The notes below the pieces were generated by a model, which was given only the letters and a program-made list of their open reading frames with translations, was not told the origin of the DNA and did no database searches. The translations under genes and the position numbers were made by a program. Positions 1 to 64,000 of a DNA stretch of 64,000 nt are shown here, piece by piece. The stretch covers positions 35,827 through 99,826 of the forward strand of contig CBDBFE010000001.1 of assembly GCA_965204705.1 (NCBI GenBank), in the 5' to 3' direction. Every line of letters begins with the position of its first letter. Positions within the stretch are counted from its first letter, which is position 1. This DNA comes from Caldilineaceae bacterium. Its GTDB lineage: Bacteria; Chloroflexota; Anaerolineae; Caldilineales; Caldilineaceae.

Positions 1-595
1 CCATCACCAGCGCCCCGGCCGCCCTGCTGTCCGGGCGTACGCCCCTGCCGGCCGGCATCTTTTTCTTGGGCAGCCAGCGCACCCCTTCCGGGAGGGGTTC
101 GCCAGGCGGCCACAGCCCGCCCTTCGCCTTGCCGGCCAGCCAGCGGCTCACCGGGTGATGCGCCGGGGCCTGGCCGGTACTCACGGCCGCGGCAGCCCAC
201 AGCCTCGCCGCGTACGCCGCCGTGTCGCCGCCTGTGCGTCCCCGTGCGCTTTTGTGCGCAGTTTCTGGGCCCGGCATACCTGCACGCCCCTTTCTCTCTG
301 CCCTGCACCCCTGCGCGCCGTCTGTGATGCCTCTGTGGCTGGGCGCCCGCGCCTCCCAGGGAGGAAGCCCCGCCGCCTGTCGCAGATTGTCGCGGGCGCG
401 GTTGCGGCTTTCCGCGCTTTCATGGCAGCCCCGCGAAAAACAGCGAACGATCAGCTTGTCGGGGTCGTCGTCGGGAGAACGGAACGCGAGCCCGTCCGCG
501 GTGTCGCCGCCGTGACAGATCGCCGTTGACGTGCGCCACCAGCCGCCCGCGCGCTTCGCGCCGATCGCAGCTGCAATCGTGTCAGCTAAAGTCAT
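1..595 (-). CDS. Partial primase-like zinc-finger protein (C-terminal part runs off the left edge); paralog of ORF 59338..60429
   Basis: Not in the ORF track because it is open to position 1. Own translation from ATG (complement of 595..593): MTLADTIAAAIGAKRAGGWWRTSTAICHGGDTADGLAFRSPDDDPDKLIVRCFSRGCHES...GDTAAYAARLWAAAAV...HPVSRWLAGK...PEGVRWL. It has a comparable CxH-(n)-CF..C zinc-finger-like arrangement and the same DTAAYAAxLWAAA / HPVxRWLA / VRWL blocks as ORF 59338..60429. Confidence 0.55.
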   Translation of the reverse strand, partial: MTLADTIAAAIGAKRAGGWWRTSTAICHGGDTADGLAFRSPDDDPDKLIVRCFSRGCHESAESRNRARDNLRQAAGLPPWEARAPSHRGITDGAQGCRAERKGRAGMPGPETAHKSARGRTGGDTAAYAARLWAAAAVSTGQAPAHHPVSRWLAGKAKGGLWPPGEPLPEGVRWLPKKKMPAGRGVRPDSRAAGALVM

Positions 596-1641
596 GCGCC
601 CCCCGTTCACTCCGCAGAGGAGTGCCGGTGAGCGGATATTCACTTGTAGACATTCTGAGATCTCCTAAGCTGTGTAGACCGCTCGCCAAAGCGGTGACAA
701 TGCCCAATGCCCCGATTGTAGCACAGGTTTGCGGATCCATACAACGACAAAGCCCGCCGGGTAGGCGGGCCATGCGGCGTCTGTTGGCGGGCAGACACGG
801 TGGGCATTGCACCAGATGTGCGCTTAGGAAACACAACTGGAGTTTTCAGTCCGACGTGCTCATGATGGCACAGAAAGCCGATTTTCGCGCCTTTTCCGCA
901 CCCGCATCAGCTACGTCGTACTGACTGATAACATACACTACGGTGGTGCGTTTGTCAATAATTTACGCAAGTGAATTTGCGCATCAGGCCGCCGCCGCTG
1001 CAGGCCTGAACGACAAGTTCAGCGGGCACAAGAGACATCCGAACTGCGGGGAGCGCACGACCACCTGGCAACGAAAGAGGATGTGGCGAGGTCTACGTTG
1101 ACACGGATCAAACGGCTGATTGGCGTAGTGGCCGTGCCGACCGTGCTCGCTTTGATCAATATAATCATCCGGATCACAGGTTAAGTTATCACAGAGCACA
1201 CCCCGGTGTAAGTTCGGACGTACTTGGAGAGAATTGCGCCTGCGGGCGTGGATACGTTACGGCCGAACAGATCCCCGCTATCACGACCGATAAAATCCCT
1301 TCGCAGCAATCGCAGCCGTTTGGGACGAACCCAGGGTGGCCGGTGCCGTCGCCGAATTGGTCGGTTCTTGCGGCCCGTTTTGGCCCTTCATACCGATGTA
1401 GTACAGTGGAATAAGAAGCGGCCGGGCGGCGCTGGCACGCCCCCGGCCCGGCCCACGAGAGGGAGATTCATGGACGCCCCACAGCTTATCACCATCAACG
1501 GCACCCACAAATTCAGACCCTCCCGCGTCGCCGGCCCCGCACACGCGGAAATAGCACCGACCCCGGACACGCTGGCAGGGGCGCAAAGCACGCAAACATA
1601 CCGGCGGACAAGCGCCGGCTGCAGCGGCAAACTTCTATTTA

Positions 1642-2349
1642 GTGAATTTCGCACAACGTGAGGGGGTTCGGGAGCGCAGAATGGCGGAAGAAATCACCGC
1701 ACTATGGCAGGAAGCAGAGCAGCATCTGAGGGCCTTCGAGCAGTTGGCCCGGCGGACCGTCGAGGAAGCCTGGCTGGCTGGCGATGCGTTGCTCCGTATC
1801 AGGCAGCAGTTGCCGCACGGGGCTTGGCTGCCGGCGCTCAAAGAGCGCGGCATCGCCTACACGACCGCAAACCGCTTTATCCGGCTGCGCCAGCAATATT
1901 CCGAAATTAACCAAGTTGGTGAATTTGGCAGTGTGTCGGCGGCCCTGACCAGAGGACGGTCAGCCCGGCCCCGGAGGACGGCCAGTCCCTATCTGGTGAC
2001 CCTCGATGACCTGTGGGATTGGGAGCGGTGGGGGCCGTCGGCCATTGCCCGGCGGTTCATGGAGCCGGACGAAATCGATACCTTCGGTTCGGCCATCGAG
2101 GGCGCGGTCAGGCAGTACATCGAAGAAAGCGAGACCCGCGAGGAGTTGTTCCAGGCCCTGGTCTGGTTCCGGCTGGCCCTGTCGTGTCAGGTGGATTTCG
2201 GCCCCTACGAGAACGACCCTGGCGCCAGGGCCGAAACGGGCAGGCGGGATGCGGCATACCGGGACGAGGACTTCTATTGGGTCGGGGACCTGGAGGATTT
2301 CTTGCGCCTGACAGACACCCATGTGGCCAGACTCCCCCAAAATCCATAG
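1642..2349 (+). CDS. DUF3102-like helical protein (phage/plasmid-associated family); only intact copy of a sequence that recurs as decayed fragments
   Basis: ORF track 235 aa; probable start ATG 1681 (MAEEITALWQEAE). The N-terminal ~90 aa (AWLAGDALLRIRQQLPHGAWLPALKERGIAYTTANRFIRLRQQY) fits my recollection of DUF3102. The family call is from recall, not a search. Confidence 0.5.
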   Translation: MNFAQREGVRERRMAEEITALWQEAEQHLRAFEQLARRTVEEAWLAGDALLRIRQQLPHGAWLPALKERGIAYTTANRFIRLRQQYSEINQVGEFGSVSAALTRGRSARPRRTASPYLVTLDDLWDWERWGPSAIARRFMEPDEIDTFGSAIEGAVRQYIEESETREELFQALVWFRLALSCQVDFGPYENDPGARAETGRRDAAYRDEDFYWVGDLEDFLRLTDTHVARLPQNP

Positions 2350-2788
2350 GAACATCTTGTCCGGGTAGGCGGCTGCGATCACGCGGTGGGCCCGGCCGCT
2401 GAACATCTCGCGCATGGCTTGGTAGCAGCGCCGCTCCTGCATTGCCCGGACGTTGATCGCGTTGACGATTGCCTTGCGCTCGGATACTGTCCGCACTGCC
2501 TGAATCTCCCCATCTGACCGCTGCGCCGAGCGAAGGACGCCGAGCGAAGGACGCAGAGCTCGCCTACCGCAAAGAGCTGATCGAGCCCAGCAACAAGCGG
2601 TGCCCCGGCCCGCGAGGCGAGGGCTCATGGACACCCCACAAACTATCACGACCTAGCCGCCCACAAATTCAGACTCTCCCACGTCGCCGGCTCCGCACAC
2701 GCGAAGATAGGACCGACCCCAGGCGCGTCCGCAGGGGCGCACAGTGTCGATTGTGTCGAGATGGATGCGGTGGCGGCATCCTTATCGG

Positions 2789-2895
2789 TTAGTGAATTTT
2801 GCGCAACGTGAGGGGGTTCGGGAAATAGCCCAAACCGCTTTATCCGGCTCCGCCAGCACTGCTCGCAAATTAACCAAGTTGGTGAATTTGGCACT
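2789..2895 (+). repeat. Internally deleted copy of the DUF3102-gene element
   Basis: TTAGTGAATTTTGCGCAACGTGAGGGGGTTCGGGA is joined directly to CAAACCGCTTTATCCGG...AAATTAACCAAGTTGGTGAATTTGGCAC. Compare 1641-1680 and 1868-1935. The ~190 bp upstream (2630-2788) also matches 1465-1640. Confidence 0.7.
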
Positions 2896-2967
2896 GTGCC
2901 GGCGCCCAGTCCCTAATGGTGAGCGCCAATTTCTGGGAATTATATACGAAAGTGGGGGTTATATACT

Positions 2968-3219
2968 TTAGGTCTTGTTGACAATTGGAGCAGGCCTCTT
3001 AAGAGCTGACAAATGCAAGCCCGCAGCTACCTCGCGCGACAGAAAAAGTGATTTCCCTAACCGTCCGCGGACCGGAAAGATCTTTTTCGCGTCCCTTCGC
3101 GCCTCTTCGCGGATCAAGAGCCGTTCTCCGCGCCCCTCCGTGTCCTCCGCGGACAAAAACGGTGTTCTCCGTGCCCTCCGTGGATCAAAAGCGGTTAGAA
3201 GTTCTCCGCGCCCCTCCGT
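2968..3219 (+). mobile_element. TIR-element family C, copy C1 (left end, core and short repeat payload), interrupted by MITE-A at 3220
   Basis: Left end TTAGGTCTTGTTGACAATTGG, then core CTTAAGAGCTGACAAATGCAAGCCCGCAGCTACC, then TTCGCG/CTCCGCGG-GA(T/C)CAAAA modules. The payload sequence stops abruptly where MITE-A begins. Confidence 0.6.
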
Positions 3220-3437
3220 CAGGGCGATTGCATCTAATTGGGTCACAAGACCCCGCGACACGACCTGATTCGAGCCAAACGCCTGAATAAGACGCCGAGA
3301 ACAGTGCAAATCATCAGGTTTTCGGCGACCGGAGATCGGCTTTTTTGGCCGAAAACGATTGACTATTGGTAGGGGCGCCCCTTGTGGGTGCCCTTCGTGG
3401 GATATTTTGGCGCCCGGATTTAGATGCGATTGCCCTG
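3220..3437 (+). mobile_element. MITE-A copy 1 (218 bp, non-coding)
   Basis: Starts CAGGGCGATTGCATCTAA and ends TTAGATGCGATTGCCCTG (18-bp terminal inverted repeat, 2 mismatches). Internal hairpin GTTTTCGGC-(20 nt)-GCCGAAAAC. No credible ORF. Confidence 0.7.
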
Positions 3438-3592
3438 CTACCTTGGCTGCCAGAGTATATAAACCCCACATAAGCGGTGTATACTGCCAGACAAAGGGTT
3501 TGAAATAACCCGGCGATTCGTGTCCCCGTTGTGAATGTATCCTGATGGCGGAAAGGCGCTGCCGGCCGGAATGCAAGAGCTCGCGTCAATGA

Positions 3593-6500
3593 ATGCAGGA
3601 AGGGACCCCTATGAAATACAGAGCGCCTGTGCTGACCGCGAAACCCCTGGACATCTTTGTTCTGGTCGCAATACTCGCGGCGCTGGCTCCATCCTCCCCC
3701 CGCACAGATAGTGTAGCGCATGCACAGACAGACGCCTCGGCAGTTCCCGACGCGCCGGCGCCGACTGTGGCGTCCACTGGAGAGACAACGGTCGAGCTCA
3801 GTTGGATGCCGGTCTCCGGCGCTGCCAGCTACGAGCTCTGGGTGTGGGACAATGTCAACGACTGGCAACGTCTTGACGACGGCAACTTGACGTCCACCTC
3901 CTACACCCACGAGGGACTGACCGCCGGGAGGACCTACTACTATGCCATCCGTGCCGTAAATGCCGCCGGCCGGGCAGGCGCATGGTCGGAATACCTGCCC
4001 GTAACCACGCCCGCGAGTGCGCCGCAGGCGCAAGATACACCGACGCCCACGCCGACAGCCGCTCAGCCGCCCACTTCTACAACCACACCGACGCCCGCGC
4101 CCGCGCCGCTTCCAGGACCGGAGCTGTCCGCACGGACGACAGAGAACGGCGTGGAACTGAGTTGGGCCGCGGTGCCGGGCGCAGAGCGCTACGAGCTCTG
4201 GACGTGGTGGGCAAGCGATACCGGCTGGCAGCGTCTTGACGACGGCAGCCTGACCGCCACCACCTATACCCACGAGGGACTTGCCGCCGGAAGGACCTAC
4301 CACTACGCGATCCGCGCCGTGGACGCCAGCGGTGTGCCGGGCGCATGGTCGGCGTTCGTGTCCGCGACCGCACCCGAGTCCTCGCAGCCCTTGGGGGCGC
4401 CGGCGCTGACGGCTGTGACCACGCTGACGACAACGGTCGAGCTCAGTTGGACGCCGGTCTCCGGTTCGGCCAGGTACGAGCTTTGGGTATGGTGGGACAG
4501 CGACCCCGGCTGGCAACGTCTGGATGACGGCAGCCTGACAGGCGCCTCCTACACCCACGAAGGACTGACCGCCGGAAGAAGCTACTACTACGCCGTCTGC
4601 ACCGTGGACGGCGGCGGCAACCGGGGCGCGTGCTCGGAGAACGTGTCCGCGACCGTGCCCGAATCCCCGGCAGTTCCGGTCGCGAACGAGCAGAGAGCCG
4701 CGCTGGTCGCCCTCTACCACGCGACCGGCGGCGCCAACTGGACGCAGAATGATAACTGGCTGAGCCAGCAGCCGCTCGCTGCCTGGCACGGCGTCGTCAC
4801 CGACGCTAAAGGACACGTGACCGAACTGCGCCTCGCAAATACAGGGTTGAGCGGGCCAATTCCGGATTTGAGCGCGCTGACCAGCCTCACGACGCTGTCC
4901 CTTGAGTCCAACCAGTTGCGCGGGCCAATCCCGGACCTGAGCGCCCTCACCGGCCTGATCTGGCTGGACCTCGGCGGCAACCAGTTGAGCGGCCCGATTC
5001 CGGATCTGAACGCACTGACCGGCCTCGCGAGGCTGTCCCTGGGCGACAATGGGTTGAGCGGACCGATTCCGGATCTGAGTGCCCTCACCAGCCTGACGAG
5101 GCTGTCCCTTGAGGCCAACCAGCTGGGCGGGCCAATTCCGGATCTGAGCGCCCTCACCAACCTGGCGGAGCTGGTCCTCACCGGCAACCAGTTGAGCGGG
5201 TCGATTCCGGATCTGAGCGCCCTCACCAACCTGACCAAGTTGCGCCTTAACGCTAACCGGCTGAGCGGGCCGATTCCGGACCTGGGCGCCCTCTCCAACC
5301 TGACCTACCTGAGCCTCGGCTTCAACCGGTTGAGCGGGCCGATTCCGGACCTGAGCGCCCTCACCAACCTGACAAAATTGCGCATCTGGCACAACGGGTT
5401 GAGCGGGCCGATTCCGGATCTGAGCGCCCTCACCAACCTGGAGGCGCTGGTCCTCACCGGCAACCATCTGAGCGGGCCGATTCCGGACCTGGGCGCCCTC
5501 ACCAACCTGACCAGGCTGGATCTCGGCTACAACGAGTTGACCGGGCCGATTCCGGACCTGGGCGCCCTCAGCAACTTGACGGAGCTGAACCTCACCCACA
5601 ACCAGCTGAGCGGTCCGATTCCGGACCTGGGCGCCCTCAGCAACTTGACGGAGCTGAACCTCACCCACAACCAGCTGAGCGGTCCGATTCCGGATCTGGG
5701 CGCCCTCACCAACCTGACGAAGCTGGACCTCAGCGACAACCGGTTGAGCGGTCCGATTCCGGACCTGGGCGCCCTCAGCAACCTGACAGAGTTGAACCTT
5801 GGCGTCAACGTGTTGAACGGGCCGGTTCCGGACCTGGGCGCCCTCACCAGCCTGGCCTCCCTGAACCTCTACGACAACCGGTTGAGCGGGCCGATTCCGG
5901 ATCTGAGCGCCCTCACCAACCTGACAGGGTTGTACCTGAATGTCAACGGGTTGAGCGGGTCGATTCCGGACCTGGGCGCCCTCACCAACCTGGCCGAGAT
6001 GACTCTCAGCGCCAACCGGCTGAGCGGCCCAATCCCCGATCTGAGCGCACTGGTCAATCTGACGTGGCTGTCTCTCGGTCACAACCGGCTGAGCGGGTCG
6101 ATTCCCGATCTGAGCGCACTGGTCAATCTGACGGGGCTGCACCTCAATAACAACCGGTTGAGCGGGTCGATTCCCGACCTGAGCGCTCTCATTAACCTGG
6201 CGAGCCTGTCCTTCGCAGGAAATCAGCTGTGCCTGCCTGAAGGCACGGACCTGTCCGGCCTGAGTGAGGCTGCGGCCTCTCACCTGCGGGGCCTGAATCT
6301 GCCATCCTGCGCGGGCGGACTGCCCCCGGTGACGCCGCAGACGCCGCAGACCCCACAGAACCCGGCCGCACCGGAGGAAAGAGCGGCGCTGATCGCACTC
6401 TACCGGGCAACCGACGGCGCCAACTGGGCGCGCAGCGAGAACTGGCTGAGCGATGCGCCGGTCGCTGCCTGGTACGGTGTTTTCACCGACGAAAGGGGTC

Positions 6501-7663
6501 GCGTAACCGGACTGGACCTCTCAACTAACCTGCTGCGCGGGCCGCTCCCGGATCTGAGTGCCCTTGCCAACCTGAAAGCGCTGGACCTCTCACGCAACGG
6601 GTTGAGCGGGCCGGTCCCGGACCTGGGGGCTCTCACCAACCTGACGAGGCTGGACCTCTCAGCTAACTTGCTGCGCGGACCGATCTCCGATCTGAGCGCC
6701 CTTGCCAACCTGAGAGAGCTGGACCTCGGCCACAACCGGTTGCGCGGGTCGATTCCAAATCTGAACGCCCTCACCAGCCTGACAAGGCTGGACCTGGGTG
6801 ACAACAGGTTGAGCGGACCGGTCCCGGAGCTGAGCGCTCTCACCAACCTGACGGAACTGCAACTCGGCTACAACCGGTTGAGCGGGCCGATCCCGGAGTT
6901 GGGGACTCTCACCAGCCTGACGAAGCTGGACCTCGGCTCTAACCGCTTGAGCGGGCCGGTCCCGGATCTGAGCGCTCTAACCGGCCTGACGGAGCTGGTC
7001 CTTCAGTTCAATCAGTTGAGCGGGCCGATTCCGGAGTTGGGGACTCTCACCAGCCTGACGTGGCTGAACCTCACAGCCAATCAGTTGAGCGGGCCGATTC
7101 CTGATTTGAGCGCCCTCACCAGCCTGCGCTATTTGTCCCTCGGCGACAACCTGTTGAGCGGATCGATTCCTGATTTGAGCGCCCTCATGAATCTGGTGGA
7201 TCTGTCCCTCGGTCACAACCAGTTGAGCGGGCCGCTTCCGGACTTGGGCGCCCTCATCAGCCTGACTTACCTGTACCTCGCCTCCAACCAGCTGAGCGGG
7301 CCGGTGCCGGATCTGGACGCCCTCACCAACCTGACCAGCCTCGACCTCTCATCCAATCAGCTGAGCGGGCCGGTGCCCGATCTGGATGCCCTCACCAACC
7401 TGACGAGCCTGCACCTCGGCTACAACCGGTTGAGTGGGTCGATTCCGGTCCTGGGCGCCCTCGCCAATCTGTCCTGGCTCTCCCTCAATCACAACCAGTT
7501 GAGCGGGCCGGTCCCGGACCTGGGCGCCCTCACCAATCTGACATACCTGGACCTCAGAGGCAATCTGTTGTGCCTGCCCGAAGGAGCGGTGTTGTCCGGT
7601 CTTAATCAAGCTGTGACCGCCCATCTGCATAGTCTTAATCTTCCGGCCTGTACGGAACGCTGA
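3593..7663 (+). CDS. Very large secreted FN3 + leucine-rich-repeat (LRR) surface protein
   Basis: ORF track 1356 aa; likely start ATG 3611 (MKYRAPV, GAAGGGA upstream). Hydrophobic signal-like N-terminus. Three FN3-like modules (VELSW.PV.GA..YELWVW...[11 protein letters not shown]). Two blocks (roughly 20 and 15 units) of 23-aa repeats L..L.L..N.LSGPIPDL.ALTN, each preceded by an ERAAL(V/I)ALY.AT.G.NW cap. Confidence 0.85.
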   Translation: MQEGTPMKYRAPVLTAKPLDIFVLVAILAALAPSSPRTDSVAHAQTDASAVPDAPAPTVASTGETTVELSWMPVSGAASYELWVWDNVNDWQRLDDGNLTSTSYTHEGLTAGRTYYYAIRAVNAAGRAGAWSEYLPVTTPASAPQAQDTPTPTPTAAQPPTSTTTPTPAPAPLPGPELSARTTENGVELSWAAVPGAERYELWTWWASDTGWQRLDDGSLTATTYTHEGLAAGRTYHYAIRAVDASGVPGAWSAFVSATAPESSQPLGAPALTAVTTLTTTVELSWTPVSGSARYELWVWWDSDPGWQRLDDGSLTGASYTHEGLTAGRSYYYAVCTVDGGGNRGACSENVSATVPESPAVPVANEQRAALVALYHATGGANWTQNDNWLSQQPLAAWHGVVTDAKGHVTELRLANTGLSGPIPDLSALTSLTTLSLESNQLRGPIPDLSALTGLIWLDLGGNQLSGPIPDLNALTGLARLSLGDNGLSGPIPDLSALTSLTRLSLEANQLGGPIPDLSALTNLAELVLTGNQLSGSIPDLSALTNLTKLRLNANRLSGPIPDLGALSNLTYLSLGFNRLSGPIPDLSALTNLTKLRIWHNGLSGPIPDLSALTNLEALVLTGNHLSGPIPDLGALTNLTRLDLGYNELTGPIPDLGALSNLTELNLTHNQLSGPIPDLGALSNLTELNLTHNQLSGPIPDLGALTNLTKLDLSDNRLSGPIPDLGALSNLTELNLGVNVLNGPVPDLGALTSLASLNLYDNRLSGPIPDLSALTNLTGLYLNVNGLSGSIPDLGALTNLAEMTLSANRLSGPIPDLSALVNLTWLSLGHNRLSGSIPDLSALVNLTGLHLNNNRLSGSIPDLSALINLASLSFAGNQLCLPEGTDLSGLSEAAASHLRGLNLPSCAGGLPPVTPQTPQTPQNPAAPEERAALIALYRATDGANWARSENWLSDAPVAAWYGVFTDERGRVTGLDLSTNLLRGPLPDLSALANLKALDLSRNGLSGPVPDLGALTNLTRLDLSANLLRGPISDLSALANLRELDLGHNRLRGSIPNLNALTSLTRLDLGDNRLSGPVPELSALTNLTELQLGYNRLSGPIPELGTLTSLTKLDLGSNRLSGPVPDLSALTGLTELVLQFNQLSGPIPELGTLTSLTWLNLTANQLSGPIPDLSALTSLRYLSLGDNLLSGSIPDLSALMNLVDLSLGHNQLSGPLPDLGALISLTYLYLASNQLSGPVPDLDALTNLTSLDLSSNQLSGPVPDLDALTNLTSLHLGYNRLSGSIPVLGALANLSWLSLNHNQLSGPVPDLGALTNLTYLDLRGNLLCLPEGAVLSGLNQAVTAHLHSLNLPACTER

Positions 7664-7857
7664 ATATGCGGCGGCGCCGGACCTGCCGCGGACGTGACGC
7701 CGACCATCGGTAAAAGAGAACGTCCTGCGCAGGACAGGCGCGCTTCACGCGTTCCAAAGGTCTTACAGAATCCGGGCGTAATGCAGGAGGCCCCCGCTGC
7801 CAGCGACGGCAACGGGGGCCTCCTGGTATGCGCACCCGATTTGGCGGCAGGAGATGG

Positions 7858-8004
7858 CAGGGCAATCGCCTCTGAATCCGGACGCCAGGACATCCCGCCA
7901 AGGGCGCCCCTGCTGTTTGCACTGTTTTCGGCGGTTCTTTCGGAGTTGGGCTCGAATCAGCTGGCGTCGCGGGGCCTTGGCCCAATTAGATGCAATCTCC
8001 CCGG
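7858..8004 (-). mobile_element. MITE-A copy, reverse orientation, central part deleted (147 bp)
   Basis: CAGGGCAATCGCCTCTGAATCCGGACGCC...CCCAATTAGATGCAATCTCCCC. Both ends align with the reverse complement of 3220..3437, and the hairpin segment is missing. Confidence 0.6.
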
Positions 8005-8229
8005 GGCTTCACAACCAAAGTTTTTGTGGAAACTGACGGGGCAGAAAGTCACATTCTTTATGAGGGCGGACCGTTCAAGACTGTAGAGCAAGCGCAGAAG
8101 TGGTGCGATGACAAATGGAACGCCCCCCGGAATCTGTCTGTGCGGCTACGGTATGCCCAGCTCGTCAACTTGTGGGAGATAAATCAATCGATTGGGGAAC
8201 TGCTGGAACTGACTGAGGCGCGCTGGTAG
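7990..8229 (+). CDS. Hypothetical small protein
   Basis: ORF track 79 aa (…ETDGAESHILYEGGPFKTVEQAQKWCDDKWN…), with non-repetitive protein-like composition. Its annotated start lies inside a MITE-A copy, so the true start is uncertain. Confidence 0.3.
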   Translation: MQSPRGFTTKVFVETDGAESHILYEGGPFKTVEQAQKWCDDKWNAPRNLSVRLRYAQLVNLWEINQSIGELLELTEARW

Positions 8230-8255
8230 TGTTGGGGACCCCTGCGGAATTTCGT

Positions 8256-8345
8256 TCGAAAACAGTGCAAACTATTGTAGGGGCGCCCCTTGTGGGTGCC
8301 CTTCGTGGGATATATTGGCGTCCGGATTTAGATGCGATTGCCCTG
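8256..8345 (+). mobile_element. MITE-A right-half fragment
   Basis: CGAAAACAGTGCAAACTATTGTAGGGGCGCCCCTTGTGGGTGCCCTTCGTGGGATATATTGGCGTCCGGATTTAGATGCGATTGCCCTG matches the right half of 8627..8864. Confidence 0.6.
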
Positions 8346-8349
8346 CATA

Positions 8350-8612
8350 TACCCCACTTTCAGGCCCTGTTCGATCCCTTCAATCAAGATCGTTTCTTAG
8401 CCGCAGGACGACACCTGGCAGCCGGCACGCCAAGAGCGGGCCATCGCCTGCACGGCCGCAGACCGCTTTATCCGGCCGCGCCAGCACTGCCCGCAAATTA
8501 ACCAACTTGGTGAATTTGGCACTATGCCGGCGGCCCTGACCGGAGGGAGGCCGGCCTCTATCTGGTGACCCTCGATGACCTGTGGGATTGGGAGCGGTGG
8601 GGTACGTGCTTG
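8350..8612 (+). pseudogene. Decayed DUF3102-gene copy
   Basis: Similarity by eye to 1830-2040 (…GACCGCTTTATCCGGCCGCGCCAGCA…AAATTAACCAACTTGGTGAATTTGGCAC…CTATCTGGTGACCCTCGATGACCTGTGGGATTGGGAGCGGTGGGG). The reading frame is broken across several track ORFs. Confidence 0.65.
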
Positions 8613-8626
8613 CTGCCTTTGCCGGT

Positions 8627-8864
8627 CAGGGCGATTGCATCTAATTGGGTCAAGACCCCACAGCACTACCTGATTCGAGCCAAACTCCTGAATAAGACGC
8701 CGAGAACAGTGCAAGTCATCGTGCGCGATCGCAAACTCTTAAGGTTTTCGGCGACCGGAGATCGGCTTTTTTGGCCGAAAACAGTGCAAACTATTGTAGG
8801 GGCGCCCCTTGTGGGTGCCCTTCGTGGGATATTTTGGCGCCCGGATTTAGATGCGATTGCCCTG
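8627..8864 (+). mobile_element. MITE-A copy 2 (238 bp)
   Basis: Same TIRs as copy 1 (CAGGGCGATTGCATCTAA ... TTAGATGCGATTGCCCTG) and the same central hairpin. Confidence 0.7.
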
Positions 8865-9394
8865 CTTTGCCGGCGCCGTGCGCTTGTCTGCGCTCACTGT
8901 GTCCCTCCCTGTTTGGCGCGTAGATTGTCCATCACTTGCCCCGCAATCTTTCTGTTCGGTTTGGCCGGCGCCGTGGACGCTTCCGCCGCTTGCATGGCCG
9001 CGGCCGCCGTTGGATAGTTCCTGCCCCGCCCTGTCTCTTTCCCTTGCAGCGTGCGTACAACGAAAGCCCACAGGCCGGAACGCGCCAGCGACACAACCGC
9101 CGCCCGCGTGCGATTGGCAAGCTCGCTGTTGATATAGTCCCCGCGCCGCGTCAATTTCCATCCCCGCATTGTTCCCCCCTCATGCTTGCCGGCGCGGGCC
9201 GGTTGCCGCGCCGGCGCTGTCTCAGCCTTCGGGCTGTCTCACACAAACGCCCGCGTCCTCACGACCTATGCCGACCATCCTCGGTCCGGCTTTACTTTTC
9301 CCTTTGCAGGCTGCGTACAACGAACGCCACAGGCCGGAACGCGCCAACGACACAACCGCCGCCCGCGTCCGGTTATGGTACGATAAAGACTATG

Positions 9395-9700
9395 AGCGAG
9401 GCAACTATCCGGCAAATACCTGGCCTTCAGGCCCCGTTCGATTCCTTCAATCAAGATTGGTTCCTGGTCACAGGACGACACTTGGCTGCCGGACCTGAAA
9501 GACGATAAAGGGACGGTCGAGGAAGCCTGTCCGGCGAGTGATATGTTGCTCCGGACCAGGCAGCAGCTACCACACGGGGAATGGCTGCCGGCACGCCAAG
9601 AGCGGGGCATCGCCTGCACGACCGCAAACCGCTTTATCCTACTGCGCCAGCAGTACTCGCAAATTAACCAAGTTGGTGAATTTGGCACTGTGTCGGCGGC
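9395..9700 (+). pseudogene. Decayed DUF3102-gene copy with associated upstream block
   Basis: GGTCGAGGAAGCCTG…TGTTGCTCCGGACCAGGCAGCAGC…CAAACCGCTTTATCCTACTGCGCCAGCAGTACTCGCAAATTAACCAAGTTGGTGAATTTGGCAC. It is frameshifted relative to 1681..2349. The upstream block (CCTTCAGGCCCCGTTCGATTCCTTCAATCAAGAT) is shared with 8350 and 14160. Confidence 0.65.
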
Positions 9701-9766
9701 CAGTCCCTTATGGTGAGCCCCAATCTTTGGCCCACGAAAAGGGGAATATGAGGATTAGACAATTCT

Positions 9767-10042
9767 GTGAACCAGTACATCCCGCACTTCATGGCTCTGC
9801 TCGTCGGCGGACTGGTCGGCTATGCGACGGGCAGCTATACTTTCGTCATGCTGGAGGGCGAGAGAATATCCTGGCGACTCAAGATAGCTGTTGCCGTGTT
9901 TGTGATGGCTGGCAGCTCGGGGATGATTGCCTTCCTGTTTCGAGAGCTGGCATTCGAGATTGCGATCTTCTACGCGCTCGGCTTCACCTTTGCGCTGGCC
10001 CTGTTCAGCATGGGAGACCGTATCCCATGCGGCGACACGTGA
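9767..10042 (+). CDS. Small integral membrane protein
   Basis: ORF track 91 aa, with three hydrophobic helix-length segments (ALLVGGLVGYATGSYTFV, IAVAVFVMAGSSGMIAFLF, IAIFYALGFTFALALF). It lies directly upstream of the lipoprotein gene. Confidence 0.45.
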   Translation: MNQYIPHFMALLVGGLVGYATGSYTFVMLEGERISWRLKIAVAVFVMAGSSGMIAFLFRELAFEIAIFYALGFTFALALFSMGDRIPCGDT

Positions 10043-10054
10043 ACCTGGCTTCCA

Positions 10055-10786
10055 ATGTGGGAGGACCTGATGAATAGACCCGTTGTCCTCGTGCTCGTGT
10101 TGGTCCTTGCGGCGTGCAATCCGATTCCGCCTCTCGATCCAAATCGATTTGTGGAGTGCACGAAATCCTACGCGGCGGGCAACCCGGGTAGTACCTCCAG
10201 AGATGCAATTGACGATTTGCCGGGCTACATAGACATTATCAAGACAAGATCTAATCGGGTTGGCAAAACGATTCATGCCACGTTTTATCTCCGAGAGATT
10301 CCCGAAATGATGACGTTCAACAGGGACGGGGTTGGTAATAAGGTCTTGGAGCATACGTGGATGTACTTGCCAGGGTTCGAACCTCTGTCGGCCCTAGACG
10401 GGGTTGGCAATGAGGTGTTGGAGTATACGTGGACAGTCTCCATTAACGTTGATGGGAGTATTTTTGATCCTGACTATCCTGAACATGAGCTTGAATTTAT
10501 GCTGGCGGCCTTTACGGTCTCGACCGTTGTTTCACAGCTGGGCAGAAATCTGGCCCGCCCGCTTGAGAACGTGATTGAAGTAGAGCTGTATGAACGCGTG
10601 TTTGACGAATCGTTGCAGGCGTATACCTGGCTGGAAGTAGAGGGCAGCAATCCTCGCGTAACGATCTCCCGCGAGGATCATACCATTAAGCTGTCCAGTG
10701 AAATTCCTGGCATGAGCCATGAGTCGTTTTTGTATTTCCGCTCTTTTGACGCTCTTCTTGGTGCCGATTGCATTTCACCGGAATGA
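10055..10786 (+). CDS. Lipoprotein, unknown function
   Basis: ORF track 243 aa. N-terminus …VVLVLVLVLAAC|NP is a lipobox-like L-A-A-C. Internal duplicated segment DGVGN(K/E)VLE(H/Y)TW. Confidence 0.6.
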   Translation: MWEDLMNRPVVLVLVLVLAACNPIPPLDPNRFVECTKSYAAGNPGSTSRDAIDDLPGYIDIIKTRSNRVGKTIHATFYLREIPEMMTFNRDGVGNKVLEHTWMYLPGFEPLSALDGVGNEVLEYTWTVSINVDGSIFDPDYPEHELEFMLAAFTVSTVVSQLGRNLARPLENVIEVELYERVFDESLQAYTWLEVEGSNPRVTISREDHTIKLSSEIPGMSHESFLYFRSFDALLGADCISPE

Positions 10787-10961
10787 GTGTAGCCGATAGT
10801 TCAGTCAGGCCAGCCCGTCGTGCGCGATGCTGCGTGGGCCCGGGAATCAGTGGCCAGGATTCTCGCCACATCTCCTTCCTGTGGAACGGCGGGCGGCTTG
10901 GTTTCAATCGCGACAGGTGTTCACAACTCCGCTGTTGCTGGAATCCCCGCGCCGATCAGCC

Positions 10962-11184
10962 ACACAGCAGCATTAGAGGGCCTTCGAGCAGTTGGCCCGG
11001 CGGACGGCCGAGGAAGCATGGCTGGCGGGTGATGCGTTGCTCCGCATCAGGCAGCAGCAGCCACGCGGGGCCTGGCTGCCAGCCCGCAAAGAGCGCGCCA
11101 TCGCCTGCACGACCGCAAACCGCTTTATCCGGCTACGCCAGCAGTATGTCGAAATTAACCAAGTTGGTGAATTTGGCGAGGATT
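10962..11184 (+). pseudogene. Decayed DUF3102-gene copy
   Basis: Track ORF 10992..11186 translates …EEAWLAGDALLRIRQQQPRGAWLPARKERAIACTTANRFIRLRQQYVEINQVGEFG, truncated at both ends relative to 1681..2349. Confidence 0.7.
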
Positions 11185-11553
11185 AAGAGATTATCATGGC
11201 AAGAGACAGGGCGGACGCGGGCGCACAGCACGCTGACCGATTGGATGACGGAGAAAGAGTAGACCGACGCACGGAAAAAATTAGTCGCTCTGAAAAAGCG
11301 CATAGAGCAGTTGGAATCAACGCCGACAATCCCCCTGGACAAACCTGCGTCCACAGGCCCGCCTTCTACGTCAGGACCGGAACCCATGCTTCGAGTTAGC
11401 GCCCAAAACCTTTTCCATGACTACAGGCTATATGGGAAAATGACGCTTGAAGTAGATGCTGAAGTGGAGAAAATTCAGATCGTCACAATATGACGGGCGC
11501 TCTGGAAATCATTTGGAGACGCCTTCACGCGTGTAGATGAAGATCCGGTTCTG

Positions 11554-11823
11554 ATGAAGAATGAACGCTGGAGGATTGATGTGGCCCTTGCGGTTGCTTC
11601 GTCGAGCCTGGCATATGAAGACACCTTCACTCTCTATCCCCCCGTCAAATTGGATTCCTTCCACAACAGCATGGTTGAGAGCCTGTCCCACTGCAATATG
11701 GGGGGAGCTCAGGTAACCCATGTAATAGAGATTATGGATTCTGATGTTCTGGATGATGGCGTAGAGAACATCGAACTTTGCGGCCAAATGCTTCAGCCGC
11801 CATATCGGGATTCGAATTGGTGA
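11554..11823 (+). CDS. Hypothetical protein
   Basis: ORF track 89 aa. Its stop is followed 8 nt later by a strong hairpin (11831..11862). The competing antisense ORF 11509..11949 would have to read through that hairpin. Confidence 0.3.
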   Translation: MKNERWRIDVALAVASSSLAYEDTFTLYPPVKLDSFHNSMVESLSHCNMGGAQVTHVIEIMDSDVLDDGVENIELCGQMLQPPYRDSNW

Positions 11824-11830
11824 GCATTGT

Positions 11831-11862
11831 AAAGCCCGCCGGTGTTGACGCTGGCGGGCTTT
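11831..11862. terminator. Bidirectional hairpin between convergent genes
   Basis: AAAGCCCGCC-(12 nt)-GGCGGGCTTT, a 10-bp perfect stem, located between the stop at 11823 (+) and the stop at 11918 (-). Confidence 0.55.
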
Positions 11863-11917
11863 ATGACGAAATGCCTGATTTTCTGGTTGAATTGAGTCGA
11901 AGTTGCCTCCGCCTGTT

Positions 11918-12346
11918 TCATCCCCCGGTTGATTTCTGACACATCTCAATCGCCTTCTCTATTTGGGCATACTCCGATGCGCCGCCTTGAATGCCTTCGC
12001 CTTCGGAACTGTCCCCACCATTGACCGTGGCCTCAAAGTCAAACTGGCCTAGCGCCATAAAGAACCCGAGGGAAATGTACCTGATGGCGTCCGTCTGACT
12101 ACCTGTCATTGTGTCGGCCGGCTGATTTTCTCTTTCGTCTGCCAGCGTGTCAACGCAGGTGAAAAAATCCGAAATAAGCGACGCGTACTCTTCGACCCTC
12201 TCCTCTTCACCGTCAGTTATCGCCAGAGCCGAAGCCAGATCATTTAAGTCAATCTGATTTGGCCCTCGTTCCACACTCTCCGCAATCGGTTGGCACGCCG
12301 CCGCCAGAAATGCCGTTATGACTATAACCGCTACCATAATGCGTTT
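11918..12346 (-). CDS. Lipoprotein, paralog of 16489..16929
   Basis: Track ORF 11918..12412. Likely start at the internal MKRIMVAVIVITAFLAAAC|QPI (lipobox). Shares AACQPI…DL..ALAI.D…E.E..Y…FF.C…A.EMC with ORF 16489..16929. Confidence 0.6.
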   Translation of the reverse strand, partial: KRIMVAVIVITAFLAAACQPIAESVERGPNQIDLNDLASALAITDGEEERVEEYASLISDFFTCVDTLADERENQPADTMTGSQTDAIRYISLGFFMALGQFDFEATVNGGDSSEGEGIQGGASEYAQIEKAIEMCQKSTGG

Positions 12347-12798
12347 CATGCGCCAGTCTCCCTGTTCAATGAGAACTGTTTTCCATTCTGATCTGTCTCG
12401 GTGAAATGTCAAAGTTCTTGTAGTGCTTAATGGTGTGAATTCTTCCTTGAAACTTGGTGACTGCTCAGCCTCGTCTGGCAGTTTGCTTGAAAGGAACGAT
12501 CACGGGATAACAGGGCCATAAACGGCTGCCGGAAAGAGTGAACCCTTCATCTACACCCCTATGTCGGCGCCATTTGCCGAACCCGATCCTTTCAGGCAGA
12601 TTCCAAGCACGATCTGTTGCACTTGGATGACCTGATTGCCCTTTACAGGTCGCACATTGGGCGATGGCTGAGCAGTTACAACTAAAGTACATATGGGCCC
12701 CGCATCTTCATGAACGAGGATACCCTGCCTCCCCCGCCTGCCGCCTGCCTCCCCATCCCGCCCCAACCGCCCGACCTCGCTCCTGTCGGGCTCGAGCC

Positions 12799-13907
12799 TC
12801 ACCCCGAAAGTGCCGGCAGCGCTTCCCGCACCAGCAGTTCCGCACACCGCTTCTCCTCATCCACGTCTGCATCCACGGTCGGGCCCATCACCACTATCCT
12901 GTCTATCCCCAGGTCGACGATCTCCTGGATCCGCCCGATGCACGTTTCCGGTGGACCGGCAATCGCAAACTGGTCCACGAACGCCGCCGGTGGAACAACC
13001 GAAACGTTGCGGTCCCGCATGTTGTACTCCTTGTGCAGATTCGCCAGGGCCTCCTTCTCCGCCTGCGTTACCGGCCCGTGCGTCTTCCCGTGCATCACCG
13101 AAAACCGCACGAATGTGTCCAGGAACTGGACCATCTCCCGGGCCGCCTCCAGCTGCTGATGGCACACGATGTTCACGTACGCGCCGTACCGGATTCCGTC
13201 CGGCTCCAGCCCTGCCTCACGACGCGCGGTTCGGGCCTGCTCCAATCCCCACCCCAGCCTGTTGAGGTCTGCCCCCAACGCGAACATGACAATGTCGGCG
13301 CGTCTCGCCGCCGTTCCGATAACCCGCGGCCCGCTCGCTGCAACGGCCACGGGCACCTTCTTGTCCCGGGAGTCGAGCCGCCTGAGCCTGCTGTCGGCGG
13401 GGGTATCCGCCAGCTTTAGCGTATCAACGGGCGGGGCCAGGCCGCGGCAGTGTGTCAACTCTTCAAAGGCCACGCTGCTTCCCTTCAGGTAGGCCTGCAA
13501 GGCTTTCAGGTAGCTGTCCAGTACCCTCACGTATGCGGCCGCGTGTCCAACGAACGCCAGCGCCGAGTCCCCCTCCCGATTCGCAGCACCGCTCGCCCCT
13601 CCGACGCCTCCTGAATGCTCGCAATCGCCCCCGCAGCCACCGCCGGGTGGCGGGTCACAGGGTTCGTCACATCCGTGCTCAGTTGGATCCGTTCCGTAGC
13701 GGAAGCAGCCAGCGCCAAAGAAACGTAAATGTCCCCGCACAGGTTCTGATTATCAAGAAACCCGATGCCATGCCAGCCCGCCTCCTCCGCCCTCTTGGCA
13801 TAGTCCACTGCCTTTCGCGTACGCGGACGGACGGCCGTTATAAGCTCCACCTGGCGATTTGAGACGTGCTGCATTTCTGTGTGTGGTCGAGAATGAATCG
13901 GCTCCAA
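12799..13907 (-). pseudogene. Luciferase-like (LLM class, F420/flavin-dependent) oxidoreductase with a -1 frameshift in a homopolymer
   Basis: N-terminal half is in track ORF 13527..13907 (…AEEAGWHGIGFLDNQ…RIQLSTDVTNPVTRHPAV…GRAVLRIGRG). The C-terminal half is in another frame, track ORF 12799..13740 (DSALAFVGH…FAIAGPPETCIGRIQEIVDLGIDRIVV). The frames join if one G is added to the G5 run (plus-strand CCCCC 13569-13573). This could be an assembly error. Confidence 0.65.
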
Positions 13908-14129
13908 GCGTGTCCATCAGTTTGTTTAGCGAGGTGCCATTCCCCATCGTGCCGTCAATAAACTCAGCATAATGGCCCCGGATGTAATGTGACCCCCTTC
14001 ATGGCCGCGGCCGCTGTCGCATAGTTCCTGCCCTGCCCTGTTTCTTGCCCCGTGCAGGGTGCGTACAACGAACGCCAAAGGCCGGAACGCGCCAGCGGCA
14101 CAACCTCCGCCCGCGTCCGGCTAAGGTAC

Positions 14130-14447
14130 GATAAGGGCTATGCGCGAGGCAGCTATCCGGCAAATTCCCCACCTTCAGGCCCCGTTCGGTCCCTTCAATC
14201 AAGATCGGTTCCTGGTCACAGGACGACACTTGGCTGCCGGACCTGATAGACGATAAAGGGATGGTCGAGGAAGCATGGCTGGCGGGTGATGCGTTGCTCC
14301 GGATCAGGCAGCAGCGCCGCACGGCGCCTGGCTGCCATCCCGCCAAGAGCCGGCCAGCGCCTGCACGACCGCAAACCGCTTTATCCGGCTGCGCCAGCAA
14401 TATCCCGAAATTAACCAACTTGGTGAATTTGGCACTGTATCTGCGGC
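14130..14447 (+). pseudogene. Decayed DUF3102-gene copy with associated upstream block
   Basis: Track ORF 14261..14539 begins MVEEAWLAGDALLRIRQQ and then loses frame. It ends …AAATTAACCAACTTGGTGAATTTGGCAC. The upstream block matches 9400-9500. Confidence 0.65.
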
Positions 14448-14550
14448 CAGTTCCTTATGGTGAGCGCCAATTCTTGAGAATTATATACGAAAGTAGCAGC
14501 GAAAAGGCTGAGGCGATGCATGAACGCCTCTATCAGTAAAGGAGACAGAC

Positions 14551-14997
14551 ATGGTTCGTTTTACACCCCTGTTTATTGCCCTTGCGCTCTTTGTTGCCGG
14601 TTGCGTTGCCATTCCAACCGAGAATGAAGCGGCGGGTTACGCCAGGTCAGTGGTGCAGGATGCGATCCGCTACCATGATCGCAACGGCAGGGATGCGGCT
14701 GTCGAGTATTACAGTTCGGAAGACAGCAGGCATGGTCAGTGGTACGTGTTCATTGTGGATGCGGATGGGTATGTCATTGCTACGCCCAACACGGACCTGA
14801 TCGGCCGCGATCCGGCTCTGCGCGTCGATGCAAGCGGTTACTTCTACGGCGATGATCTGATGAGCGCAACCGGGGCGGGCAAATGGATCAGCTACATCTT
14901 TCCTCATCCGGAAACCGGCGAGAACGCCCGTAAGCATACCTGGGTCGTGCGCCATGACGGATTGCTGTTCGCTTCCGGCTTCTATGAGGGGGAATAG
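14551..14997 (+). CDS. Lipoprotein with single Cache-like (sCache_2-type) sensor fold
   Basis: ORF track 148 aa. LFVAGC lipobox. The pattern …AI.YHDRNGRDAAV.YY…GQWYVFIVDADGYVIA.P…LIG.D…KWISYIFPHPETGE.A.KHTWVV.HDGLLFASGFY matches my recollection of the single Cache 2 domain. Confidence 0.55.
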   Translation: MVRFTPLFIALALFVAGCVAIPTENEAAGYARSVVQDAIRYHDRNGRDAAVEYYSSEDSRHGQWYVFIVDADGYVIATPNTDLIGRDPALRVDASGYFYGDDLMSATGAGKWISYIFPHPETGENARKHTWVVRHDGLLFASGFYEGE

Positions 14998-15023
14998 ACC
15001 GACGAAGCAACGCCAGAGGGAGC

Positions 15024-15220
15024 CAGGGCTCGTTGACGGTTGGCTGAACCGCGATTTGCGGGAGCAAAAGGAGGCTGATCCGCGCATTCACGCAACGGAC
15101 TTTCCCGTGGTCTTCGCGGCCCTTCGTGGACAAAACGCTTTCACCGGGACCCTTCGCATGACTTCGCGGATTAATCGGTTTCGATTTTGAACGACCTCCC
15201 CGAAATGTCAACGAAACCTG
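15024..15220 (+). mobile_element. TIR-element family C, short copy C7 (197 bp)
   Basis: Left end CAGGGCTCGTTGACGGTT and right end AAATGTCAACGAAACCTG (inverted). Interior has CTTCGCGG/CCTTCGTGGACAAAA modules. Confidence 0.55.
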
Positions 15221-15353
15221 TAGACTGCGCTCGGGCGCCGGCGAGGTATGCTTGGCCCCAATCGCTCGACCACGATTAAACGTTGCTTTGGTATATGATC
15301 CCCCAAGATATACCTATGCACATGGGGGAGGTGACTCCGGTTATTGCCTTTCT

Positions 15354-15830
15354 CTAATATTGCTCAGTCAATGCTTCGTGTTCTTTGGCGTATACGACAG
15401 TGGTTCCCATGAGCTTATCATGCCAGCCCTGATTGCGGCTGTCTAGCAGTATCCACAAGAAACCGAGATAGAGGACAGCAGCTGAAATTGCCTTCCCGAC
15501 GATGTCCCTCATAACGACTGTCCCGAACCCTGCCGTGTCCCCGTTGTTCTTGATAATCTTGATTCCCATCAGCCACTTTCCCACCGTGCGCCCCTTCGCA
15601 AAGAGAACCAGGCTCACAATCAGAAAAACCAGCACCAGCAAGATCGATGCTATAAATTCCCCGCCCATTTCTTCAGGGCTGCCGTCCGCTCTCGAAATGA
15701 CTGAGAACAGCCAGAATGAGGAACCTGTCCAGACAATAGTGTCAATCAAGTGCGCGAACAATCTGCGAATCGGTGTAACCGTGCGAAGCTGCTGCCAGTT
15801 CTCTGCCGTCCCAATTGCAGAATTTGCCAT
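15354..15830 (-). CDS. RDD-family membrane protein
   Basis: ORF track 158 aa. RRLFAHLIDTIVW…GKWLMGIKII…GWHDKLMGTTVV is the layout I associate with RDD domains, with 3 hydrophobic spans. Confidence 0.6.
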   Translation of the reverse strand: MANSAIGTAENWQQLRTVTPIRRLFAHLIDTIVWTGSSFWLFSVISRADGSPEEMGGEFIASILLVLVFLIVSLVLFAKGRTVGKWLMGIKIIKNNGDTAGFGTVVMRDIVGKAISAAVLYLGFLWILLDSRNQGWHDKLMGTTVVYAKEHEALTEQY

Positions 15831-16411
15831 GAAGAATTCTCCTTGGTGGAAACGGATTAATGGATGCCGCTACCCCGCATTCCCTGCATTCCTTCAGTGC
15901 CATAGCCACCCCCTATACTGCTGCCAGGGACTGAACTAGGCCCAAAAGCATAGGGAATTATATACTTGATTAGACGGCTTGCTGTGTTTAGCCTTGAATA
16001 ACCTCGCCGAATCCGGCTTGTGTCAGGCATAGGACAAGGCCGGAAATTTCCTCGTTTATTCTCGCCAGTTCTCGCAGGTGGCTCATCAGGCTGTTTACTT
16101 CATTTTCTTTCAAGTGTGAATCTTCCCGGCCTGAATGGTTGACCTTTACTGCCTGATTCTCCTGGGTCCAGCGTATTGCGTCCGGGTCTGTCCTCAATTA
16201 GCTTGCCAGCTGCGCTAGTTTGCTCTCTATTGCCTGCAGGTCATGGACCAAAAGTCCTTTTCGCTTCTTGGCGTCGCGCAACTGGTTCAGCTTGGCTACG
16301 ATTTTTACGTCCATTTCGTCCGCGGTCATTTTTCCTCCTTGTCTGGACTGCTGTATTTATGGTCGTGCCAGCAACTTTGTCGCGGAAGCAATGCGTTCTT
16401 AAAAAACCGAA

Positions 16412-16450
16412 CGCTCAAAAGAAGCCCGCCAGCGTAACGCTGGCGGGCTT
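16412..16450 (-). terminator. Rho-independent terminator of 16489..16929
   Basis: AAGCCCGCCAGC-(5 nt)-GCTGGCGGGCTT, a 12-bp stem. On the minus strand it is followed by TTCTTTTG, 38 nt after the stop codon. Confidence 0.65.
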
Positions 16451-16488
16451 ACCGACCTGTGGAATGAAATAATAAGCAGGCCGAGCTG

Positions 16489-16929
16489 CTATCCGGTTTC
16501 GCCAACTAAACGGTTGCACATTTCAGTTGCCGCCTCGATTTGATCAGAAACCGAAGCTCCATCTTGCCCGATCCCCACGCTTGATTCATGCTGCCCATCT
16601 GCCGTGGCCGAGGCGTCGAGTTGGGCGGACGCGACATAGACCCCAAGGAAAACATATTTGAGAGCGTCCCTGTGAGCTTCTGACAACGCCTTGAGCGTTT
16701 CGGCTTCGTATGTGTCGACTAGCACGCGGTCAGAGCAGGAGAAAAAGAACCGAAGCAGCACCTCGTATTCCTTAACCTCCTTTTCTACCTCGTCCACTAT
16801 TGCCAGAGCCGTAATCAAATCCTCGAACTCAACCTCCCTTTTATCCGATTCCACCAATGGGGGAATCGGCTGACAAGCCGCCAGAAGCAAAGCCAGCGTG
16901 ACGACGACCATTCCTGTAAGCCTCTTCAT
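16489..16929 (-). CDS. Lipoprotein, paralog of 11918..12346
   Basis: ORF track 146 aa. MKRLTGMVVVTLALLLAAC|QPI lipobox. See the paralog for shared motifs. Confidence 0.65.
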   Translation of the reverse strand: MKRLTGMVVVTLALLLAACQPIPPLVESDKREVEFEDLITALAIVDEVEKEVKEYEVLLRFFFSCSDRVLVDTYEAETLKALSEAHRDALKYVFLGVYVASAQLDASATADGQHESSVGIGQDGASVSDQIEAATEMCNRLVGETG

Positions 16930-17060
16930 TTCAGTGTCTCCTTACCTGCTGTTGTTTTGGCACAAAACCACAATTATTTGAATCCCGCCGGCATTGCCGG
17001 CGGGCCTTTCTTGACCTGTGTTCGGGAAGGCAAAATGTCAGGCCGGGTTAGTCCACTGTG

Positions 17061-17261
17061 TCAGGAGCGTCTTTCTTCGATCTTGACAAGACGCTGAAGT
17101 GTTTCGGCCATCGTGACATTCATCTTCTGAAGCTCCGATGTTTGGGCCTGAACCCCTATGATGGCCGTTTTTAGCTCTTCTCGTCCCTCTCTGGATTCCT
17201 TGACATTGTGTTCAAGGGTGTCCAGTCCGTTAGATTTTGAGGAGTTCTGTTTAGCCGCCAT
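17061..17261 (-). CDS. Hypothetical small coiled-coil protein
   Basis: ORF track 66 aa, heptad-like and charged. Lies in a lower-GC stretch (about 15.9-18.0 kb) with other small minus-strand ORFs. Confidence 0.3.
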   Translation of the reverse strand: MAAKQNSSKSNGLDTLEHNVKESREGREELKTAIIGVQAQTSELQKMNVTMAETLQRLVKIEERRS

Positions 17262-17291
17262 GTTTCCACTCCCTGGGTTACTTCGTTTCTG

Positions 17292-17462
17292 TTACGCCAA
17301 CTCCCTCCGGCGTTCCTCTCCCTTACGTTCAGCTGCACGGACAAGCGCCTGGGCTATTTCCTCTGGCGCGACCTTAATAGGCCCTATCCTGTTCTTGGCG
17401 GGCCGGCCCCGCTTTCGCTTCGGCTTCTTCAATTCACGCTGCGAACAATCTTTGGCTTTCAT
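17292..17462 (-). CDS. Hypothetical 56-aa basic protein with AT-hook-like motif
   Basis: Own translation (below the track length cut-off): MKAKDCSQRELKKPKRKRGRPAKNRIGPIKVAPEEIAQALVRAAERKGEERRRELA. The GRP core is flanked by K/R. Confidence 0.25.
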   Translation of the reverse strand: MKAKDCSQRELKKPKRKRGRPAKNRIGPIKVAPEEIAQALVRAAERKGEERRRELA

Positions 17463-18204
17463 GCTTACTCCCTGGGATCAGTTGGGTAGGGTAGGGCACG
17501 GAGGCACCCCAGAGGATGCTTTGAAGCGTTCCCTCCCTCTCTCTGGCAAAGATATGGCTTTCTCGCCGGCCATCATCGAACTCTGAACCCAACTGTCAAG
17601 AGATAGTATACACTATTACATATGACTTTTGTGTATCATTTGCTTAGAAACTGTGCCACTCCTATGCCAACCTCGACACTTCTATGTCAATTTCGAAATG
17701 GCCAGGAACCGGCTGCCTTTCCGGCGCAGACGGAGCGCTCCGCCATGGAGACCATCTTCGACCAACTCGAAAGCAAGGCACAGATTGAACATGCCCCATC
17801 ACCGCAACGCGATAAATTTCTATCGTCAATTTCATTGCCGGTCTGCTTGCCTTCACCAGGCAAACGAAAAAGAACGCCCCTTCTGATGATCAGCCCCTCC
17901 TCAACGCACTGCTTCACATGGCAGTCAACCTGGGCATACATATAATCCCCAGGAATATCTGGATAATGCACACCGGTCTCACGGTGTCCCCCGTACTGCC
18001 GGATATGGGACAGCATCCTGAAAATCAACCCCAAAGGCGCAGGATAGGATAGTCGCAATCAACGTCAGACCGCCGCGCCCCGTATCCTGAGGCTGGGGCC
18101 TGACTGCTTGAACCCCAGTCTCCGCTTGGCGGAAACCGGCCGCCCTTGGGAAACCGTCCCGAACCCGGGCCCCACAGGCCGTGACGCCCCCCTCCCCTAA
18201 CCCC

Positions 18205-18262
18205 TGCAGTCCCCCCCGCAGTTCCCCCCTGCAGTCCCCCCTGCAGTTCCCCCTGCAGTTCC
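18205..18262 (+). repeat. 12-13-nt microsatellite, about 5 units
   Basis: CTGCAGTCCCCCCC GCAGTTCCCCCC TGCAGTCCCCCC TGCAGTTCCCCC TGCAGTTCC, immediately 5' of the conserved leader block. Confidence 0.7.
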
Positions 18263-18332
18263 AAAAACTGACACCAAATTGGTACCAAACTGCCTTTTCT
18301 GTCACTGAAACGGCACGAAAAGTCTGCTAGAC
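18261..18332 (+). promoter_or_regulatory. Conserved non-coding block shared with 34371..34440 (upstream of PT-linker family genes)
   Basis: CCAAAAACTGACACCAAATTGGTACCAAA…TTCTGTCAC…GGCACGAAAAGTCTGCTAGA recurs (about 80% identical by eye) in reverse orientation upstream of ORF 33234..34310. Confidence 0.5.
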
Positions 18333-18948
18333 TGCCTGATAGATGCAGATCCCATCCGCGCTCCTGCAATGCAGGAGCGTCCGGTCCCGTTCCGACTCTG
18401 CATCCGGTCCATTTCCCAAAGGCCTTGGCCCTGCCGCCGCCGCCAGGGGCTATGTCCAACCCTGGAGACGGACAGATGACTGCCTACATTCAGCCGTTGC
18501 TGCCCGATCGCATCCGCGCCGCGGCCGTCCCATCCCTGTCATTGGGGGGGGGATGATCGCGTCTGCGCGGCGCCGCGCAAGGTTCCAACACCCTCGGCGC
18601 CGCTGGCAACAACCAGCCCGCTGCCATCCGGTCCGCGGCGCCCCCGCATGTGTGGATGATGCGGATGATGGCAAGACACGCGCCTGCACCAGGCCGCCGC
18701 GCCGCATGCCCCCCGCCGTGCCCTTCACGCGCGGGAACGCCCGCTGTAATCGGCTCTCCCGGCAACGGGCGAGAAGAGAGCGAAGAGAGAACGGCAGGCG
18801 CCAACTCACTCCTCACTTCTCTTCCCTCTTTCCTCGCAGTAAGGCACAGCCCTCTGCCCGATCGGAAAAATCTGGTTCCGCGCGGCAATCTCCTGCCTGC
18901 GTCCTGCTTGGGGTCTGAGTTTGTTACCTGAATTCGGAGATGTAAACG

Positions 18949-20130
18949 ATGGGTCAGAAGAAGATTGCACTCGCGCTGGCCCTGCTGGTTACGGCCCTCC
19001 TATTGATGCTGCGCCCGCCCGCCATCGAGGCGCGTGAGATGCTGCATTCGTGCGAGGTAACGGATGAGGCACAGGCGACGGGGGTCGCTATTGAAATCAA
19101 AGACGGCGAACCGAGCCATGATTTTTGGTGCGGCTGGCATGTGCGATACACGGCCACGGTCACGCATACGCCCACGGTCACGCATACGCCCACGTCACCT
19201 TCAACGTCGACTTCTACCGCGACGTCAACGTCAACGTCAACCGCTACACAGACGCTGACATCAACGGCTACGCGCACGCGGACGCCAAGGCCGAGACCAA
19301 CGCGCACGCGCACGCCGGTGCCGGCGTCAACGTCCACGCCGACGGCAACGCCCACGTCGACATCAACGGCCACGGTCACGCCGACCTACACGCCCGCGCC
19401 GGCATCAACAGCCACGCCGACGCCAACCCCGACCTCGATACCGGTCGGACCACTAGGTCCCGAACCGACAGCCACCCCGACTGCGACGCCTACGCCAACG
19501 GCCGCCCCGACTGCGGCGCCCCAGGGCGATCTGGCTGCGCCGGCGCTCACCGCCCGGGCCACCGTGAATACGGTCGCTATGCAATGGGAAGTCGAGCTGC
19601 AGTGGACAGAGTCACCCGCCGCAGTCCGCTACGATCTGTGGGTATGGTGGGATGAGGAAACCGGCTGGCAGCGTATCGACGGCGGCCACCTGGCCGGCGT
19701 CTCCTACACGCACGCCGGCGTTGTCTCCGGCCGGACCTACTACTACACGGTCCGTGCCGTGGGCGCAAACGGCGAAACCGGCCCGTTTTCAGCGTACGCC
19801 CGTGTGACCGTCTCGGCGCTGACAGCGCCAACGCTGCGGGCGGAAACGGGATCCGGTTACGTCACCCTCACATGGGCTGCAGTGCCCAACGCAGCCCGCT
19901 ACGAGCTGTGGGTATGGTGGGATGAGGAGACCGGCTGGCAGCGCCTTGACGACGGCAATCTGGCCGGCGCCGCATACACGCACACGGACGTTGCCGCCGG
20001 CAGGACCTACTACTACGCCATCCGCGCCGTGGGCGCAAACGGCGAAACCGGCCCGTGGTCGCAGTGGGCGCAAGCGGCCGTGCCTGCGTCCGCAACGCGC
20101 AGCGGAGAGGCGGCCCCGGTCGCGCTGTAA
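18949..20130 (+). CDS. Secreted Pro/Thr-linker protein with two FN3-like modules (family member P1)
   Basis: ORF track 393 aa. Signal-like N-terminus, EAREMLHSC…HDFWCGWH motif, long T/P/S/A linker, then two VELQW…[15 protein letters not shown]…GRTYYY.(V/I)[11 protein letters not shown] modules. Confidence 0.75.
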   Translation: MGQKKIALALALLVTALLLMLRPPAIEAREMLHSCEVTDEAQATGVAIEIKDGEPSHDFWCGWHVRYTATVTHTPTVTHTPTSPSTSTSTATSTSTSTATQTLTSTATRTRTPRPRPTRTRTPVPASTSTPTATPTSTSTATVTPTYTPAPASTATPTPTPTSIPVGPLGPEPTATPTATPTPTAAPTAAPQGDLAAPALTARATVNTVAMQWEVELQWTESPAAVRYDLWVWWDEETGWQRIDGGHLAGVSYTHAGVVSGRTYYYTVRAVGANGETGPFSAYARVTVSALTAPTLRAETGSGYVTLTWAAVPNAARYELWVWWDEETGWQRLDDGNLAGAAYTHTDVAAGRTYYYAIRAVGANGETGPWSQWAQAAVPASATRSGEAAPVAL

Positions 20131-20320
20131 CGCGAGTCAGCGCGCCCCGGTATCTACGCAAAACATTCGTTGCCGTGTCGTGCCGGGTTGATTCGAAATC
20201 GATGCGGGTGGGCACATGCCAGCCCTCTGCCCGCACGGAAAAATCCGCTTCCGCGCGGCAATCCCCTGCCTGCGTCCCGCTTGGGATCTGCGTGAGTGCC
20301 TGAATTCGGAGATGTAAGAC

Positions 20321-21931
20321 ATGGTTAAGAGACGACTTGCAATCGCTGCGACCGTTATGGTTGCGGTCCTTCTTATGGTACTGCCGGGCGCTACAGTGGT
20401 TGAGGCACGCGAGATGTTGCATGGTTGTTTTTGGATACTGGAACCAGATATTTTTTATTATGATGGTCACCCGGAGCATGATGAACAATGCGGCATGCAC
20501 ACACCTACGCCTATGCCCACGGTCACGCCTACGCCCACAGCCACAACGACACCACCGACGCAAACTCCCACAGTCACGCCTACGCCAACAGCCACAGCGA
20601 CACGCAGACCAACGCGCAGGCCTAGACCGACTCGGACACGGACGCCAACTCCCACTGCGACGCCTACCGTCACGGAAACAGTGACGCCAACTCCCACTGT
20701 GACGCCTACGCCAACGGCCACCCCAACGCCGACGACCTCCGCGATGTTTGGCGCGACGCCGACAGCAACCCCGGCTGCGGGGGGCGCCCAGGGCGATCTG
20801 GCTGCCCCAACGCTGACGGCTCGGGCCAATGTGAACGCGGTCGATATGCAGTGGACAGTCGAGCTGCAATGGACCGCGGCGCCCGCTGCAGTCCGCTACG
20901 ATCTGTGGGTGTGGTGGGATGAAGAGACCGGCTGGCAGCGGCTCGACGACGGCAACCTGGCCGGCGTCTCCTACACGCACACCGACGTTGTCGCCGGCAG
21001 GACCTACTACTATACCATCCGCGCCGTGGGCGCAAACGGCGAAACCGGCCCGTATTCGACGCACGCGCCTGTGACCGTGCCGGCGCCAACGCCAACCCCG
21101 ACCTCGATACCGGTCGGGCCACCAGGTCCCGAACCGACAGCCACCCCGGCTGTGACGCCAACGCCGACAGCCACCCCGACTGCGACGACAACGCCTACGC
21201 CTACGCTAACCCCGCCCCCTATACCGGTCGGGCCACCAGGCCCCAAACCGCCAGCCACCCCGACTGCGATGGAAACCCCGACTGCGACGACAACGCCAAC
21301 AGCCACCCCGGCTACGGCGCCCCAGGGCGACCTGGCCGCGCCGGCGCTGACCGCCCGGACCACCCTGAATGCGGTCGCTATGCAGTGGACAGTCGAGCTG
21401 CAATGGACCGCGACGCCCGGCGCAGCCCGCTACGAGCTGTGGGTATGGTGGGATGAGGAGACCGGCTGGCAGCGCCTCGACGGCGGCAACCTGACCGGCG
21501 CCTCCTACACGCACACCGGCGTTGTCTCCGGCAGGACCTACTACTACGCCATCCGCGCCGTGGGCGCAGACGGCGAAGCCGGCCCGTATTCAGCGCAAGC
21601 CTATGTGACCGTCTCGGCGCTGTCAGCGCCAACGCTGCGGGCGGCAGCGGGCGCCGGCTACGTCACCCTCACATGGGATGCAGTGCCCAACGCAGCGCGC
21701 TACGAGCTGTGGGTATGGCGGGGCGCGGAAACCGGCTGGCAGCGTATCGACGACGGCAACCTGGCCGGCGTCTCCTACACGCACACCGATGTTGCCGCCG
21801 GCCTGACCTACTACTACGTCATCCGCGCCGTGGGCGCCAACGGCGAAACCGGCCCGTGGTCGCAGTGGGTGGAGGCGGCCGTGCCTGCGTCCGCAACGCG
21901 CCGCGATGAGGCGGCCCCGGTCGCGCTGTAA
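20321..21931 (+). CDS. Secreted Pro/Thr-linker protein with three FN3-like modules (family member P2)
   Basis: ORF track 536 aa. EAREMLHGC…HDEQCGMH motif, TPTPT linkers, three FN3-like modules. About 110 nt of upstream DNA and about 70 nt of downstream DNA are also duplicated from P1. Confidence 0.75.
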
Positions 21932-22107
21932 CGCCATGCGCCCCCCCCCCCCGGAATCTGCGCAAAACATTCGTTGCCGCGTCATGCCGGGGCAGCGCTC
22001 ACGCCAGCGCTGATAAAATTCCGCTGGCCCGCTGCGGGACAGGCGGGGAAGCCGTTCAGAACCTGCAGCATCTGTCTGAATACACCCTGTTTTTCCCGTT
22101 TCGTGAT

Positions 22108-22285
22108 CTAGGTCCCGTTGCCAATTGGCGACAGCCACTTAAGAGCTGACAGATGCAAGCCCTCAGCTACCTTGCGCGACAGACCCTGACCGTCCGCGGA
22201 CCGGAAAGATCTTCTTCGCGCGCCTTCGCGCCTCTTCGCGGATCAAAAAAGATGTTCTCGGTGACCCTCCGTGGATAAGAAGCAG
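22108..22285 (+). mobile_element. TIR-element family C, copy C2 (left end + core, short payload; right end not recognisable)
   Basis: CTAGGTCCCGTTGCCAATTGG…CTTAAGAGCTGACAGATGCAAGCCCTCAGCTACC…TTCGCGG modules. Confidence 0.55.
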
Positions 22286-22447
22286 ACTGATTCCGGCCCA
22301 TATTCATGCGACTCACTTTCTGCTTTGGGTCAAGCCGCCGCCTTGTCAAACCGATTGTGCAGAAACAAACATCACCTGCCGGTAATCATGCTGACAAGTG
22401 ATGCGCCCAAGCCTCGTACTGCCAATTCTGAAGAGGGGTTATCGATT

Positions 22448-23632
22448 ATGCACTTCAAAAACGCAACGCGATACCTTGTCGTTGTATGTGCGTTAATCGC
22501 AACCGCTTGGGCTATTTCGAGTTGTGATGGCCCGGAACCAGAACCAACCTCCAGTCTGTCTGGTCGTGTAGGTCAGGCGCAACCAACATTCACCGCCACG
22601 TCAGAATACGTAGTCACGCCAACTGTCCCATCCACACCGACTCCGGAAAGTCAAACAACATTTACAGTCAATCGTGCTGTAGTGAATGTGCGGCAGGGTC
22701 CGGGAACGAACTTCGGGGTCGTTGACCAGGTGAAGGAAGGTCAGAAGTTTGACGCCAACGGCACAAACCGTAATGGAGACTGGTTGCGATTCTGTTGTGT
22801 CGGTGGTCGAGACGGATGGATATACAAACCACTGGTAATCATTGAAGACTCAGAATTACCGGTTGTTGTTGTGGCTATTCCTGCCGCCTTGCCCTCGCCC
22901 ACATCACCCCCTGCTCCCAACCCAACGCGGCCGACCCATACGGACTCCGATCCTTTGGCTGGTATTTTGATTGTTCCAGAAAACCGCTGCTCGCCATACG
23001 ATCCGGACGATTACCCCTACCCACAATCTGTAGAACCCCAAATCATTGCCCAGATGGGTGGGATTGTTTACGGACCGTACTCAGGTCGATATTTCCGCGA
23101 TCGTGGCGAGACCGACATCGAACATATTGTAGCGAGAAGCGAAGCACATGACAGCGGAATGTGTGGCAGAGATGCTCAGGAGCGGAGGAACTTTGCTCGC
23201 GACCTGCTCAACCTTACACTCGCAGCCCCATCTTTGAATCGCCGTCAAAAATCGGCTAAGGACGTGGCTGAATGGTTGCCGCAATTGAATGAATGCTGGT
23301 TTGTCAATCGGGTGGTTGAAGTTAAGAGGAAGTACAATCTCTCAATGGACCCTGGCGAGGCGGATGCTGCCAGAAGGGTATTGGCAAACTGCTCATCCTT
23401 TGAAATGATCATCTATGCCCGAACAGAATCCGCCCCACCACCAACCGCAACACCTGCCCCATCTGTGGACTCAGGACAAACAAATTGGTTAGCGTCATGC
23501 GATTCCAATAACAATAATCGCATAACGTGCGCCGAAGCTGAGGCTTGCGGGATAAGTCATCCAGTTCCGAGTTCACATCCTGCCTACCAATACATGAACG
23601 ACCGCGACAATGATGGACAGGTCTGCGAATAA
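22448..23632 (+). CDS. Secreted lipoprotein nuclease: SH3b-like + HNH/DUF1524-like nuclease + Excalibur Ca-binding domain
   Basis: Track ORF 22271..23632. Likely start ATG 22448 (MHFKNATRYLVVVCALIATAWAISSC, lipobox). VNVRQGPGTNFGVVDQVKEGQKF…GDWL (SH3b-like). TDIEHIVARSEAHDSG…NLTLAAPSLNRRQKSAKD..EW (H-N-type nuclease core). C-terminal DRDNDGQVCE (Excalibur-type DxDxDGxxCE). Confidence 0.65.
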   Translation: MHFKNATRYLVVVCALIATAWAISSCDGPEPEPTSSLSGRVGQAQPTFTATSEYVVTPTVPSTPTPESQTTFTVNRAVVNVRQGPGTNFGVVDQVKEGQKFDANGTNRNGDWLRFCCVGGRDGWIYKPLVIIEDSELPVVVVAIPAALPSPTSPPAPNPTRPTHTDSDPLAGILIVPENRCSPYDPDDYPYPQSVEPQIIAQMGGIVYGPYSGRYFRDRGETDIEHIVARSEAHDSGMCGRDAQERRNFARDLLNLTLAAPSLNRRQKSAKDVAEWLPQLNECWFVNRVVEVKRKYNLSMDPGEADAARRVLANCSSFEMIIYARTESAPPPTATPAPSVDSGQTNWLASCDSNNNNRITCAEAEACGISHPVPSSHPAYQYMNDRDNDGQVCE

Positions 23633-23643
23633 TAATCCTGTCA

Positions 23644-23865
23644 CTAGGTCCCGTTGCCAATTGGCGAAAGCCTCTTAAGAGCTGACAGATGCAAGCCCTC
23701 AGCTACCTTGCGCGCCAGACCCTGACCGTCCGCGGACCGGAAAGATCTTTTTCGCGCCCCTTCGCGCCTCTTCGCGGATCAAAAGGTGTTCTCCGCGCCC
23801 CTCCGCGTCCTCCGTGACCCTCCGTGGACAAAAAGCAGTTAGACCTGCTTCGTGCTCCTTCGACG
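23644..23865 (+). mobile_element. TIR-element family C, copy C3
   Basis: CTAGGTCCCGTTGCCAATTGG…CTTAAGAGCTGACAGATGCAAGCCCTCAGCTACC…, near-identical to C2. Degenerate right end TTCGACGAGAAACC. Confidence 0.55.
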
Positions 23866-23960
23866 AGAAACCAAAGCAGAAAGAACAGCACAGCGATCGC
23901 ACACACTATGTACTGACCTGGAGTAAATCTGGTTTTGGGCCCAGGCTTTTTGTCCATCTG

Positions 23961-24221
23961 TCAATCCAAGACCCAAAACATCAGCGACAGCCCTAGGGCG
24001 ACTCCAGCGATTCCAGATGTCGCCACCATGGTGACGAAACCCCAAACGCCCTGTTTCCGTTTCCATGTTTCAACTCCGAGATAGAGGCATAGGGGTCCGC
24101 CTGCCAGTATCAGGACCGCTACAAAGGTGCCTTGCAGGGCAAGAACTGCGTTGGACATACTGTAAAGCGCAGCACCCCAGTAGAATCCCACAAAAAACAC
24201 GATGGACGGCAACGCTTTCAT
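23961..24221 (-). CDS. Small membrane protein
   Basis: ORF track 86 aa, with three hydrophobic helices. In a tight minus-strand series with 24349..24663. Confidence 0.45.
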   Translation of the reverse strand: MKALPSIVFFVGFYWGAALYSMSNAVLALQGTFVAVLILAGGPLCLYLGVETWKRKQGVWGFVTMVATSGIAGVALGLSLMFWVLD

Positions 24222-24348
24222 GGTGTTCCTCTTGTACTTTTGGTTCGTATGGGGAGAGTTAAAGGGCGTCGAGGGTGGGACACAATCCTCGTCTTTTCAA
24301 CGATCCTCATCTGTATCAGGAGGATGTTCTGGATCAAAAAACCAAAAG

Positions 24349-24663
24349 TCAATCAACCAAATGCTGCTCGACCGAGGATATGTTGGCACACCCGACCACC
24401 GAACACCCTCTCGGAATAGTCCAAAAAAGAGCCATTGCGGAATAAGAGGCGTGTAAACCCCCCAAAACCATACGACCGTCCAGTTGATCAAAATACGGCG
24501 CAACCTGCTGCGCCAGAGGAATTCGCGCGAAAAAATGAGTAGAGAAGGCGACCAGGGCAAAGAGGAGGGCGCTCCAGGCCGCGCCTGTGCGCTTTTGCCA
24601 GACGATAGGGATGGCAATGTGTAGGCCGACAATCATAAAGAGCTTTGCAATGAGAGTGCTCAT
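24349..24663 (-). CDS. Small membrane protein
   Basis: ORF track 104 aa, with hydrophobic helices (LFMIVGLHIAIPIVW, WSALLFALVAFSTHFF). Confidence 0.45.
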   Translation of the reverse strand: MSTLIAKLFMIVGLHIAIPIVWQKRTGAAWSALLFALVAFSTHFFARIPLAQQVAPYFDQLDGRMVLGGLHASYSAMALFWTIPRGCSVVGCANISSVEQHLVD

Positions 24664-24749
24664 GGCGATTGGCGGTTACCCCTGTCCAAATGTATTACGA
24701 CCTGTTAAGAGCCGGTGGGAAAAGCATAGGTTCGTCCCTCGTTCACTGC

Positions 24750-25517
24750 TCACGGCTCGAGAGCGAAGGTCGCTTTCAGCATAATCGCTACCTCAACCTT
24801 CGACGGGGCGTTGGTCAGCGATCCCGCGCCGCCCAGAGTCGTGTAGACCGTGTAGCCGCCGGTGGTTCTCTGCCCTTTGAAGGCAATGCAGCCGCCTGCC
24901 GGCCGGACTGCGCTGGACGGTGAGACATCCTCCGAGACTGCGATGACGCGGCCAAGCGTCATTTCCAGCAGCTCTGCCATCTGCATCGCGCGCTGGCGCG
25001 CATCGTTGAGCGCGGCTTTCATCGCCTCCTTTTCCAGTGTTGCGCACGCCTCGACCAGGAAAACGATACTCGCCCCCTCGATGGTAGGACCGCGTCGCTC
25101 TACCATCTCATCCAGGAGCGTCTGCAGCAGCGTTCGCAGGTTGTCCAGTTCAGAGTAGGAAAAGGTTACCTCGCCGCCGTAATTTGACGGCCCGAAGGCA
25201 TAGCTGCGACTGAGAAAGTTGACCTCAATCACATCCCCGTCGACGCCCATATCGATGAGAAAATCCCGCACATGTTCCAGGTCGGCCGGATCGACAATCG
25301 ACATTTCCGGCCCTCTGGGACCGTAGTAGGGTTCGTCGCCGATATACAGAGTGACAACTACGCTGTCCGGAGCGGCCGCCGCTGTTCCATAGCCCAATAC
25401 GGTGACGGCGGTTGTGGGCCCGGGCGCGCCTTCCTGCGCCGGCCGCGCCGCGCGGCTCGTGGCCGGGATCAGAAGCAGTGTTGCGGCACACAGGAGGCCG
25501 AGCAGGATGTTTCTCAT
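24750..25517 (-). CDS. SIMPL/DUF541-family secreted protein
   Basis: ORF track 255 aa. Signal peptide MRNILLGLLCAATLLLIPATSRA. …EAMKAALNDARQRAMQMAELLEMTLGRVIAVSE… is the helix pattern I associate with SIMPL domains. Confidence 0.65.
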   Translation of the reverse strand: MRNILLGLLCAATLLLIPATSRAARPAQEGAPGPTTAVTVLGYGTAAAAPDSVVVTLYIGDEPYYGPRGPEMSIVDPADLEHVRDFLIDMGVDGDVIEVNFLSRSYAFGPSNYGGEVTFSYSELDNLRTLLQTLLDEMVERRGPTIEGASIVFLVEACATLEKEAMKAALNDARQRAMQMAELLEMTLGRVIAVSEDVSPSSAVRPAGGCIAFKGQRTTGGYTVYTTLGGAGSLTNAPSKVEVAIMLKATFALEP

Positions 25518-25546
25518 CAGAATCTCCTTTTCTCAATTGTAACTGT

Positions 25547-26282
25547 CAGGGATCGTTGACATTTGCCGAAGACCATTCAAAATGTGACAAACACAAGCGC
25601 TCAGTGACCCCGCAGGACGGAAAAGGCGCCCCTTCGCGGATCAAAGAAAGCGATAAAGCCGTTCTCCGCGTCCCTCCGCGGACAAAAAAGGTGTTCTCCG
25701 TGCCCTCCGCGGATCAAAAGCAGTTAGATATTCTCCGCGCCCCTCCGTGTCCTCCGTGGACAAAAAGGTGTTGAAGTTCTCCGCGCCCTCCGTGGATCAA
25801 GAGCAGTTAAGATGTTCTTCGCGCTCCTTCGCGTCCCTTCGCGGATCAAAGAAAGCAGTAAAGCCGTTCTCCGCGTCCCTCCGCGGATCAAAAGCAGTTA
25901 GATGTTCTCCGCGCCCCTCCGTGTCCTCCGTGGACAAAAAGGTGTTGAAGTTCTCCGCGCCCTCCGTGGATCAAGAGCAGTTAAGATGTTCTTCGCGCTC
26001 CTTCGCGTCCCTTCGCGGATCAAAGAAAGCAGTAAAGCCGTTCTCCGCGTCCCTCCGCGGATCAAAAGCAGTTAGATGTTCTCCGCGCCCCTCCGTGTCC
26101 TCCGTGGACAAAAAGGTGTTGAAGTTCTCCGCGCCCTCCGTGTCCTCCGTGGACAAAAAGGTGTTGAAGTTCTCCGCGCCCTCCGTGGATAAAAAGTAGT
26201 TAGATCTGCTTCGTGCCCCTTTGTGGATGGAACAGGTTTTGCCGTGGATGTCCCGGTTCAAGCAAACGTCAACGAGTCCTGG
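25547..26282 (+). mobile_element. TIR-element family C, copy C4, carrying a 174-bp higher-order tandem repeat (25620-26210)
   Basis: Left end CAGGGATCGTTGACATTT and right end AAACGTCAACGAGTCCTGG. The interior repeats with exact 174-bp offset (for example GAGCAGTTAAGATG at 25801 and 25975). It fills the whole gap between the SIMPL start (25517) and the channel stop (26286). Confidence 0.7.
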
Positions 26283-26285
26283 TCC

Positions 26286-27119
26286 CTACTCCCTACCCCC
26301 TGCCCCCTGCCTCAAACGTTCCTCCAGGCGGTCGAGCGTTTGCCTGGCTGAGCGCAGCTCCCGCAGGCTTTCCTCTGTCGACGCCGGCGTTTCCAACGGA
26401 CGCGGGCGCCAGCGCTCCTGTATCACCTCCGCCAGGTTTCTTACCACCACGGCTACGAACAGATTGGCTACGATATAGGCGCTGATGATCACAAAACTGA
26501 TGAAATAGACCCACGCCATCGGCTCTGCGCCGCTGACGGCGATCATGATGTTGCCCCAGTCATCCATCGTCATGATCTGAAACAGCGACAGAATCGAAAC
26601 GCCCAGGTTCCCCCAGTGTGTCGGGTCATGCTCGCCGAAGTTGTGGTACCCGACAATGCCGTACGCATAGAGGATGATGCCCAGCAGGACCACGACGTGC
26701 CCCATGCTTGGTATCGAGCGAATCAGCGCCACCAGGATCACGCGCAGCTCCCGGACCGTCGAAAGGCCCCGCAGGAGACGCAGCAAGCGCACCAGCAAGA
26801 CCAGCATCACATTGATCGTGAGGGCCGGCCACACCAATAGGGTGAGCAGCATGAAGCTGATTGCCAGGAAATCGAAGAGGTTCCATCCAACCCGGAAATA
26901 CCGGTCGACCCTTGGCCACAGCGCAAACATCCTGAGAAGCACATCCAGAAGGAGCGCTACCAGCGTCAGGAACCAGAACAGCGCCGCCATCCACAGCACG
27001 AATGGGACCAGGCGGTCGAAAGTCGTCACCCCCAGCAAAAGGGCGCTTCCCGCAATGAGAACCACCAGGATGTATTCAAACTTCCGCGAGTGGGCGATAC
27101 GGTGCGCTATCCCTCGCAT
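26286..27119 (-). CDS. Voltage-gated ion channel, single-domain BacNav/NaChBac-like
   Basis: ORF track 277 aa, six hydrophobic segments. S4 LVRLLRLLRGLSTVR (Arg every third residue). Pore LSLFQIMTMDDWGNIM. C-terminal coiled coil. Confidence 0.8.
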   Translation of the reverse strand: MRGIAHRIAHSRKFEYILVVLIAGSALLLGVTTFDRLVPFVLWMAALFWFLTLVALLLDVLLRMFALWPRVDRYFRVGWNLFDFLAISFMLLTLLVWPALTINVMLVLLVRLLRLLRGLSTVRELRVILVALIRSIPSMGHVVVLLGIILYAYGIVGYHNFGEHDPTHWGNLGVSILSLFQIMTMDDWGNIMIAVSGAEPMAWVYFISFVIISAYIVANLFVAVVVRNLAEVIQERWRPRPLETPASTEESLRELRSARQTLDRLEERLRQGAGGRE

Positions 27120-27733
27120 CTTCTCGCTCCTTTACGTCCTCTCATCTGATAGTTCCCGCGCTCTTGAGTTTTCCGTATTCGCCCGGTCCCATCTCCTCCC
27201 TGTGCAGACCGGTTCTGCGCCCATACCTGTTACGGAGTCATACAGGTCGCCGGTAATAAGGGCGCTCCGGTCATAGTCCTCGTCGGGTTCGTCAATCCAC
27301 GCCAAATAAGCCCTCTCCTTTCAGCCTCCCAAGCTGCCCGCCGCGTCCGTCCGGCAGGCCCGGCTGCCAACCTCACCTGCTCAGTCTGCGCCTGTTTATC
27401 TCTCTTCAAGCTTTTCGCCGGTTTTCTTTTCAGACCTCATCTATCCAGCAGGCCTGCAAACAGCGTCACGCTGCCCACTATGCAGATAGCCGGCAGCAGC
27501 CGTTCCATCGGATGCCTGAAACCGCCTGCGTTAAGCGCCCGATGCGCCATCTCCGGTGATCTGCGCGCCATCCCGTGTCTCCCTTTTCCTGTAAGAAAGC
27601 CCTAATGCCGGCTCGCGTTCGAAAGGAGCCCCCCGGTGAGATAACGTTGCCCTGCGCCGGCCGCGCCGGAACGCCGGATAGTCAAGCCGCGCTGGTTGCA
27701 CGGCCATGCTGACAAGAACCCCGCATATAACAC

Positions 27734-28153
27734 TTATTGCCCGCCCTTTTCCTGTTCGGCCAGCCAGGTCCACGCAATGCACCTTTCCAGGTCGCTTAAC
27801 TCACCCGCGATCCGGTACAGTTCGCTGCCCGCGCTGGTTGCCAGCTGCGCCTGCAGACCGACCGTGCGGACGCGCAGGACCGGCAGATCGTCAGGCCGCG
27901 CCGGCTGCACGGTCATGCTGACAAGAACCCTTTCGTCCGCGGCCGCATGGCCTATGACGACCGCAAGGCCGCCGTCCCTCAGTTCGCACCGTATCCAGTA
28001 GCCGCCCAGGACAGGAGTGCGCCGGCCGCTTTCGATAGCCTGCCTTAAAATCGGTGTCAGCTGCTCGATGACCCAATCGTCCACCTGGGCGCGCCCGCAA
28101 ATCAGCTCCCGGCGGCTTTCCACTGTGATATGCCGCAGCTCTCGTCTACTCAC
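27734..28153 (-). CDS. Hypothetical protein
   Basis: ORF track 139 aa. Start overlaps the stop of 28150..28455 by 4 nt (operon-like). A 40-bp piece of the gene (around 27895-27930) is duplicated at 27680-27720. Confidence 0.45.
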   Translation of the reverse strand: MSRRELRHITVESRRELICGRAQVDDWVIEQLTPILRQAIESGRRTPVLGGYWIRCELRDGGLAVVIGHAAADERVLVSMTVQPARPDDLPVLRVRTVGLQAQLATSAGSELYRIAGELSDLERCIAWTWLAEQEKGGQ

Positions 28154-28455
28154 TGTGTACGCCTGTCTGGTCTGTCGCCATGGCAGTACAAGCCGGAAGC
28201 GACCTCCCGTCCGGCGGGGGTGAGCCTGTGTAAGCCGGGACTTTTGACGGAAGGATGGCGGACCCTTTCAAGGTGCCCGCTTTCGGCAAGCTGGGCTCTG
28301 TACTTGGAAAGCTGGAAGTGTAGTTTGTTCCAGTCTTCATCCCAGTTGATCAGGTTGGCAATGAAGTTGGTGATCGAGACATTGTCTGCCTCGCCGCCGA
28401 AGGTTTCGTAGGCGACGAGCAGCGTACTTCTCCAGGTCAGCATTCGTTCGGTCAT
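28150..28455 (-). CDS. Hypothetical protein, possible winged-helix
   Basis: ORF track 101 aa. …LAESGHLERVRHPSVKSPGLHRLTPAG… resembles a wHTH recognition helix plus wing. This is a weak call. Confidence 0.4.
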   Translation of the reverse strand: MTERMLTWRSTLLVAYETFGGEADNVSITNFIANLINWDEDWNKLHFQLSKYRAQLAESGHLERVRHPSVKSPGLHRLTPAGREVASGLYCHGDRPDRRTQ

Positions 28456-28539
28456 TTCCTGCCCCCGGTCCTAATGGCGGGTCCCAATCTCTGGACCATA
28501 AGACGGCGAAGATAAGGCGCATCCGGACGGATTCGGCCT

Positions 28540-28635
28540 CCCATGGTTGCAGAAGTCGAAGTAGGCGGTCAGCCCGGTCTGCGCCTGCATCATTGCAGCC
28601 CCTGATGGCTATGCTGGACAGCGCGCAGTCCGGTC
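28540..28635 (-). pseudogene. IS remnant: transposase (rve-type) C-terminal tail fragment, copy 1 of 3
   Basis: The minus strand reads MQAQTGLTAYFDFCNHGRP, resembling the …YNH.RPH… tail of DDE/rve transposases. About 50 nt are near-identical to 30549.. and 31604.., followed by an imperfect palindrome. Confidence 0.4.
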
Positions 28636-28988
28636 CCCAGCGGTTCGATAGTTTCGTTGCCGCCTTTGTATCGTTGCTGCCTTCGATGCGGGCAGCGAAT
28701 ACCACCACACCATCAGTTCGTAGCGCGCCGCGCCCGGCCCGGCGTCCCCTGCTGCGCCGAAACCGGGTTCGTGTACAACAAGATGCCGGCAATCGCCGCC
28801 AAAATACCCGGACCGGCAACAAACGGCCATCTGTTCCGTCTTCGCAGCATCTGCCATCCCCTTTGGGAACGCCGGGTGTAGGGCTTCATGATCCAATAAA
28901 AGGACCTGTATCGAATAGCGCCGCGGCGAGAAAGTGGGAATCGGGCGTGAATGGAAACCGGTTCATATTCTGAGAACGGTTCGAATGA

Positions 28989-29657
28989 TCAAGAAGAATG
29001 GGGAAGTTCGTCCATCTGAACTGTAACCTTGCCAATCTCCATGGAGGTCGGGCAGGTTACGCCTGCGGTCACGATGTACTGCATTGCTTCTCCGTAGTTC
29101 CAGTCGATGGACTGTATTTCGCTCATTGGAACCTGCACCAGCCAGCCCGACTGAGGCATCGGGGTAGAGGGCATGTAGACCGCCCCGTAGCTTGTTCCCT
29201 GTTCGTCTGCGATGACGGCCATCAGAAAACCCACGCACCACACCCCGCGTCTTGGGTACTCCACCCGCACCACGGTATTGAAACCGGTATCGCTAGTCGT
29301 TGCGTCGGAGTCGGGCATCAGCTTCTTTGTGGTGGAGTAGACGGAGCCCAATCCGGGCGTCGATATGATCCCCTGCTCAATGAGGTGACCGAGAGTTCGG
29401 AACACGACAGTCGAGCCTAGCGCGTCGAACGCCAGCAGCACAATCACGATGATGGCGATGCTAAGACCAGGCACCTCCCGGCCGGCGACCGAGAAGATAA
29501 AGGGTTGAAAGAAGCCGTCCAGCGTGTCGTAGGCGAACTTGACCACCCAGAGAGTGACCAGCAGTGGTAGAAGCAGAATGGCCCCGCGTCCAAGACTGCT
29601 GGCGACTCTGGGTCCTAGCCTGCGATAGAGCGCTGCCGGCTCTGTTCTAATCGTCAT
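28989..29657 (-). CDS. DUF502-family membrane protein
   Basis: ORF track 222 aa. N-terminal LLPLLVTLWVVKFAYDTLDGFFQP and two TM helices, followed by a soluble domain. Family assigned from recall. Confidence 0.6.
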   Translation of the reverse strand: MTIRTEPAALYRRLGPRVASSLGRGAILLLPLLVTLWVVKFAYDTLDGFFQPFIFSVAGREVPGLSIAIIVIVLLAFDALGSTVVFRTLGHLIEQGIISTPGLGSVYSTTKKLMPDSDATTSDTGFNTVVRVEYPRRGVWCVGFLMAVIADEQGTSYGAVYMPSTPMPQSGWLVQVPMSEIQSIDWNYGEAMQYIVTAGVTCPTSMEIGKVTVQMDELPHSS

Positions 29658-29747
29658 GGTTCACCTCCATCGATTCCGGGACAACTGTTGGGTTGGCTGT
29701 GTTTCGATACCCTCCACTACGCCTCCTCCTTACCCCTCCAATCTGAC

Positions 29748-30438
29748 CAGGTCTTGTTGACAATGGGCGCAGGCCGCTTAAGAGTTGACAAGTGCAAGCC
29801 CTCAGCTACCTCACGCGACAAAAAAGGTGTCCTCCCCTTACTCGGCAGTTCACTGAAAACTAAAAACCGGCTACTAAAAACTGCCCCTCCGCGCCCTCCG
29901 CGGACAAAAAACTGTACTCCCCTTACTCGGCAGTTCACTGAAAACTAAAAACCGGCTACTAAAAACTGCCCCTCCGCGCCCTCCGCGGACAAAAAACTGT
30001 ACTCCCCTTACTCGGCAGTTCACTGAAAACTAAAAACCGGCTACTAAAAACTGCCCCTCCGCGTCCTCCGCGGACAAAAAAGGTGTACTCCCCTTACTCG
30101 GAGTTCACTGAAAACTAAAAGCCGGCTACTAAAAACTGCCCCTCCGCGCCCTCCGCGGACAAAAAAGTGTACTCCCCTTACTCGGCAGTTCACTGAAAAC
30201 TAGAAACCGGCTACTAAAAACTGCCCCTCCGCGCCCTCCGCGGACAAAAAACTGTACTCCCCTTACCCGGCAGTTCACTGAAAACTAGAAACCGGCAACT
30301 AAAAACTGCCCCTCCGCGCCCTCCGCGGACAAAAAAGTGTACTCCCCTTACTCGGCAGTTCACTGAAAACTAAAAACCGGCTACTAAAAACTGCCCCTCC
30401 GCGTCTATCCCGGTTCAAGCAAAAGTCAACGAGCCCTG
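29748..30438 (+). mobile_element. TIR-element family C, copy C5, carrying 7 tandem 85-bp units
   Basis: Left end CAGGTCTTGTTGACAATGGG plus core CTTAAGAGTTGACAAGTGCAAGCCCTCAGCTACC. Right end AAAAGTCAACGAGCCCTG. CACTGAAAAC recurs at 29851, 29936, 30021, 30106, 30191, 30276 and 30361 (period 85). Confidence 0.75.
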
Positions 30439-30548
30439 AACCATATAAACGCCTTCCCATTGCTGTCATTGCGCGCCGCGCTTCTTGCCCGCATGATCCC
30501 GGCTTTGAACTCCCTGGCCCCCAAAACAGCGCCCATCACCGGCTTCAA

Positions 30549-30590
30549 ATGGTTGCGGAAGTCGAAGCCGGCGGTCAGCCCGGTCTGCTG
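30549..30590 (-). pseudogene. IS remnant (transposase tail fragment), copy 2 of 3
   Basis: GGTTGCGGAAGTCGAAGCCGGCGGTCAGCCCGGTCTGC is identical in its core to 31610-31650. Confidence 0.4.
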
Positions 30591-30655
30591 AAGTGGGCCC
30601 GGGAACCGGACCGCAGGCCAAGGTCTATCAATCGACCCGGTTCACGTCGAAAACG

Positions 30656-31006
30656 CTAACGCCATCGCATGCCGCGTATTTCCGCCTCCAGCTCACGAAT
30701 CCTTGCGGTATTCTCAAAGTGCCTTCCTCTGCCCATGTAGTTAGCGACAACATTGGCCAGGATCGCGATCATCAACGTCGCCAGGATATATGTGGCCAGC
30801 CGCAAACGCTGCGCCCCCTCGGCATCGAGACGCGCCCGCAGACCTTCATCTTCAATGGCGCCCTCCTCGACAAGAACCCCATAGAACTCGATGATCTCGG
30901 CCGCTCCCGTTCTGTGCGCCGATTCCGCCAGCTGGAAAAGCAGGAACAGCATCGCCACAATCGTAATCAGGTTGAACACAACCGGCTGAAAAAGTTTGTC
31001 CTTCAC
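30656..31006 (-). CDS. Small two-TM membrane protein (tandem paralog A)
   Basis: ORF track 116 aa. Shares P(V)(V/I)FN(L/I)(I/V)TI.A.L…L.ATALIAILANV(V/I)AN…IR(E/Q)LEAE with 31008..31367. Confidence 0.55.
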   Translation of the reverse strand: MKDKLFQPVVFNLITIVAMLFLLFQLAESAHRTGAAEIIEFYGVLVEEGAIEDEGLRARLDAEGAQRLRLATYILATLMIAILANVVANYMGRGRHFENTARIRELEAEIRGMRWR

Positions 31007-31007
31007 C

Positions 31008-31367
31008 TTACGACCTCCTTGATCGCAATCCGTGCAGTTCCGCTTCCAACTGGCGAATCCTGTCTTGGTTCACGCGCTGTCTCCTGCGGCCAAGATGATT
31101 GGCGATGACGTTGGCAAGAATGGCGATGAGCGCCGTGGCGCTCATGCTGATGTTGAACCTCTGTCGCCACGCCTGATCGGTCGCCAGACGCAAACTCGAG
31201 GTCTCGTCCACGGCGTCGCTTTCCGGAGCATGTTCCAGAATAAGCTGAATAGCCTCAGTCGTTGCGGACATCATGCGCGCCGGCGCCGTCAGCGTCTGGG
31301 CCAGGCAAAGCAGCAAGGCCGCAATTGTGACAATGTTGAAAATTACAGGTCGGTTAAGCTTGTCCAT
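31008..31367 (-). CDS. Small two-TM membrane protein (tandem paralog B)
   Basis: ORF track 119 aa. One nt separates its stop from the start of paralog A. Confidence 0.55.
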   Translation of the reverse strand: MDKLNRPVIFNIVTIAALLLCLAQTLTAPARMMSATTEAIQLILEHAPESDAVDETSSLRLATDQAWRQRFNISMSATALIAILANVIANHLGRRRQRVNQDRIRQLEAELHGLRSRRS

Positions 31368-31603
31368 CGCTTCATGCCCTCCTTGCGGTTATGCGCATGG
31401 CAGGCGAGACGGTTATCGTTGTCCGCCTCGCCCTGCCTCTGCAGTTCCTGGTCGTTCTCCCTTTCGCCGGCCTCGCGGGAGCGATATCTATGCTCGCCTG
31501 TGGCCTGAATACACGCCTGCGCGCACGCAGAACCGGCCAGGCCGTCATGCGAATTTTGCGCCGCGAAACGCGCAACCTCGCCGTCGCGACCTTGATATGG
31601 TCT

Positions 31604-31700
31604 CCCATGGTTGCGGAAGTCGAAGCCGGCGGTCAGCCCGGTCTGCGCCTGCATCTTTGCAGCCCCAGATGCCTGTGCCGGACAGCGCGCTGTCCGGCAC
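31604..31700 (-). pseudogene. IS remnant (transposase tail fragment + palindrome), copy 3 of 3
   Basis: The minus strand reads MQAQTGLTAGFDFRNHGRPYQ. It is adjacent to the perfect palindrome GTGCCGGACAGCGC|GCTGTCCGGCAC (31674-31700). Confidence 0.4.
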
Positions 31701-31998
31701 AGGTGAAACCGCCGCCCCGCACGGCCCGCCCGCCTCACCGGCGGTCTTTCCTCTCCAGTTTTAAGTCCCTGAAGATGCGCCATGCCAGGTACCCGTACAG
31801 GCTGCCGACCACAACGAACGTCAGCGGTTTGGACACCGGCCACGTGTAGGCGGCCGCAAACAGGCCGATCAGGAAAATTGCGACATCAACCGCCTTTGTC
31901 ATCGGGTGGCCCTCCAGTCAGGAAAAATCCCCAGTACGGCTCTTCTTGTTGAATCTGAGGCCCGCGGCCGCGGACGCTCTCCCACAACGGCATCAGGC

Positions 31999-32412
31999 TC
32001 ATCCCCCCGTCTTCCTTCGCAACTGGCGGCGCACGTGAACGGCCGCCAGGCCTGCCGCCGCAATGGGCAAGATGCATATCGGTACATTTGTCAGGCTCTC
32101 GCACATGGATTCATTCCGGTAATAGGACGCCCCCCGGCAAAGTACGAACTGCAGCTCCAGGAATCGCCATAGCAAATTGAGTGTGGCAGCGGCAAGAAGG
32201 GCAAGCGTGTAGGCCGTGCCTTTCCAATAGGCAAACGCCGAAATAACTGTCACGATCACAGAGACGGCGATGAACTCGTGCGCGACGAAGTCCAGCAGGA
32301 TACTGTCCGGGTACCGCTCGGCAACGCGGGGAAGGACCAGGACGAGCACGCGCAACAATATAAAAGCGGCAGCTGCTAAGACAGCCGGCGGACCAGAAAT
32401 AACGCTCCTCAT
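31999..32412 (-). CDS. Integral membrane protein, unknown function
   Basis: ORF track 137 aa, four hydrophobic helices. Confidence 0.5.
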   Translation of the reverse strand: MRSVISGPPAVLAAAAFILLRVLVLVLPRVAERYPDSILLDFVAHEFIAVSVIVTVISAFAYWKGTAYTLALLAAATLNLLWRFLELQFVLCRGASYYRNESMCESLTNVPICILPIAAAGLAAVHVRRQLRRKTGG

Positions 32413-32432
32413 CTTTTCTCTTCTGGTAGAAC

Positions 32433-33230
32433 TTCTCCGCGCCCCGCCGCGTCCGCCGCGGACAAAAAAGGTGTACTCCCCTTACTCGGCAGTTCACTGA
32501 AAACTAAAAACCGGCTACTAAAAACTGCCCCTCCGCGCCCTCCGCGGACAAAAAAGGTGTACTCCCCTTACTCGGCAGTTCACTGAAAACTAAAAACCGG
32601 CTACTAAAAACTGCCCCTCCGCGCCCTCCGCGGACAAAAAAGGTGTACGCCCCTTACTCGGCAGTTCACTGCAAACTAAAAACCGGCTACTAAAAACTGC
32701 CGTTCCGCGTCCTCCGCGGACAAGAAAAGTGTACTCCCCTTACTCGGCAGTTCACTGAAAACTAAAAACCGGCTACTAAAAACTGCCGTTCCGCGTCCGC
32801 CGCGGACAAAAAAGGTGTCCTCCCCTTACTCGGCAGTTCACTGAAAACTAAAAACCGGCAACTAAAAACTGCCGTTCCGCGTCCTCCGCGGACAAGAAAA
32901 GTGTACGCCCCTTACTCGGCAGTTCACTGCAAACTAAAAACCGGCTACTAAAAACTGCCGTTCCGCGTCCTCCGCGGACAAGAAAAGTGTACGCCCCTTA
33001 CTCGGCAGTTCACTGAAAACTAGAAACCGGCTACTAAAAACTGCCGTTCCGCGTCCTCCGCGGACAAGAAAAGTGTACGCCCCTTACTCGGCAGTTCACT
33101 GAAAACTAAAAACCGGCTACTAAAAACTGCCGTTCCGCGTCCTCCGCGGACAAAAAAGGTGTACGCCCCTTACTCGGCAGTTCACTGAAAACTAAAAACC
33201 GGCTACTAAAAACTGCCGTTCCGCGCCCCG
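32433..33230 (+). repeat. Tandem array of 9 units of 86 bp (same unit family as 29817-30406), without recognisable TIRs
   Basis: CACTG(A/C)AAAC recurs at 32495, 32581, 32667, 32753, 32839, 32925, 33011, 33097 and 33183 (period 86). It fills the gap between the stop of 33234..34310 and the start of 31999..32412. Confidence 0.8.
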
Positions 33231-33233
33231 CAG

Positions 33234-34310
33234 CTACCAGACCCGGTGTTCCACCTGATTGCTCCGGTCGAGCGTGAAAATATAGGGCTTGTTCGCAGCG
33301 ACAGGTGTATCCGCATAGTAGGTGCTGACCCGAACCACCTCCTCGTCGCGCAGATAATCGATGAGCACCGGCTTGCCGCTCATCGGATTCACGCCGCTGT
33401 ACAGCTCGATTACGCGCGCAAGCGGTGTTGCGGCCGGTTCCGGCCTGTCGAGCGCCTCGCGGAACCTCCTTTTGACCGATTCGATCACCGACGAAGGATA
33501 TCTGCCGGCCAGGTCGCTGACTGAAGACAGATACGGCCCTGTTTGCGTAGCGCCGTCCGGCCCGATGAAATAGTACTGCAGCCCCTCCCCTGCCTGGCAG
33601 AGCTGCGCCGGCGTCGCAAAATGCTTCACGATGCACGCCATGTCCGGCGTCGGCGCAGCCGCTGGCCTTGCCGTCCGCGTCGCCGTTGGGACCGGTGTCG
33701 GCGTTGCTGTCGGCGCCGGTGTGTAAGTCGGCGTCGCCGTTATTGTCGGCGCCGGCGTGTAGGTCGCCGTGGCCGTTGATGCCGGCGCCGGTGTGTAGGT
33801 CGGCGCTGCCGTCGATGCCGGTGCCGGCGTATAGGTCGCCGTCGCCGTTGATGTCGGCGTCCGCGTGTAGGTCGGCGCCGGTGTGCGCGTGCGCGTCGGT
33901 CTCGGCCTTGGCGTGCGCGTCACCGTTGCTGCCGGCGCCGGCGTGTAGGTCGCCGTGGCCGTTGATGCCGGCGCCGGTGTGTAAGTCGCCGTCGGCGTGG
34001 CTGTGTCTGCTGGCGTCGACGTAGCGGTTGCGGTCGACGTCGCGGTCCCTGTTGCGGTCGACGTAGCGGTTGCGGTCGGCGTAGCGGTCCCTGTTGAGAT
34101 CGACGTCGCGGTGGCGGTCGGCGTGTGCGTTCCGCAGATATCATCATGGTCCGGATCCCCGTCGGGGATCTGCTCGATCGCCTCTGGGTTAGAAGTGTCC
34201 AGGCACGAATGCAGCATCTCACGCGCCTCGACCGCTGGCGCGCGCTGCAGTATCAAAAAAAGCGCCGGAACTACCAGGGCCAGCGCGATCGCAATCATCT
34301 TCCTGTCCAT
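33234..34310 (-). CDS. Secreted Pro/Thr/Ala-linker protein with a distinct C-terminal domain (family member P3)
   Basis: ORF track 358 aa. Signal-like N-terminus, EAREMLHSC…HDDICGTH motif, (A)TYTPAPASTA repeats, and a ~140-aa non-repetitive C-terminal domain. Confidence 0.65.
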   Translation of the reverse strand: MDRKMIAIALALVVPALFLILQRAPAVEAREMLHSCLDTSNPEAIEQIPDGDPDHDDICGTHTPTATATSISTGTATPTATATSTATGTATSTATATSTPADTATPTATYTPAPASTATATYTPAPAATVTRTPRPRPTRTRTPAPTYTRTPTSTATATYTPAPASTAAPTYTPAPASTATATYTPAPTITATPTYTPAPTATPTPVPTATRTARPAAAPTPDMACIVKHFATPAQLCQAGEGLQYYFIGPDGATQTGPYLSSVSDLAGRYPSSVIESVKRRFREALDRPEPAATPLARVIELYSGVNPMSGKPVLIDYLRDEEVVRVSTYYADTPVAANKPYIFTLDRSNQVEHRVW

Positions 34311-34370
34311 ACGTTATATCTCCCCATTCAGGTTACGTGTACAGCCGTTTCTCAACTACAACATCCCAAT

Positions 34371-34440
34371 CTAGCAGACTTTTCGTGCCAAAGGGGTGAC
34401 AGAAGAGTGTGTTTTGTACCAATATGGTGTCAGTTTTTGA
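34371..34440 (-). promoter_or_regulatory. Conserved non-coding block (second copy of 18261..18332)
   Basis: The reverse complement reads TCAAAAACTGACACCATATTGGTACAAAA…TTCTGTCAC…GGCACGAAAAGTCTGCTAGA. It lies 60-130 nt upstream of the P3 start, in the divergent intergenic region shared with the hybrid kinase. Confidence 0.5.
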
Positions 34441-34565
34441 ACGGCGGTTTTTAGTCCTCGGCCCTGTTCGGTTATAGTGAACTGCCGGGTACGCGAAAAT
34501 CCCCCTTTGCACGCGGGAGAACCGCGTTTCCTGCCTTAGGGTCGGGAGAGGGCGCGGCGCTTTGA

Positions 34566-36968
<2,403 letters not shown>

Positions 36969-37098
36969 AGCCCCCGGCAGCGCCCGCCATGAATGAACAC
37001 AGCCGCACTGCCGGCGCCCTCTTCATCTTGTCCGCGTAAAGGAAGACACGGTGAAATGAAGCGAACTGCAAGGAACGGCCCTGTCTTCCCGGAACCCT

Positions 37099-37917
37099 TT
37101 GCGTCAACTCTCCGTTATCAGGGTGAACTCGGCCTCGAAGGCCGCGTGCCCTGAGAGATTCCCCAAGAAGCCTGAGGTGAAAGAACGGATGAAATCGATT
37201 ATTGACCCCTCGTCGGACGTCGCCGCATCCGAAGTCAGGGGAGGCCGGTTAAGGCAGATCGTTCTGGCGCTGGCTATCCTCCTTCTCACACTGGTAGTGT
37301 CTGGGGCAATCTTTGGCGCCAGAGCCTTCCTGGAGGGCCAAGAGATTAGGGAATATGTTGGCGGGCCTTACGGTTCGCAGCTGCTCTATCTGCAGGGGTG
37401 CGAGTTGGGTGCGTCGGGCGGGGGACAGACGACCGCTTCGCAAACTCTGGAGGAGCAGATCGAATTTTGCCGGCGAACGGTATCCTCACGCGCCGGTTAC
37501 TATGTTTACGATTTCAATATCAAGAGATCGGTCGCTCTTTCCAGGGAGGATATGGATCTTTGGCGGCAGTACGCGGTTCTCGCCTTCCCCGGGTCTCTCG
37601 GCGAAGCGGTCGGCAACAGCGAAACCAACCAATTCAACAGAATCGTTCCCTTTGAGGCGTTCCCAGGATTTGAGTACGACTGCGTTCTGGACGATAACCA
37701 ATCTGAAGCCAGCTGCAAGGTTGCGACAGCGTCATGCGAATTCAGCGGCGAAGCGATCCGGTGCACCGTGTTCAACCCGCAATCCGAAAGCGCTGAACTA
37801 CACCTCATCGAACGGGACAAAAAACTCGATCTCTTCGTGCCGCACGGGTTCATCACAGGACCTGATCTGTATAAAATGCTTAAGCCCCGCTTCTTTCCGT
37901 CCCTCGACTCGATGTAG
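37099..37917 (+). CDS. Hypothetical membrane-anchored/secreted protein
   Basis: ORF track 272 aa (start possibly MKSIIDPSS at 37189). One TM/signal-anchor ILLLTLVVSGAIFGA and several Cys residues in the soluble part. Confidence 0.45.
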   Translation: MRQLSVIRVNSASKAACPERFPKKPEVKERMKSIIDPSSDVAASEVRGGRLRQIVLALAILLLTLVVSGAIFGARAFLEGQEIREYVGGPYGSQLLYLQGCELGASGGGQTTASQTLEEQIEFCRRTVSSRAGYYVYDFNIKRSVALSREDMDLWRQYAVLAFPGSLGEAVGNSETNQFNRIVPFEAFPGFEYDCVLDDNQSEASCKVATASCEFSGEAIRCTVFNPQSESAELHLIERDKKLDLFVPHGFITGPDLYKMLKPRFFPSLDSM

Positions 37918-38269
37918 ACAGGCACAGGCGCCCTCCTCTGCCGGACTGCCCATGCTGAAGCAAAGCGCTCCCGGGAAGGTTCTCCGCTCAGGAGCGGCTC
38001 GCTTTTGACCGCCGCTGTGCGTAGCGCGCCTGCACGCCTTCCGCAAAGGCACAAAAAATGTGGGCGGGCACGAATGCGCAGTTGCGTTTGCCGTAGTCGC
38101 CGCTCAGCCACCGGGGCGAGTAGCGGGCGGCGACACAGGACCTGATTTCGTCGGTCTGAATGGGGCCGGCGGAGCGCCGGACGCGGCTGTCGACGACAAG
38201 GACGTCACCGGCATCGCCGCAGACCTGCTCTTCGTGGGGAATCGGGCTGAGGCCATGGTACAAACATCG

Positions 38270-38340
38270 CGGGCAGTTCACTGAAAACTAAAAACCGGCT
38301 ACTAAAAACTGCCTTTCCGCGTCCCTCCGCGGACAGAAAG
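38270..38340 (+). repeat. Solo copy of the 85/86-bp unit
   Basis: CGGGCAGTTCACTGAAAACTAAAAACCGGCTACTAAAAACTGCCTTTCCGCGTCCCTCCGCGGACAGAAAG. Confidence 0.75.
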
Positions 38341-38371
38341 GGCCCTTCTGCGCTGTTCTCATCCGACTGCT

Positions 38372-38827
38372 TCAGGGGGCGACAGGCGGTACCAGAGACG
38401 CATCCTCATTGCCCTGCAGTCGCCGTATCTCCTCGGCCAGTTCAACAAAACGGCCATAGCTGCCGAAACGATACGTTGTTCGTTCGTCTATCGAGACTCG
38501 TCTCCACCTCTCTTTGCCGGTCCCCTTGCGACAAGCTACAGGACCACTCGCCGGCGCCGCTTCCACGATGCCCAGCCTGATAAAATCGAAGACCAGCTCG
38601 GCAACGAGCTCAGGCGTCATGCTTCCGTGACGGTAGCCGCCCGACCTCCTGGCAATCTGGGTATGCGTTGCCGAAAACTCTCTGCCGCCGCACGCGTCTG
38701 CCATCTCCGCCATACACGTAAGCAGCATCCGGTATTGCGGGTACATCAAATCGAGCAGTCCGCTCCCTCTCAACGCCCCGGTTACGTTCCCAAAACTGTG
38801 TTCACCCATCCGTGCCCTCATCATCAT
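38372..38827 (-). CDS. Hypothetical protein
   Basis: ORF track 151 aa, non-repetitive. Possible HTH around FSATHTQIARRSGG. No family recognised. Confidence 0.4.
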   Translation of the reverse strand: MMMRARMGEHSFGNVTGALRGSGLLDLMYPQYRMLLTCMAEMADACGGREFSATHTQIARRSGGYRHGSMTPELVAELVFDFIRLGIVEAAPASGPVACRKGTGKERWRRVSIDERTTYRFGSYGRFVELAEEIRRLQGNEDASLVPPVAP

Positions 38828-39007
38828 CAGGCTGAACAGCTGTCTCGCCGGTCGATCTGCGTAATTTGACTTCAGCAGCGACTCTCAAATCAGATCTCGC
38901 AGCTTCCCCCGAAAGTACCGGAAACTGGGAGATGCGTTGTTCTCCACATCCATCAGCGGGGCGATTTTCGTCGCCCATGCCGACTTCTCCCTGCCCACAG
39001 CCTGCCC

Positions 39008-39458
39008 TCACCTTCCCGCCAGCGCTCTTGAGCCGCCCGGAAATACAGCGTCCCTGCCCTGCGGATACGCCCCCTTGATCGCGGTCATGTCGCCGAGTAG
39101 CCAGGCTTCGCCTTCTTCGATCGCAATACAGAAGCGGGTGTCCGGTTTAGGATCGCACGCATGGAGGACTGCGAAGAGCTCCTGGCGAAACGTCTTCAGA
39201 CAGTTGTCATCCAGGTCGCAGACCACGATCACCGCCGCCGCGCCCGCGTGCATCGCAGGCATCTTCCACGCCGGACTTCAGAGCATCGGCCAGGAACCCG
39301 AACGCATCAAACAGGGCGCTCTTGCCGGCCCCGTTCTTGCCGATAACCGCCGTCAAGGCGGTGAGCGGCTGGCCTTCGGGTTGATTCCACAGACGGCCCA
39401 GGGTCACATCCCTGAGCGCCTTGAAATTCCTTACTCGGAACCCCTGAATCCTGGCCAT
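39008..39458 (-). pseudogene. Remnant of an AAA/OLD-like ATPase + DUF4276 gene pair (large internal deletion)
   Basis: Track ORF 39207..39506 contains MARIQGFRVRNFKALRDVTLG…LTAVIGKNGAGKSALFDAFGFLADAL (ATPase N-terminus with Walker A) and then loses sense. Track ORF 39008..39262 has VIVVCDLDDNCL…IAIEEGEAWLLGD, which I associate with DUF4276. Confidence 0.5.
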
Positions 39459-39692
39459 CTTGCAGCCCCCGTTTTCTACACGGTAGGACAGGTCAATCCA
39501 AGACAAATCGGCCTTGGCGCGTCGGGACTACTTGGTCTCGGCGTCCAACCTCCCTATTGTCCTTGGGAAGTCGTATAATGTAAATCATGGCTGAGTCCTC
39601 TCCTCCCCTGTGCGGACCTTCTTTTGTTATCGCACACCGCCCGCAAGTTGTAGAATGCTTCATGTACGGAAGCACGCCTTGATGGGAGACGC

Positions 39693-40010
39693 ATGAGGGA
39701 CACAGAGACTGCGGTGCCCGCCCAGGGTAGGCAAACCACCATGCCCCCGCGCCGCCCTCGCGCAGAGACGGCCCGCTTGGGCGACGAGATATATGAGCGG
39801 GACATCCGTCCGCAGGTCGAGGTGGACCACCACGGGGAATATGTCGCCATCGACGTTGACAGCGGAAGCTGGGCCATCTCCGACGACCTTCGGGCGGCAG
39901 CCAAGCGTCTGCGGACGCAGCGCCCCGGCGCTGTTGACGTCTGGCTGCTTCGGGTTGGATACCGGGCCCTGCATCACTTTGGGGGTCGTCCCCTTCGGAG
40001 CGCCGGGTGA
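39693..40010 (+). CDS. Small protein preceding the aspartyl-protease gene
   Basis: ORF track 105 aa. …YERDIRPQVEVDHHGEYVAIDVDSGSWAISDD…. Stop overlaps the GTG of the next ORF (GTGA). Confidence 0.5.
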   Translation: MRDTETAVPAQGRQTTMPPRRPRAETARLGDEIYERDIRPQVEVDHHGEYVAIDVDSGSWAISDDLRAAAKRLRTQRPGAVDVWLLRVGYRALHHFGGRPLRSAG

Positions 40011-40367
40011 TAGAGGGCGTGGTGAACGCCGCCTATGAGCCGGTAGTGGTCCTGACCGTACATGGTCCATCGGGGCAGGCAACTGAAATCGAGGCGATAA
40101 TAGACACCGGCTTCAACCGTGACGCCTGCGTTGGCGGCGGAATTGGAACTATCCCTTGAGGGCGCGAGCCGGGCAACCCTTGCCGGCGGCAGCGAGGTGA
40201 CCTTCGATCTTTACGACGTTGCGGTGCTCTGGGACGGTCAGCCGAGATATGTCCTGGCCGGTGCTGCCGATACGACGCCTCTCGTGGGTATGCGCATGCT
40301 GGACCGCCACAACCTGAACATCGACGTAGAGAACGCAGGCCGCGTCGTCATCCAGGCCAAAGAGTAG
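40007..40367 (+). pseudogene. Retropepsin-like (clan AA) aspartyl protease, frameshifted
   Basis: Own translation from GTG 40007: VIEGVVNAAYEPVVVLTVHGPSGQATEIEAIIDTGFN (D-T-G motif), then premature stop. The rest is in another frame (track ORF 40119..40367: …TPALAAELELSLEG…LVGMRMLDRHNLNIDVENAGRVVI). Frame break near 40100-40120. Confidence 0.55.
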
Positions 40368-40544
40368 CCGCACTCCTCCTTTCCCGCCGCAGCGGGCATT
40401 GCCCCGATCACTTGGGGAAAATTACCCCAGGGCAACTGCTGAGCTTGGCCCCGGAAACTGGACCACAAGCTACAGTTCATAGTAGAGCATCAATCTCCCC
40501 TCGCAAATCTGCCGGATTTGTCTTCGACGAGGATTTCAAAAGGC

Positions 40545-40642
40545 GGCCCAGGGTCACATCCCTGCGCGCCTTGAAATTCCTTACTCGGAACCCCTGAATC
40601 CTGGCCATCTTGCAGTCCCTATTTGCTACACGGTAGGACAGG
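40545..40642 (-). repeat. Second copy of the 5' end and upstream region of the ATPase remnant (compare 39388-39492)
   Basis: GGCGGCCCAGGGTCACATCCCTG(C/A)GCGCCTTGAAATTCCTTACTCGGAACCCCTGAATCCTGGCCATCTTGCAG…CTACACGGTAGGACAGG. Confidence 0.65.
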
Positions 40643-40680
40643 GATCACGTCCCGTCTGCCCTGAACGCCAGTCGTAATGC

Positions 40681-40962
40681 CTAGGGTTCGTTGACGTTTG
40701 ACGGTATAGCGATCCGCGGTAGCAAAGTGCGGCTTATCCCTGAAGAACTGCGCAACTGCGAAATGAAAACTTGATAGGCCCCAGGTGTTCTCCGCGGCCC
40801 TCCCTGGCCCTTCGTGGACAGAGAAAGGTGTTCTTCGTGGCCCTTAGTGGCCCTTCGTGGACAAAAAGGTGTTCTCCGTGGTCCTCTGTGGCCCTCCGTG
40901 GACAAAAAAGGTGTTTTGCTCTGGCTTGTCTCACAAAAAAGGCAAACGTCAACGAGTCCTAG
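40681..40962 (+). mobile_element. TIR-element family C, copy C6 (282 bp)
   Basis: Left end CTAGGGTTCGTTGACGTTT and right end AAACGTCAACGAGTCCTAG (inverted repeat of about 17-19 bp). Interior has CCTTCGTGGACA(A/G)A(A/G)AAGGTGTTCT modules. It sits inside a duplicated sequence whose other copy (39481-39500) is uninterrupted. Confidence 0.7.
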
Positions 40963-41181
40963 TCAATCCAAGGTAAATCGGCCCTGGCGCGTCGGGATCA
41001 CACAATCTCGGTCCTTGACATGGTTGCTGAGCGTCTCCAGAATCGAGCGCTCCTCCAAACCGGCCTCGGCCAGCTCGATCAAGGCCTGCAGGATCTGCGC
41101 AAACAGCGCGTTGCGCTGCAGCCCGCGTTCGTCAATGTAACTGTTCGCCTTGCCTTGGTCGCCGCCGCGCCACAGCTGCAT
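40963..41181 (-). pseudogene. C-terminal gene remnant, unknown family
   Basis: Track ORF 72 aa. The upstream region has no consistent frame. Its last 12 codons (…IPTRQGRFTLD) are duplicated at 39493-39530. Confidence 0.35.
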
Positions 41182-41520
41182 CAGCTTGTGTGCCTGGTCT
41201 GTCAGCGGTACGGGACGCCCGCCCGGGCCTTCAATGCCTGGAATACGCCCCGTGCGCCGGTTCCGGGGCTTCAGCCCGACAACATGAGTGCCGCCGGGCC
41301 AGTCGTTACCCGGGCTCCGCTCCTGGCCGAACGCATCAGCAGGGACCGCTTAAGCCGCACTCTCTTATCAATGCGCGCCTTGCGGAATTCGCGCACGTCA
41401 GCGCCATGGTCGGTTCCTCCAACTTGGAGTTGTCATGACGCCTCCTCGTGGGTGCGGGCCCGCCAACGCGCGCCTGACAGAGAGGAAAACAGCGAGGACC
41501 AACGCCCATCAACTGTACCC

Positions 41521-42847
41521 TCACGGCATCTCCCACAGAAGCCGCAGCGGCACTGCATAGAGCCCCTCGTCGAAGCGCACGCACGCCTCACCATCGTAAA
41601 GCACCACCCCGCCGGTAAACCGCCTGCCTGCAGCATTCTTGAGCTTGCGCAGGGCCTGGAAGTCCGCTGCCGTCACCGTTGCCCCTGCCTTGACTTCTAC
41701 GCCCGCCAGCGCCTGTGTCCCCCGCTCGAGGACGATGTCCACCTCGACGCCGTCCTTGTCCCGGAAGTGAAAAAAGGTAACAGGGTCCGGTTGCCAGCTT
41801 GCCTGCCGGCGTAACTCCTGGTAAACGAAAGTCTCCACCAGTTGCCCCAGCAATGACCGGTCCGCCGCGAGACCGGATGCATCCATCCCAAGCAGAGCGC
41901 AGGCCAGACCGGTATCCCCAAGATGGAGTTTGGGTGTCTTGATGAGGCGTTTCAGGCGATTGCTGTGCCAGGGTGGCAGCTGCTCCAGCAGGAACACCCG
42001 TTCAAGCAGAGTGATGTAATCCCGGATCGTGGGGCGGCTGACTTGGAACGGGGCAGCCAGTCCGGAGAGATTAAACAAAGTAGCCGTCTGGACGGCCGCG
42101 TGCGTCAGCAGCCGCGGCAATACATCGAGGGAACGGATGCGGGCGATCTCAGGTACATCCCGCTGTACCTGGGCTTCAAGATAACTTCGGTACCAATTGG
42201 CGCGTCGCCGGCCTGCGGGTCGCGCCAGCGCGGCGGGATATCCGCCCGCTACAATTCGCCCAATAAGCCCCTTCCCCAGACGCGCTATGCGGCGGCTCTC
42301 GAACCCGCCGCCGAACAGGGCGTCAAGAAAGCCCGGCAACCGGGCCTCGGTGCCGGATGGACCCGGCCCTCCGTGCAGCTCACACTGCGCCAGCGGATGC
42401 AGTCTGACCGTTTCCATGCGGCCGGCCAAAGAATCTGACAGCGCCGGCGTCTGCAACACGTTGCTCGAACCCGTTAGCAGGAAGCGTCCGGGCAGCCGCC
42501 TGCGGTCCACCTCCAGTTTCAAAGCGGCAAAGAGCGCAGGAACCCGTTGCACTTCGTCGAGAATAACCAGATCGGGCAACTCCGCGACGAAGCCCAGCGG
42601 ATCAGCCTCAGCGCCCGCGCGCACAACCTCATCATCAAAGGAGAAGTAGGTGTAATCCTCGGGTCTGTCGGGTAAAGTTCTTGACGGACGTCTCCCGCCG
42701 GCCGGGTTCTCTGAGGTACAGACCATTTGGGCAAGGGTGGTCTTGCCGCACTGTCGAGGCCCCTGGATCAGGACGACCGGCGAGTCCTCCAGGGCCTCTG
42801 TTAAGCGCCTTTCGGCGAAACGGGGGGTACAAGGTATCTCCAGCCAT
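41521..42847 (-). pseudogene. AAA+ ATPase with DUF4143 C-terminal domain; +1 frameshift in a C6 run near the 5' end
   Basis: Track ORF 41521..42726, but the frame stays open upstream through …RFAERRLTEALEDSPVVLIQGPRQCGKTTLAQMV (Walker A) with no start codon. An ATG at 42847 (MAGDTLYP) is in another frame. Removing one C from the run (plus-strand GGGGGG 42822-42827) joins them. May be an assembly error. Confidence 0.65.
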
Positions 42848-42910
42848 CGGCTGATTGTAACTTTCTGCTGCGGCTGATTGCAACTTTATCTTGCGGCTGA
42901 TTGAAAGGTT
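42848..42910. repeat. Three 23-bp-spaced direct repeats at the 5' end of the DUF4143 ATPase gene
   Basis: CGGCTGATTG(T/C/A)AA at 42848, 42871 and 42894. Confidence 0.6.
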
Positions 42911-43324
42911 CAGCGCCCGTTTCTGCGCCTTCGGTGGCTCTTCACAGCCTTCAAAAGAGCCCCTGACCGATGTCTCGGTACTCTGTGGTTTCCGGGCCCC
43001 AGTTCCTTAGCGCCTCAAAAGCCACTTGGAACGCCCTGCAACGCCTCGGACTTTCACCGGCAATACCAGGAGATGGAGACGGTCTCGCGTGTGAAAGCCT
43101 TCCCTAATGAAAGGGAAAGCCATGATTCGCCGGCTTGGCCGGGCCGCGGCTGCCTATCGGTGTGAGTAGCGTGCCGGCGCCGGCCGGTGCAGCGCCGAAA
43201 TTCCGAGCGATAGCATTGCGTAAAGAAACCGGCAAAGCGGCCGCAAATTCAGAAAGTTTTGGTCAAGTCTGCGCAAAATGATAGATTGACACGAAACTGA
43301 CTACCCTGAAATACCTCAGACGCT

Positions 43325-46300
43325 ATGAACACGACCTCTACAATTCACAAAGCCCTGCAAGAGTTCGCTGCCGCGGTGACGGACAAGCTGACGCAGATCA
43401 CACACGGCGAACCGGAAGAGCAGCTGCGCGCGCCTTTCGAGAATTTCATGGGCGCTGCCGCCGGCGCGCTCGGTTGGGATGTCGTCTGCACCGGTGAAAC
43501 GCCCCTTCCGGATCGCCTCGGCCGCCCGGATTACGCAGTGCATCTGAACAGCCTGCTTGCCGGCTATGTGGAACTCAAACCAGCGGGCACCGGAGCCACT
43601 GCTTCCCGTTTTGTAGGCCACAACCGCAGACAGTTCAACCGCTTCTCCGCCATCCCCAACATCCTCTACACCGACGGCAACGAGTGGGCGCTCTACCGTA
43701 ACGGCGAGCTGGTAGACAGGGTAGTCCGCCTCTCCGGCGATGTCGCTTCCGAGGGCAAAAAAGCGGTTGGGCCGCAGGACGTGCATGCGCTCGAAAGTCT
43801 GCTGCGCGACTTTCTCATGTGGAAGCCCTTCATTCCCACTGACCGCGCTGGCCGCATCGACCTTCGTCGATTTGCCGCGCTGCTCGCGCCGCTCTGCCGC
43901 ATGTTGCGCGACGACGTGACCGATGCACTCAAGCGTCCGGATTCACCCCTCCTGCAACTGGCTCAGGACTGGCGCCAGCTTCTCTTCCCCGACGCGCCGG
44001 ACGAACAGTTCTCCGACGCCTACGCCCAGACCGTCCTTTTCGCGCTGCTGCTGGGCCGCAGCGAGGGAGCCGACCCGCTCACACTCGGAAGCGCAGAAAA
44101 CGCGCTGTCCGCACAGCACAATCTGCTGTCGCGGGCGCTGCAAGTGCTGACCGACCCCAACGCGCGCGCCGACATCGCCGCTCCGTTAGACCTGCTGCTG
44201 CGCGTGGTCGCGGTCGTGCCGCCCGCCGCGCTGACCAGTCCCGACGACCCCTGGCTCTACTTCTACGAGGACTTTCTCGCCGTTTACGATCCCCGTCTGC
44301 GCAAGGACGCCGGCGCCTACTACACGCCGGTCGAGGTCGTGCGCGCACAGGTGCGCCTGATCGACAATCTGCTCGTGGAACGTCTGGGCAAACCGCTCGG
44401 CTTCGCCGACCCTGATGTGGTCACGCTTGATCCGGCGTTGGGAACCGGCACCTACCTGCTCGGCGTCATCGAACACGCCCTCGGCCGCGTCGAAGCCGAG
44501 CAGGGAGCGGGCGCGGTACCCAACCAGGCTACGACGCTGGCCGAAAACCTGTACGGCTTTGAGCTCATGGTAGGCCCCTATGCGGTGAGCGAACTGCGCA
44601 TCAGCCGCGCCTTGCGCGACCGCGGCGGGCAACTGCCCGCGAAGGGCACGCACGTCTTCCTGACCGATACCCTCGAAAGCCCCAATGCCAAGCCGCTTCA
44701 ACCACCGCTTTTCCTGCAGCCGATTGCCGACCAGCACGCCCGCGCCCTGAAGGTCAAAAGCAATGTGCCGGTAATCGTCTGCCTCGGCAACCCGCCCTAC
44801 GACCGGCATGAGGCGGCCACGGACACGAACAGGGCACGCACCGGCGGCTGGGTGCGCCATGGCGATCGCGACGAACGGGCGATCCTGCGCGACTTTCTCG
44901 ATCCGGCCGTCAGCGCCGGACATGGCGGCCATCTCAAGAACCTTTACAATCTGTACGTCTACTTCTGGCGTTGGGCGTTATGGAAGGTCTTTGAGCAGGG
45001 GAACGGCGGGCCGGGCGTGGTCAGCTATATCAGCGCATCGAGCTACTTTGACGGCGACGCCTTTTGTGGGATGCGCGAGCAGATGCGCCGCCAGTGCGAC
45101 GAAATCTGGATTCTCGACCTCGGCGGCGAGGGACGGGGCACGCGGCGCAGCGAAAACGTCTTCGCTATCCAGACGCCTGTTGCCATCGCCGTGGCCTTCC
45201 GCTCGCAGGAGGCAAATACAGACGCGCCTGCAAAAGTCCACTATGCGCGCCTTGAAGGGACGCGCCAAGAGAAGCTGGCCGCGCTCGACGGCATTACCGG
45301 TTGCTCGATAGTGGAGTGGCGAGAGTGTCCCGATGAATGGAAGGCGCCGTTCCGTCCGGCGGGCGAAGGCGATTACTTTTCCCACCCCCTCCTGGCCGAC
45401 CTGATGCCGTGGCAGCAATCCGGTGTCAAAGCTGGACGAACTTGGGTTGTTGCCCCCGAAATGAAGACGCTCCACAACCGTTGGTATCGTCTTCTGCAAG
45501 CAAAGGGAAACGAACGCAGGAGTCTTTTCAAGGATTCTCCCACTGGATGCAAAGCGCACGAAGCCGCGACCCAGTTGCCGCCATCGGAAGACAGGTTGAA
45601 AGCTATTTCCGATCTTGAGACAGGACAACCCGCTCCTGAGCTTGTACGTCTTGCCTACAGATCGTTCGACAGGCAATTCGTCTTTGGTGACGCCCGTCTG
45701 TTGGACAGGCCGGGACCGGCGCTGTGGCGCGCCCACAGCGATAGTCAGGTGTATCTGACCAGTTCGTTCACCCAACCTCTTGGAAATGGCCCCGCTCTGA
45801 CTTCCTCAGTGTCAATTCCCGATCTTCACTACTTTTCAGGCCGTGGCGCAAAAGACGTTCTCCCACTCTACCGCGATAGCCGAGCGTCGCAGGCCAACAT
45901 CGTGCCCGGACTGCTCGAACTACTTGGTGTTGCCTACCAGCACCCGGTCGCTCCGGAAGATTTTCTGGCATACGTCTACGGCGTGTTGGCGCAACCGGCT
46001 TTCACTACGCGCTTCGGCAAAGAACTGGAGACCCGCGAGCTGCGCCTGCCAATCACCTGCGACGCAGCGCTGTTTGAGAAGATGCGCGCGGCCGGCGCGA
46101 AGCTTCTCTGGTTGCATACTTATGGCGAGCGGTTCGTGCCCGAAGGCAAGCCCCGCGGCCAGGTTCCCCCCGGCGCGGCCAGATGCACCGTAGCCGTGCC
46201 CGGTGATACCGACGGCTATCCCGAAACCTTCGCCTACAACGACGAAACCGCCACCCTCCACGTCGGCGCCGGCGAATTCACGCCGGTCGCGCCTGAACTG

Positions 46301-46606
46301 TACGCCTTCGAAGTGTCCGGCCTCAAAGTCGTGCAGTCTTGGCTCAAGTACCGCATGAAGAAAGGCGCCGGCCGCAAATCCTCGCCCCTGGACGACATCC
46401 GCCCCACCCGCTGGACCAGCCAGTTCACCACCGAACTGCTCAAGCTCCTCTGGGTCCTGGAGGCCACCCTGGCCGCCTACCCCGAACAGGCCCAACTGCT
46501 CCAGGAAGTCATCACCGGCGACTGCTTCCACGCCGACGAATTGCCGCCCGTGCCGGAGGATATGCGCAAGCCGCCTCGGGTGGCCAAGAGGGGGTTGTTT
46601 GAGTGA
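43325..46606 (+). CDS. Type IIG-like restriction-modification fusion enzyme (PD-ExK nuclease head + gamma-class N6-adenine MTase + type ISP/IIG-like C-terminal specificity domain)
   Basis: ORF track 1093 aa. N-terminus GRPDYAVHLNSLLAGYVELKPAG (D…ExK as in MmeI-type heads). AdoMet motif VVTLDPALGTGTYLL. Catalytic VIVCLGNPPYD. C-terminal YAFEVSGLKVVQSWLKYRMK block typical of type ISP/IIG TRD regions (recall). Confidence 0.8.
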   Translation: MNTTSTIHKALQEFAAAVTDKLTQITHGEPEEQLRAPFENFMGAAAGALGWDVVCTGETPLPDRLGRPDYAVHLNSLLAGYVELKPAGTGATASRFVGHNRRQFNRFSAIPNILYTDGNEWALYRNGELVDRVVRLSGDVASEGKKAVGPQDVHALESLLRDFLMWKPFIPTDRAGRIDLRRFAALLAPLCRMLRDDVTDALKRPDSPLLQLAQDWRQLLFPDAPDEQFSDAYAQTVLFALLLGRSEGADPLTLGSAENALSAQHNLLSRALQVLTDPNARADIAAPLDLLLRVVAVVPPAALTSPDDPWLYFYEDFLAVYDPRLRKDAGAYYTPVEVVRAQVRLIDNLLVERLGKPLGFADPDVVTLDPALGTGTYLLGVIEHALGRVEAEQGAGAVPNQATTLAENLYGFELMVGPYAVSELRISRALRDRGGQLPAKGTHVFLTDTLESPNAKPLQPPLFLQPIADQHARALKVKSNVPVIVCLGNPPYDRHEAATDTNRARTGGWVRHGDRDERAILRDFLDPAVSAGHGGHLKNLYNLYVYFWRWALWKVFEQGNGGPGVVSYISASSYFDGDAFCGMREQMRRQCDEIWILDLGGEGRGTRRSENVFAIQTPVAIAVAFRSQEANTDAPAKVHYARLEGTRQEKLAALDGITGCSIVEWRECPDEWKAPFRPAGEGDYFSHPLLADLMPWQQSGVKAGRTWVVAPEMKTLHNRWYRLLQAKGNERRSLFKDSPTGCKAHEAATQLPPSEDRLKAISDLETGQPAPELVRLAYRSFDRQFVFGDARLLDRPGPALWRAHSDSQVYLTSSFTQPLGNGPALTSSVSIPDLHYFSGRGAKDVLPLYRDSRASQANIVPGLLELLGVAYQHPVAPEDFLAYVYGVLAQPAFTTRFGKELETRELRLPITCDAALFEKMRAAGAKLLWLHTYGERFVPEGKPRGQVPPGAARCTVAVPGDTDGYPETFAYNDETATLHVGAGEFTPVAPELYAFEVSGLKVVQSWLKYRMKKGAGRKSSPLDDIRPTRWTSQFTTELLKLLWVLEATLAAYPEQAQLLQEVITGDCFHADELPPVPEDMRKPPRVAKRGLFE

Positions 46607-46679
46607 GCTAGGACGGCCATCAAGTTCATTTTCGGTGAATTTCGCGTGGGACAGATAGGGAATTTTCAGAGAGAATGGC

Positions 46680-48515
46680 ATGAGAATCGACGGGAAACAG
46701 GTTAGCAACCCTTTTTCAGAAGGTGGTGGTGGGCCGCATTTCGAGGCGCACGTTCAAGCAATGTTTGTAACACTTATGCTTACGGGTGGCCATGCACCTT
46801 GCCTACCAACTTGGCCAATCAAGGAGATTAGACTTCAAACCAAGATTGATGGCATATCACTAGATGACTTGATGGTAACCGTCGAGAATCCTGGCAGTGG
46901 AGAAAAGCGCAAGTTGCTTGTGCAAGTTAAGCACGCTATAGAACTCACCGAGAATAACCGGCTTTTCGGAGAAGTGATACAGGCTGCCTGGAGAGATTTC
47001 AACAGAGACCATCCTGTTGACGGCGACCGCCTTGCTCTCATCACAGGGCCACCTAGCAGAATTAGCGATGCTGGATGGATATTAAATCAAGCGAGACATA
47101 CTATCAGCGCTATGGAGTTACTAAAGAGGGTCCAGCGGACTAAATTCAGCAGCCAGGAGAAGCGCAAGAAACTGGCAGCTTTCCAGTGTCAATTGAAAAA
47201 AGCCAACAACGACTGCCAAGTCCCAGACGATGTTCTTTTCATGTTTCTACGCCGATTCTTTTTGGTTCAGTACGACCTGGGGTATGAGACTGGAGGAACT
47301 ATGTCTCTCCTAACTTCCCATATGTCACAATTTACGGACGATCCACTTTGGGCGTGGGGCAGGATTGTTGACGTTGTTCAGACATGGAATCAGGATGCTG
47401 GAATCATTACCCCCGATAATTTACCCGAAGACTTACGCAACGCATTTGAACGCCCACTTCCACAGACTCCTAGAACCGATACCCTACAAGAGCAGCCTCC
47501 TCAGCCTGAGCAGTACTGGAATCAGCATCAGTTTGCTTCCGACTTAGTGTTTGCAAATCTTCTTGGTGCCTGGAACGAAAAACACGAGGCCGATCTCAAG
47601 ATAATCCGCGAACTCACTAGAAGGGAACCGGATGTTTGGATCCATAGCATGAGAGAGACTCTTCAACTTTCTTTAAGCCCTGTATCTCTGAATAGTGGAC
47701 AGTGGCATGTCCCTGATCGAATGGTCTTGTGGAGGGCTCTAAGTAGGAGGGTTTTTGATGATCACTTGGCTCACTTGAAGGAAGTCGCCATCACTGTTCT
47801 GTCTGAGCGAGACCCTAAGTTTGAACTTCCAGCTCAGGATCGATATGCGGCGCAAGTACACGGTGCTGTATTGAAACACTCTTACGGCTTACGTAAGGGA
47901 TTGGCCGAGAGCTTAGCCTTAGTTGGAATACGTCCTGCCGAACTTAGGAACTGCTCGCAACCCGGACCTAAGACTATGGTAGCGCTTGCCGTACGAAAGA
48001 TATTAGAGAACGCGGATTGGGCGCTTTGGGGAAGTTTAGGAAATCTACTTCCCATATTGGCTGAAGCGTCCCCTGACGAATTCTTAAAGGCGGTTGAGAG
48101 TGGCTTACGGCAGAAACCTTGTCCGTTTGATGAACTCTTTGTGCAAGAACAGAAAGGTATGTTGGGAGAAAACCTATTTGCTGGCCTGCTCCGGGCACTT
48201 GAAGCACTGGCATGGTTTGAAGAATACCTAATAAGGTTATGCATAGTTCTTGGCAATTTGGATAGCCGTGATCCAGGAGGCAATTGGGTTAATCGACCTG
48301 CCAAGTCGCTAGCGGGAATTCTGCATCCGAGTCGTCCACAAACATACGCGTCCGCTCAAAAGCAGAAACTTGCCGTTGAGACGCTTCAACAAGAGTTTCC
48401 CGAAGAAGCATGGAAGCTCATTCGCCAGTTGTCTTCTCACCGAAGGGGATATCCTCTCCGTACACATCGTCCAATATGGCGTGACTCAAACCTCGACAGC
48501 AGGAGGGAATCGTGA
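46680..48515 (+). CDS. Large protein with a possible restriction-fold (Cap4/DUF4297-like) N-terminal head and an all-alpha C-terminal region
   Basis: ORF track 611 aa, GC clearly lower than the flanks. N-terminal GGGGPHFEAHVQAMFVTLML…ISLDDLMVTVEN…KLLVQVKH…RLALITGPP gives D…QxK spacing like the nuclease heads of Cap4-type effectors (recall, unverified). No Walker A found. Confidence 0.6.
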   Translation: MRIDGKQVSNPFSEGGGGPHFEAHVQAMFVTLMLTGGHAPCLPTWPIKEIRLQTKIDGISLDDLMVTVENPGSGEKRKLLVQVKHAIELTENNRLFGEVIQAAWRDFNRDHPVDGDRLALITGPPSRISDAGWILNQARHTISAMELLKRVQRTKFSSQEKRKKLAAFQCQLKKANNDCQVPDDVLFMFLRRFFLVQYDLGYETGGTMSLLTSHMSQFTDDPLWAWGRIVDVVQTWNQDAGIITPDNLPEDLRNAFERPLPQTPRTDTLQEQPPQPEQYWNQHQFASDLVFANLLGAWNEKHEADLKIIRELTRREPDVWIHSMRETLQLSLSPVSLNSGQWHVPDRMVLWRALSRRVFDDHLAHLKEVAITVLSERDPKFELPAQDRYAAQVHGAVLKHSYGLRKGLAESLALVGIRPAELRNCSQPGPKTMVALAVRKILENADWALWGSLGNLLPILAEASPDEFLKAVESGLRQKPCPFDELFVQEQKGMLGENLFAGLLRALEALAWFEEYLIRLCIVLGNLDSRDPGGNWVNRPAKSLAGILHPSRPQTYASAQKQKLAVETLQQEFPEEAWKLIRQLSSHRRGYPLRTHRPIWRDSNLDSRRES

Positions 48516-50215
48516 CCAATTACGAGCCTTCGGAGCAATTCGACGTGTATGCCGAGATGGCTGTAGATATGGCTTGCGAGGACATAGAAAAGCTGATAGA
48601 CAAAGATTTTATTGATAAACTGCATGAGTTACCGCAGAAGGCTCGAGATAGGGTTCTTGAGCATATCTCTTCGGATGCCATCTCTATCGCACCCGAAGAG
48701 AAGCGCTTGGCACTCTGGACTGAACTGTCTAGATTCATTAGGGTTCATAGAGATTTCGCCTCAGCTAGTTGGGCATTAGGCGAAGAAGAAATCGTCAAAG
48801 TTGAGAACGTCGCCAAGCGGCTTTCCCCAAACAGCCCAATGGCTGTTCACAAGATGCTATTTGGTGATTATGATTTCCCTCTTTACAAAGACTGGGGAAA
48901 TTGGGATGACTTGGATGAGCAGAGGAGAGCTCGTCGACAGCAAGCTGTCAGTGACATAGTGGCCTTTGGCGATGTGGATGCTGTCATTCAATTTGCCCAA
49001 AGAGTCGAGAAACCCAAGTTTGTGGGAAATGCTTTGGCTGAACTGACTGACGCGAATATCGATGGACGACTACTGCCGAAGATGCTGGATACTGACGATG
49101 AGAAGATCCGGCAGTTTGTGCAAGGCTATGTTTGGGTTCGCAGATACAAGGCAGGATGGGAATGGGCCGATGGACTGGATAGGTCTGGATGGAATGACAC
49201 ACAAATCGGGCTGTTTCTGAGTTGGTTGCCCTTTTCGGGAGGGGCTTGGGAGCGAGCCGAAGCGTGGCTTGGCAAACGAGAAGGGGAGTATTGGCGTAGA
49301 ACTAGTGCTAGATTATTTTACAACACGGATGGCGATATTGGCTTTGCAATTGACAAGCTTATCAACTATCAGCGACCAAAAGCCGCCATACAATGTCTTG
49401 CGCTGATGAAACATGACAAAGGCACGTTTGACAGACAGCAAGCTTTCCGGGCCCTGCGTGCCTCCAGGGACACAGATGAACCTGAGGGCCAAGAGCTTCG
49501 GTATGCCATCATTGAGATCATTCAGGATCTTCAATCAGATCCGGGAGCCAGCCAAGTGGATCTGATGGAGGTCGAGTGGCTCTACCTGCCCCTCTTGAAG
49601 CATCATCCAGGTGCTTCACCAAAGACTCTAGAATTCAGGCTTGCGTCTGACCCAGACTTTTATTGCCAAGTAATTCAGCTAATCTTTCGCCCTGAAGGGC
49701 AGGACGCGCCGTCTGGACAACTTAGCGAGCACGAAAAGGCTTTAGCCCAAAACGCATATTCGCTGCTTTTTGAATGGAAGACGCCTCCAGGTATGCAGCC
49801 GGATGGCATGTTTTCTCAAAAAGCATTTACTGAGTGGCTCAACCACGTCAAAGCCGTCTGTGGCAAGTCAGGACATCTAGGAATCGCTCTCGAGCAAGTA
49901 GGCGAAGTTCTAGTCCATTATCCACCCGACCCTGATGGCTTGTGGATTCACCCAACTATTGCTGATGCTCTGGACGACGAAGATTCCGAAGCTATGAGGG
50001 ACGGTTTCAAAATCGGAATCTCAAATTCCAGGGGTTTCCATGTCGTCGACGGTACAGGCAAGGAAGAACGCGAACTTGCAGAGGGAAACAGGCAAAAAGC
50101 TGACGAGCTAGAGAATGCAGGGTATCACCACTTGGCACAAACTTTCAGAGAAATAGCTAAACGATACGACGATGAATCGGACGAGGCAATCACTAGAGGT
50201 GCTCAGATGGATTAA
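48512..50215 (+). CDS. Large helical-repeat-like protein, translationally coupled to 46680..48515
   Basis: ORF track 567 aa. GTG start overlaps the upstream stop (GTGA at 48512-48515), with AGGAGGG 5 nt upstream. No enzymatic motif recognised. Confidence 0.6.
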   Translation: MTNYEPSEQFDVYAEMAVDMACEDIEKLIDKDFIDKLHELPQKARDRVLEHISSDAISIAPEEKRLALWTELSRFIRVHRDFASASWALGEEEIVKVENVAKRLSPNSPMAVHKMLFGDYDFPLYKDWGNWDDLDEQRRARRQQAVSDIVAFGDVDAVIQFAQRVEKPKFVGNALAELTDANIDGRLLPKMLDTDDEKIRQFVQGYVWVRRYKAGWEWADGLDRSGWNDTQIGLFLSWLPFSGGAWERAEAWLGKREGEYWRRTSARLFYNTDGDIGFAIDKLINYQRPKAAIQCLALMKHDKGTFDRQQAFRALRASRDTDEPEGQELRYAIIEIIQDLQSDPGASQVDLMEVEWLYLPLLKHHPGASPKTLEFRLASDPDFYCQVIQLIFRPEGQDAPSGQLSEHEKALAQNAYSLLFEWKTPPGMQPDGMFSQKAFTEWLNHVKAVCGKSGHLGIALEQVGEVLVHYPPDPDGLWIHPTIADALDDEDSEAMRDGFKIGISNSRGFHVVDGTGKEERELAEGNRQKADELENAGYHHLAQTFREIAKRYDDESDEAITRGAQMD

Positions 50216-50333
50216 CTCAGCAAGGATAGAGGCCTGCCCGCTCTCGACAGCTGTATCTTCCTCCCTAACAGAGTATTAGACCGAAGGCTGTACAACACCA
50301 GAGTATTAATCGACAGAACTGAAGGACCTCCCA

Positions 50334-51209
50334 GTGAAGCATGAACAAGAATTCGACAGGTTCCTCTCCAAGGAAGTAAACCTCAACGCATCCCGACTCA
50401 CTGACTTGAACAGAAGGGTTTCTTATATTACCTCTCTCCTCGAGGACTTGGATTCGTTCAAAACAGTCGAGAAGCAGGGTTCGTATGCGTTAGGCACAGT
50501 CATCAAACCAACCAGGGGCCGTGGATATGACGCTGACCTATTGCTTCATATGCATCATTCCCCAGGCAAAGAGCCGAAGGACTACATAAGAGATGTTTAT
50601 AAACGTCTCAAAAGGGACAAGGACTTCAGTGATAAAGTGCATTTAGCAACCAGGTGCGCTTACATTGAGTATGTAGGAGATTTCCATTTGGATATCGTGC
50701 CTTGTGTCACGAAAGGAAAACAGATATTTATTTTCAATGGTAGGGACAACAAGATCGAAGTAACGGACGGGACCGGCTATAGAGACTGGCTCAACCAGAA
50801 GAACGAAATCACAGACGGACAGCTTAAGAAAGTCACGAAACTGCTTAAATATCTTAGAGATCACAAGAACAATTTCCTTGTCAAATCAATTCTCCTGACT
50901 ACACTTGTTGGCCTCAACGTACATGACAATGAGGTGGGCAGCAAAGCCTATACAGATACGCCAACCGCGTTGAAGACGATTTCAAATCGCATAAATTCCT
51001 TCTTGCAGAATAATGAGCGAATGCCAACAATCCGAAATCCAGCCTTGCGAAGCGAGAAATTCACAAGGCGCTGGGATCAAAAGAAATACAGCCAGTTCAG
51101 AAAAATGTTCAACATCTACAACGGCAAGATAAATGAGGCATTCGACGCTACTGATCCGGACGAGAGCATTGCCCAATGGCAAAAGCTGTTTGGAAGGAAT
51201 TTTGGTTAA
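50334..51209 (+). CDS. Minimal Pol-beta-fold nucleotidyltransferase, SMODS/CD-NTase-like
   Basis: ORF track 291 aa (GTG start, GAAGGA upstream). QGSYALGTVIKP (G-S motif), GYDADLLLH (DxD), FHLDIVPC (third acidic residue), with an N-terminal helix before the GS motif as in SMODS proteins. Lowest GC in the window (22/60 in line 50701). Confidence 0.65.
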   Translation: MKHEQEFDRFLSKEVNLNASRLTDLNRRVSYITSLLEDLDSFKTVEKQGSYALGTVIKPTRGRGYDADLLLHMHHSPGKEPKDYIRDVYKRLKRDKDFSDKVHLATRCAYIEYVGDFHLDIVPCVTKGKQIFIFNGRDNKIEVTDGTGYRDWLNQKNEITDGQLKKVTKLLKYLRDHKNNFLVKSILLTTLVGLNVHDNEVGSKAYTDTPTALKTISNRINSFLQNNERMPTIRNPALRSEKFTRRWDQKKYSQFRKMFNIYNGKINEAFDATDPDESIAQWQKLFGRNFG

Positions 51210-51339
51210 CTGTGCGTGATTCCAAAAAATTGGAGCACGAGTTGAGGCATATAATAGAGAGGTTCACTAAGTAAGTGGAGGTGACCTGCCCCCGACGTTT
51301 GTACCACCCGTTATGTTAGTCCGACAGGCACAGGGACAG

Positions 51340-51450
51340 GGTCGGCAGGCAAGAGGGCCTCAGGCACCGGCCGCGGTCATGCCTTGCGCCAGGCCCACGC
51401 GACCGCTGACTTCACCCGGCAGGCAATCGTCGACTCGCTCATACCGACAA
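51340..51450 (-). pseudogene. Tyrosine-recombinase gene remnant (short, internally deleted)
   Basis: GCCGCGGTCATGCCTTGCGCCAGGCCCACGCGACCGCTGACTTCACCCGGCAGGCAATCGTCGACTCGCTCATACCGA aligns with 58205-58330 (same orientation), lacking about 50 nt. Translates …GMSESTIACRVKS… / RVGLAQGM…. Confidence 0.55.
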
Positions 51451-51526
51451 CCGAACTATCATCTCCGGCGGCGCGATGCGCTACTGTTATATCACTGACA
51501 CACGTTCATGAATTCCCGAACGGAGA

Positions 51527-52621
51527 CTATGAATCCACGGGAACGGATGCGGGGAACAAATTGCCACTCCCAAGCATCTCTTCGATCGACAGGGCCTGCG
51601 CTCCTGAGAGATCGGAAACATATCGGATGTCGGAGACTCCGTGGGGGATATCTGACGGAAGGGAAGGAACTACCTCAACTTGGTAAAACCTCAGCGATTC
51701 TGAGGCAATCTCAGAATCGAAGCCCGCCTCGAGTCCAGTCCTCCAATTGGTTCCCAGAGTGCTGGCGACAACGTAATCGAGCCTCTTCAATGCTTCCGAA
51801 CTACCAACTCGGCGTCGTATCCTTTCTAGCAATGTCCTCACTTTCGGACCGCCACCTGAACTTTCAACGAAGACTGATGCAATGGCTACTCGCGTACCCG
51901 CGGGCGGATGGAGTTGCCGATGCGAGAAGCTATGCATCCGGGTTCTTCGGCTGGTGCTCTTAATCTCGAGACGCTCCGGCCCGCTGTTAAAGTCGTAAGC
52001 ATCTGTGGATTCCGCACGCCAGCCTTCCAGAAGGACCTCAGGATCCCGAGCCTGAGCAATCAGCCACAACTCGGCCCAAAGACCTTGGATCGTTCCCCTG
52101 GGAGGCTGGGATGCTAGTCTGAATAGCTCGATAAGCCCAGCGACCATCCGGCGAAGCTCATCGCTTGTTGGCGTCTCTCCAAGTGATCGAAGCAAAGTTT
52201 CGGATGCATCGAAGAACCTGTCCCTCAGAAGTGCATCAGAGTCGACGCACGTCAACACAGAGAACTGCTCACGCCCTACCTCTACACCTGCCTCGCTGAT
52301 AGAGCAATGCATCCCGTGCCCCACTCGAAGATGTCGGCCCTCGAAGTCCGACAAAACCGCGGCCCCAGCCGTGTGAGTGGTCTCGACGAGAATAGCTGGG
52401 TTCCCCTGATGGTCCCGACCGACGCGATAGCGAGAATGGCGGGCTATGCGCGCCGTCTCGTAGACTCGCCCATGGCTAGACGCAGGCACTCTGAGTCCAG
52501 CGAACAGTTTCTTAAGATCCCGTGCCCTCGCGCCCCGCGTCAAGGTGCACTCCCTATCGTTAGGTTGCCATCTCGGTGAAGACTCCCACGCGCATGAACT
52601 TAGGCATCCATAAGGAGACAA
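51527..52621 (-). CDS. PD-(D/E)XK motif protein (DUF4420-like) of the Z1 cluster
   Basis: ORF track 364 aa. The true start is probably downstream of the overlap with the Z1 gene (for example TTG at 52543). GLWAELWLIAQ…YDFNSGPERLEIKST gives the D…ExK core typical of this family (recall). Confidence 0.65.
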   Translation of the reverse strand: MSPYGCLSSCAWESSPRWQPNDRECTLTRGARARDLKKLFAGLRVPASSHGRVYETARIARHSRYRVGRDHQGNPAILVETTHTAGAAVLSDFEGRHLRVGHGMHCSISEAGVEVGREQFSVLTCVDSDALLRDRFFDASETLLRSLGETPTSDELRRMVAGLIELFRLASQPPRGTIQGLWAELWLIAQARDPEVLLEGWRAESTDAYDFNSGPERLEIKSTSRRTRMHSFSHRQLHPPAGTRVAIASVFVESSGGGPKVRTLLERIRRRVGSSEALKRLDYVVASTLGTNWRTGLEAGFDSEIASESLRFYQVEVVPSLPSDIPHGVSDIRYVSDLSGAQALSIEEMLGSGNLFPASVPVDS

Positions 52622-54866
52622 CTGGTACGTGCCCCCGCAGAAGACTTGGCGGCCGCGCCGAGTCGGTTAGGTTTAGATCATGGATCTGCACGGTAACCGT
52701 TTCATCGGAGCGGATGTCCCGATCTCCCGGGTATACGCTTCCGCGAAGTTTCACAGGTTGAACGGGGGCAGCCCCCTGGAACAAGTTAACTATCCGTCCG
52801 TGGTAGTCGATCTGCCGGCGGCGCTTCCCCCCGCCCGGCAGTATGGAGCGCCGATCAGCCATGAGATAGACAACTGCAGACGCTTCAGGATTGCTCTTTA
52901 GATGCCACTGGATCGCCAACTCCGCAGCCGAGAAATTCGGGGCATCACGCCAGGAGTACCACATGCGTACCAGGAGGTTCTCGAGGAGACTCTTAAGGGA
53001 AATGCCTTCCGCGAAAGCGTTCCGTTGCTCTAGCGTCCGCTGGTCGCTCCCGGGATCCTCTTGAAACGAGAGCCCTTCAAGGAATGCCTCAATGACGTCC
53101 CAGTTTGATGCTATCTTGGCGTCTTCCTCTGGAGTCCATGGCTGTATCTGGTGCGTCCACTCTGGGACCTTTAAGTGTTGGTAGATTTCCGGCAACACGG
53201 AGCGACGAGTTGGACGGAGTGACTGGGCGAGCAGCATTCGCCTCCGCCAATCCGCCATCGAATGCCCTGACTGGGCGAGCCCACGGAGTTCCTCCATCAC
53301 ATGGGATTCATGATCAATGTAATTCTCGTAGTCTCTTCTGACATCAGCATCAAGAAAGACACGGCAGAGGCCCAGATAGTCCCGCTTATAGCCAAAGAAC
53401 CTTCCACGCTGTTGAATCGTGTCGGCAACGCCCCCTCCGCGCCCTCTCGGCATATAAGTGGTGGTTAGGCCATTGACAGTGAACCCTCTACCCAAGTTTT
53501 CGCCGCCCACGAGTATGTGTGAATGTGCTGAACTCCAGTTGTCTTGGGTCCATGATTTCAACACACTGGAATTCACCTCCCAAGTCCGAGTAGTACGCAT
53601 GGATGTAGGTAGGTACTCAAGGACGTCTTCAAATGCAGGGAACGTCTCGTGGCCGTCGTTCTGTTGCCTGTAAGCTTCTACCGACTCTGCTAGATCGTCG
53701 TAGGTGTCGCGGAAGGCCTCAACGAGTTCCTCGCGATCGGGCTCTCCAAGAGCAAGTTCAAGTAACTCCGCCCACGATTCCGTGGCTCCTTCAACCCACT
53801 TCTTGAACTGATAGTGGTCCATTTTGTACATCGACGGATGGACGAGCATCGAACGATGCTCCTGTGTGGGCTCGCTTTTCCCGCGATGGTAAGCCTGAAC
53901 TGCGACTCCAACATAAAATAGACGCAACGCCTCTAGCAGACTGTCAGGCGGTGCGACGTCGCTCTCATCGTCTATGACTTGCAGGTCGTGCTCTGGAATC
54001 GTGCTCACGAGCCTACCGCCATTGAAGAACGATCGTCCCCCGCAGTAGCCGGTGCCGGCGGCGAGAGTCCACCCGAATCGAGGAGACAGACTATCCAGAA
54101 CCTTGATCAATAGGAGAGCCTGTGGCGTCGCGGTGTACTGGACGTACGTGTGCCGTGGAAGCGCACCACGCAACGAGAGCAAGGCTTCGTATACTGGGCT
54201 AGTTTCATCCTGTTTGACCTTGGTGTTGAGTCCGTGCTGATCCGCCTCATCGTCGATGATCAGGCAGGGCAGGCCGCTGAGATCCAACTGACGCAGGGCA
54301 TCAACGAGGCCATTCACGCGCCGCTTACTCTTGAGCACGGTTATCAATGCGGTTTTTCGTGGGAAGCCTGGCAACTCAGGCTGGCCCCATTGCTGTAGTA
54401 GGTGACTAAGCTGCTGTGGGAGATCCGGGTTGTTGGTCTGAGCTTCGAAAATGACCCATCGACCAGCGGTGTTCCCAAGATCCAGATCGTGTCTGAGTCG
54501 CTTCACGGTTTGGTTGTAGAGGTTCAACTTCGTGCCCGAAAGCACTATAATTAACGGGAAGCGATTGTCGCACGCGAGCGCCGCGACAGTTGTGAATGAG
54601 AGGGTCTTTCCGCTCTGCACGTAACCGACGACAAGGCCGGTTTCCTGCGCGTCCTCCTCTTCGCTCGGAGAGACGCAGCGTGCAATGATCTTCATTCCAG
54701 ACTGCACGATTTCATTTCGAGCGCTCTTGGGAAGTCCTAGATCAGCCTGTCGCTTCAGGAGGCGCAGTGCTTCCCCGTCCTCCACCAACAGGGGACGCCA
54801 CCGCCATCCTGGAGGTAATTCGCCTGCGAGTTCAGTTATGACCTCGCCCCCTTTTCCGTTCGCCAT
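52560..54866 (-). CDS. Z1-domain protein (SF2 helicase-like P-loop NTPase + Z1 domain)
   Basis: Track ORF 52560..54926. Likely start MANGKGGEV at 54866 (GGAGGA 5 nt upstream). Walker A GYVQSGKTLSF, Walker B LIIDDEADQHG. Layout as in Z1-domain proteins found with C5-MTases. Confidence 0.75.
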   Translation of the reverse strand: MANGKGGEVITELAGELPPGWRWRPLLVEDGEALRLLKRQADLGLPKSARNEIVQSGMKIIARCVSPSEEEDAQETGLVVGYVQSGKTLSFTTVAALACDNRFPLIIVLSGTKLNLYNQTVKRLRHDLDLGNTAGRWVIFEAQTNNPDLPQQLSHLLQQWGQPELPGFPRKTALITVLKSKRRVNGLVDALRQLDLSGLPCLIIDDEADQHGLNTKVKQDETSPVYEALLSLRGALPRHTYVQYTATPQALLLIKVLDSLSPRFGWTLAAGTGYCGGRSFFNGGRLVSTIPEHDLQVIDDESDVAPPDSLLEALRLFYVGVAVQAYHRGKSEPTQEHRSMLVHPSMYKMDHYQFKKWVEGATESWAELLELALGEPDREELVEAFRDTYDDLAESVEAYRQQNDGHETFPAFEDVLEYLPTSMRTTRTWEVNSSVLKSWTQDNWSSAHSHILVGGENLGRGFTVNGLTTTYMPRGRGGGVADTIQQRGRFFGYKRDYLGLCRVFLDADVRRDYENYIDHESHVMEELRGLAQSGHSMADWRRRMLLAQSLRPTRRSVLPEIYQHLKVPEWTHQIQPWTPEEDAKIASNWDVIEAFLEGLSFQEDPGSDQRTLEQRNAFAEGISLKSLLENLLVRMWYSWRDAPNFSAAELAIQWHLKSNPEASAVVYLMADRRSILPGGGKRRRQIDYHGRIVNLFQGAAPVQPVKLRGSVYPGDRDIRSDETVTVQIHDLNLTDSARPPSLLRGHVPVVSLWMPKFMRVGVFTEMAT

Positions 54867-54891
54867 TTCGTCCTCCGTTCTTTGGTAAACT

Positions 54892-56514
54892 CTACGGCTT
54901 AGAAAAAACCTTTCCGAGCAGATCATTGAATCGCCGTCTCACCTCGCCCGCTTGGCGAGCGCCGGCCTGACGGGCAGTTATCTCGGCGATTGCCAACCCG
55001 GCCGCAAAGCGCGTTAGCAACTCCAGGTTCTCGTAGCCGATTCCCACATAGCGCTCAGAGAAAGGGTGTCTTAGCGACATGCGTAGCCGAATGACATCAT
55101 GTTGACCGCTATCGCCCGACTCCATGTGTTCAGCGATCTCGAACCAGTCTTGCAAATGCGAAGGCTCATTGGAGACCTCAACAGTGACGCGCCACCTTCT
55201 TGAACGATAAGCTAGATCGATCGTTGCGGGGAACAATTCTGTTCCGGGTGATAAGTCATCGGGCAGCGGGCTTTCGGTGGGGACCAACTCGCCAACCCTC
55301 GAGTTACTGAACTCCCGACCTAGTACGGACGCTGTTCCCTCCGAGGCACTCTTTGCTTCGTCGCTCAGGCGAGTCTCAGGTGAGCGTCTGGCCCCGGTTC
55401 GCAGGCCCCGCGCCTGCCTTATCAGCGGCAGCGGCTCATCGTCAGCGTACTCACGCAGAAGGTCGACGAACGGCTCTTCATGCTCCTCCCATCGGAAACC
55501 ATCCTTGGTGTGCGAAATCTCGAACCCTTCGAGCGTCAGTTCGCCAAAGAGGCGCTGGTACTCGTACGAGTTAGATGCTCCGAATATCGCCCGGGGTCGG
55601 TAAGTTTCATCCCCGCTTCCCTCGATGAGGCGTTTCCGACGGAAGAGGGCCAGCCCTGCGTTTGCTGTGCTTCCAACTGCACGTATTGCCAGGAACCCGT
55701 GTGCTCGCAGACCACCACCCAAGTCGAAGTCAATTGGCTTTGACCAGCGCTTATGCTCCCCCTCTGGATCGTCGAATCGTGGTCCCCGAAAGATTTCCAC
55801 TTCTTCATCAACAAGCTTCTGCTCTGGGTTTGTACCATGCTGAAACACCAGTTCAAAAGAACCGTCACGAAGGAACATTCGGTAGATGCTTGCCAGGTGC
55901 TGCCGAATCTTGCTGATCGTCTTCCCGTAAGGTGGGCTATGGAGACCAGAGACGATCACGTCCGTGCCATGAGCCTCCAGCGGAGCGGGGAATGTCTCTG
56001 GCTGCACTGTTTCAAGTCTCTTCTCGACTATCTCGTTGAAGTCGAGTGTTATCTCACGACGAACGGACTCGCCAAGGGCTTTGGACCGCACTGTGAGCCT
56101 ACGTCCAAACCAAGCGGCAGCCGTCTTCATACCCATCCCAAACTCGGCCAGACCTGATACGTCAGGTGGAGGCTCTGCCGGACGAAGCGCCCGCGCCCAC
56201 TCATCGCGATAGATACCCGCCGCGTTGTCCGAAACCTGAATGAAGCCCCCGTCTGATGTGTCGATCTTTACCTTCACGAGCAGCTTACCAGTGTGGCCGT
56301 CGACCCGGGCAAGCTCATGCTGGTGGTCCTGAAAGCTCTGAATGGCGTTGTCTACGAACTCCGCAGCAGCGAACCACGGTCGATAGTTCAGATGCCGGAA
56401 CACGCCTAGTACGCTCACCTCCGGTCGAATGTCTATCGACTCGACATCTGGGGTAAACGACGTTTGGCTCTCAGCCCCTGTTCTTTCATCAGGTTTGGGT
56501 GTCAACTGGTCCAT
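54892..56514 (-). CDS. GHKL-superfamily ATPase (HATPase_c_3 / MORC-like)
   Basis: ORF track 540 aa. N-box AAEFVDNAIQSF, G1 VSDNAAGI, G2 AEFGMGMKTAAAWFG. Overlaps the MTase stop by 26 nt. Confidence 0.75.
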   Translation of the reverse strand: MDQLTPKPDERTGAESQTSFTPDVESIDIRPEVSVLGVFRHLNYRPWFAAAEFVDNAIQSFQDHQHELARVDGHTGKLLVKVKIDTSDGGFIQVSDNAAGIYRDEWARALRPAEPPPDVSGLAEFGMGMKTAAAWFGRRLTVRSKALGESVRREITLDFNEIVEKRLETVQPETFPAPLEAHGTDVIVSGLHSPPYGKTISKIRQHLASIYRMFLRDGSFELVFQHGTNPEQKLVDEEVEIFRGPRFDDPEGEHKRWSKPIDFDLGGGLRAHGFLAIRAVGSTANAGLALFRRKRLIEGSGDETYRPRAIFGASNSYEYQRLFGELTLEGFEISHTKDGFRWEEHEEPFVDLLREYADDEPLPLIRQARGLRTGARRSPETRLSDEAKSASEGTASVLGREFSNSRVGELVPTESPLPDDLSPGTELFPATIDLAYRSRRWRVTVEVSNEPSHLQDWFEIAEHMESGDSGQHDVIRLRMSLRHPFSERYVGIGYENLELLTRFAAGLAIAEITARQAGARQAGEVRRRFNDLLGKVFSKP

Positions 56515-57841
56515 TTGGACTCTCCGTTATGGAGTCGTCATTGCAGAGAAGTCTGGCCGCGATCCGGTAGACCACACCAACATGCACGGCGTTGCCTAGC
56601 GCCCTAAAAGTTGCCGTCCGAGAGTCTGGTACGTGAAAGGTACTTGGAAAGCCCTGCAGACGTAAGCCTTCTACTCGCGAGAGGTGTCGACGCATCGGCC
56701 CCAGAATAGGAATCTGCGTTGATGTCATCGCAACTAGAGACGGGCTGTTCCTATACCTCTTCACGCGAAGGCCTGATGGTCTGAACTGAAGAATATGCTT
56801 CCACAGATCTCTGACTTCCCCTTGGCAGTTCCACTCCAGCTTTCGAAGAGAGGGAGGAAATGATCGAAGCCTTAGAACCCAGTCCGAGGGGAGTTCACTC
56901 TGTATTGAAGACAACCATGTTCGATTGGCTTTGATGAATCGCACCTTCCACTGAGGGAAATGTCCAACTCGGCTCCGGGCGTAGCTCGGCAGTGCCTGGA
57001 AGCTTTCCAGCGTCACTTCCGTGCCATTCTTAGGGGGGGGACCTTTGCCAGCGCCGATCACGTGGGCCCAGGGAGTCATGTCTTCATAGGGATAGTCGGC
57101 GTCAATCTCGTCTCCCCAGATCGGAAATGACGGGAGTTCGGCTCTCTCTTCTGGCAACGCTTTTAGGAAGGCATTCCAGTGCTCGATACACCGACGGTGC
57201 TGGTCGACGATCTGCGTTTCCTTTCGGTCACGCTCCGTTAGCTCGTCGCCAGACTGAACGACTCTGTTCATCGAGGTGACTGCTGTTCGGTCCCTAGGAG
57301 GGAAAATGTCCTTCGGTATGCATGTGTGTGAAGCCACTGCAAAAAAGCGCTCGCGGTGGTGTGGGAAGCCCAAATGGTGAGGTGAAAGCAGCCCTTTACC
57401 GCCGCTGACCCTATGTTCAGTCGCGCTAACGTGGTAGCCAAGTCCTCTCAAGCTAGACTTGACGATACGCCACGTTCGCCCCTCGTCGTGACGCTCGAAG
57501 TTGCCAACGTTTTCCAGAATCACATAGCTGGGTCGATGCCGTTTCAGGACGTCGAGAATTTCGTGAAATAGGGTTCCAGATGTCTCATCGTTCAATCCAG
57601 CCTGAGTCCCCGACTTGGAGAAGGGCTGACATGGAAACCCCGCACATAGCACGTCGTGAGGGGGCACTTGCTGCTTGGAAGCACGAATGTCGCCTTGGAT
57701 TTCCGACCCATGAGGAAAGTTTCGGCGATAGAGTTCCCGCAGCATAGGGTCTATTTCGCATGAGAAGACGCACTCGTGTCCGAGACTTTCTAGCGCGACA
57801 CGGAAGCCCCCGAGGCCAGCGAACAGGTCAACGAACCTCAT
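56489..57841 (-). CDS. DNA (cytosine-5) methyltransferase
   Basis: ORF track 450 aa. Motif I DLFAGLGGF, motif IV GFPCQPFS, motif VI ILENV, then RLQGFP and motif X GNAV. Confidence 0.9.
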   Translation of the reverse strand: MRFVDLFAGLGGFRVALESLGHECVFSCEIDPMLRELYRRNFPHGSEIQGDIRASKQQVPPHDVLCAGFPCQPFSKSGTQAGLNDETSGTLFHEILDVLKRHRPSYVILENVGNFERHDEGRTWRIVKSSLRGLGYHVSATEHRVSGGKGLLSPHHLGFPHHRERFFAVASHTCIPKDIFPPRDRTAVTSMNRVVQSGDELTERDRKETQIVDQHRRCIEHWNAFLKALPEERAELPSFPIWGDEIDADYPYEDMTPWAHVIGAGKGPPPKNGTEVTLESFQALPSYARSRVGHFPQWKVRFIKANRTWLSSIQSELPSDWVLRLRSFPPSLRKLEWNCQGEVRDLWKHILQFRPSGLRVKRYRNSPSLVAMTSTQIPILGPMRRHLSRVEGLRLQGFPSTFHVPDSRTATFRALGNAVHVGVVYRIAARLLCNDDSITESPNGPVDTQT

Positions 57842-58097
57842 GCCGGCCCCCTGTATAGATTCCTCTAGCCTTGTTATCTGACATTCCCGATTTGGATACT
57901 CCTAGCCCATGCTGTCTCCTCACCTACTTGGTTGAGAGACCAGCGGGTTGCCGCCGTCAGAAGCAGCCTAGCCGCCGCGTCGTCCCTATGGTGCCGCACC
58001 TTGGTGCTGGACGTATCCGGAAGCGTCGGCATGGCATATCTACTTGCCCTGCTCTACCTGGTGTACGGCCTTTTCGTCTGGGCCAACCACAGTTGCT

Positions 58098-58427
58098 TTA
58101 CAGCCACTGCAGGGTAGCGCCGGTCGAGTTCACCTTTGTATAGCGGGCAACCGTGCCCGCGTTCCTCCATCTCCCCAGGGCCATGACGGCCTGGGTGGAA
58201 GCGCCGGCCGCGGCCATGCGTTGCGCCAGGCCCACACGGCCGCTGTGCCCGCTGAACCGGTCGCCCAGGCCTGCAGCTGCGGCCGCTGCCTTCACCCGGC
58301 GGGCAACCGTCGACTCGCTCATACCGAAAACGGAGTCCTCAGCGCCCGCGCCGTCGCGGATCGCATCCAGGTGCGCTATTGCAACCGGGGTCAGATAGAC
58401 CGTGCGCGGGGTGGCGTCCGACATCAC
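58098..58427 (-). pseudogene. Tyrosine recombinase/integrase, C-terminal fragment only
   Basis: ORF track 109 aa. …FSGHSGRVGLAQRM…ALGRWRNAGTVARYTK (HxxR and the catalytic-Tyr region). The N-terminal two-thirds of a normal integrase are absent. Confidence 0.65.
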
Positions 58428-58591
58428 CCAGCAGAGCGCAATATCGACTGCGATATGTTTGCCCGCAACGTCACCAACTTGCTAATGGTTTCGGAGGCGA
58501 TCTTACGCCCAAAGCCTTCACCCACAATCTCCTCACCCTAGCATACATTCAGAATTTCTGCACATCTGACAGGAGCTTGTCAAGATTATAA

Positions 58592-58864
58592 TTGTGTGCC
58601 ACTATAAACAGGCCGCCCGCACGAATAGCCCAAAAGGGAGACATAGACGTGGATCAACACAAAGCCAACGATACGCTCAATCCACCCGCCAGACGCTCGC
58701 CAGCGTCACGGCGCACTGCCAAAATTTCGTTATCTCTGACACCGAACGAAAAGCGCCGGATCATTGATGCTGCCGAAGCCACCGACCGCATCATTTCCGA
58801 CTTCTTGAGAGAGGAAATCATGCTCGTAGTGGCGCAGATCGAGAAGCAAAAACCCAGCGCATGA
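58592..58864 (+). CDS. Small ribbon-helix-helix-like protein
   Basis: ORF track 90 aa (start perhaps GTG 58649). …KISLSLTPNEKRRIIDAAEATDRIISDFLREEI… has the beta-strand-helix-helix pattern of RHH antitoxin/MobC-type proteins. Confidence 0.4.
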   Translation: MCATINRPPARIAQKGDIDVDQHKANDTLNPPARRSPASRRTAKISLSLTPNEKRRIIDAAEATDRIISDFLREEIMLVVAQIEKQKPSA

Positions 58865-58952
58865 ATGAGCGACAGAGCGGACGGCCGCAGATCGCAGCCG
58901 GGTCCGAAATATCCAGCCCGAACCCGCCACCGGCTAGATTGTAATCAACATC

Positions 58953-59264
58953 ATGGATTCAGTATCGCAATGGGATAGAGAGGTTATCGGAGAGCGCACC
59001 AGCGCCATTCTGCAAGATCTCAAAGCGCAGGGAAAATCCACCGGGAATCCCAACTATGGCTTTGAAGCCGGCGAGGACGGGAAACTCATCGAAAACGAGC
59101 AGGAGCAAGCCGTCCTGCAGCGCGTCGCGAAACTGCGCGCCCAGCGCAAAAGCTGGGCCAGAGTGACCAGCGCGCTCACAGACGCCGGCATACGCACCCG
59201 ACGCGGCACCGCGTTCAGCCGGCAAGGCCTGTCCAAAATCGCAAAGAGAGCAGGGATCAAATAA
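58953..59264 (+). pseudogene. Serine recombinase, C-terminal fragment (catalytic domain missing)
   Basis: ORF track 103 aa. …EREVIGERTSAILQDLKAQGKSTGNPNYGFE…ENEQEQAVLQRVAKLRAQRKSWARVTSALTDAGIRT resembles the post-catalytic E-helix and recombinase domain. No N-terminal Ser catalytic domain lies upstream. Confidence 0.55.
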
Positions 59265-59337
59265 AAGAGGACGGCCCCGATCTGCCAATCGGGGCCCACT
59301 ACCACTGAGACCCACCCGTGAAAGGAGCCTCGCCCAC

Positions 59338-60429
59338 ATGCTAACACACAGAACACCCAATCGCATACCGATCGCCGCCGCCGCCGAAGTCGCAGCCCGT
59401 CTCCCGGGCACGCGCTGGGAAGGCGCCGGCTACCGCACCCGCGGCTACTGCCACGGCAGCGGAGACAAGCCGACGTCGGCATCGCTGGTATTCAGCGACC
59501 CCCCCAGGCCCGGAGAACAGTCCCTGCGCGTCCACTGCTTCAAATGCAACCCCGGCACGCCGGCAGAACGCGACGCCATCCGCCACGCCCTGCAAAAAGC
59601 GACCGGCCTGCAGCTGTGCAACTGTCGCGCCTGCTGGGAATCCCACCGCGCGGGCCGGCCTCCGGATGGAGCGGCTACCCGGCCTGCCGCCCCCGGCCGG
59701 CCCGCGCCGGCCACGACACAGCCTGCGCCGCGGCGCCGCGCAAAGAGCGACACGGCAGCCTACGCCGCCGACCTATGGGCCGCAGCCCGCCCATCCACTT
59801 CCGGGCCGGCGGAACAGCATCCCGTAGGCCGTTGGTTGGCCGCACGCACACCCCCGATCCGCTGGCCCGCCGGCCGGCCGCTGCCCGAAACAGTCCGCTG
59901 GCTTGCCCGCAGACACCGCATTTTCCCCCGCAGACAACCGGACAGCCCGGCCGTCGGCGCGCTGGTCATGGCACTGCGCCCCCTGTCCAACCCTGTCGGC
60001 GCTACCCGCAAGGTGCATCTGGTCGCCATCGACGCCGAGGGGCGCAAAGCGTACCACTGGCAGGCAAACAAGCGCGGCGATAAACATACCTACGGCCAGG
60101 ACGTCGCCGCCTATGGCCTGCTCTGGAAACAACGGCCAGCAGGCAAACACGCCTGCGATCTGCATGTCGTCGAAGGCCTCGCAGACGGATTGGCCTTGCT
60201 CACAGCCCTGCCGGAGGATCAGATCGTAGCCGTCTGCGCCGGCCTGCGCTACAGCGAAATCGACCCGGGCTGGTTCGCGTCCGTAACCCTGTGGCCCGAC
60301 GGCGATGAGAAGGCGTTGGAAACGGCCCGCCGGCAGGCGCAGCAGTGGGCAAACCGCGGCTACACCACCCCAATCAAGTTACTGCCAAAAGGGGAAGACC
60401 CTGCGAGCATGAACTGGAGAACACCGTGA
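59338..60429 (+). CDS. Primase-like protein: CHC2-type zinc finger + Toprim domain
   Basis: ORF track 363 aa. GYCHGSGDKPTSASL…LRVHCFKCN (CxH…CxxC). Toprim-like LHVVEGLADGLAL (Glu) and LWPDGDEKA (DxD). Confidence 0.65.
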   Translation: MLTHRTPNRIPIAAAAEVAARLPGTRWEGAGYRTRGYCHGSGDKPTSASLVFSDPPRPGEQSLRVHCFKCNPGTPAERDAIRHALQKATGLQLCNCRACWESHRAGRPPDGAATRPAAPGRPAPATTQPAPRRRAKSDTAAYAADLWAAARPSTSGPAEQHPVGRWLAARTPPIRWPAGRPLPETVRWLARRHRIFPRRQPDSPAVGALVMALRPLSNPVGATRKVHLVAIDAEGRKAYHWQANKRGDKHTYGQDVAAYGLLWKQRPAGKHACDLHVVEGLADGLALLTALPEDQIVAVCAGLRYSEIDPGWFASVTLWPDGDEKALETARRQAQQWANRGYTTPIKLLPKGEDPASMNWRTP

Positions 60430-61601
60430 CGAATTCGACCCTGCCTAACGGAACCGAGGCAATCACACCCGACGAAGTGCCCGCAGAAATCCCCGCCCCG
60501 CTCCCAGGAGCTCAGGAGTTGAGAGGCATAAACGCAGCCATCGCCGCCGGCAAGACGCCGGACAGGGACGACATCGAAGCCATACGCCGGCTACGACCCT
60601 CTGGGGGAATGTCCGAAACGGAGATCGTCCAGCTGATCGAAGCCCTGCACAGCGACAGTTCCGCAACCGCGCAAATGGCATGGACACAAATTGGCAAGCT
60701 GATCAGATACCGTAGCTGGAACGAGAAAAAAGCGTGGAATTTCCAAGCTCCGGATCGTGAGTGGCTGATCAAAGACTGGCTGCCGCTCGGCCGCATCGGC
60801 CTGCTCACAGGCGAGGGCGAAAAGGGCAAAAGCCTGTTGGCGCTGCAACTGGCCGCGAAGATGGCCGCTGGCGGTGGCCTCTGGCTGCGACGCGGCGTCA
60901 AGGTCACCATGCCGGCCGTATCAGACGGTGTCGCGGTGATTGCCAATTGGGAAGACGAAGCTCACGAAGCGCGCCGGCGCCTGAACTGGATCGAAAACGC
61001 CGACCGCGCTGACGACCAGACAACACCCCTGGCGAAGCGTGTAGGCAAAAGCCTGCGCTATCTGGAGATGGCCCAGGCCGGCCCCGTGTGGACGGCCGAC
61101 GGCCTCTCCCTTATCGGCCGCCAATTGCGCGACTACTGCGAAGAACACGACGCCCGCCTGCTTGTTCTCGACCCCCTGATCAACGCCTACGGCGCAACAG
61201 AGAACGCCAACGAGGAGGCCGCCCACTTCATGGCCGACTGGGGCGGCTGGGCGCAGGAAGCGAGTTGCACCGTCCTGCTTTGCCATCACCCGCCAAAGGC
61301 GGACAGAAAGGACAGACAGGAGGGCGCCGACCACGGATTCAGAGGCGCCAGCGCCTTTTCCGCCGAGGCCCGCTTTTACTGGCAGCTGACCGACCAGAAA
61401 GAGAAAGACGGGCCGGCTATTACCGTGTTAAGACGGCGCAAAGGCAACTACGCAGACCCGAACGCGTCGAAGGAAATATACCTGGACAAATCACAGAAAA
61501 CCCACTGGATTTGGCGCGTTGCGGCCGGCCAGCCCCAACAACAGACCAACACATCCCCCTATAACCATCAGGAGGACGATGACTATGACGAAGTCGGTTA
61601 A
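60345..61601 (+). CDS. RecA-like AAA ATPase (AAA_25/RepA-DnaB-like)
   Basis: ORF track 418 aa. An alternative GTG start at 60426 overlaps the primase stop (GTGA). Walker A LLTGEGEKGKSLLALQLA, Walker B-like RLLVLDPL. The pairing with primase genes is typical of integrative elements. Confidence 0.6.
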   Translation: MGKPRLHHPNQVTAKRGRPCEHELENTVTNSTLPNGTEAITPDEVPAEIPAPLPGAQELRGINAAIAAGKTPDRDDIEAIRRLRPSGGMSETEIVQLIEALHSDSSATAQMAWTQIGKLIRYRSWNEKKAWNFQAPDREWLIKDWLPLGRIGLLTGEGEKGKSLLALQLAAKMAAGGGLWLRRGVKVTMPAVSDGVAVIANWEDEAHEARRRLNWIENADRADDQTTPLAKRVGKSLRYLEMAQAGPVWTADGLSLIGRQLRDYCEEHDARLLVLDPLINAYGATENANEEAAHFMADWGGWAQEASCTVLLCHHPPKADRKDRQEGADHGFRGASAFSAEARFYWQLTDQKEKDGPAITVLRRRKGNYADPNASKEIYLDKSQKTHWIWRVAAGQPQQQTNTSPYNHQEDDDYDEVG

Positions 61602-63210
61602 CACTCTGACCATTCAAGAACGAATCAAATACATAGTCTCTAAACTGAAAGAACGCGGCCAGGTCCCAGAAGACGCCCAAGAGCCTTACCTGGACCAAAT
61701 CGCCGGCAAGCGTTTCGATCCCCTCATGCAGGAAGCCTTTCGGGAATATGATCGGCGCCATAGTGATTTGATGGTTGTAGCCGAAGAACACGCCGACATC
61801 GACTCTGTCGCATCCCCCATTCTGACTACCAGCAGCGGCCCAGCGACCACCGAGGACCTGCTGTCGCTAGCAGGAATGATGGGCCGCATCACCAATGCCC
61901 TTACCCCCGACCAACTATCCCACGACAAGGATCTCCTAACCGTTGAAATGATCGGCCTGTCATACAATCATGACCTGTGGGAAGCCATTCCCCCGGCAGA
62001 AAGAAAGAAGGCCGGCTTGCAACATCCCTATACCCCACTGATTCGATCCTTCCTGAACCCGCCCAAAAATGGAAATACTAGGAAAACCGGCATTCTTTCT
62101 GCCGCGCTAACGCGCAACCCGTTGAAAGATACGCCAACCGCCACCTTGTTCGACATGAAGGCATTTCGCAAACAGGGCATCGGCTTTAACCCGTCGCCGG
62201 AAGACCAAGCACATCTGCCGGATTTTGAACCCGCCAACCCCACCCAACTCGCGCCGGCCTTGCCACTGCTCATGTATGATGAAGCGCGCGCCGGTAAAAG
62301 CCCGGGCAGGGGAAGTCCCACAACGCCCTGGGAACTACGCACCTGGATCGAGCTGATACTGACAACCCCCGCCGCTGAGCGCTTCAGCAGTGATGAACTA
62401 TGTGTACGGTACGGAGACTTCGTCGAGTGGCTGATGCCAAACGGCCGTTATTCCAAGAAGTGCTTTCAGGCTATCGACAGAGCGTTGGACGAAGTACACA
62501 ACCTGCGCTTGCCTTGGGAAATTGGCGGGGTCGGCGGCCTGTGGAGTGTGATACTGGTCATATCCAAACCCCGGACATGGAACGCCTACAACGACCTGCT
62601 GATCTTCAAGACCTCCTTACCGCCAGGCGTCAGCGGATATGGCCCACTGATTTACCGCCCCGCGCTGCGTGAGATGGGCCAGGAATCGGTCCTCCAGTAC
62701 CGATCCTATCTTTCGCTTTCCTGGTTGTGGGATCATTACGGCGCCAACAAAGGCCGGTACATTCAATCCACCCGGGTGCGCCTTGCCCGAGACAAGAACA
62801 ACAACCTCGTGGATGCCAAAGGAGCCATCATCTTGGACAAGAACGGAAACCCGGCGCGCACGTGGATGATCCGGCGCAAGCACAACAATAAGATAATTTG
62901 GGAACCCAGACCCGGCATTGTTCCCCTCGATGCAGACGGAAAACCCGTCCCATCCTTGAATGACGCCGCCCGGGAGCGCAATCCGGCCGCCGACCAGTAC
63001 CCGATCCTGACGCCGCAACAGCTAGTGTCCCTCGCCTACATGGACGAACAAAAACAACTCACTCCCGCCACACATCGAAAAAGACAGGAGCGTTCCCGGA
63101 AGGCTCTCAAAGCGATTAAAAGTAAGGGCCTGTGCACCCTCGAAAAAATCGACGGCGGCATACGCATCCTGCCCCCACACGGATGGGGAGCTTCTTTCGA
63201 CCATGACTAA
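61519..63210 (+). CDS. Large hypothetical protein of the replicon-like module (possible initiator)
   Basis: ORF track 563 aa. Likely start at MTMTKSV (61579/61585, AGGAGGA upstream). No family recognised. It is immediately followed by iteron-like repeats. Confidence 0.5.
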   Translation: MRPASPNNRPTHPPITIRRTMTMTKSVNTLTIQERIKYIVSKLKERGQVPEDAQEPYLDQIAGKRFDPLMQEAFREYDRRHSDLMVVAEEHADIDSVASPILTTSSGPATTEDLLSLAGMMGRITNALTPDQLSHDKDLLTVEMIGLSYNHDLWEAIPPAERKKAGLQHPYTPLIRSFLNPPKNGNTRKTGILSAALTRNPLKDTPTATLFDMKAFRKQGIGFNPSPEDQAHLPDFEPANPTQLAPALPLLMYDEARAGKSPGRGSPTTPWELRTWIELILTTPAAERFSSDELCVRYGDFVEWLMPNGRYSKKCFQAIDRALDEVHNLRLPWEIGGVGGLWSVILVISKPRTWNAYNDLLIFKTSLPPGVSGYGPLIYRPALREMGQESVLQYRSYLSLSWLWDHYGANKGRYIQSTRVRLARDKNNNLVDAKGAIILDKNGNPARTWMIRRKHNNKIIWEPRPGIVPLDADGKPVPSLNDAARERNPAADQYPILTPQQLVSLAYMDEQKQLTPATHRKRQERSRKALKAIKSKGLCTLEKIDGGIRILPPHGWGASFDHD

Positions 63211-63240
63211 GGCAAAGACAGTGGATCAGAAGCAGTGCTT

Positions 63241-63332
63241 TACTACATCTGAAGTCACACTATCCCGCCACTACATCTGAAGTCACACTCTACTACATCT
63301 GAAGTCGCGCTCTACTACATCTGAAGTCACAC
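63241..63332 (+). repeat. Iteron-like direct repeats (4 copies)
   Basis: CTACATCTGAAGTC(A/G)C(A/G)C starts at 63243, 63271, 63293 and 63315 (spacing 28, 22, 22 nt). Confidence 0.75.
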
Positions 63333-63390
63333 ATCCCCTCTGGTAGAAAGGCAACCCCTATATACCCTATATCCCTATAAGGGTATGGGA

Positions 63391-63423
63391 GGGCTGCCCA
63401 TGCCCTTATAGGGCGGGCAGCCC
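63391..63423. other. Hairpin / inverted repeat next to the CCCTATA direct repeats
   Basis: GGGCTGCCC-(15 nt)-GGGCAGCCC, with the loop itself near-palindromic (GCCCTTATAGGGC). Preceded by CCCTATA x3 at about 63356-63380. Confidence 0.6.
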
Positions 63424-63589
63424 CAGGGAAAAAACTCCTCGGCACGGTGGAACAACCAGAAAGAAGCAGCGCATGGATGCCGCCCAGGAACGTAACCCCG
63501 CAGCTGATCATTACCCTTTTCTGTCGCCCGAGCATCAGGTCGCCCTGGGTCCATCCGCCGGCGCCCAATACACTGAGTAAATCGGCGCG

Positions 63590-63725
63590 TTCCATACGAA
63601 GAGCACGGGCAGAGGACGCCTTGTCCAACATGGCCGGCAACGGCTACATTATCACCGAACACCTGGACAAAGGCGTGCGTATCCTGCCGCCGTCGGGATG
63701 GGGTGCCGGTTACGGGGATAAACTA
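63590..63725 (+). pseudogene. Diverged fragment homologous to the 3' end of 61519..63210
   Basis: Track ORF 63447..63761 contains …RRARAEDALSNMAGNGYIITEHLDKGVRILPPSGWGAGY. Compare …KALKAIKSKGLCTLEKIDGGIRILPPHGWGASF at the end of ORF 61519..63210. Confidence 0.5.
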
Positions 63726-63835
63726 CATTTGCGGTGGAGGCTGTCTCAGAAGTCGGGCTGAGAGCGTGCGCCAATTGCGTCTGAGGGTAAGGCGGGTTTA
63801 GGATGAGGCTTACCCAAGATGCAGGCGGAGCGCAC

Positions 63836-64000
63836 ATGCCTTTTCGGGAGATGAGTAGAGAGCAGATGTGGATGCTGCCACCGACGCTTGATGAGCTGTT
63901 GCCCCCGGATCATCGAGCAAGGTTTGTGGCCGAGTTCGTCGATGCCCTGGACAGGGAAGGCTGGGCCGAGCTTGGTGTGGAGATGGGAGGGGAGCCTCTG
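63836..64000 (+). mobile_element. Partial IS5/IS1182-superfamily transposase gene (N-terminal 55 codons, continues off-window)
   Basis: Own translation: [55 protein letters not shown]. The MLPP.L.ELLP.DH.ARFV..FVD.LD pattern is the N-terminal domain typical of these transposases (recall). Confidence 0.6.

Follow-up and report, generated by a model that had tools for sequence, protein, structure and literature searches.

Inverted ends around an expandable tandem array are known from Tetris of Drosophila virilis and pearl of oysters, where they can seed satellite-like arrays; unlike the elements described below, these TIR or foldback elements belong to eukaryotes and are not known to follow the direction of replication. 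In mycobacteria, MIRUs are reportedly intergenic tandem units of 40-100 bp, which are said to follow the direction of the operon and to carry small ORFs. The BOX elements of Streptococcus pneumoniae and S. suis are laid out as boxA - boxB(n) - boxC (PMC3049150). As described there, they are non-coding and intergenic, their fixed terminal modules have TIR-like ends that resemble a resident insertion sequence (ISSpn2), and their inner module of ~45 bp varies in tandem number between genomes. An orientation tied to fork movement is found in IS200/IS605, in Tn7-TnsE and in the IS families surveyed in PMC3971601.

Here we describe elements that share features with these systems, in a 64,000-nt stretch of DNA (the window) from a Caldilineaceae bacterium. 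A first-pass annotation had reported seven copies of one family with terminal inverted repeats (TIRs) and tandem payloads, of a kind it had not seen described. All seven stretches are present where they had been placed (Table 1) and, as claimed, they are intergenic and near gene ends. Their design is not new: fixed end modules around a variable tandem inner module are already found in BOX (PMC3049150). We compared architecture, not sequence, and a sequence relation to BOX is not expected. The elements differ from BOX in their Chloroflexota host, in their partner, an IS5-family IS, in a demonstrated TA duplication at CTAG, in an inner module that also forms many end-less arrays, and in a near-absolute replichore orientation, of which nothing is described for BOX in the part of PMC3049150 consulted. 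We conclude that the seven copies are very probably members of a superfamily of non-autonomous transposons (MITEs) that spans one uncultured genus of Caldilineaceae; they are relatives of an IS5-family insertion sequence and BOX-like in layout.

Table 1. Elements, arrays and a related site in the window (TIR, terminal inverted repeat)
Feature	Coordinates	Strand	Description
alpha copy 1	2969..3219	+	TA, left TIR GGTCTTGTTGACAATTGG, 60-nt core, about 4 modules; interrupted by nested MITE-A; no right TIR
MITE-A	3220..3437	+	TIRs CAGGGCGATTGCATCTAA, unrelated family; nested in alpha copy 1; two module-like sub-repeats
gamma copy, complete	15024..15220	+	CA, then GGGCTCGTTGACGG ... GTCAACGAAACC, then TG; one or two modules
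alpha copy 2	22109..22285	+	left TIR mutated to GTTGCC, then core and modules; right end missing
alpha copy 3	23645..23865	+	left TIR GTTGCC, core, modules; truncated within alpha right-end region
alpha-like copy 4, complete	25547..26281	+	diverged leader, about 12 modules, right TIR GTCAACGAGTCC
alpha copy 5, complete	29748..30438	+	core, 7x 85-bp unit (hairpin unit and half-module), right TIR
TIR-less array	32447..33225	+	the same unit (86 bp), 9.1 copies; payload without transposon ends
paralogous site without beta insert	39470..39530	+	
beta copy, complete	40682..40961	+	TA, then GGGTTCGTTGACGTTTGACGGTATAGCGATCCGCGG leader, 3 modules, GTCAACGAGTCC, then TA

The TIRs are conserved beyond chance. 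Allowing up to three mismatches, AGGNNNCGTTGACRTTTG has 15 matches in the window, compared with 3.1±2.0 in shuffled sequences (0/100 shuffles reach 15). Eleven of these matches are claimed ends, comprising seven left ends on the plus strand and four right ends on the minus strand. Both TIRs are found in the copies at 15024, 25547, 29748 and 40681, but the other three of the seven lack the right end with which they had been credited. Nor do the copies form a single family, as their leaders define three subfamilies: alpha (2968, 22108, 23644, 29748 and the diverged 25547), beta (40681) and gamma (15024). This recalls BOX in S. suis, where different end modules wrap one inner module (PMC3049150). 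The common core CTTAAGAGCTGACA..TGCAAGCCC.CAGCTACC was recovered in the four copies at 2968, 22108, 23644 and 29748, and the 25547 copy carries a diverged version of it (nhmmer E=7e-5).

In the whole genome (G000), we found 11 full copies of the 80-nt alpha left end and 34 matches to the beta leader. Four of the seven window copies, and about 25 copies counted across the genome, have both ends. The copies are short (193-736 bp), non-coding and dispersed, and their unit lengths are not multiples of three. Alpha-like copy 4 sits between two minus-strand genes, SIMPL and Ion_trans, and the locus upstream of the SIMPL gene has no synteny in the relatives. No CRISPR array was recognized, as the units run head to tail with no unique spacers, and a megablast search of 8.5 kb against the plasmid database gave no match.

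The earlier statement that no transposase is associated holds for the window but fails for the genome, since eight copies of an IS with these termini lie on the chromosome. This autonomous partner with the TIRs of the MITEs is an 825-bp member of the IS5 family, which encodes DUF4096 and DDE_Tnp_1 split over two frames. Its ORFs match PF13340 (1e-22) and PF01609 (4e-15), and cover positions 3-113 and 120-258 of NF033580 (IS5 family) at 114.9 and 151.8 bits, both above the cut-off of 110 bits. Sister species, G022 among them, likewise contain an IS whose ends match. In its ~825 bp and its DUF4096 and DDE_Tnp_1 over two frames, the element is like the IS427/IS1031-like two-ORF type of IS5. It further has short TIRs starting with GG and a 2-bp TA duplication at CTAG or TTAG, traits typical of the IS427 group. 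MITEs and IS have the termini 5'-GG(N3)CGTTGAC(A/G)TTTG in common; judging from these shared ends, the IS transposase would move the MITEs in trans. The elements insert at CTAG (consensus ACTAGT), with duplication of the TA. Past about the first 30 nt, the interiors of the MITEs did not arise from the IS by deletion.

We then looked at mobility. A 286-bp gamma MITE has at least 27 equal-score matches in the sister species G022. The 12 copies that we read there were near-identical, all of them with TA..TA flanks and 11/12 in the context cTA..TAg. The site orthologous to one G022 copy is uninterrupted in both G000 and G045, and in G000 it reads CTAG. The insertion is thus polymorphic between species, with an empty CTAG site. 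Since TA is palindromic, TA..TA alone cannot tell a duplication from an extension of the TIR, and it is this single clean empty site that supports the TA duplication. Several window copies are flanked by CA..TG rather than TA..TA. The paralogous site in Table 1 was rejected as a clean empty site: besides the insert, it is missing ~40 bp that the filled copy has ahead of it.

Several species share some old loci, and one old gamma insertion is intact in three species and decayed to TIR stubs in four. The shared loci would fit fixed ancestral intergenic sequences that are immobile and inverted at their ends by chance, but the clean filled/empty pair, the dispersed G022 matches and the presence of a partner IS all speak against this. 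The TA-flanked G022 copies together with the empty orthologous site refute it, and we give such immobility practically no chance. With TIRs beyond chance and a polymorphic insertion, the MITE interpretation of the first-pass annotation is upheld.

The tandem payloads were confirmed with TRF, which returned periods of 31-45 bp, an 85-bp unit repeated seven times and, in the 25547 copy, a 174-bp higher-order unit (x2.6) at 98 % matches. The module (~31-45 bp) is built of two or three sub-repeats CC(C)T(C/T)CG(C/T)GG, followed by GA(C/T)-A4-6-GGTGTT. A complete element comprises the ends, a leader specific to the subfamily (alpha, beta or gamma) and then modules in variable number. Beta copies that share their ends measure 229 to 598 bp and contain 1-11 modules. 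Module number would change at the locus itself, through slippage or unequal exchange.

TIRs are absent from most chromosomal arrays, so modules persist independently of the MITE; they may predate the transposon ends or be unconnected with them. One orthologous TIR-less locus ranges from 0 to about 8 modules across species. Arrays are retained at orthologous intergenic sites across species, where the modules persist as TIR-less minisatellites. The variable copy number at orthologous loci is MIRU-like; in contrast to MIRUs, the units are not multiples of three and their orientation follows replication, not genes. That the payload also occurs alone, as TIR-less arrays, had been missed earlier. 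The module is absent from the viral contigs.

Plain DDE cut-and-paste would give random orientation, contrary to what we observed. At 46/47 module-bearing loci, the C-rich strand of the module lies on the locally C-rich strand (p=7e-13). All 22 beta-leader matches outside the zones of weak or inverted skew obey this rule, as do 32/33 loci on metagenome contigs. The modules of G022, G024 and G016 likewise show two-arc strand patterns. This near-absolute replichore orientation of module-bearing loci is the new element here. The dnaA gene (5.479 Mb) does not coincide with the skew minimum (2.84 Mb), and a search for the origin and terminus returned neither a DnaA-box cluster nor a convincing dif site; leading and lagging strands are therefore named only by the G>C convention. 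The earlier annotation had also overlooked that the copies are co-oriented with the replichore.

The polarity follows the module and not the transposon ends. The oriented families beta, gamma and MITE-A all carry the sub-repeats, and MITE-A follows the rule with unrelated TIRs. The IS and a 535-bp MITE with the same ends carry no sub-repeats, and these show no preferred orientation (8 versus 5; Fisher p=0.0012).

Several causes of the polarity were rejected. Gene direction fails because the strand bias of genes amounts to 49 % in one replichore and 51 % in the other, and because some arrays in the window run antisense to the genes on both sides. Nor can the polarity be put down to avoidance of head-on transcription, since rRNA, tRNA and protein genes are unbiased, with the two 16S genes opposed. 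Whole-element composition was discarded as well, the GC skew of beta, gamma and MITE-A being about 0 or slightly positive, as was an asymmetric target site, the consensus ACTAGT being palindromic.

The failure of head-on avoidance also bears on the role of the TTGACA in the left TIR, for which a -35 hexamer had been proposed. No more than three copies have the exact hexamer; the rest read TTGCCA or TTGACG. Promoter or small-RNA cassettes, with TTGACA driving the payload or the next gene, would agree with the conservation of TTGACA-16-TAAGAG in alpha left ends, both within and between species, and with a downstream gene that is co-oriented in 27/33 chromosomal arrays. This excess, however, comes mostly from an island at 4.72-4.83 Mb, and the downstream gene is co-oriented in only 1/11 of the C2 and C3 arrays. 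As a second hexamer, TAAGAG is without the T of position 6. It is not called by a sigma-70 scan for -35 and -10 hexamers 16-18 nt apart, which called only the diverged 25556 copy. Rfam 15 gave no match in the window at the gathering score. TTGAC is part of every terminus, including the right ends and both IS ends; because TTGACA belongs to the transposase-type terminus of all families, the promoter idea appears weak from the sequence, and we consider such cassettes quite improbable.

A strong replichore orientation is a hallmark of ssDNA transposition, and the modules contain short palindromes (GTCCGCGGAC). Both would suit a REP/RAYT-like or IS200/IS605-like single-strand movement as the source of polarity. 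Yet a six-frame search of G000 (97.7 % complete) gave no match to PF01797 (Y1), which was matched in six control genomes, and the ends are true TIRs with a TA duplication rather than subterminal hairpins. The ssDNA folding of the module is weak and similar on both strands; a difference in folding between strands was rejected as a cause in its own right, with no clear asymmetry (z from -2.4 to +1.4). Single-strand movement is therefore very unlikely, little better placed than immobility. Besides lacking Y1, the system differs from IS200/IS605, Tn7-TnsE and the replication-oriented IS families in that the IS with the same ends is unbiased and in that the bias is common to MITEs with unrelated ends.

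The polarity could come from selection after insertion or from an insertion that is coupled to the fork. Coupling to the fork has been proposed for several IS families via the beta clamp, and for Tn7 via TnsE. A replication-linked orientation bias is documented for ISs of the DDE type, among them an IS5 subgroup of Firmicutes (PMC3971601). It is possible, if improbable, that MITE transposition here is coupled to the replication fork in the same way, so that orientation is set at insertion. The young, near-identical G022 copies would fit, as 26/27 among the matches listed already obey the rule. This sits poorly with the lack of bias in the IS and in the MITE that shares its ends but has no module, and with MITE-A, which obeys the rule with unrelated TIRs. 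The two near-identical ends of beta, moreover, should form a symmetric complex, yet beta is oriented. The survey also found no biased family outside three phyla, and Chloroflexota is not among them (Gomez et al. 2014, PMC3971601).

The module could alternatively be a replication-polar cis-element of the host, as an array of sites for a directionally acting protein (a Ter/Tus-like fork barrier, or a factor linked to the replisome or to segregation) that the MITEs merely spread. Copies in the wrong orientation would then be purged, and orientation would track the module and not the ends, in line with the three oriented families that carry sub-repeats and the two unoriented ones that do not. The retention of arrays at orthologous intergenic sites points the same way, and sub-repeats of 9-11 bp with A-tracts every ~31-45 bp fit binding to one face of the helix. 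Against this, no binding protein is known for the module, and its copy number is very variable, unlike that of a tuned site. Unlike KOPS/Chi, the short motif is not skewed outside the repeats, where 0.54 of sub-repeats lie on the C-rich strand compared with 0.58±0.07 for shuffled-word controls. We find this host-site explanation doubtful, slightly more so than an orientation set at insertion. The broader proposal that we tentatively put forward, while rating it as unlikely as fork-coupled insertion, is that the ~40-bp module is a replication-polar cis-element of which only one orientation is tolerated or inserted, borne by at least two unrelated MITE families and kept as minisatellites at conserved intergenic sites. 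A directional protein associated with the fork might bind such an array, which would then be a transposon-borne "architecture-imparting" sequence in Chloroflexota.

These results extend the BOX-like MITE, with an identifiable IS5-family partner, to Chloroflexota, and the variable arrays and insertion sites provide markers for typing uncultured Caldilineaceae. The surprise is a near-absolute replichore orientation in elements with cut-and-paste-type ends, tied to the payload and not to those ends, in a genome without strand preference of genes, tRNAs or rRNA operons. If selection is the cause, the module would be a new kind of polar chromosomal signal. If the cause is insertion bias, it would be a new link of DDE transposition with the fork. 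Either way, module orientation marks replichore arcs and inverted segments in the genomes of this genus.

All seven stretches that the first-pass annotation had assigned to one non-coding family lie where and as it described them. Their terminal inverted repeats (TIRs) are conserved beyond chance. The terminus AGGNNNCGTTGACRTTTG, at up to three mismatches, occurs at 15 sites in the window, compared with 3.1±2.0 in shuffled sequences, and none of 100 shuffles reached 15. Eleven of these matches are ends already claimed, seven left ends on the + strand and four right ends on the - strand. The copies themselves are real, but only four have both inverted ends, and their leaders define three subfamilies (alpha, beta and gamma) instead of one family. 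The alpha subfamily is marked by the core CTTAAGAGCTGACA..TGCAAGCCCTCAGCTACC. Eleven full copies of its 80-nt left end occur in the source genome (6.18 Mb, GC 0.59): five on contig C2 (125.8 kb; all +), four on C3 (142 kb; all -) and two on C1 (5.91 Mb). The window spans C2:35827-99826.

Repeat elements and associated features (window positions unless a contig is named)
Feature	Position	Description
Alpha copy 1	2968	Interrupted by unrelated MITE-A; right end absent
MITE-A	3220-3437	Also at 26 other places in the source genome; TIR CAGGGCGATTGCATCTAA; two module-like sub-repeats; nested within both alpha copy 1 and the alpha copy at C2:107474
15-bp inverted repeat	2950-2964, 3456-3470	GTGGGGGTTATATAC / GTATATAAACCCCAC; brackets alpha copy 1 and MITE-A
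Gamma copy	15024	Both ends present
Alpha left halves	22109-22285, 23645-23865	Copies 22108 and 23644, right-truncated; 93 % identical direct repeats flanking one gene
Gene between them	22271-23632	GmrSD_C, SH3 and Excalibur domains
Copy	25547	Both ends present; 174-bp higher-order unit, 2.6 copies, 98 % matches
Heptamer microsatellite	26283-26310	Example of the (TGACCAC)n / CCCTACT type
Copy	29748	Both ends present; 85-bp unit, 7 copies
Array	32447-33225	86-bp unit, 9.1 copies; no TIRs; absent from the first-pass list
Beta copy	40681	Both ends present; leader GACGGTATAGCGATCCGCGG
Gamma insertion	C1:294829	Between two permease-like genes
535-bp MITE	C1:677606-678141	Module-less, IS5-type termini; about 9 further places
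Conserved TIR-less array	C1 ~2,283,300-2,283,600	Intergenic, downstream of a short-chain-dehydrogenase-like gene
Empty site	C1:4143876-4144236	Filled in G022
Inverted-skew segment	C1:4,140,000-4,260,000	120 kb
Beta MITEs in IS remnants	C1:5717838-5717859, 3389194-3389215, 3682603-3682625	Inside TTAG of a solo 21-bp IS-left-end remnant
Module-array islands	C1 1.117-1.125, 1.564-1.576, 2.283-2.293, 2.973-2.990, 4.725-4.807, 5.276-5.282 Mb	Local skew 0.13-0.18

The short inverted repeat that encloses alpha copy 1 together with MITE-A may mark the termini of another small element. TTGAC belongs to every terminus, not only to left ends but also to right ends and to either end of the partner insertion sequence (IS). 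The alpha left end reads TTGACA-16-TAAGAG, a pair that the promoter scan rejects; the scan calls one copy only, the diverged 25556.

Terminus pairs about 825 bp apart in a genome-wide scan were found to be eight copies of one element, all on C1, with two overlapping reading frames. The first matches PF13340 (DUF4096) and the second PF01609 (DDE_Tnp_1). Jointly they span positions 3-113 and 120-258 of NCBIfam NF033580, "IS5 family transposase", and each exceeds the cut-off. This is the autonomous element with the same TIRs that the annotation had proposed looking for, and because it exists in the genome, the statement that no transposase is associated holds only within the window. Sister species carry one to three copies. 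The sharing of ends with this IS is established; in the related genome G022, its right end (GTCAACGGAACC|TA) is identical to that of the MITE there. Its transposase probably mobilises the MITEs in trans. Beta MITEs repeatedly sit inside remnants of the IS left end, where the tandem termini reflect either self-targeting or a duplicated end.

A 286-bp gamma-type element matches G022 at 27 sites or more, all with the same score. The 12 copies read are near-identical and are all flanked by TA..TA, in 11 cases as cTA..TAg (consensus ACTAGT). The joined flanks of one copy, searched across the genus, match the source genome and G045 uninterrupted at 94 % identity. The source-genome junction, reading ...cactcaCTAGccgcg..., is a clean empty site. 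Comparison with the filled site in G022 establishes TA duplication at CTAG as well as presence and absence between species, whereas fixed intergenic sequence would show no such polymorphism. TA..TA also surrounds 11 MITE copies in the source genome, as well as most copies of the IS, while several window copies have CA..TG flanks instead. The older gamma insertion at C1:294829 is intact in the source genome, G020 and G012, but only 8-10 nt of the left TIR are left in G048 and G007 and just the right 45 nt in G050 and G041. The family therefore mixes old, decaying copies with young ones.

The tandem-repeat payload was confirmed by Tandem Repeats Finder, with periods of 31-45 bp. Beta copies with identical ends are between 229 and 598 bp long and contain 1 to 11 modules, and the majority of chromosomal arrays lack TIRs. 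At the conserved TIR-less site, G007 has no module, G001, G006, G021 and G044 have one, G009 has three, and G043, G045, G049, G023 and the source genome have about five to eight. Orientation there is constant and TIRs are never present. Module number thus varies at a single locus, and the module is a minisatellite in its own right. Slippage or unequal exchange would account for changes in module number. In pneumococcal BOX elements, boxA and boxC enclose a variable boxB tandem, the ends resemble ISSpn2, and in S. suis other end modules enclose the same boxB (PMC3049150). The window elements share this architecture of fixed ends around a variable tandem, so that the design, which the annotation had not seen described, was already known.

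In an exact-pattern scan of named genomes, the alpha core matched Caldilineaceae MAGs only, including OX638330.1. Of 24 genomes sampled within the genus, 19 contain the repeat, whereas it is absent from all 16 genomes that represent other families in the class.

Along C1, the module motif occupies the + strand from about 0.25 to 2.8 Mb and the - strand from 2.8 to 5.8 Mb. This mirrors the cumulative GC skew, whose curve reaches a minimum at 2.84 Mb and forms a plateau between 5.8 and 0.3 Mb. We merged matches within 5 kb and scored each locus against the skew in the 100 kb around it (|skew|>=0.02). The C-rich strand of the module lies on the locally C-rich strand at 46 of 47 loci (binomial p=7e-13; the exception is at 0.227 Mb, skew -0.02), which establishes an orientation rule. 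Beta-leader matches obey it in 22 of 22 cases, weak-skew and inverted-skew zones being left out. The 120-kb inverted-skew segment is probably an inversion, since genes on both strands show the inverted skew. MITEs within it obey the local skew in two species: a beta copy in the source genome and the G022 copy with its empty site there. All but one of the G022 copies are + at 1.2-3.48 Mb and - at 3.62-5.58 or 0.09-0.385 Mb, and sampled 20-kb skews match these arcs in sign. G024 and G016 share this two-arc pattern. Among metagenome contigs that carry the module, which derive from a small number of samples and are thus partly interdependent, 32 of 33 loci obey the rule (>=3 kb flank; p=8e-9).

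The "leading" strand is named here by the usual G>C convention. The dnaA gene, at 5.479 Mb, is distant from the skew minimum, and neither a DnaA-box cluster nor a convincing dif site was found in the source genome. Module arrays on C1 are concentrated in a few islands, and local skew in these is well over the genome average (about 0.10). Heptamer microsatellites throughout C1 are also oriented with the replichore (~90 %), and GCTGGCGG, which differs from E. coli Chi by one base, ranks with the 8-mers of strongest skew on C1 (79 % on the G-rich strand).

Several causes of this polarity were rejected. Genes on the + strand make up 49 % and 51 % of the two replichores, and two window arrays are antisense to both neighbours, which are real genes (SIMPL, Ion_trans); gene direction is therefore not the cause. 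Skew of the + strand is strong, at about -0.10 and +0.08 in the two replichores, equally for genes of either strand, which marks it as replication-type skew. Transfer RNA genes show no strand preference and the two 16S genes point in opposite directions; head-on transcription is thus under only weak negative selection in this organism, and its avoidance does not explain the pattern. Beta, gamma and MITE-A are each balanced in base composition over the whole element, single-stranded folding is about equally weak for both strands, and the sub-repeat shows no skew where it occurs outside the repeats. The genome encodes no Y1 transposase, and the target site is palindromic, not asymmetric.

The IS and the module-less 535-bp MITE, which served as an unoriented control, have the same ends as module elements but do not follow the skew rule (8 versus 5; Fisher p=0.0012 against module-bearing loci). 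Conversely, MITE-A, with sub-repeats but TIRs unrelated to IS5-type ends, follows it in 17 of 19 C1 copies. The module therefore appears to be the orientation determinant. Orientation might instead be set at insertion, coupled to the replication fork; DDE ISs with a replication-linked bias have been described and a beta-clamp model proposed (PMC3971601), but we consider this unlikely, as the IS with the same ends is unbiased and the beta ends are symmetric. Our tentative explanation, to which we give a little under an even chance, is that selection removes one of the two orientations of a polar array, which is probably bound by protein. The narrower idea within this reading, that the array is a fork- or segregation-linked host element, is by itself unlikely. 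The elements form a genuine superfamily of mobile MITEs whose partner IS can be identified, and their replication polarity is robust and merits follow-up.

Follow-up and report, generated by a model that had tools for sequence, protein, structure and literature searches.

Two tandem arrays of a composite intergenic repeat in a sponge-associated Caldilineaceae genome

BOX elements of Streptococcus pneumoniae are built as boxA-(boxB)n-boxC, and only ~61% of them lie on the leading strand (Croucher et al. 2011, PMC3049150). The two arrays analysed here, from the genome of an uncultured, sponge-associated Caldilineaceae genus (Chloroflexota), consist of a unit with two modules, A and B. Like BOX, they belong to a composite intergenic repeat whose terminal modules bear terminal inverted repeats (TIRs) resembling the ends of a resident IS, whose internal module is present in tandem and in variable copy number within the TIR frame, whose elements range from <100 to ~700 bp, and which clusters with other repeat families. 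In contrast with the leading-strand share of BOX, 27 of 27 MITE copies and ~92% of the module A clusters follow the GC skew. Also unlike BOX, the internal modules exist outside TIR-bounded elements, as in array 2, and the repeats have no sequence similarity to BOX and come from another phylum.

A second comparison is with the BIMEs and REP clusters of enterobacteria, including the GTAG/CGTC REP families (Di Nocera et al. 2013, PMC3733652). Here too we found mosaics of short intergenic motifs in tandem, mostly downstream of genes, in families that are species- or genus-specific, and this genome carries a bona fide GTAG-tagged REP-like family. However, neither module carries a GTAG or CGTC tag, A is non-palindromic in its conserved part, and all units run head-to-tail in one orientation without alternating pairs; moreover, RAYT occurs in only 1 of 36 genus genomes, which is not this one. 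Array 1 resembles IS5-family MITEs in that its TIRs are of the same type as those of a resident IS of ~830 bp with a DDE_Tnp_1 ORF (C1:1002590-1003420; L151 291-1121), but its interior has grown to 691 bp by tandem amplification, its orientation is locked to replication, which is unusual for DDE elements, and array 2 has no TIR. Finally, as in minisatellites (VNTRs), the 85/86-bp units are head-to-tail, have clustered variants and are missing where a close relative has the orthologous locus, although the unit is not locus-specific and is made of dispersed modules conserved in the genus.

At a probability of roughly 0.6, we favor the reading that the arrays are non-coding, minisatellite-like expansions of a composite unit, with modules that are genus-wide, an orientation tied to the replication fork, and no dedicated RNA or coding function.

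Structure, setting and origin of the arrays

The arrays, the other module copies and the neighboring genes lie as follows in the window, the whole 64,000-nt stretch of DNA that was analysed.

3136-3195, + strand: two module-B units upstream of an LRR gene
25548-26280, + strand: TIR-bounded element of family C, filled by an array of module B whose higher-order period is 174 bp
28989-29657, - strand: gene for a DUF502 membrane protein, adjoining array 1
29748-30438, + strand: MITE-like element of family C, 691 bp, with TIRs CAGG(G)YTCGTTGAC and array 1 as its interior
29809-30403, + strand: array 1, seven module A copies and six full A+B units, period 84-86, mode 85
30656-31367, - strand: two tandem paralogous genes for small membrane proteins (116 and 119 aa), between the arrays
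31999-32412, - strand: gene for a membrane protein (137 aa), its start codon 34 nt from array 2
32447-33225, + strand: array 2, nine module A copies at a strict 86-bp period, without TIR
33234-34310, - strand: gene for a PT-linker secreted-protein paralogue of 358 aa, with a stop codon 16 nt away from the final module-A core of array 2
34431-34491, - strand: diverged (~80%), inverted module A copy in the divergent spacer upstream of a hybrid kinase gene
38272-38342, + strand: solo A+B unit, ~30 nt before the stop codon of the minus-strand ORF 38372-38827
40681-40962, + strand: compact family-C MITE of ~270 bp with three module-B units

TRF called array 1 with a period of 85, 7.0 copies, 95% matches and a score of 1079, and array 2 with a period of 86, 9.1 copies, 95% matches and a score of 1383. 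Together with a unit-by-unit listing, this establishes as real the 7-copy and 9-copy arrays that an earlier note on this DNA had described. The strict periods given there held for array 2, where eight of eight intervals are 86 bp, but not for array 1, where the intervals are 85, 85, 86, 84, 85 and 85. The solo unit, placed in that note at 38270-38340, was found at 38272-38342; the module A copy at 34431-34491 had been overlooked. As the note had it, the arrays are non-coding, with no long ORF traversing either one, and the genes on either side are on the minus strand. Array 2 fills the entire gap from the start of the gene at 31999-32412 (-) to the stop of the gene at 33234-34310 (-).

The 85/86-bp unit is a composite of module A, which has a 34-nt A-rich core (CACTRAAAACTAAAAACYGRCTACYAAAAACTGC), and module B (CTCCGCGnCCTCCGCGGACAAAAA), which has CTCCGYG direct repeats at ~10-bp spacing plus an A-run. 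The unit listing bore out the two ACTAAAAAC repeats claimed for each unit and the CCGCG-CCCTC-CGCGG motif followed by an A-run. The GGCAGTT-28 nt-AACTGCC hairpin, also claimed for each unit, is present in 15 of the 16, unit 4 of array 1 having lost a base of the 5' arm.

The evidence supports recent local amplification of a two-part non-coding repeat at both arrays. The units are 93-100% identical, variant types are clustered along the arrays, the closest syntenic relative (G050) has no array, and relatives carry the B-A unit in single copy; the local amplification proposed in the earlier note is thus well founded. In G050, the arrays are absent from the orthologous intergenic region, and the orthologue of the gene at 31999-32412 has no array upstream. 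The TIRs that align array 1 with IS5-family MITEs are at 29748 and 30438, while no TIR was found beside array 2 at 32413-32446 or 33226-33233. The left 88 bp of the array-1 element are 86% identical to single-unit MITEs in G045, and its right end is ~88% identical; single-unit versions of the element are present in both G009 and G045. Compact copies of the TIR element measure 215-270 bp and have CTAG/CTAA-like flanks. The array-1 copy has degenerate ends, at which a clear target-site duplication was not seen. The contents of the TIR frame vary among 1-3 B units, B-B-A-B, the 174-bp higher-order B array, and seven A+B units. For array 2, the last unit and the 3' end of the adjoining gene have homology to four junctions in G018 at which a single B-A unit adjoins the end of a paralogous gene.

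Array 1 would accordingly descend from one B-A unit within an IS5-type MITE that rose to seven copies in this lineage, and array 2 from a single B-A unit just downstream of the secreted-protein gene that rose to nine. Replication slippage or unequal sister-strand exchange is the likely route, and the variants ACTAGAAAC and CGGCAACT are common to both arrays, between which some exchange may have occurred. The arrays form direct repeats of ~600-780 bp, >90% alike, around a 2-kb gene cassette; since these repeats are long and similar, they are likely substrates for its deletion or duplication. The proteins flanking the arrays had no record elsewhere, and metagenome contig scans for other copies of the locus gave 0 matches. 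Searches for tRNA/tmRNA and against a plasmid database gave no match.

Distribution and orientation of the modules

Module A has ~53 copies in the genome and module B forms 96 clusters. The two also occur separately and in many other array formats, with periods of 31-102 bp in this genome; in relatives, the periods are 62 and 93, and units also start 171 bp apart. Of 24 species sampled from the genus, 23 gave module matches, as against 0 of 16 other families of the class, and the >100 exact core matches all came from Caldilineaceae MAGs. G008 carries essentially no copies of either module. On the favored reading, the composite unit is a pair of modules from a genus-wide mosaic repeat system, in which A and B would circulate through intergenic DNA, solo or as arrays of differing period. 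For units that lie outside the MITE, no enzyme that could mobilise them was identified. Since the modules are conserved across the genus, the outcome against which the earlier note had set its proposals, plain neutral minisatellites without conservation outside this genome, does not apply.

As plain arrays, then, these are ordinary, locally expanded mosaic intergenic repeats. Their context is more interesting, in that several unrelated repeat families, including a transposase-type MITE, are strand-locked almost without exception. The orientation of module A, module B, the MITE and the GTAG-tagged REP-like family tracks the sign of the GC skew almost perfectly. In C1, the module-B motif is on the + strand almost only at negative skew and on the - strand at positive skew, and its +:- ratio is 39:0 in C2 and 0:10 in C3. 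For the GTAG-tagged family, the ratio is 83:0 across the half with negative skew and 7:105 across the half with positive skew. The skew rule is obeyed by 120 of 130 module A clusters and 27 of 27 of the genome's own MITE copies, as well as by 84 of 93 module A loci in relatives. Genes, by comparison, are split ~50/50 across the strands in each chromosome half. The GC skew has its minimum at 2.83 Mb and its maximum near 0, and dnaA maps to 5.48 Mb. The G-rich strand carries rpoB and the L16 operon; of the two rRNA operons, one is on each strand.

A constraint to one orientation relative to the replication strand suggests that the insertion or survival of copies is coupled to the replication fork and not to transcription. 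If the polarity rule is mechanistic, it would bear on how repeats spread at replication forks, and repeat orientation would mark the direction of replication in Chloroflexota MAGs at no cost. The inverted module A copy at 34431-34491 is a rare exception to the rule.

Alternative readings

A possible, though rather doubtful, alternative is that the A core and the arrays are a functional, strand-specific cis-element, with the arrays serving as an amplified, stronger signal. Such an element could be the site of a genus-specific DNA- or RNA-binding factor, a 3'-end signal, or a signal against head-on transcription; for example, C-rich, G-poor transcripts made only head-on to replication could load Rho, which the genome encodes, and the + strand of the array unit is indeed rich in C and poor in G. 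At orthologous sites across species, a 32-nt core is 100% identical while the flanks are unalignable and synonymous sites differ. In addition, 37 of 55 cases have the stop codon of an unrelated, convergent gene no more than 35 nt from the 3' end of module A; on the other side, this holds for 1 of 47. This combination of core invariance and stop-codon bias is left unexplained by a purely neutral or selfish reading, and it hints at a selected cis-function or precise targeting. The lock of orientation to the replication strand, independent of gene strand, fits a cis-element as well. However, no binding factor or linked gene was found for module A, and the genes next to it are diverse. The array periods of 46, 54, 62, 65, 85, 93, 102 and 171 share no common helical phasing, and phasing was rejected as inconsistent between arrays; the orthologous locus of G050 works without arrays, and a Rut site does not require 34 nt of invariant sequence. 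Polar-oligomer analysis gave the module motifs no clear distinction: in coding DNA, a strong skew is shown by G-rich octamers with GCGGAGG but also by many others, and CGCGGAC falls on the opposite strand of module B. In the favored reading, too, the A core is less likely to be a hairpin than a sequence-specific element recognized by some protein or mobilisation machinery, and a role of the arrays as protein-binding sites, which the earlier note had raised, is possible.

We consider it unlikely that the genus has an undescribed, RAYT-independent mechanism or selective rule by which all intergenic repeat families (A, B, the REP-like family and even the DDE-type MITE) take one polarity per replichore, with the A core as a strand-specific post-stop signal that the arrays amplify. 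The core could then, for example, serve where replication and transcription meet, or at the 3' ends of mRNAs, as a polar barrier or a loading site.

Single-strand transposition of the REP/RAYT or IS200/IS605 type would directly explain the strand bias, but we regard it as improbable that the units are its products. The strict orientation lock is like the behavior of IS200/IS605 elements reported by Ton-Hoang et al. (2010) and also cited in PMC3971601, and the coexisting GTAG-tagged REP-like family is equally locked. On the other hand, so is the TIR-bounded, DDE-type MITE, and the enzymes are missing: Y1/RAYT (PF01797) is absent from this genome (G000, 97.7% complete) and present in only 1 of 36 genus genomes, and TnpB is absent as well. 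Membership in the REP/RAYT class was also rejected, as modules A and B have no tag, no conserved palindrome and no cognate Y1. Among 173 distinct copies, conservation is at least 90% in the hairpin "loop" but only 70-77% in the 5' arm, whose changes are uncompensated, and the 7-bp stem is kept in 87.

These hairpin data also bear on the suggestion that the arrays encode tandem structured small RNAs, with GGCAGTT/AACTGCC and CCGCG hairpins, processed to ~85 nt, which we find most improbable. The + strand of the unit does fold better than shuffled sequences (z = -3.2 and -2.9), CCGYGG variants preserve pairing through G-U on the + strand only, and two compensatory stem variants were observed. 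However, minimum free energy (MFE) folds leave the 7-bp stem unused, the linker behind the good fold is confined to this genome, and for the strand that would be transcribed along with the flanking genes, folding does not surpass that of shuffled sequences (z about -0.8 to -1.0). An Rfam search, one of the checks named in the earlier note, returned nothing at gathering score over the window and nothing at E<=1 over 29700-33300. Promoter-like and terminator-like sites in the arrays showed no excess over shuffled controls (6 terminator-like sites compared to 5.9 expected), and no promoter was found per unit. An array of intrinsic terminators, which would have a GC-rich hairpin and a U-tract in each unit, was rejected on this count and because the minus-strand hairpin with U6 is weak, at -8.5 to -10.7 kcal/mol (z -0.2 to -1.5). 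Since the stem is variable and avoided by the MFE folds, and Rfam matches and promoter and terminator signals are absent, the structured RNA that the earlier note built on the 7-bp hairpin is unsupported. In the favored reading, the arrays themselves are probably without a dedicated RNA or coding function.

C2 was rejected as a strain-variant copy of the repeat-rich region of C1 because only IS and paralogue matches were found between them. A CRISPR array was dismissed because the 85/86-bp units are near-identical over their whole length, with no unique spacers; the repeats of the genome's true CRISPR arrays are unrelated to these units.

Structure of the two arrays and their modules

Two arrays of an 85/86-bp unit and several related elements lie in the window:

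25548-26280, member of family C (a TIR-bounded MITE group with ends common to an IS5-family IS)
29748-30438, element enclosing array 1 (691 bp; TIRs CAGG(G)YTCGTTGAC)
29809-30403, array 1 (period 85, 7.0 copies, 95% matches; Tandem Repeats Finder)
32447-33225, array 2 (period 86, 9.1 copies, 95% matches; Tandem Repeats Finder)
34431-34491, inverted, diverged copy of the unit's first half (module A)
38272-38342, solo unit
40681-40962, member of family C

The earlier note had assigned a strict period to each array. When units were listed from one common anchor, this held for array 2, which was 86 bp throughout, but not for array 1, in which the intervals were 85, 85, 86, 84, 85 and 85 bp. The remaining features that it described could be read from the sequence, namely GGCAGTT-28 nt-AACTGCC, two ACTAAAAAC repeats per unit, CCGCG-CCCTC-CGCGG followed by an A-run, variants clustered within arrays, the solo unit, the lack of any notable ORF running across the arrays, and flanking genes on the minus strand. 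Those genes encode a DUF502 protein, small membrane proteins and a 358-aa PT-linker protein. The variants ACTAGAAAC and CGGCAACT were common to both arrays in the unit listing, which suggests that the arrays share an origin or have exchanged units. A 49-nt segment, present three times with 88-90% likeness (28534-28582, 30540-30588 and 31598-31646), alternates with the arrays and with tandem membrane-protein paralogues, and these copies indicate that the inter-array stretch has itself undergone duplication.

In a search of the whole source assembly (6.18 Mb in three contigs, C1 to C3, with the window at C2:35827-99826), full-length units were nearly confined to the two arrays, and the second half of the unit query matched dozens of further sites. 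The unit is thus a composite of two dispersed modules. Module A, the part with the putative hairpin, has ~53 copies, many of them in arrays with periods of 46, 54, 65 and 102 bp clustered at C1:4.72-4.83 Mb. Module B, CTCCGYGnCCTCCGYGGAYMAAAA, is made up of a 10-bp sub-repeat (CTCCGYGGCC) and is found genome-wide in 96 clusters, with usual periods of 31, 41-43, 64, 74 and 84 bp. Several further intergenic repeat families occur in the genome, one of them REP-like with a GTAG tag (GTAGGGGCAGG..CCTGCCC). The genome's three true CRISPR arrays have repeats unrelated to either module.

Local amplification of the arrays

The left 88 bp and the right end of the element enclosing array 1 match compact 215-300-bp elements in two genus relatives (G045 and G009), whose interiors consist of one to three B units or of B-B-A-B. 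An IS5-family IS of ~830 bp at C1:1002590-1003420 (extracted locus L151, 291-1121) has family-C TIRs and two ORFs, the second encoding DDE_Tnp_1, and is likely the autonomous partner of the family-C MITEs. From the TIRs, the compact elements and an IS with the same ends it follows that array 1 arose by expansion inside an IS5-type MITE. In architecture the element resembles pneumococcal BOX elements, boxA-(boxB)n-boxC (PMC3049150). In the relative's locus L105, a module-A copy is cut exactly at ...CTACTAGG by an IS/MITE TIR (AGTCGTTGACA), which suggests that the family-C IS/MITE targets the CTA-rich A core.

Array 2 lacks a TIR. Its last unit together with the 358-aa gene's 3' end is homologous to four sites in the relative G018; at each, one B...B-A unit directly adjoins the stop codon of a gene paralogous to the 358-aa gene. 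In G018, genes for PT-linker secreted proteins are tandemly multiplied (L152, G018:C1:26000-45000; compare window 18949-34310), and since every copy has retained the same B...B-A unit right after its stop codon, duplication involved gene and repeat together. The closest syntenic relative, G050 (hybrid kinase 82% identical; 137-aa, 55-aa and DUF502 genes in common), has ordinary spacers and no arrays at the syntenic locus.

Single B-A/MITE units in relatives and the array-free G050 locus indicate that both arrays are lineage-specific expansions of pre-existing single units, bearing out the local amplification that the earlier note had read from the variant pattern. The arrays are thus best explained, and are shown by these comparisons, as recent local amplifications of the B-A unit of a BIME/BOX-like mosaic repeat system; growth likely proceeded via slippage or unequal exchange.

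Of the 24 genus species sampled, which as kin genomes are non-independent samples, 23 gave matches to module A; among 16 genomes of other families of the class, none did. An exact-pattern scan for its core, taking one genome per species, returned at least 100 stretches, every one from a record titled as a Caldilineaceae bacterium MAG and many of them with sponge-study names; two scans of JGI metagenome contigs gave no match to the A/B composite junctions. Arrays of module A in relatives had periods of 62 and 93 or starts 171 bp apart, and these differing unit lengths argue that tandem amplification of A-bearing units recurs, with unit boundaries set anew in each event.

The single-polypeptide GAF-PAS-HK-REC-wHTH kinase at 34566-36968 belongs to a large paralogous family. 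Among 35 relatives, 29 carry the family, with as many as 11 members per genome (50-60% identity), and many members have one in-frame stop.

Repeat orientation and replication strand asymmetry

The GC skew of C1 is ~-0.10 over 0.25-2.8 Mb and ~+0.09 over 2.85-5.7 Mb; intergenic DNA shows the same skew as genes on both strands, and genes are split ~50/50 between strands in each half. Repeat orientation is locked to this replication-associated strand asymmetry in all families listed below, and no module-B cluster was of mixed orientation.

Orientation of repeats relative to GC skew
Module-B motif: on C1, '+' nearly confined to negative-skew bins and '-' to positive-skew bins; 39:0 on C2 and 0:10 on C3
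GTAG-REP-like family: 83:0 across the half of C1 with negative skew, 7:105 across the half with positive skew
Module A clusters: 120/130 consistent with skew sign
Module A, relatives' 8-kb loci (picked by exact core pattern): 84/93 consistent with skew sign
IS5-type MITE, asymmetric left part: 27/27 own copies consistent, local skew reversals included

Since the palindromic REP-like family is locked as well, composition alone is insufficient to explain the lock. Strand-locked repeat orientation is usually explained by a Y1 single-strand transposase. The source genome lacked a Y1/RAYT transposase, which just one of the 36 genomes of the genus possessed, and TnpB was absent; on C1, the GTAG-tagged family (GTAGGGGCRSSYCTTGYG...) is strictly replichore-oriented despite this. 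Several IS families show orientation biases relative to replication that are far weaker, and not clear for IS5 (PMC3971601). Only ~61% of BOX, RUP and SPRITE elements lie on the leading strand (PMC3049150).

The dnaA gene lies at 5.479 Mb of C1, a long way from the minimum of cumulative GC skew (2.83 Mb) but ~0.43 Mb off its maximum as well, and a weak DnaA-like AAA+ match at 2.584 Mb is ~0.25 Mb off the minimum. Skew sign is uniform along the full length of C2 (negative) and C3 (positive), and called genes cover ~58-59% of their bases versus 80% on C1. Both properties are better accounted for by repeat-rich pieces of the chromosome than by plasmids with bidirectional replication.

The A core, its hairpin and neighbouring stop codons

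Across 173 distinct copies from the source genome and relatives' loci, the 34-nt stretch CACTAAAAACTAAAAACYGACTACTAAAAACTGC was at least 90% conserved per column, while the 5' arm GCAGTT was only 70-77% conserved, with changes mostly unmatched in the 3' arm. The 6-bp stem was retained in 87 copies and only two cases were compensatory, although covariation was under-sampled because the 3' arm belonged to the search pattern for relatives' loci. The conserved feature of module A is the 34-nt stretch, not the hairpin.

The structured RNA that the earlier note had envisaged fared poorly. Thermodynamic folds of the unit left the 7-bp stem unused, folds of the strand co-transcribed with neighbouring genes showed no gain over shuffles, and Rfam gave no match even at E<=1. 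Per-unit promoters or terminators did not rise above shuffled controls, and a minus-strand hairpin with U6 was weak. The arrays themselves probably yield no dedicated RNA.

With gene calls from a rough codon-usage caller trained on the source genome, the A core had a convergent gene's stop codon no more than 35 nt from its 3' end in 37 of 55 cases, compared to 1 of 47 for its 5' side; at the 3' end the distance was at most 10 nt in 28 cases. These neighbours are mutually unrelated (ABC permeases, a CBS-domain protein, dehydrogenases and others), and several recur in different species. In four orthologous stop-codon sets, the 32-nt core is identical across all species, despite differences at synonymous sites and partly unalignable DNA past the core. 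An identical core amid diverged flanks points either to purifying selection on the core or to a consensus element that has inserted precisely more than once.

A genuine strand-specific function would be compatible with the polarity rule and with how the A core behaves. A C-rich, G-poor transcript could load Rho, which is encoded in the genome, and this idea fits the polarity because such a transcript would arise only from transcription against the G-rich strand.

Follow-up and report, generated by a model that had tools for sequence, protein, structure and literature searches.

A predicted nuclease–solenoid protein split between two genes and an orphan CD-NTase, probably independent neighbours in a bacterial defence island

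Three consecutive, co-directional genes in a 64,000-nucleotide stretch of a Caldilineaceae genome (hereafter the window) raise the question of whether a nuclease-like protein, a helical protein and a nucleotidyltransferase work together as one signalling system or only share a neighbourhood. A preliminary description had read them as a single synthase-plus-effector system, set in a defence island between a Type IIG enzyme and a C5-MTase/GHKL/Z1 operon. Both flanks are as described there (PADLOC, Pfam), the island reading stands, and the three reading frames were recovered with the same limits and lengths:

43325..46606, + strand: single-chain Type IIG restriction-methylase, 1093 aa, context for ORF1/2
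46680..48515, + strand: ORF1, 611 aa
46680..47450, + strand: ORF1 head (~aa 1–257), putative LmuA/Cap4-type PD-(D/E)xK nuclease with a small helical subdomain
47514..48515, + strand: ORF1 C-terminal part (aa 279–611), first third of an alpha-solenoid body
48501..48515, + strand: fission joint, with AGGAGGG at 48501–48507, the ORF2 GTG at 48512 and the ORF1 TGA stop at 48513–48515
48512..50215, + strand: ORF2, 567 aa, GTG start, remaining two thirds of the solenoid body and, in most relatives, the C-terminal portion of one protein with ORF1
50334..51209, + strand: ORF3, 291 aa, GTG start, CD-NTase
51527..57841, − strand: neighbouring separate system of four genes (Pfam matches, PADLOC MTase matches), context only
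51527–52621, − strand: DUF4420 PD-(D/E)xK protein (Pfam)
52560–54926, − strand: Z1 protein (Pfam)
54892–56514, − strand: HATPase_c_3 GHKL protein (Pfam)
56489–57841, − strand: C5 DNA methylase (Pfam; PADLOC MTase matches in the operon)

The Type IIG enzyme (PADLOC REase_MTase_IIG E = 0; Pfam Type_ISP_C 3.7e-74, N6_Mtase 3.6e-7) combines in one chain an N-terminal PD-ExK motif (RPDYAV…GYVELK, read directly off the translation), an N6-MTase domain and a Type_ISP_C specificity domain, and, unlike true Type ISP enzymes as described in the literature, it has no helicase. The low GC content reported for the three genes is real, at 0.44–0.49 versus 0.63 in the Type IIG gene and 0.55–0.57 in the downstream operon. 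At GC3 the gap between ORF1/2 (0.46–0.49) and the Type IIG gene (0.75) is strong enough to indicate separate acquisition.

The D…QxK spacing noted earlier in the ORF1 head is present, and the Cap4-like restriction fold proposed on that basis is borne out by structure prediction. The AlphaFold model (pLDDT mostly 80–95) contains an alpha-beta-beta-beta-alpha-beta PD-(D/E)xK core that carries the conserved acidic residues and lysine, with E22, D62/D63, Q82 and K84 as putative catalytic residues; GGGG-HFEAHVQ, D62/D63 and Q82-x-K84 show little or no variation across 32–58 homologues. A Foldseek search with the ORF1 model placed the Lamassu nuclease LmuA first (9hr5_C, E 9.9e-5, prob 1.0; also 9nxx_D and 9hqx_A), with Avs3 (8dgc_B) at E 0.013; the TM-scores to LmuA are low (0.26–0.38), a consequence of querying with a model of two domains. 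By sequence or profile, the head matched no Pfam family or PDB chain, and scans of the whole Pfam-A set, Cap4/DUF4297 profile included, returned nothing for ORF1 at E ≤ 1, for the head alone at E ≤ 0.01 or for 58 homologues at E ≤ 0.05. We regard the head as a putative restriction-fold nuclease of the Cap4/LmuA kind, as modelled.

A disordered linker (aa 259–276) separates this head from a solenoid for which Foldseek gives ARM/HEAT-type matches and which runs out in a low-confidence tail (aa ~586–611). The ORF2 model is likewise all-alpha (pLDDT 86.7) and resembles generic solenoids only (CRM1, importins, beta-catenin). The view that ORF1 beyond its head, and ORF2 throughout, are all-alpha and free of recognised sensor domains is upheld by these models and by the profile searches: the ORF1 body and ORF2 have zero matches in Pfam, NCBIfam or PADLOC, neither these collections nor the fold search revealed a nucleotide-sensor domain in ORF1/2, the region behind the head matches no SAVED model, and profile scans detected no STAND or other P-loop NTPase module in ORF1/2 or the 58 homologues.

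ORF2 had been taken for a coupled helical partner of ORF1, a reading that comparison with relatives overturns: ORF1 and ORF2 are the two halves of one split protein. Parts resembling both lie in a single reading frame in ~75 of 80 other species loci, and fused homologues align to ORF1 at positions 1–613 and to ORF2 from 614 with no gap. An ORF1-type head is present in ~56 of the ~75 fused loci, and the products of these ~56 measure ~1176–1200 aa (~1180). The GTGA overlap and upstream AGGAGGG described at the junction, cAGGAGGgaatcGTGAcc, are confirmed, and this Shine–Dalgarno–GTGA arrangement is kept in five genomes (the window, L001, L091, L092 and L093, with AGGAGC in L092). Fused relatives continue through the joint in one frame, the GTG that starts ORF2 being equivalent to the valine in their linker '…DDWxKGVT…', and no obvious slippery heptamer was seen at the junction.

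The protein belongs to a large family, with 6901 clusters at 50% identity distributed patchily across Bacteria and Archaea. Members occur in E. coli (only 7–8 of 5426 genomes), Klebsiella, Aeromonas and Pantoea, and a search of 50,697 phage records gave no match. Neither Pfam, NCBIfam nor PADLOC holds a model for the family, whose members are annotated only as 'hypothetical protein'; defence-system catalogues, for their part, rest on named families. The heads are swappable: besides the nuclease we found SLFN_AlbA_2 (Schlafen), PNP_UDP_1, DUF4145, SIR2_2, HTH and one unidentified 375-aa head. Members with Schlafen, PNP, DUF4145 or HTH heads share the C-terminal part of ORF1 and not its head; HTH-headed members lie on plasmids, and the SIR2_2 head (L037) is a separate, overlapping upstream gene. 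Because a conserved 900-aa solenoid is joined to at least six interchangeable effector heads, the family is probably an NTPase-free sensor–effector immune receptor, a role to which both genomic context and architecture point.

That context includes a recurrent association with restriction–modification (R-M), which suggests that ORF1/2 might be an R-M accessory, either a guard (as PrrC is for EcoprrI) whose nuclease fires when phage anti-restriction proteins block the neighbouring Type IIG or Type I enzyme, or a subunit that adds a nuclease or scaffold to the R-M complex. About 27% of family loci lie directly downstream of R-M genes (HsdS, Type IIG/MmeI-type), and in many of them the stop codon of the R-M gene touches or overlaps the start codon of the family gene. 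Upstream neighbours (n = 70) comprise HsdS in 9 loci, N6_Mtase in 8, Eco57I in 7, MmeI_Mtase in 6 (the last three counts overlap one another), Type_ISP_C in 2 and BrxL in 1, and an R-M gene is found in the flanks of 14 of 50 long family loci. ORF1/2 sits directly downstream of the Type IIG gene in four related genomes, with gene order kept in L001, L091 and L093; the family gene follows Type IIG in those three, in the window and in L175, and follows an ISP remnant in L092. One locus (L040) even fuses HsdS and the family body in a single reading frame. On the other hand, ~70% of members have no adjacent R-M gene (gene calls at these loci are crude), which tells against an accessory role and also weakens the contextual case for defence. 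As further evidence against such an accessory role, the E. coli copy at a prophage edge and the plasmid-borne Shewanella copy, which adjoins Abi and SieB genes, stand alone. The GC3 gap likewise speaks for separate arrival, and unrelated defence genes are known to insert into R-M operons; in L003 several such genes share one operon. We therefore consider a dedicated R-M function unlikely.

The third gene, to judge from its sequence, is a genuine, compact and active-looking CD-NTase/SMODS cyclase. The Pol-beta nucleotidyltransferase triad attributed to ORF3 is present, its motifs QGSYALGT (residue 48), YDADLLL (65) and FHLDIVPC (117) being conserved in 120 relatives and forming a Pol-beta core with an intact GS…DxD…D site (QGS at 48, DAD at 66–68, D120). 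The SMODS/CD-NTase assignment is upheld by Pfam (SMODS 1e-24, 88 bits against a cut-off of 26.5; DncV-like NTFase 8e-7, 30.3 bits against 24.9) and by PADLOC (cyclase PDLC00793, 2.4e-109, 364 bits), and profile comparison with solved CD-NTases extends over the full length (PDB 9sa4, 2.7e-19 over residues 2–305). The NCBIfam equivalogs score below their cut-offs and hence do not tie the enzyme to any particular product class.

ORF3 appears to descend from canonical CBASS operons. Its relatives at ~36–60% identity form patatin-then-cyclase operons, of which those in L087 and L088 include HTH/M78 genes resembling CapH/CapP-type regulators. More broadly, loci of ORF3 relatives carry patatin (~36 of 60), E2 with SAVED-HNH, or SAVED-2TM. 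Among the branches seen, the ORF3 clade alone has no canonical effector (patatin, SAVED or E2), and ORF3 lacks the ~20-aa C-terminal tail of its relatives; no recognisable effector adjoins it. Within the clade the gene acts like a module in its own right: the DNA homologous between contexts starts ~15–30 nt before the ORF3 start codon and ends at its stop in L086, L091 and L174 or ~40–70 nt further on in L001 and L175.

Co-occurrence bears on whether this cyclase nevertheless drives ORF1/2. Only one of 80 species loci of the family has a cyclase nearby, and none of 80 loci of ORF3 relatives contains ORF1/2. In the lineage of the window itself, either module can be found alone: ORF1/2 is intact in L092 and L093 with neither a cyclase nor a remnant of one, the cyclase is found without ORF1/2 in L086 and L174, and in L175 it has no intact ORF1/ORF2 pair beside it, only a family member in truncated form and, immediately ahead of the cyclase, a 3′ remnant of ORF2. 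These reciprocal losses amount to few events rather than many independent ones, because every context belongs to the same hotspot and the genomes are closely related. Omega values of 0.13–0.25 for every gene, the orphan cyclase included (ORF2, 0.18–0.25; ORF3, 0.14–0.23), indicate purifying selection, and the surviving genes are intact. On these grounds the three-gene signalling cassette proposed at the outset is not supported; outside close relatives at the one hotspot the trio does not recur, which comes near to the outcome that the preliminary description itself named as refuting it. Neighbouring genes in a defence hotspot need to co-occur across genomes before they can be read as an operon.

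A narrower form of coupling would confine it to this clade: ORF3, having lost its patatin effector, would have captured the neighbouring nuclease–solenoid, so that ORF3 would detect infection and synthesize a cyclic nucleotide, a solenoid pocket unrelated to SAVED, CARF or STING would bind it and the Cap4-like head would degrade DNA. The order ORF2-then-ORF3 is kept in three of the six contexts of the tight ORF3 clade (window, L001 and L091), and the remnant abutting the cyclase in L175 fits the same order. The two genes lie on the same strand, 118 nt apart, with no terminator detected in the spacer; ORF1/2 and ORF3 are both low-GC cargo; and the ORF3 clade alone has shed its patatin, SAVED and E2 partners together with the C-terminal tail. 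Cap4-type nucleases are classic CBASS effectors, and purifying selection on ORF3 implies that it does something. Yet in 79 of 80 species loci the family functions with no cyclase at hand, ORF1/2 remains under purifying selection where the cyclase is missing (L092, L093) and the cyclase under the same selection where ORF1/2 is missing (L086, L174), the DNA block common to the contexts is the cyclase gene alone, and ORF1/2 has no detectable nucleotide-sensor domain. We judge such capture quite unlikely. The stronger proposition, that an orphaned CD-NTase recruited a member of a cyclase-independent family whose helical-repeat body became a new kind of cyclic-nucleotide receptor, is decidedly doubtful; if true, it would provide a receptor unrelated to SAVED, CARF, STING and other known CBASS sensors and a live example of effector acquisition. 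That ORF1/2 is instead a non-immune DNA-repair or mobile-element maintenance factor hitch-hiking in variable islands, with ORF3 an unrelated relic, would suit the lack of phage matches and the heterogeneity of most family neighbours, but it is highly improbable given head swapping typical of conflict systems (nuclease, Schlafen, SIR2, PNP, HTH), recurrent R-M, BREX, Abi and prophage-edge contexts, the patchy distribution exemplified by E. coli, and foreign composition.

The arrangement that we consider probable is that of two independent modules side by side in a defence-island hotspot, a split nuclease–solenoid protein and an orphan cyclase. The first, ORF1 plus ORF2, would consist of the LmuA/Cap4-like head, a flexible linker and a ~900-aa HEAT/ARM-like body serving as sensor or autoinhibitory scaffold. 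Binding of a phage- or stress-derived trigger, most likely a protein, would release or oligomerize the head, which would then cut DNA and stop the infection. In the window's lineage this receptor would be made as two translationally coupled chains, presumably reassembling, from a gene lodged directly behind a Type IIG enzyme much as about one quarter of the family is lodged behind R-M genes. The second module, ORF3, would have lost its effector and tail and persisted as a single-gene cassette, functionally independent of its neighbour. Native E. coli copies, among them the fused homologue WP_115423912, make the family directly testable, and the natural two-chain version in the window should be useful for dissecting communication between head and body. 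An orphan CD-NTase under purifying selection, in turn, raises the question of what role a cyclase has when it has no linked effector.

Comparison with known systems agrees with the earlier assessment that the locus does not fit canonical CBASS, Lamassu, Avs or DUF4297-HerA, as none of their partner genes is present; in PADLOC, ORF1 and ORF2 match no model and ORF3 matches the cyclase model. With Type I CBASS (patatin/CapV-type) the locus shares a CD-NTase that is full-length and keeps its active site intact. It differs in that the families listed elsewhere in the window include no patatin, SAVED, 2TM, NucC or Cap2/3 gene, that the cyclase stands beside no recognised effector, and that the pairing of ORF1/2 with a cyclase is confined to one lineage. 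The Avs3 likeness (8dgc) is a weak fold match and the sole link to that group; Avs proteins combine a nuclease-type head with a repeat sensor and have swappable heads, and their central STAND NTPase module was not detected in ORF1/2 or in the 58 homologues. Lamassu LmuA (9hr5, 9nxx, 9hqx) resembles ORF1 in having an N-terminal PD-(D/E)xK domain that contains a catalytic lysine (putative in ORF1) and precedes a helical domain. The window has neither an LmuB SMC-like ATPase nor LmuC (ORF2 is a solenoid without ATPase motifs or any PADLOC or Pfam match, and the flanking genes are otherwise identified), the proteins do not match at sequence level, and ~900 aa of repeats in ORF1/2 contrast with the small oligomerization domain of LmuA. 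LmuA is silent as a monomer and cuts upon oligomerization, which offers a plausible model, by analogy, for activation of ORF1 and is the source of the oligomerization step proposed above.

Two further comparisons concern the modular architecture. Prokaryotic Schlafen (pSlfn) heads are effectors on diverse sensors in validated defence proteins, with 17.2% of them reported as fused to unannotated domains, and part of our family has an SLFN_AlbA_2 head; the window copy is nuclease-headed, and the pSlfn study neither named nor tested the helical body. DSR2 carries a SIR2 head on a HEAT-repeat body that binds phage proteins switching the effector on or off. The window protein has a nuclease head, PADLOC gives no DSR2 match and DSR2 structures are not in the top 50 fold matches, so the likeness is one of logic and not of demonstrated homology. 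It consists in an effector head on a helical-repeat body within a single chain of ~1000 aa, with SIR2_2 itself serving as the head in L037, and by this analogy the family would operate as DSR2 and Avs do, minus the NTPase.

The three ORFs that the preliminary description had read as one synthase-plus-effector defence cassette were placed correctly, and the neighbours assigned to them, a Type IIG gene upstream and a C5-MTase/GHKL/Z1 operon downstream, are upheld by PADLOC and Pfam.

Features of the window around ORF1–ORF3
41521-42726, minus strand: AAA_14 + DUF4143 ATPase gene, just upstream of the Type IIG gene
46680-48515: ORF1, 611 aa
48512-50215: ORF2, 567 aa
50334-51209: ORF3, 291 aa
51527-57841, minus strand: four-gene operon downstream of ORF3, comprising C5 DNA methylase, HATPase_c_3 (GHKL), Z1 and DUF4420 (PD-(D/E)xK)

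ORF1 and ORF2 had been described as two partner genes, a reading that does not survive comparison with their relatives. When ORF1 was used as a homology query, hundreds of unnamed proteins were retrieved, a large number of them ~900–1070 aa long, and by BLAST the long proteins matching ORF1 contain ORF1 followed by ORF2 without a gap. In a family sample of 80 loci, each from a different species, the two parts lie in a single ORF in ~75, of which ~56 carry an ORF1-type head and measure ~1176–1200 aa and ~20 carry other heads; only the close relative L006 is split at the same joint. That joint, cAGGAGGgaatcGTGAcc, consists of a strong ribosome-binding site, the GTG start of ORF2 and the overlapping TGA stop of ORF1, and contains the GTGA overlap with upstream AGGAGGG that had been pointed out. 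The split falls in a segment predicted to be disordered in both structure models. We infer from these sequences that it is an ancestral, functional fission with translational coupling, because the joint is conserved, its GTG codon stands where fused relatives have the valine of their '…DDWxKGVT…' linker, and purifying selection acts on both halves (omega 0.13–0.25). A programmed frameshift or an assembly error was rejected, since the SD-GTGA arrangement is kept in five independent assemblies of the lineage (one Shine–Dalgarno base is changed in the related locus L092) and the joint has no obvious slippery heptamer. A second, independent fission was also rejected for another family locus (L029:9700-10150), whose stop is in-frame and lies elsewhere, ~30 codons ahead of the usual joint position; it could reflect a pseudogene, a sequencing error or another kind of split. 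Comparison of the window (46680-50215) with the related loci L091 and L092 shows much greater divergence in ORF1 than in ORF2 for the same genome pairs (dS 1.6–2.3 vs 0.8–0.9), which suggests recombination or mosaicism inside the split gene pair.

The predicted model of ORF1 (mean pLDDT 83.8) has three parts: an N-terminal alpha-beta-beta-beta-alpha-beta core with a small helical subdomain, a disordered linker (residues 259–276) and C-terminal helical repeats. The core carries the invariant residues E22, D62/D63, Q82 and K84, and the Foldseek list, in which TM-scores are modest, is headed by nuclease chains of Lamassu LmuA (E 1e-4, probability 1.0); Avs3 ranks lower, and the remaining matches are ARM/HEAT proteins. 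This fold core, with its invariant acidic residues and lysine, bears out the restriction-fold nuclease head proposed for ORF1. The ORF2 model (pLDDT 86.7) is all-alpha, and its fold matches are generic solenoids only. Pfam, NCBIfam and PADLOC gave no match to ORF1, ORF2, the ORF1 head alone or 58 homologues, and neither the full ORF1 alignment nor a head-only one found a PDB match in sequence-profile searches at E values up to 10. No NTPase, SAVED, TIR or SMC modules were found in either protein, and these empty scans agree with the earlier view that the helical remainder of the pair holds no known sensor domain.

Among 1.84 billion representative proteins, a profile search retrieved 6901 family clusters (3801 at E <= 1e-30), and the species-representative genomes that encode the family number at least 452, from both Bacteria and Archaea. 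Its body is conserved and its head variable. The commonest head, found in the majority of the family, is an LmuA/Cap4-like nuclease; others are SLFN_AlbA_2, PNP_UDP_1, DUF4145 and an unknown 375-aa head, plasmid-borne members have HTH or HigA-like heads, and in one locus (L037) the SIR2_2 protein has a gene of its own, which lies upstream of the family gene and overlaps it. This repertoire is the one typically used by sensor-effector immune proteins. In two further loci (L042:8476-9114 and L078:2195-2839), an overlapping 213–215-aa gene of unknown family, which may be another detached head, precedes 'headless' ~860-aa members, one of them from a Klebsiella pneumoniae MAG. Elsewhere, a 1877-aa ORF (L040:6011-11641) joins a Pol-beta nucleotidyltransferase and a Type I HsdS specificity domain to the family solenoid body and could be a real fusion or the product of a lost stop codon. 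An 1180-aa copy annotated 'hypothetical protein' occurs in 7–8 of 5426 complete E. coli genomes; one such copy, WP_115423912 (L089, NZ_LR778147.1 4558904-4562446), would lend itself to experiments as a native gene. In this one E. coli context examined, the gene borders a degraded prophage and adjoins tail-fibre genes, with a tRNA-Thr integration site nearby. A Shewanella plasmid copy adjoins Abi and SieB genes, and no relatives were found in 50,697 phage records. In the literature covered, by accession, by domain combination and through the DefensePredictor, domain-centric, BREX and Schlafen papers, the family is not described.

Genes in the fetched loci were called by a simple ORF rule. Pfam matches among 70 upstream neighbours of the family gene comprised HsdS (9), Type_ISP_C (2), BrxL (1) and the overlapping counts N6_Mtase (8), Eco57I (7) and MmeI_Mtase (6), and many of these neighbours touch or overlap the family gene. 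By BLAST, which gives a lower bound, at least 14 of 50 long loci have an R-M gene in their flanks. At one locus (L003:1921-18772), the hsdM and hsdR genes of a Type I R-M operon are separated by a dense series of further defence-type genes: SLFN/HATPase_c_4, an NTase_sub_bind + Pol-beta/HsdS pair, a fused family member, SIR2_2, GmrSD and AAA_15. In the window itself, the upstream gene encodes a Type IIG restriction-methylase in a single chain (PADLOC E = 0; Pfam N6_Mtase + Type_ISP_C); its identification as a true Type ISP enzyme was rejected, as the protein is without a helicase module and fits Type IIG models. With ~27% of family members adjoining R-M genes, ORF1/ORF2 might be functionally tied to this enzyme as a guard or accessory, but we consider this unlikely, given that stand-alone family copies exist and that GC3 is very different (0.46–0.49 in ORF1/ORF2 vs 0.75 in the Type IIG gene).

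GC content is 0.44–0.49 across the three ORFs and 0.63 in the Type IIG gene; for host-like genes of related genomes, GC3 is ~0.82. The GC and GC3 values of ORF1/ORF2 and ORF3 are compatible with joint or separate arrival, and promoter and terminator scans of the ORF2–ORF3 spacer were uninformative. The 51527-57841 operon is a methylase-linked restriction-type system separate from ORF1–ORF3; at the related locus L086, a C5-MTase and GHKL pair instead lies upstream of the cyclase. Related genomes have a DUF4432 gene where the window has the AAA_14 + DUF4143 gene, and the left border of the island therefore differs in the window. Also in the window are a gene matching the PADLOC phage-defence candidate PDC-S01 (8e-141, and 7e-38 for a second PDC-S01 model) and one with very strong leucine-rich-repeat matches (LRR_4 6e-95, LRR_1, LRR_8), at a guess the 1356-aa ORF at 3593-7660 (+).

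The SMODS-like identity proposed for ORF3 stands. ORF3 matches Pfam SMODS (1e-24, 88 bits; cut-off 26.5), DncV-like NTFase (8e-7) and PADLOC CBASS cyclase models (up to 2.4e-109), its profile gives end-to-end alignments to bacterial CD-NTases of solved structure (9sa4 at 2.7e-19, CdnG and CdnC), and 120 relatives share its conserved GS, DxD and D motifs. By these sequence criteria it is judged a bona fide CD-NTase; the NCBIfam equivalogs fall below their own cut-offs and so assign it no product. Relatives at ~56–60% identity show the classic patatin-then-cyclase order, with HTH/M78 regulator-like genes beside the pair in two loci (L087 and L088). Among 80 metagenomic loci, patatin lies immediately upstream in ~36 of the 60 with at least 35% identity to ORF3, and others encode E2 + SAVED-HNH or SAVED-2TM. 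ORF3 is best read as an orphan cyclase that stems from a canonical CBASS lineage.

A single hotspot (DUF4432 … PAPS_reduct) in Caldilineaceae-like genomes is the source of every close relative, so that the contexts listed here represent few independent events.

Gene order at the hotspot in the window and related loci
Window, L001, L091: Type IIG, ORF1, ORF2, cyclase
L093: Type IIG, ORF1, ORF2; no cyclase, no remnant
L092: another 970-aa gene + Type IIG remnant, ORF1, ORF2; no cyclase
L174: Type IIG, unrelated PHP/AAA gene, cyclase
L086: C5-MTase, GHKL, cyclase; no ORF1/ORF2
L175: Type IIG, different fused family member, IS1595 gene, ORF2 3' end, cyclase

No cyclase remnants were found after ORF2 in L092 or L093, and no patatin or ORF1/ORF2 remnants around the orphan cyclases except the ORF2 3' end in L175, where the alignment of the fused member to ORF2 ends just ahead of the IS1595 gene. 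The DNA common to the ORF3 contexts amounts essentially to the ORF3 gene plus its ribosome-binding site. Purifying selection acts on the cyclase whether or not ORF1/ORF2 are present (omega 0.14–0.23), and on ORF1/ORF2 whether or not the cyclase is; a decaying ORF3 pseudogene was rejected on this ground, together with the intact ORFs and conserved motifs. At L174:4450-7125, an 891-aa gene with faint or weak PHP, AAA_23 and AAA_21 matches fills the slot of ORF1/ORF2, which suggests a position of cassette exchange.

The best-supported reading is that ORF1/ORF2 and ORF3 are two independent modules. Against a single three-gene system, the family is generally cyclase-free: it has no recurrent downstream partner (SMODS in 1 of 72 downstream neighbours), and with an HMM built for the lineage of ORF3, the Caldilineaceae relative is the sole family locus in which a cyclase is found. 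ORF1/ORF2 occur near ORF3 relatives in 0 of the 80 metagenomic loci, and the lineage shows reciprocal losses. ORF3 might have captured ORF1/ORF2 as its effector in this clade, a reading supported by the retained ORF2–ORF3 adjacency, the ORF2 remnant beside the cyclase in L175 and the lack of any other effector, but the same losses and the family's general independence of cyclases make this quite improbable.

As an independent module, ORF1/ORF2 would be the two-chain form of a sensor-effector protein complete in itself, a function that we infer from architecture and context. The solenoid would keep the nuclease head inactive until a trigger binds, and the head would then dimerize or oligomerize and cut DNA, a mode of activation that has been shown for LmuA. 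In DSR2, a SIR2 head sits on a body of HEAT repeats, which binds phage proteins, and the pSlfn study showed phage defence by Schlafen heads that are fused to a variety of sensors. The design of ORF1/ORF2 resembles those of DSR2, Avs, the pSlfn fusions and LmuA.
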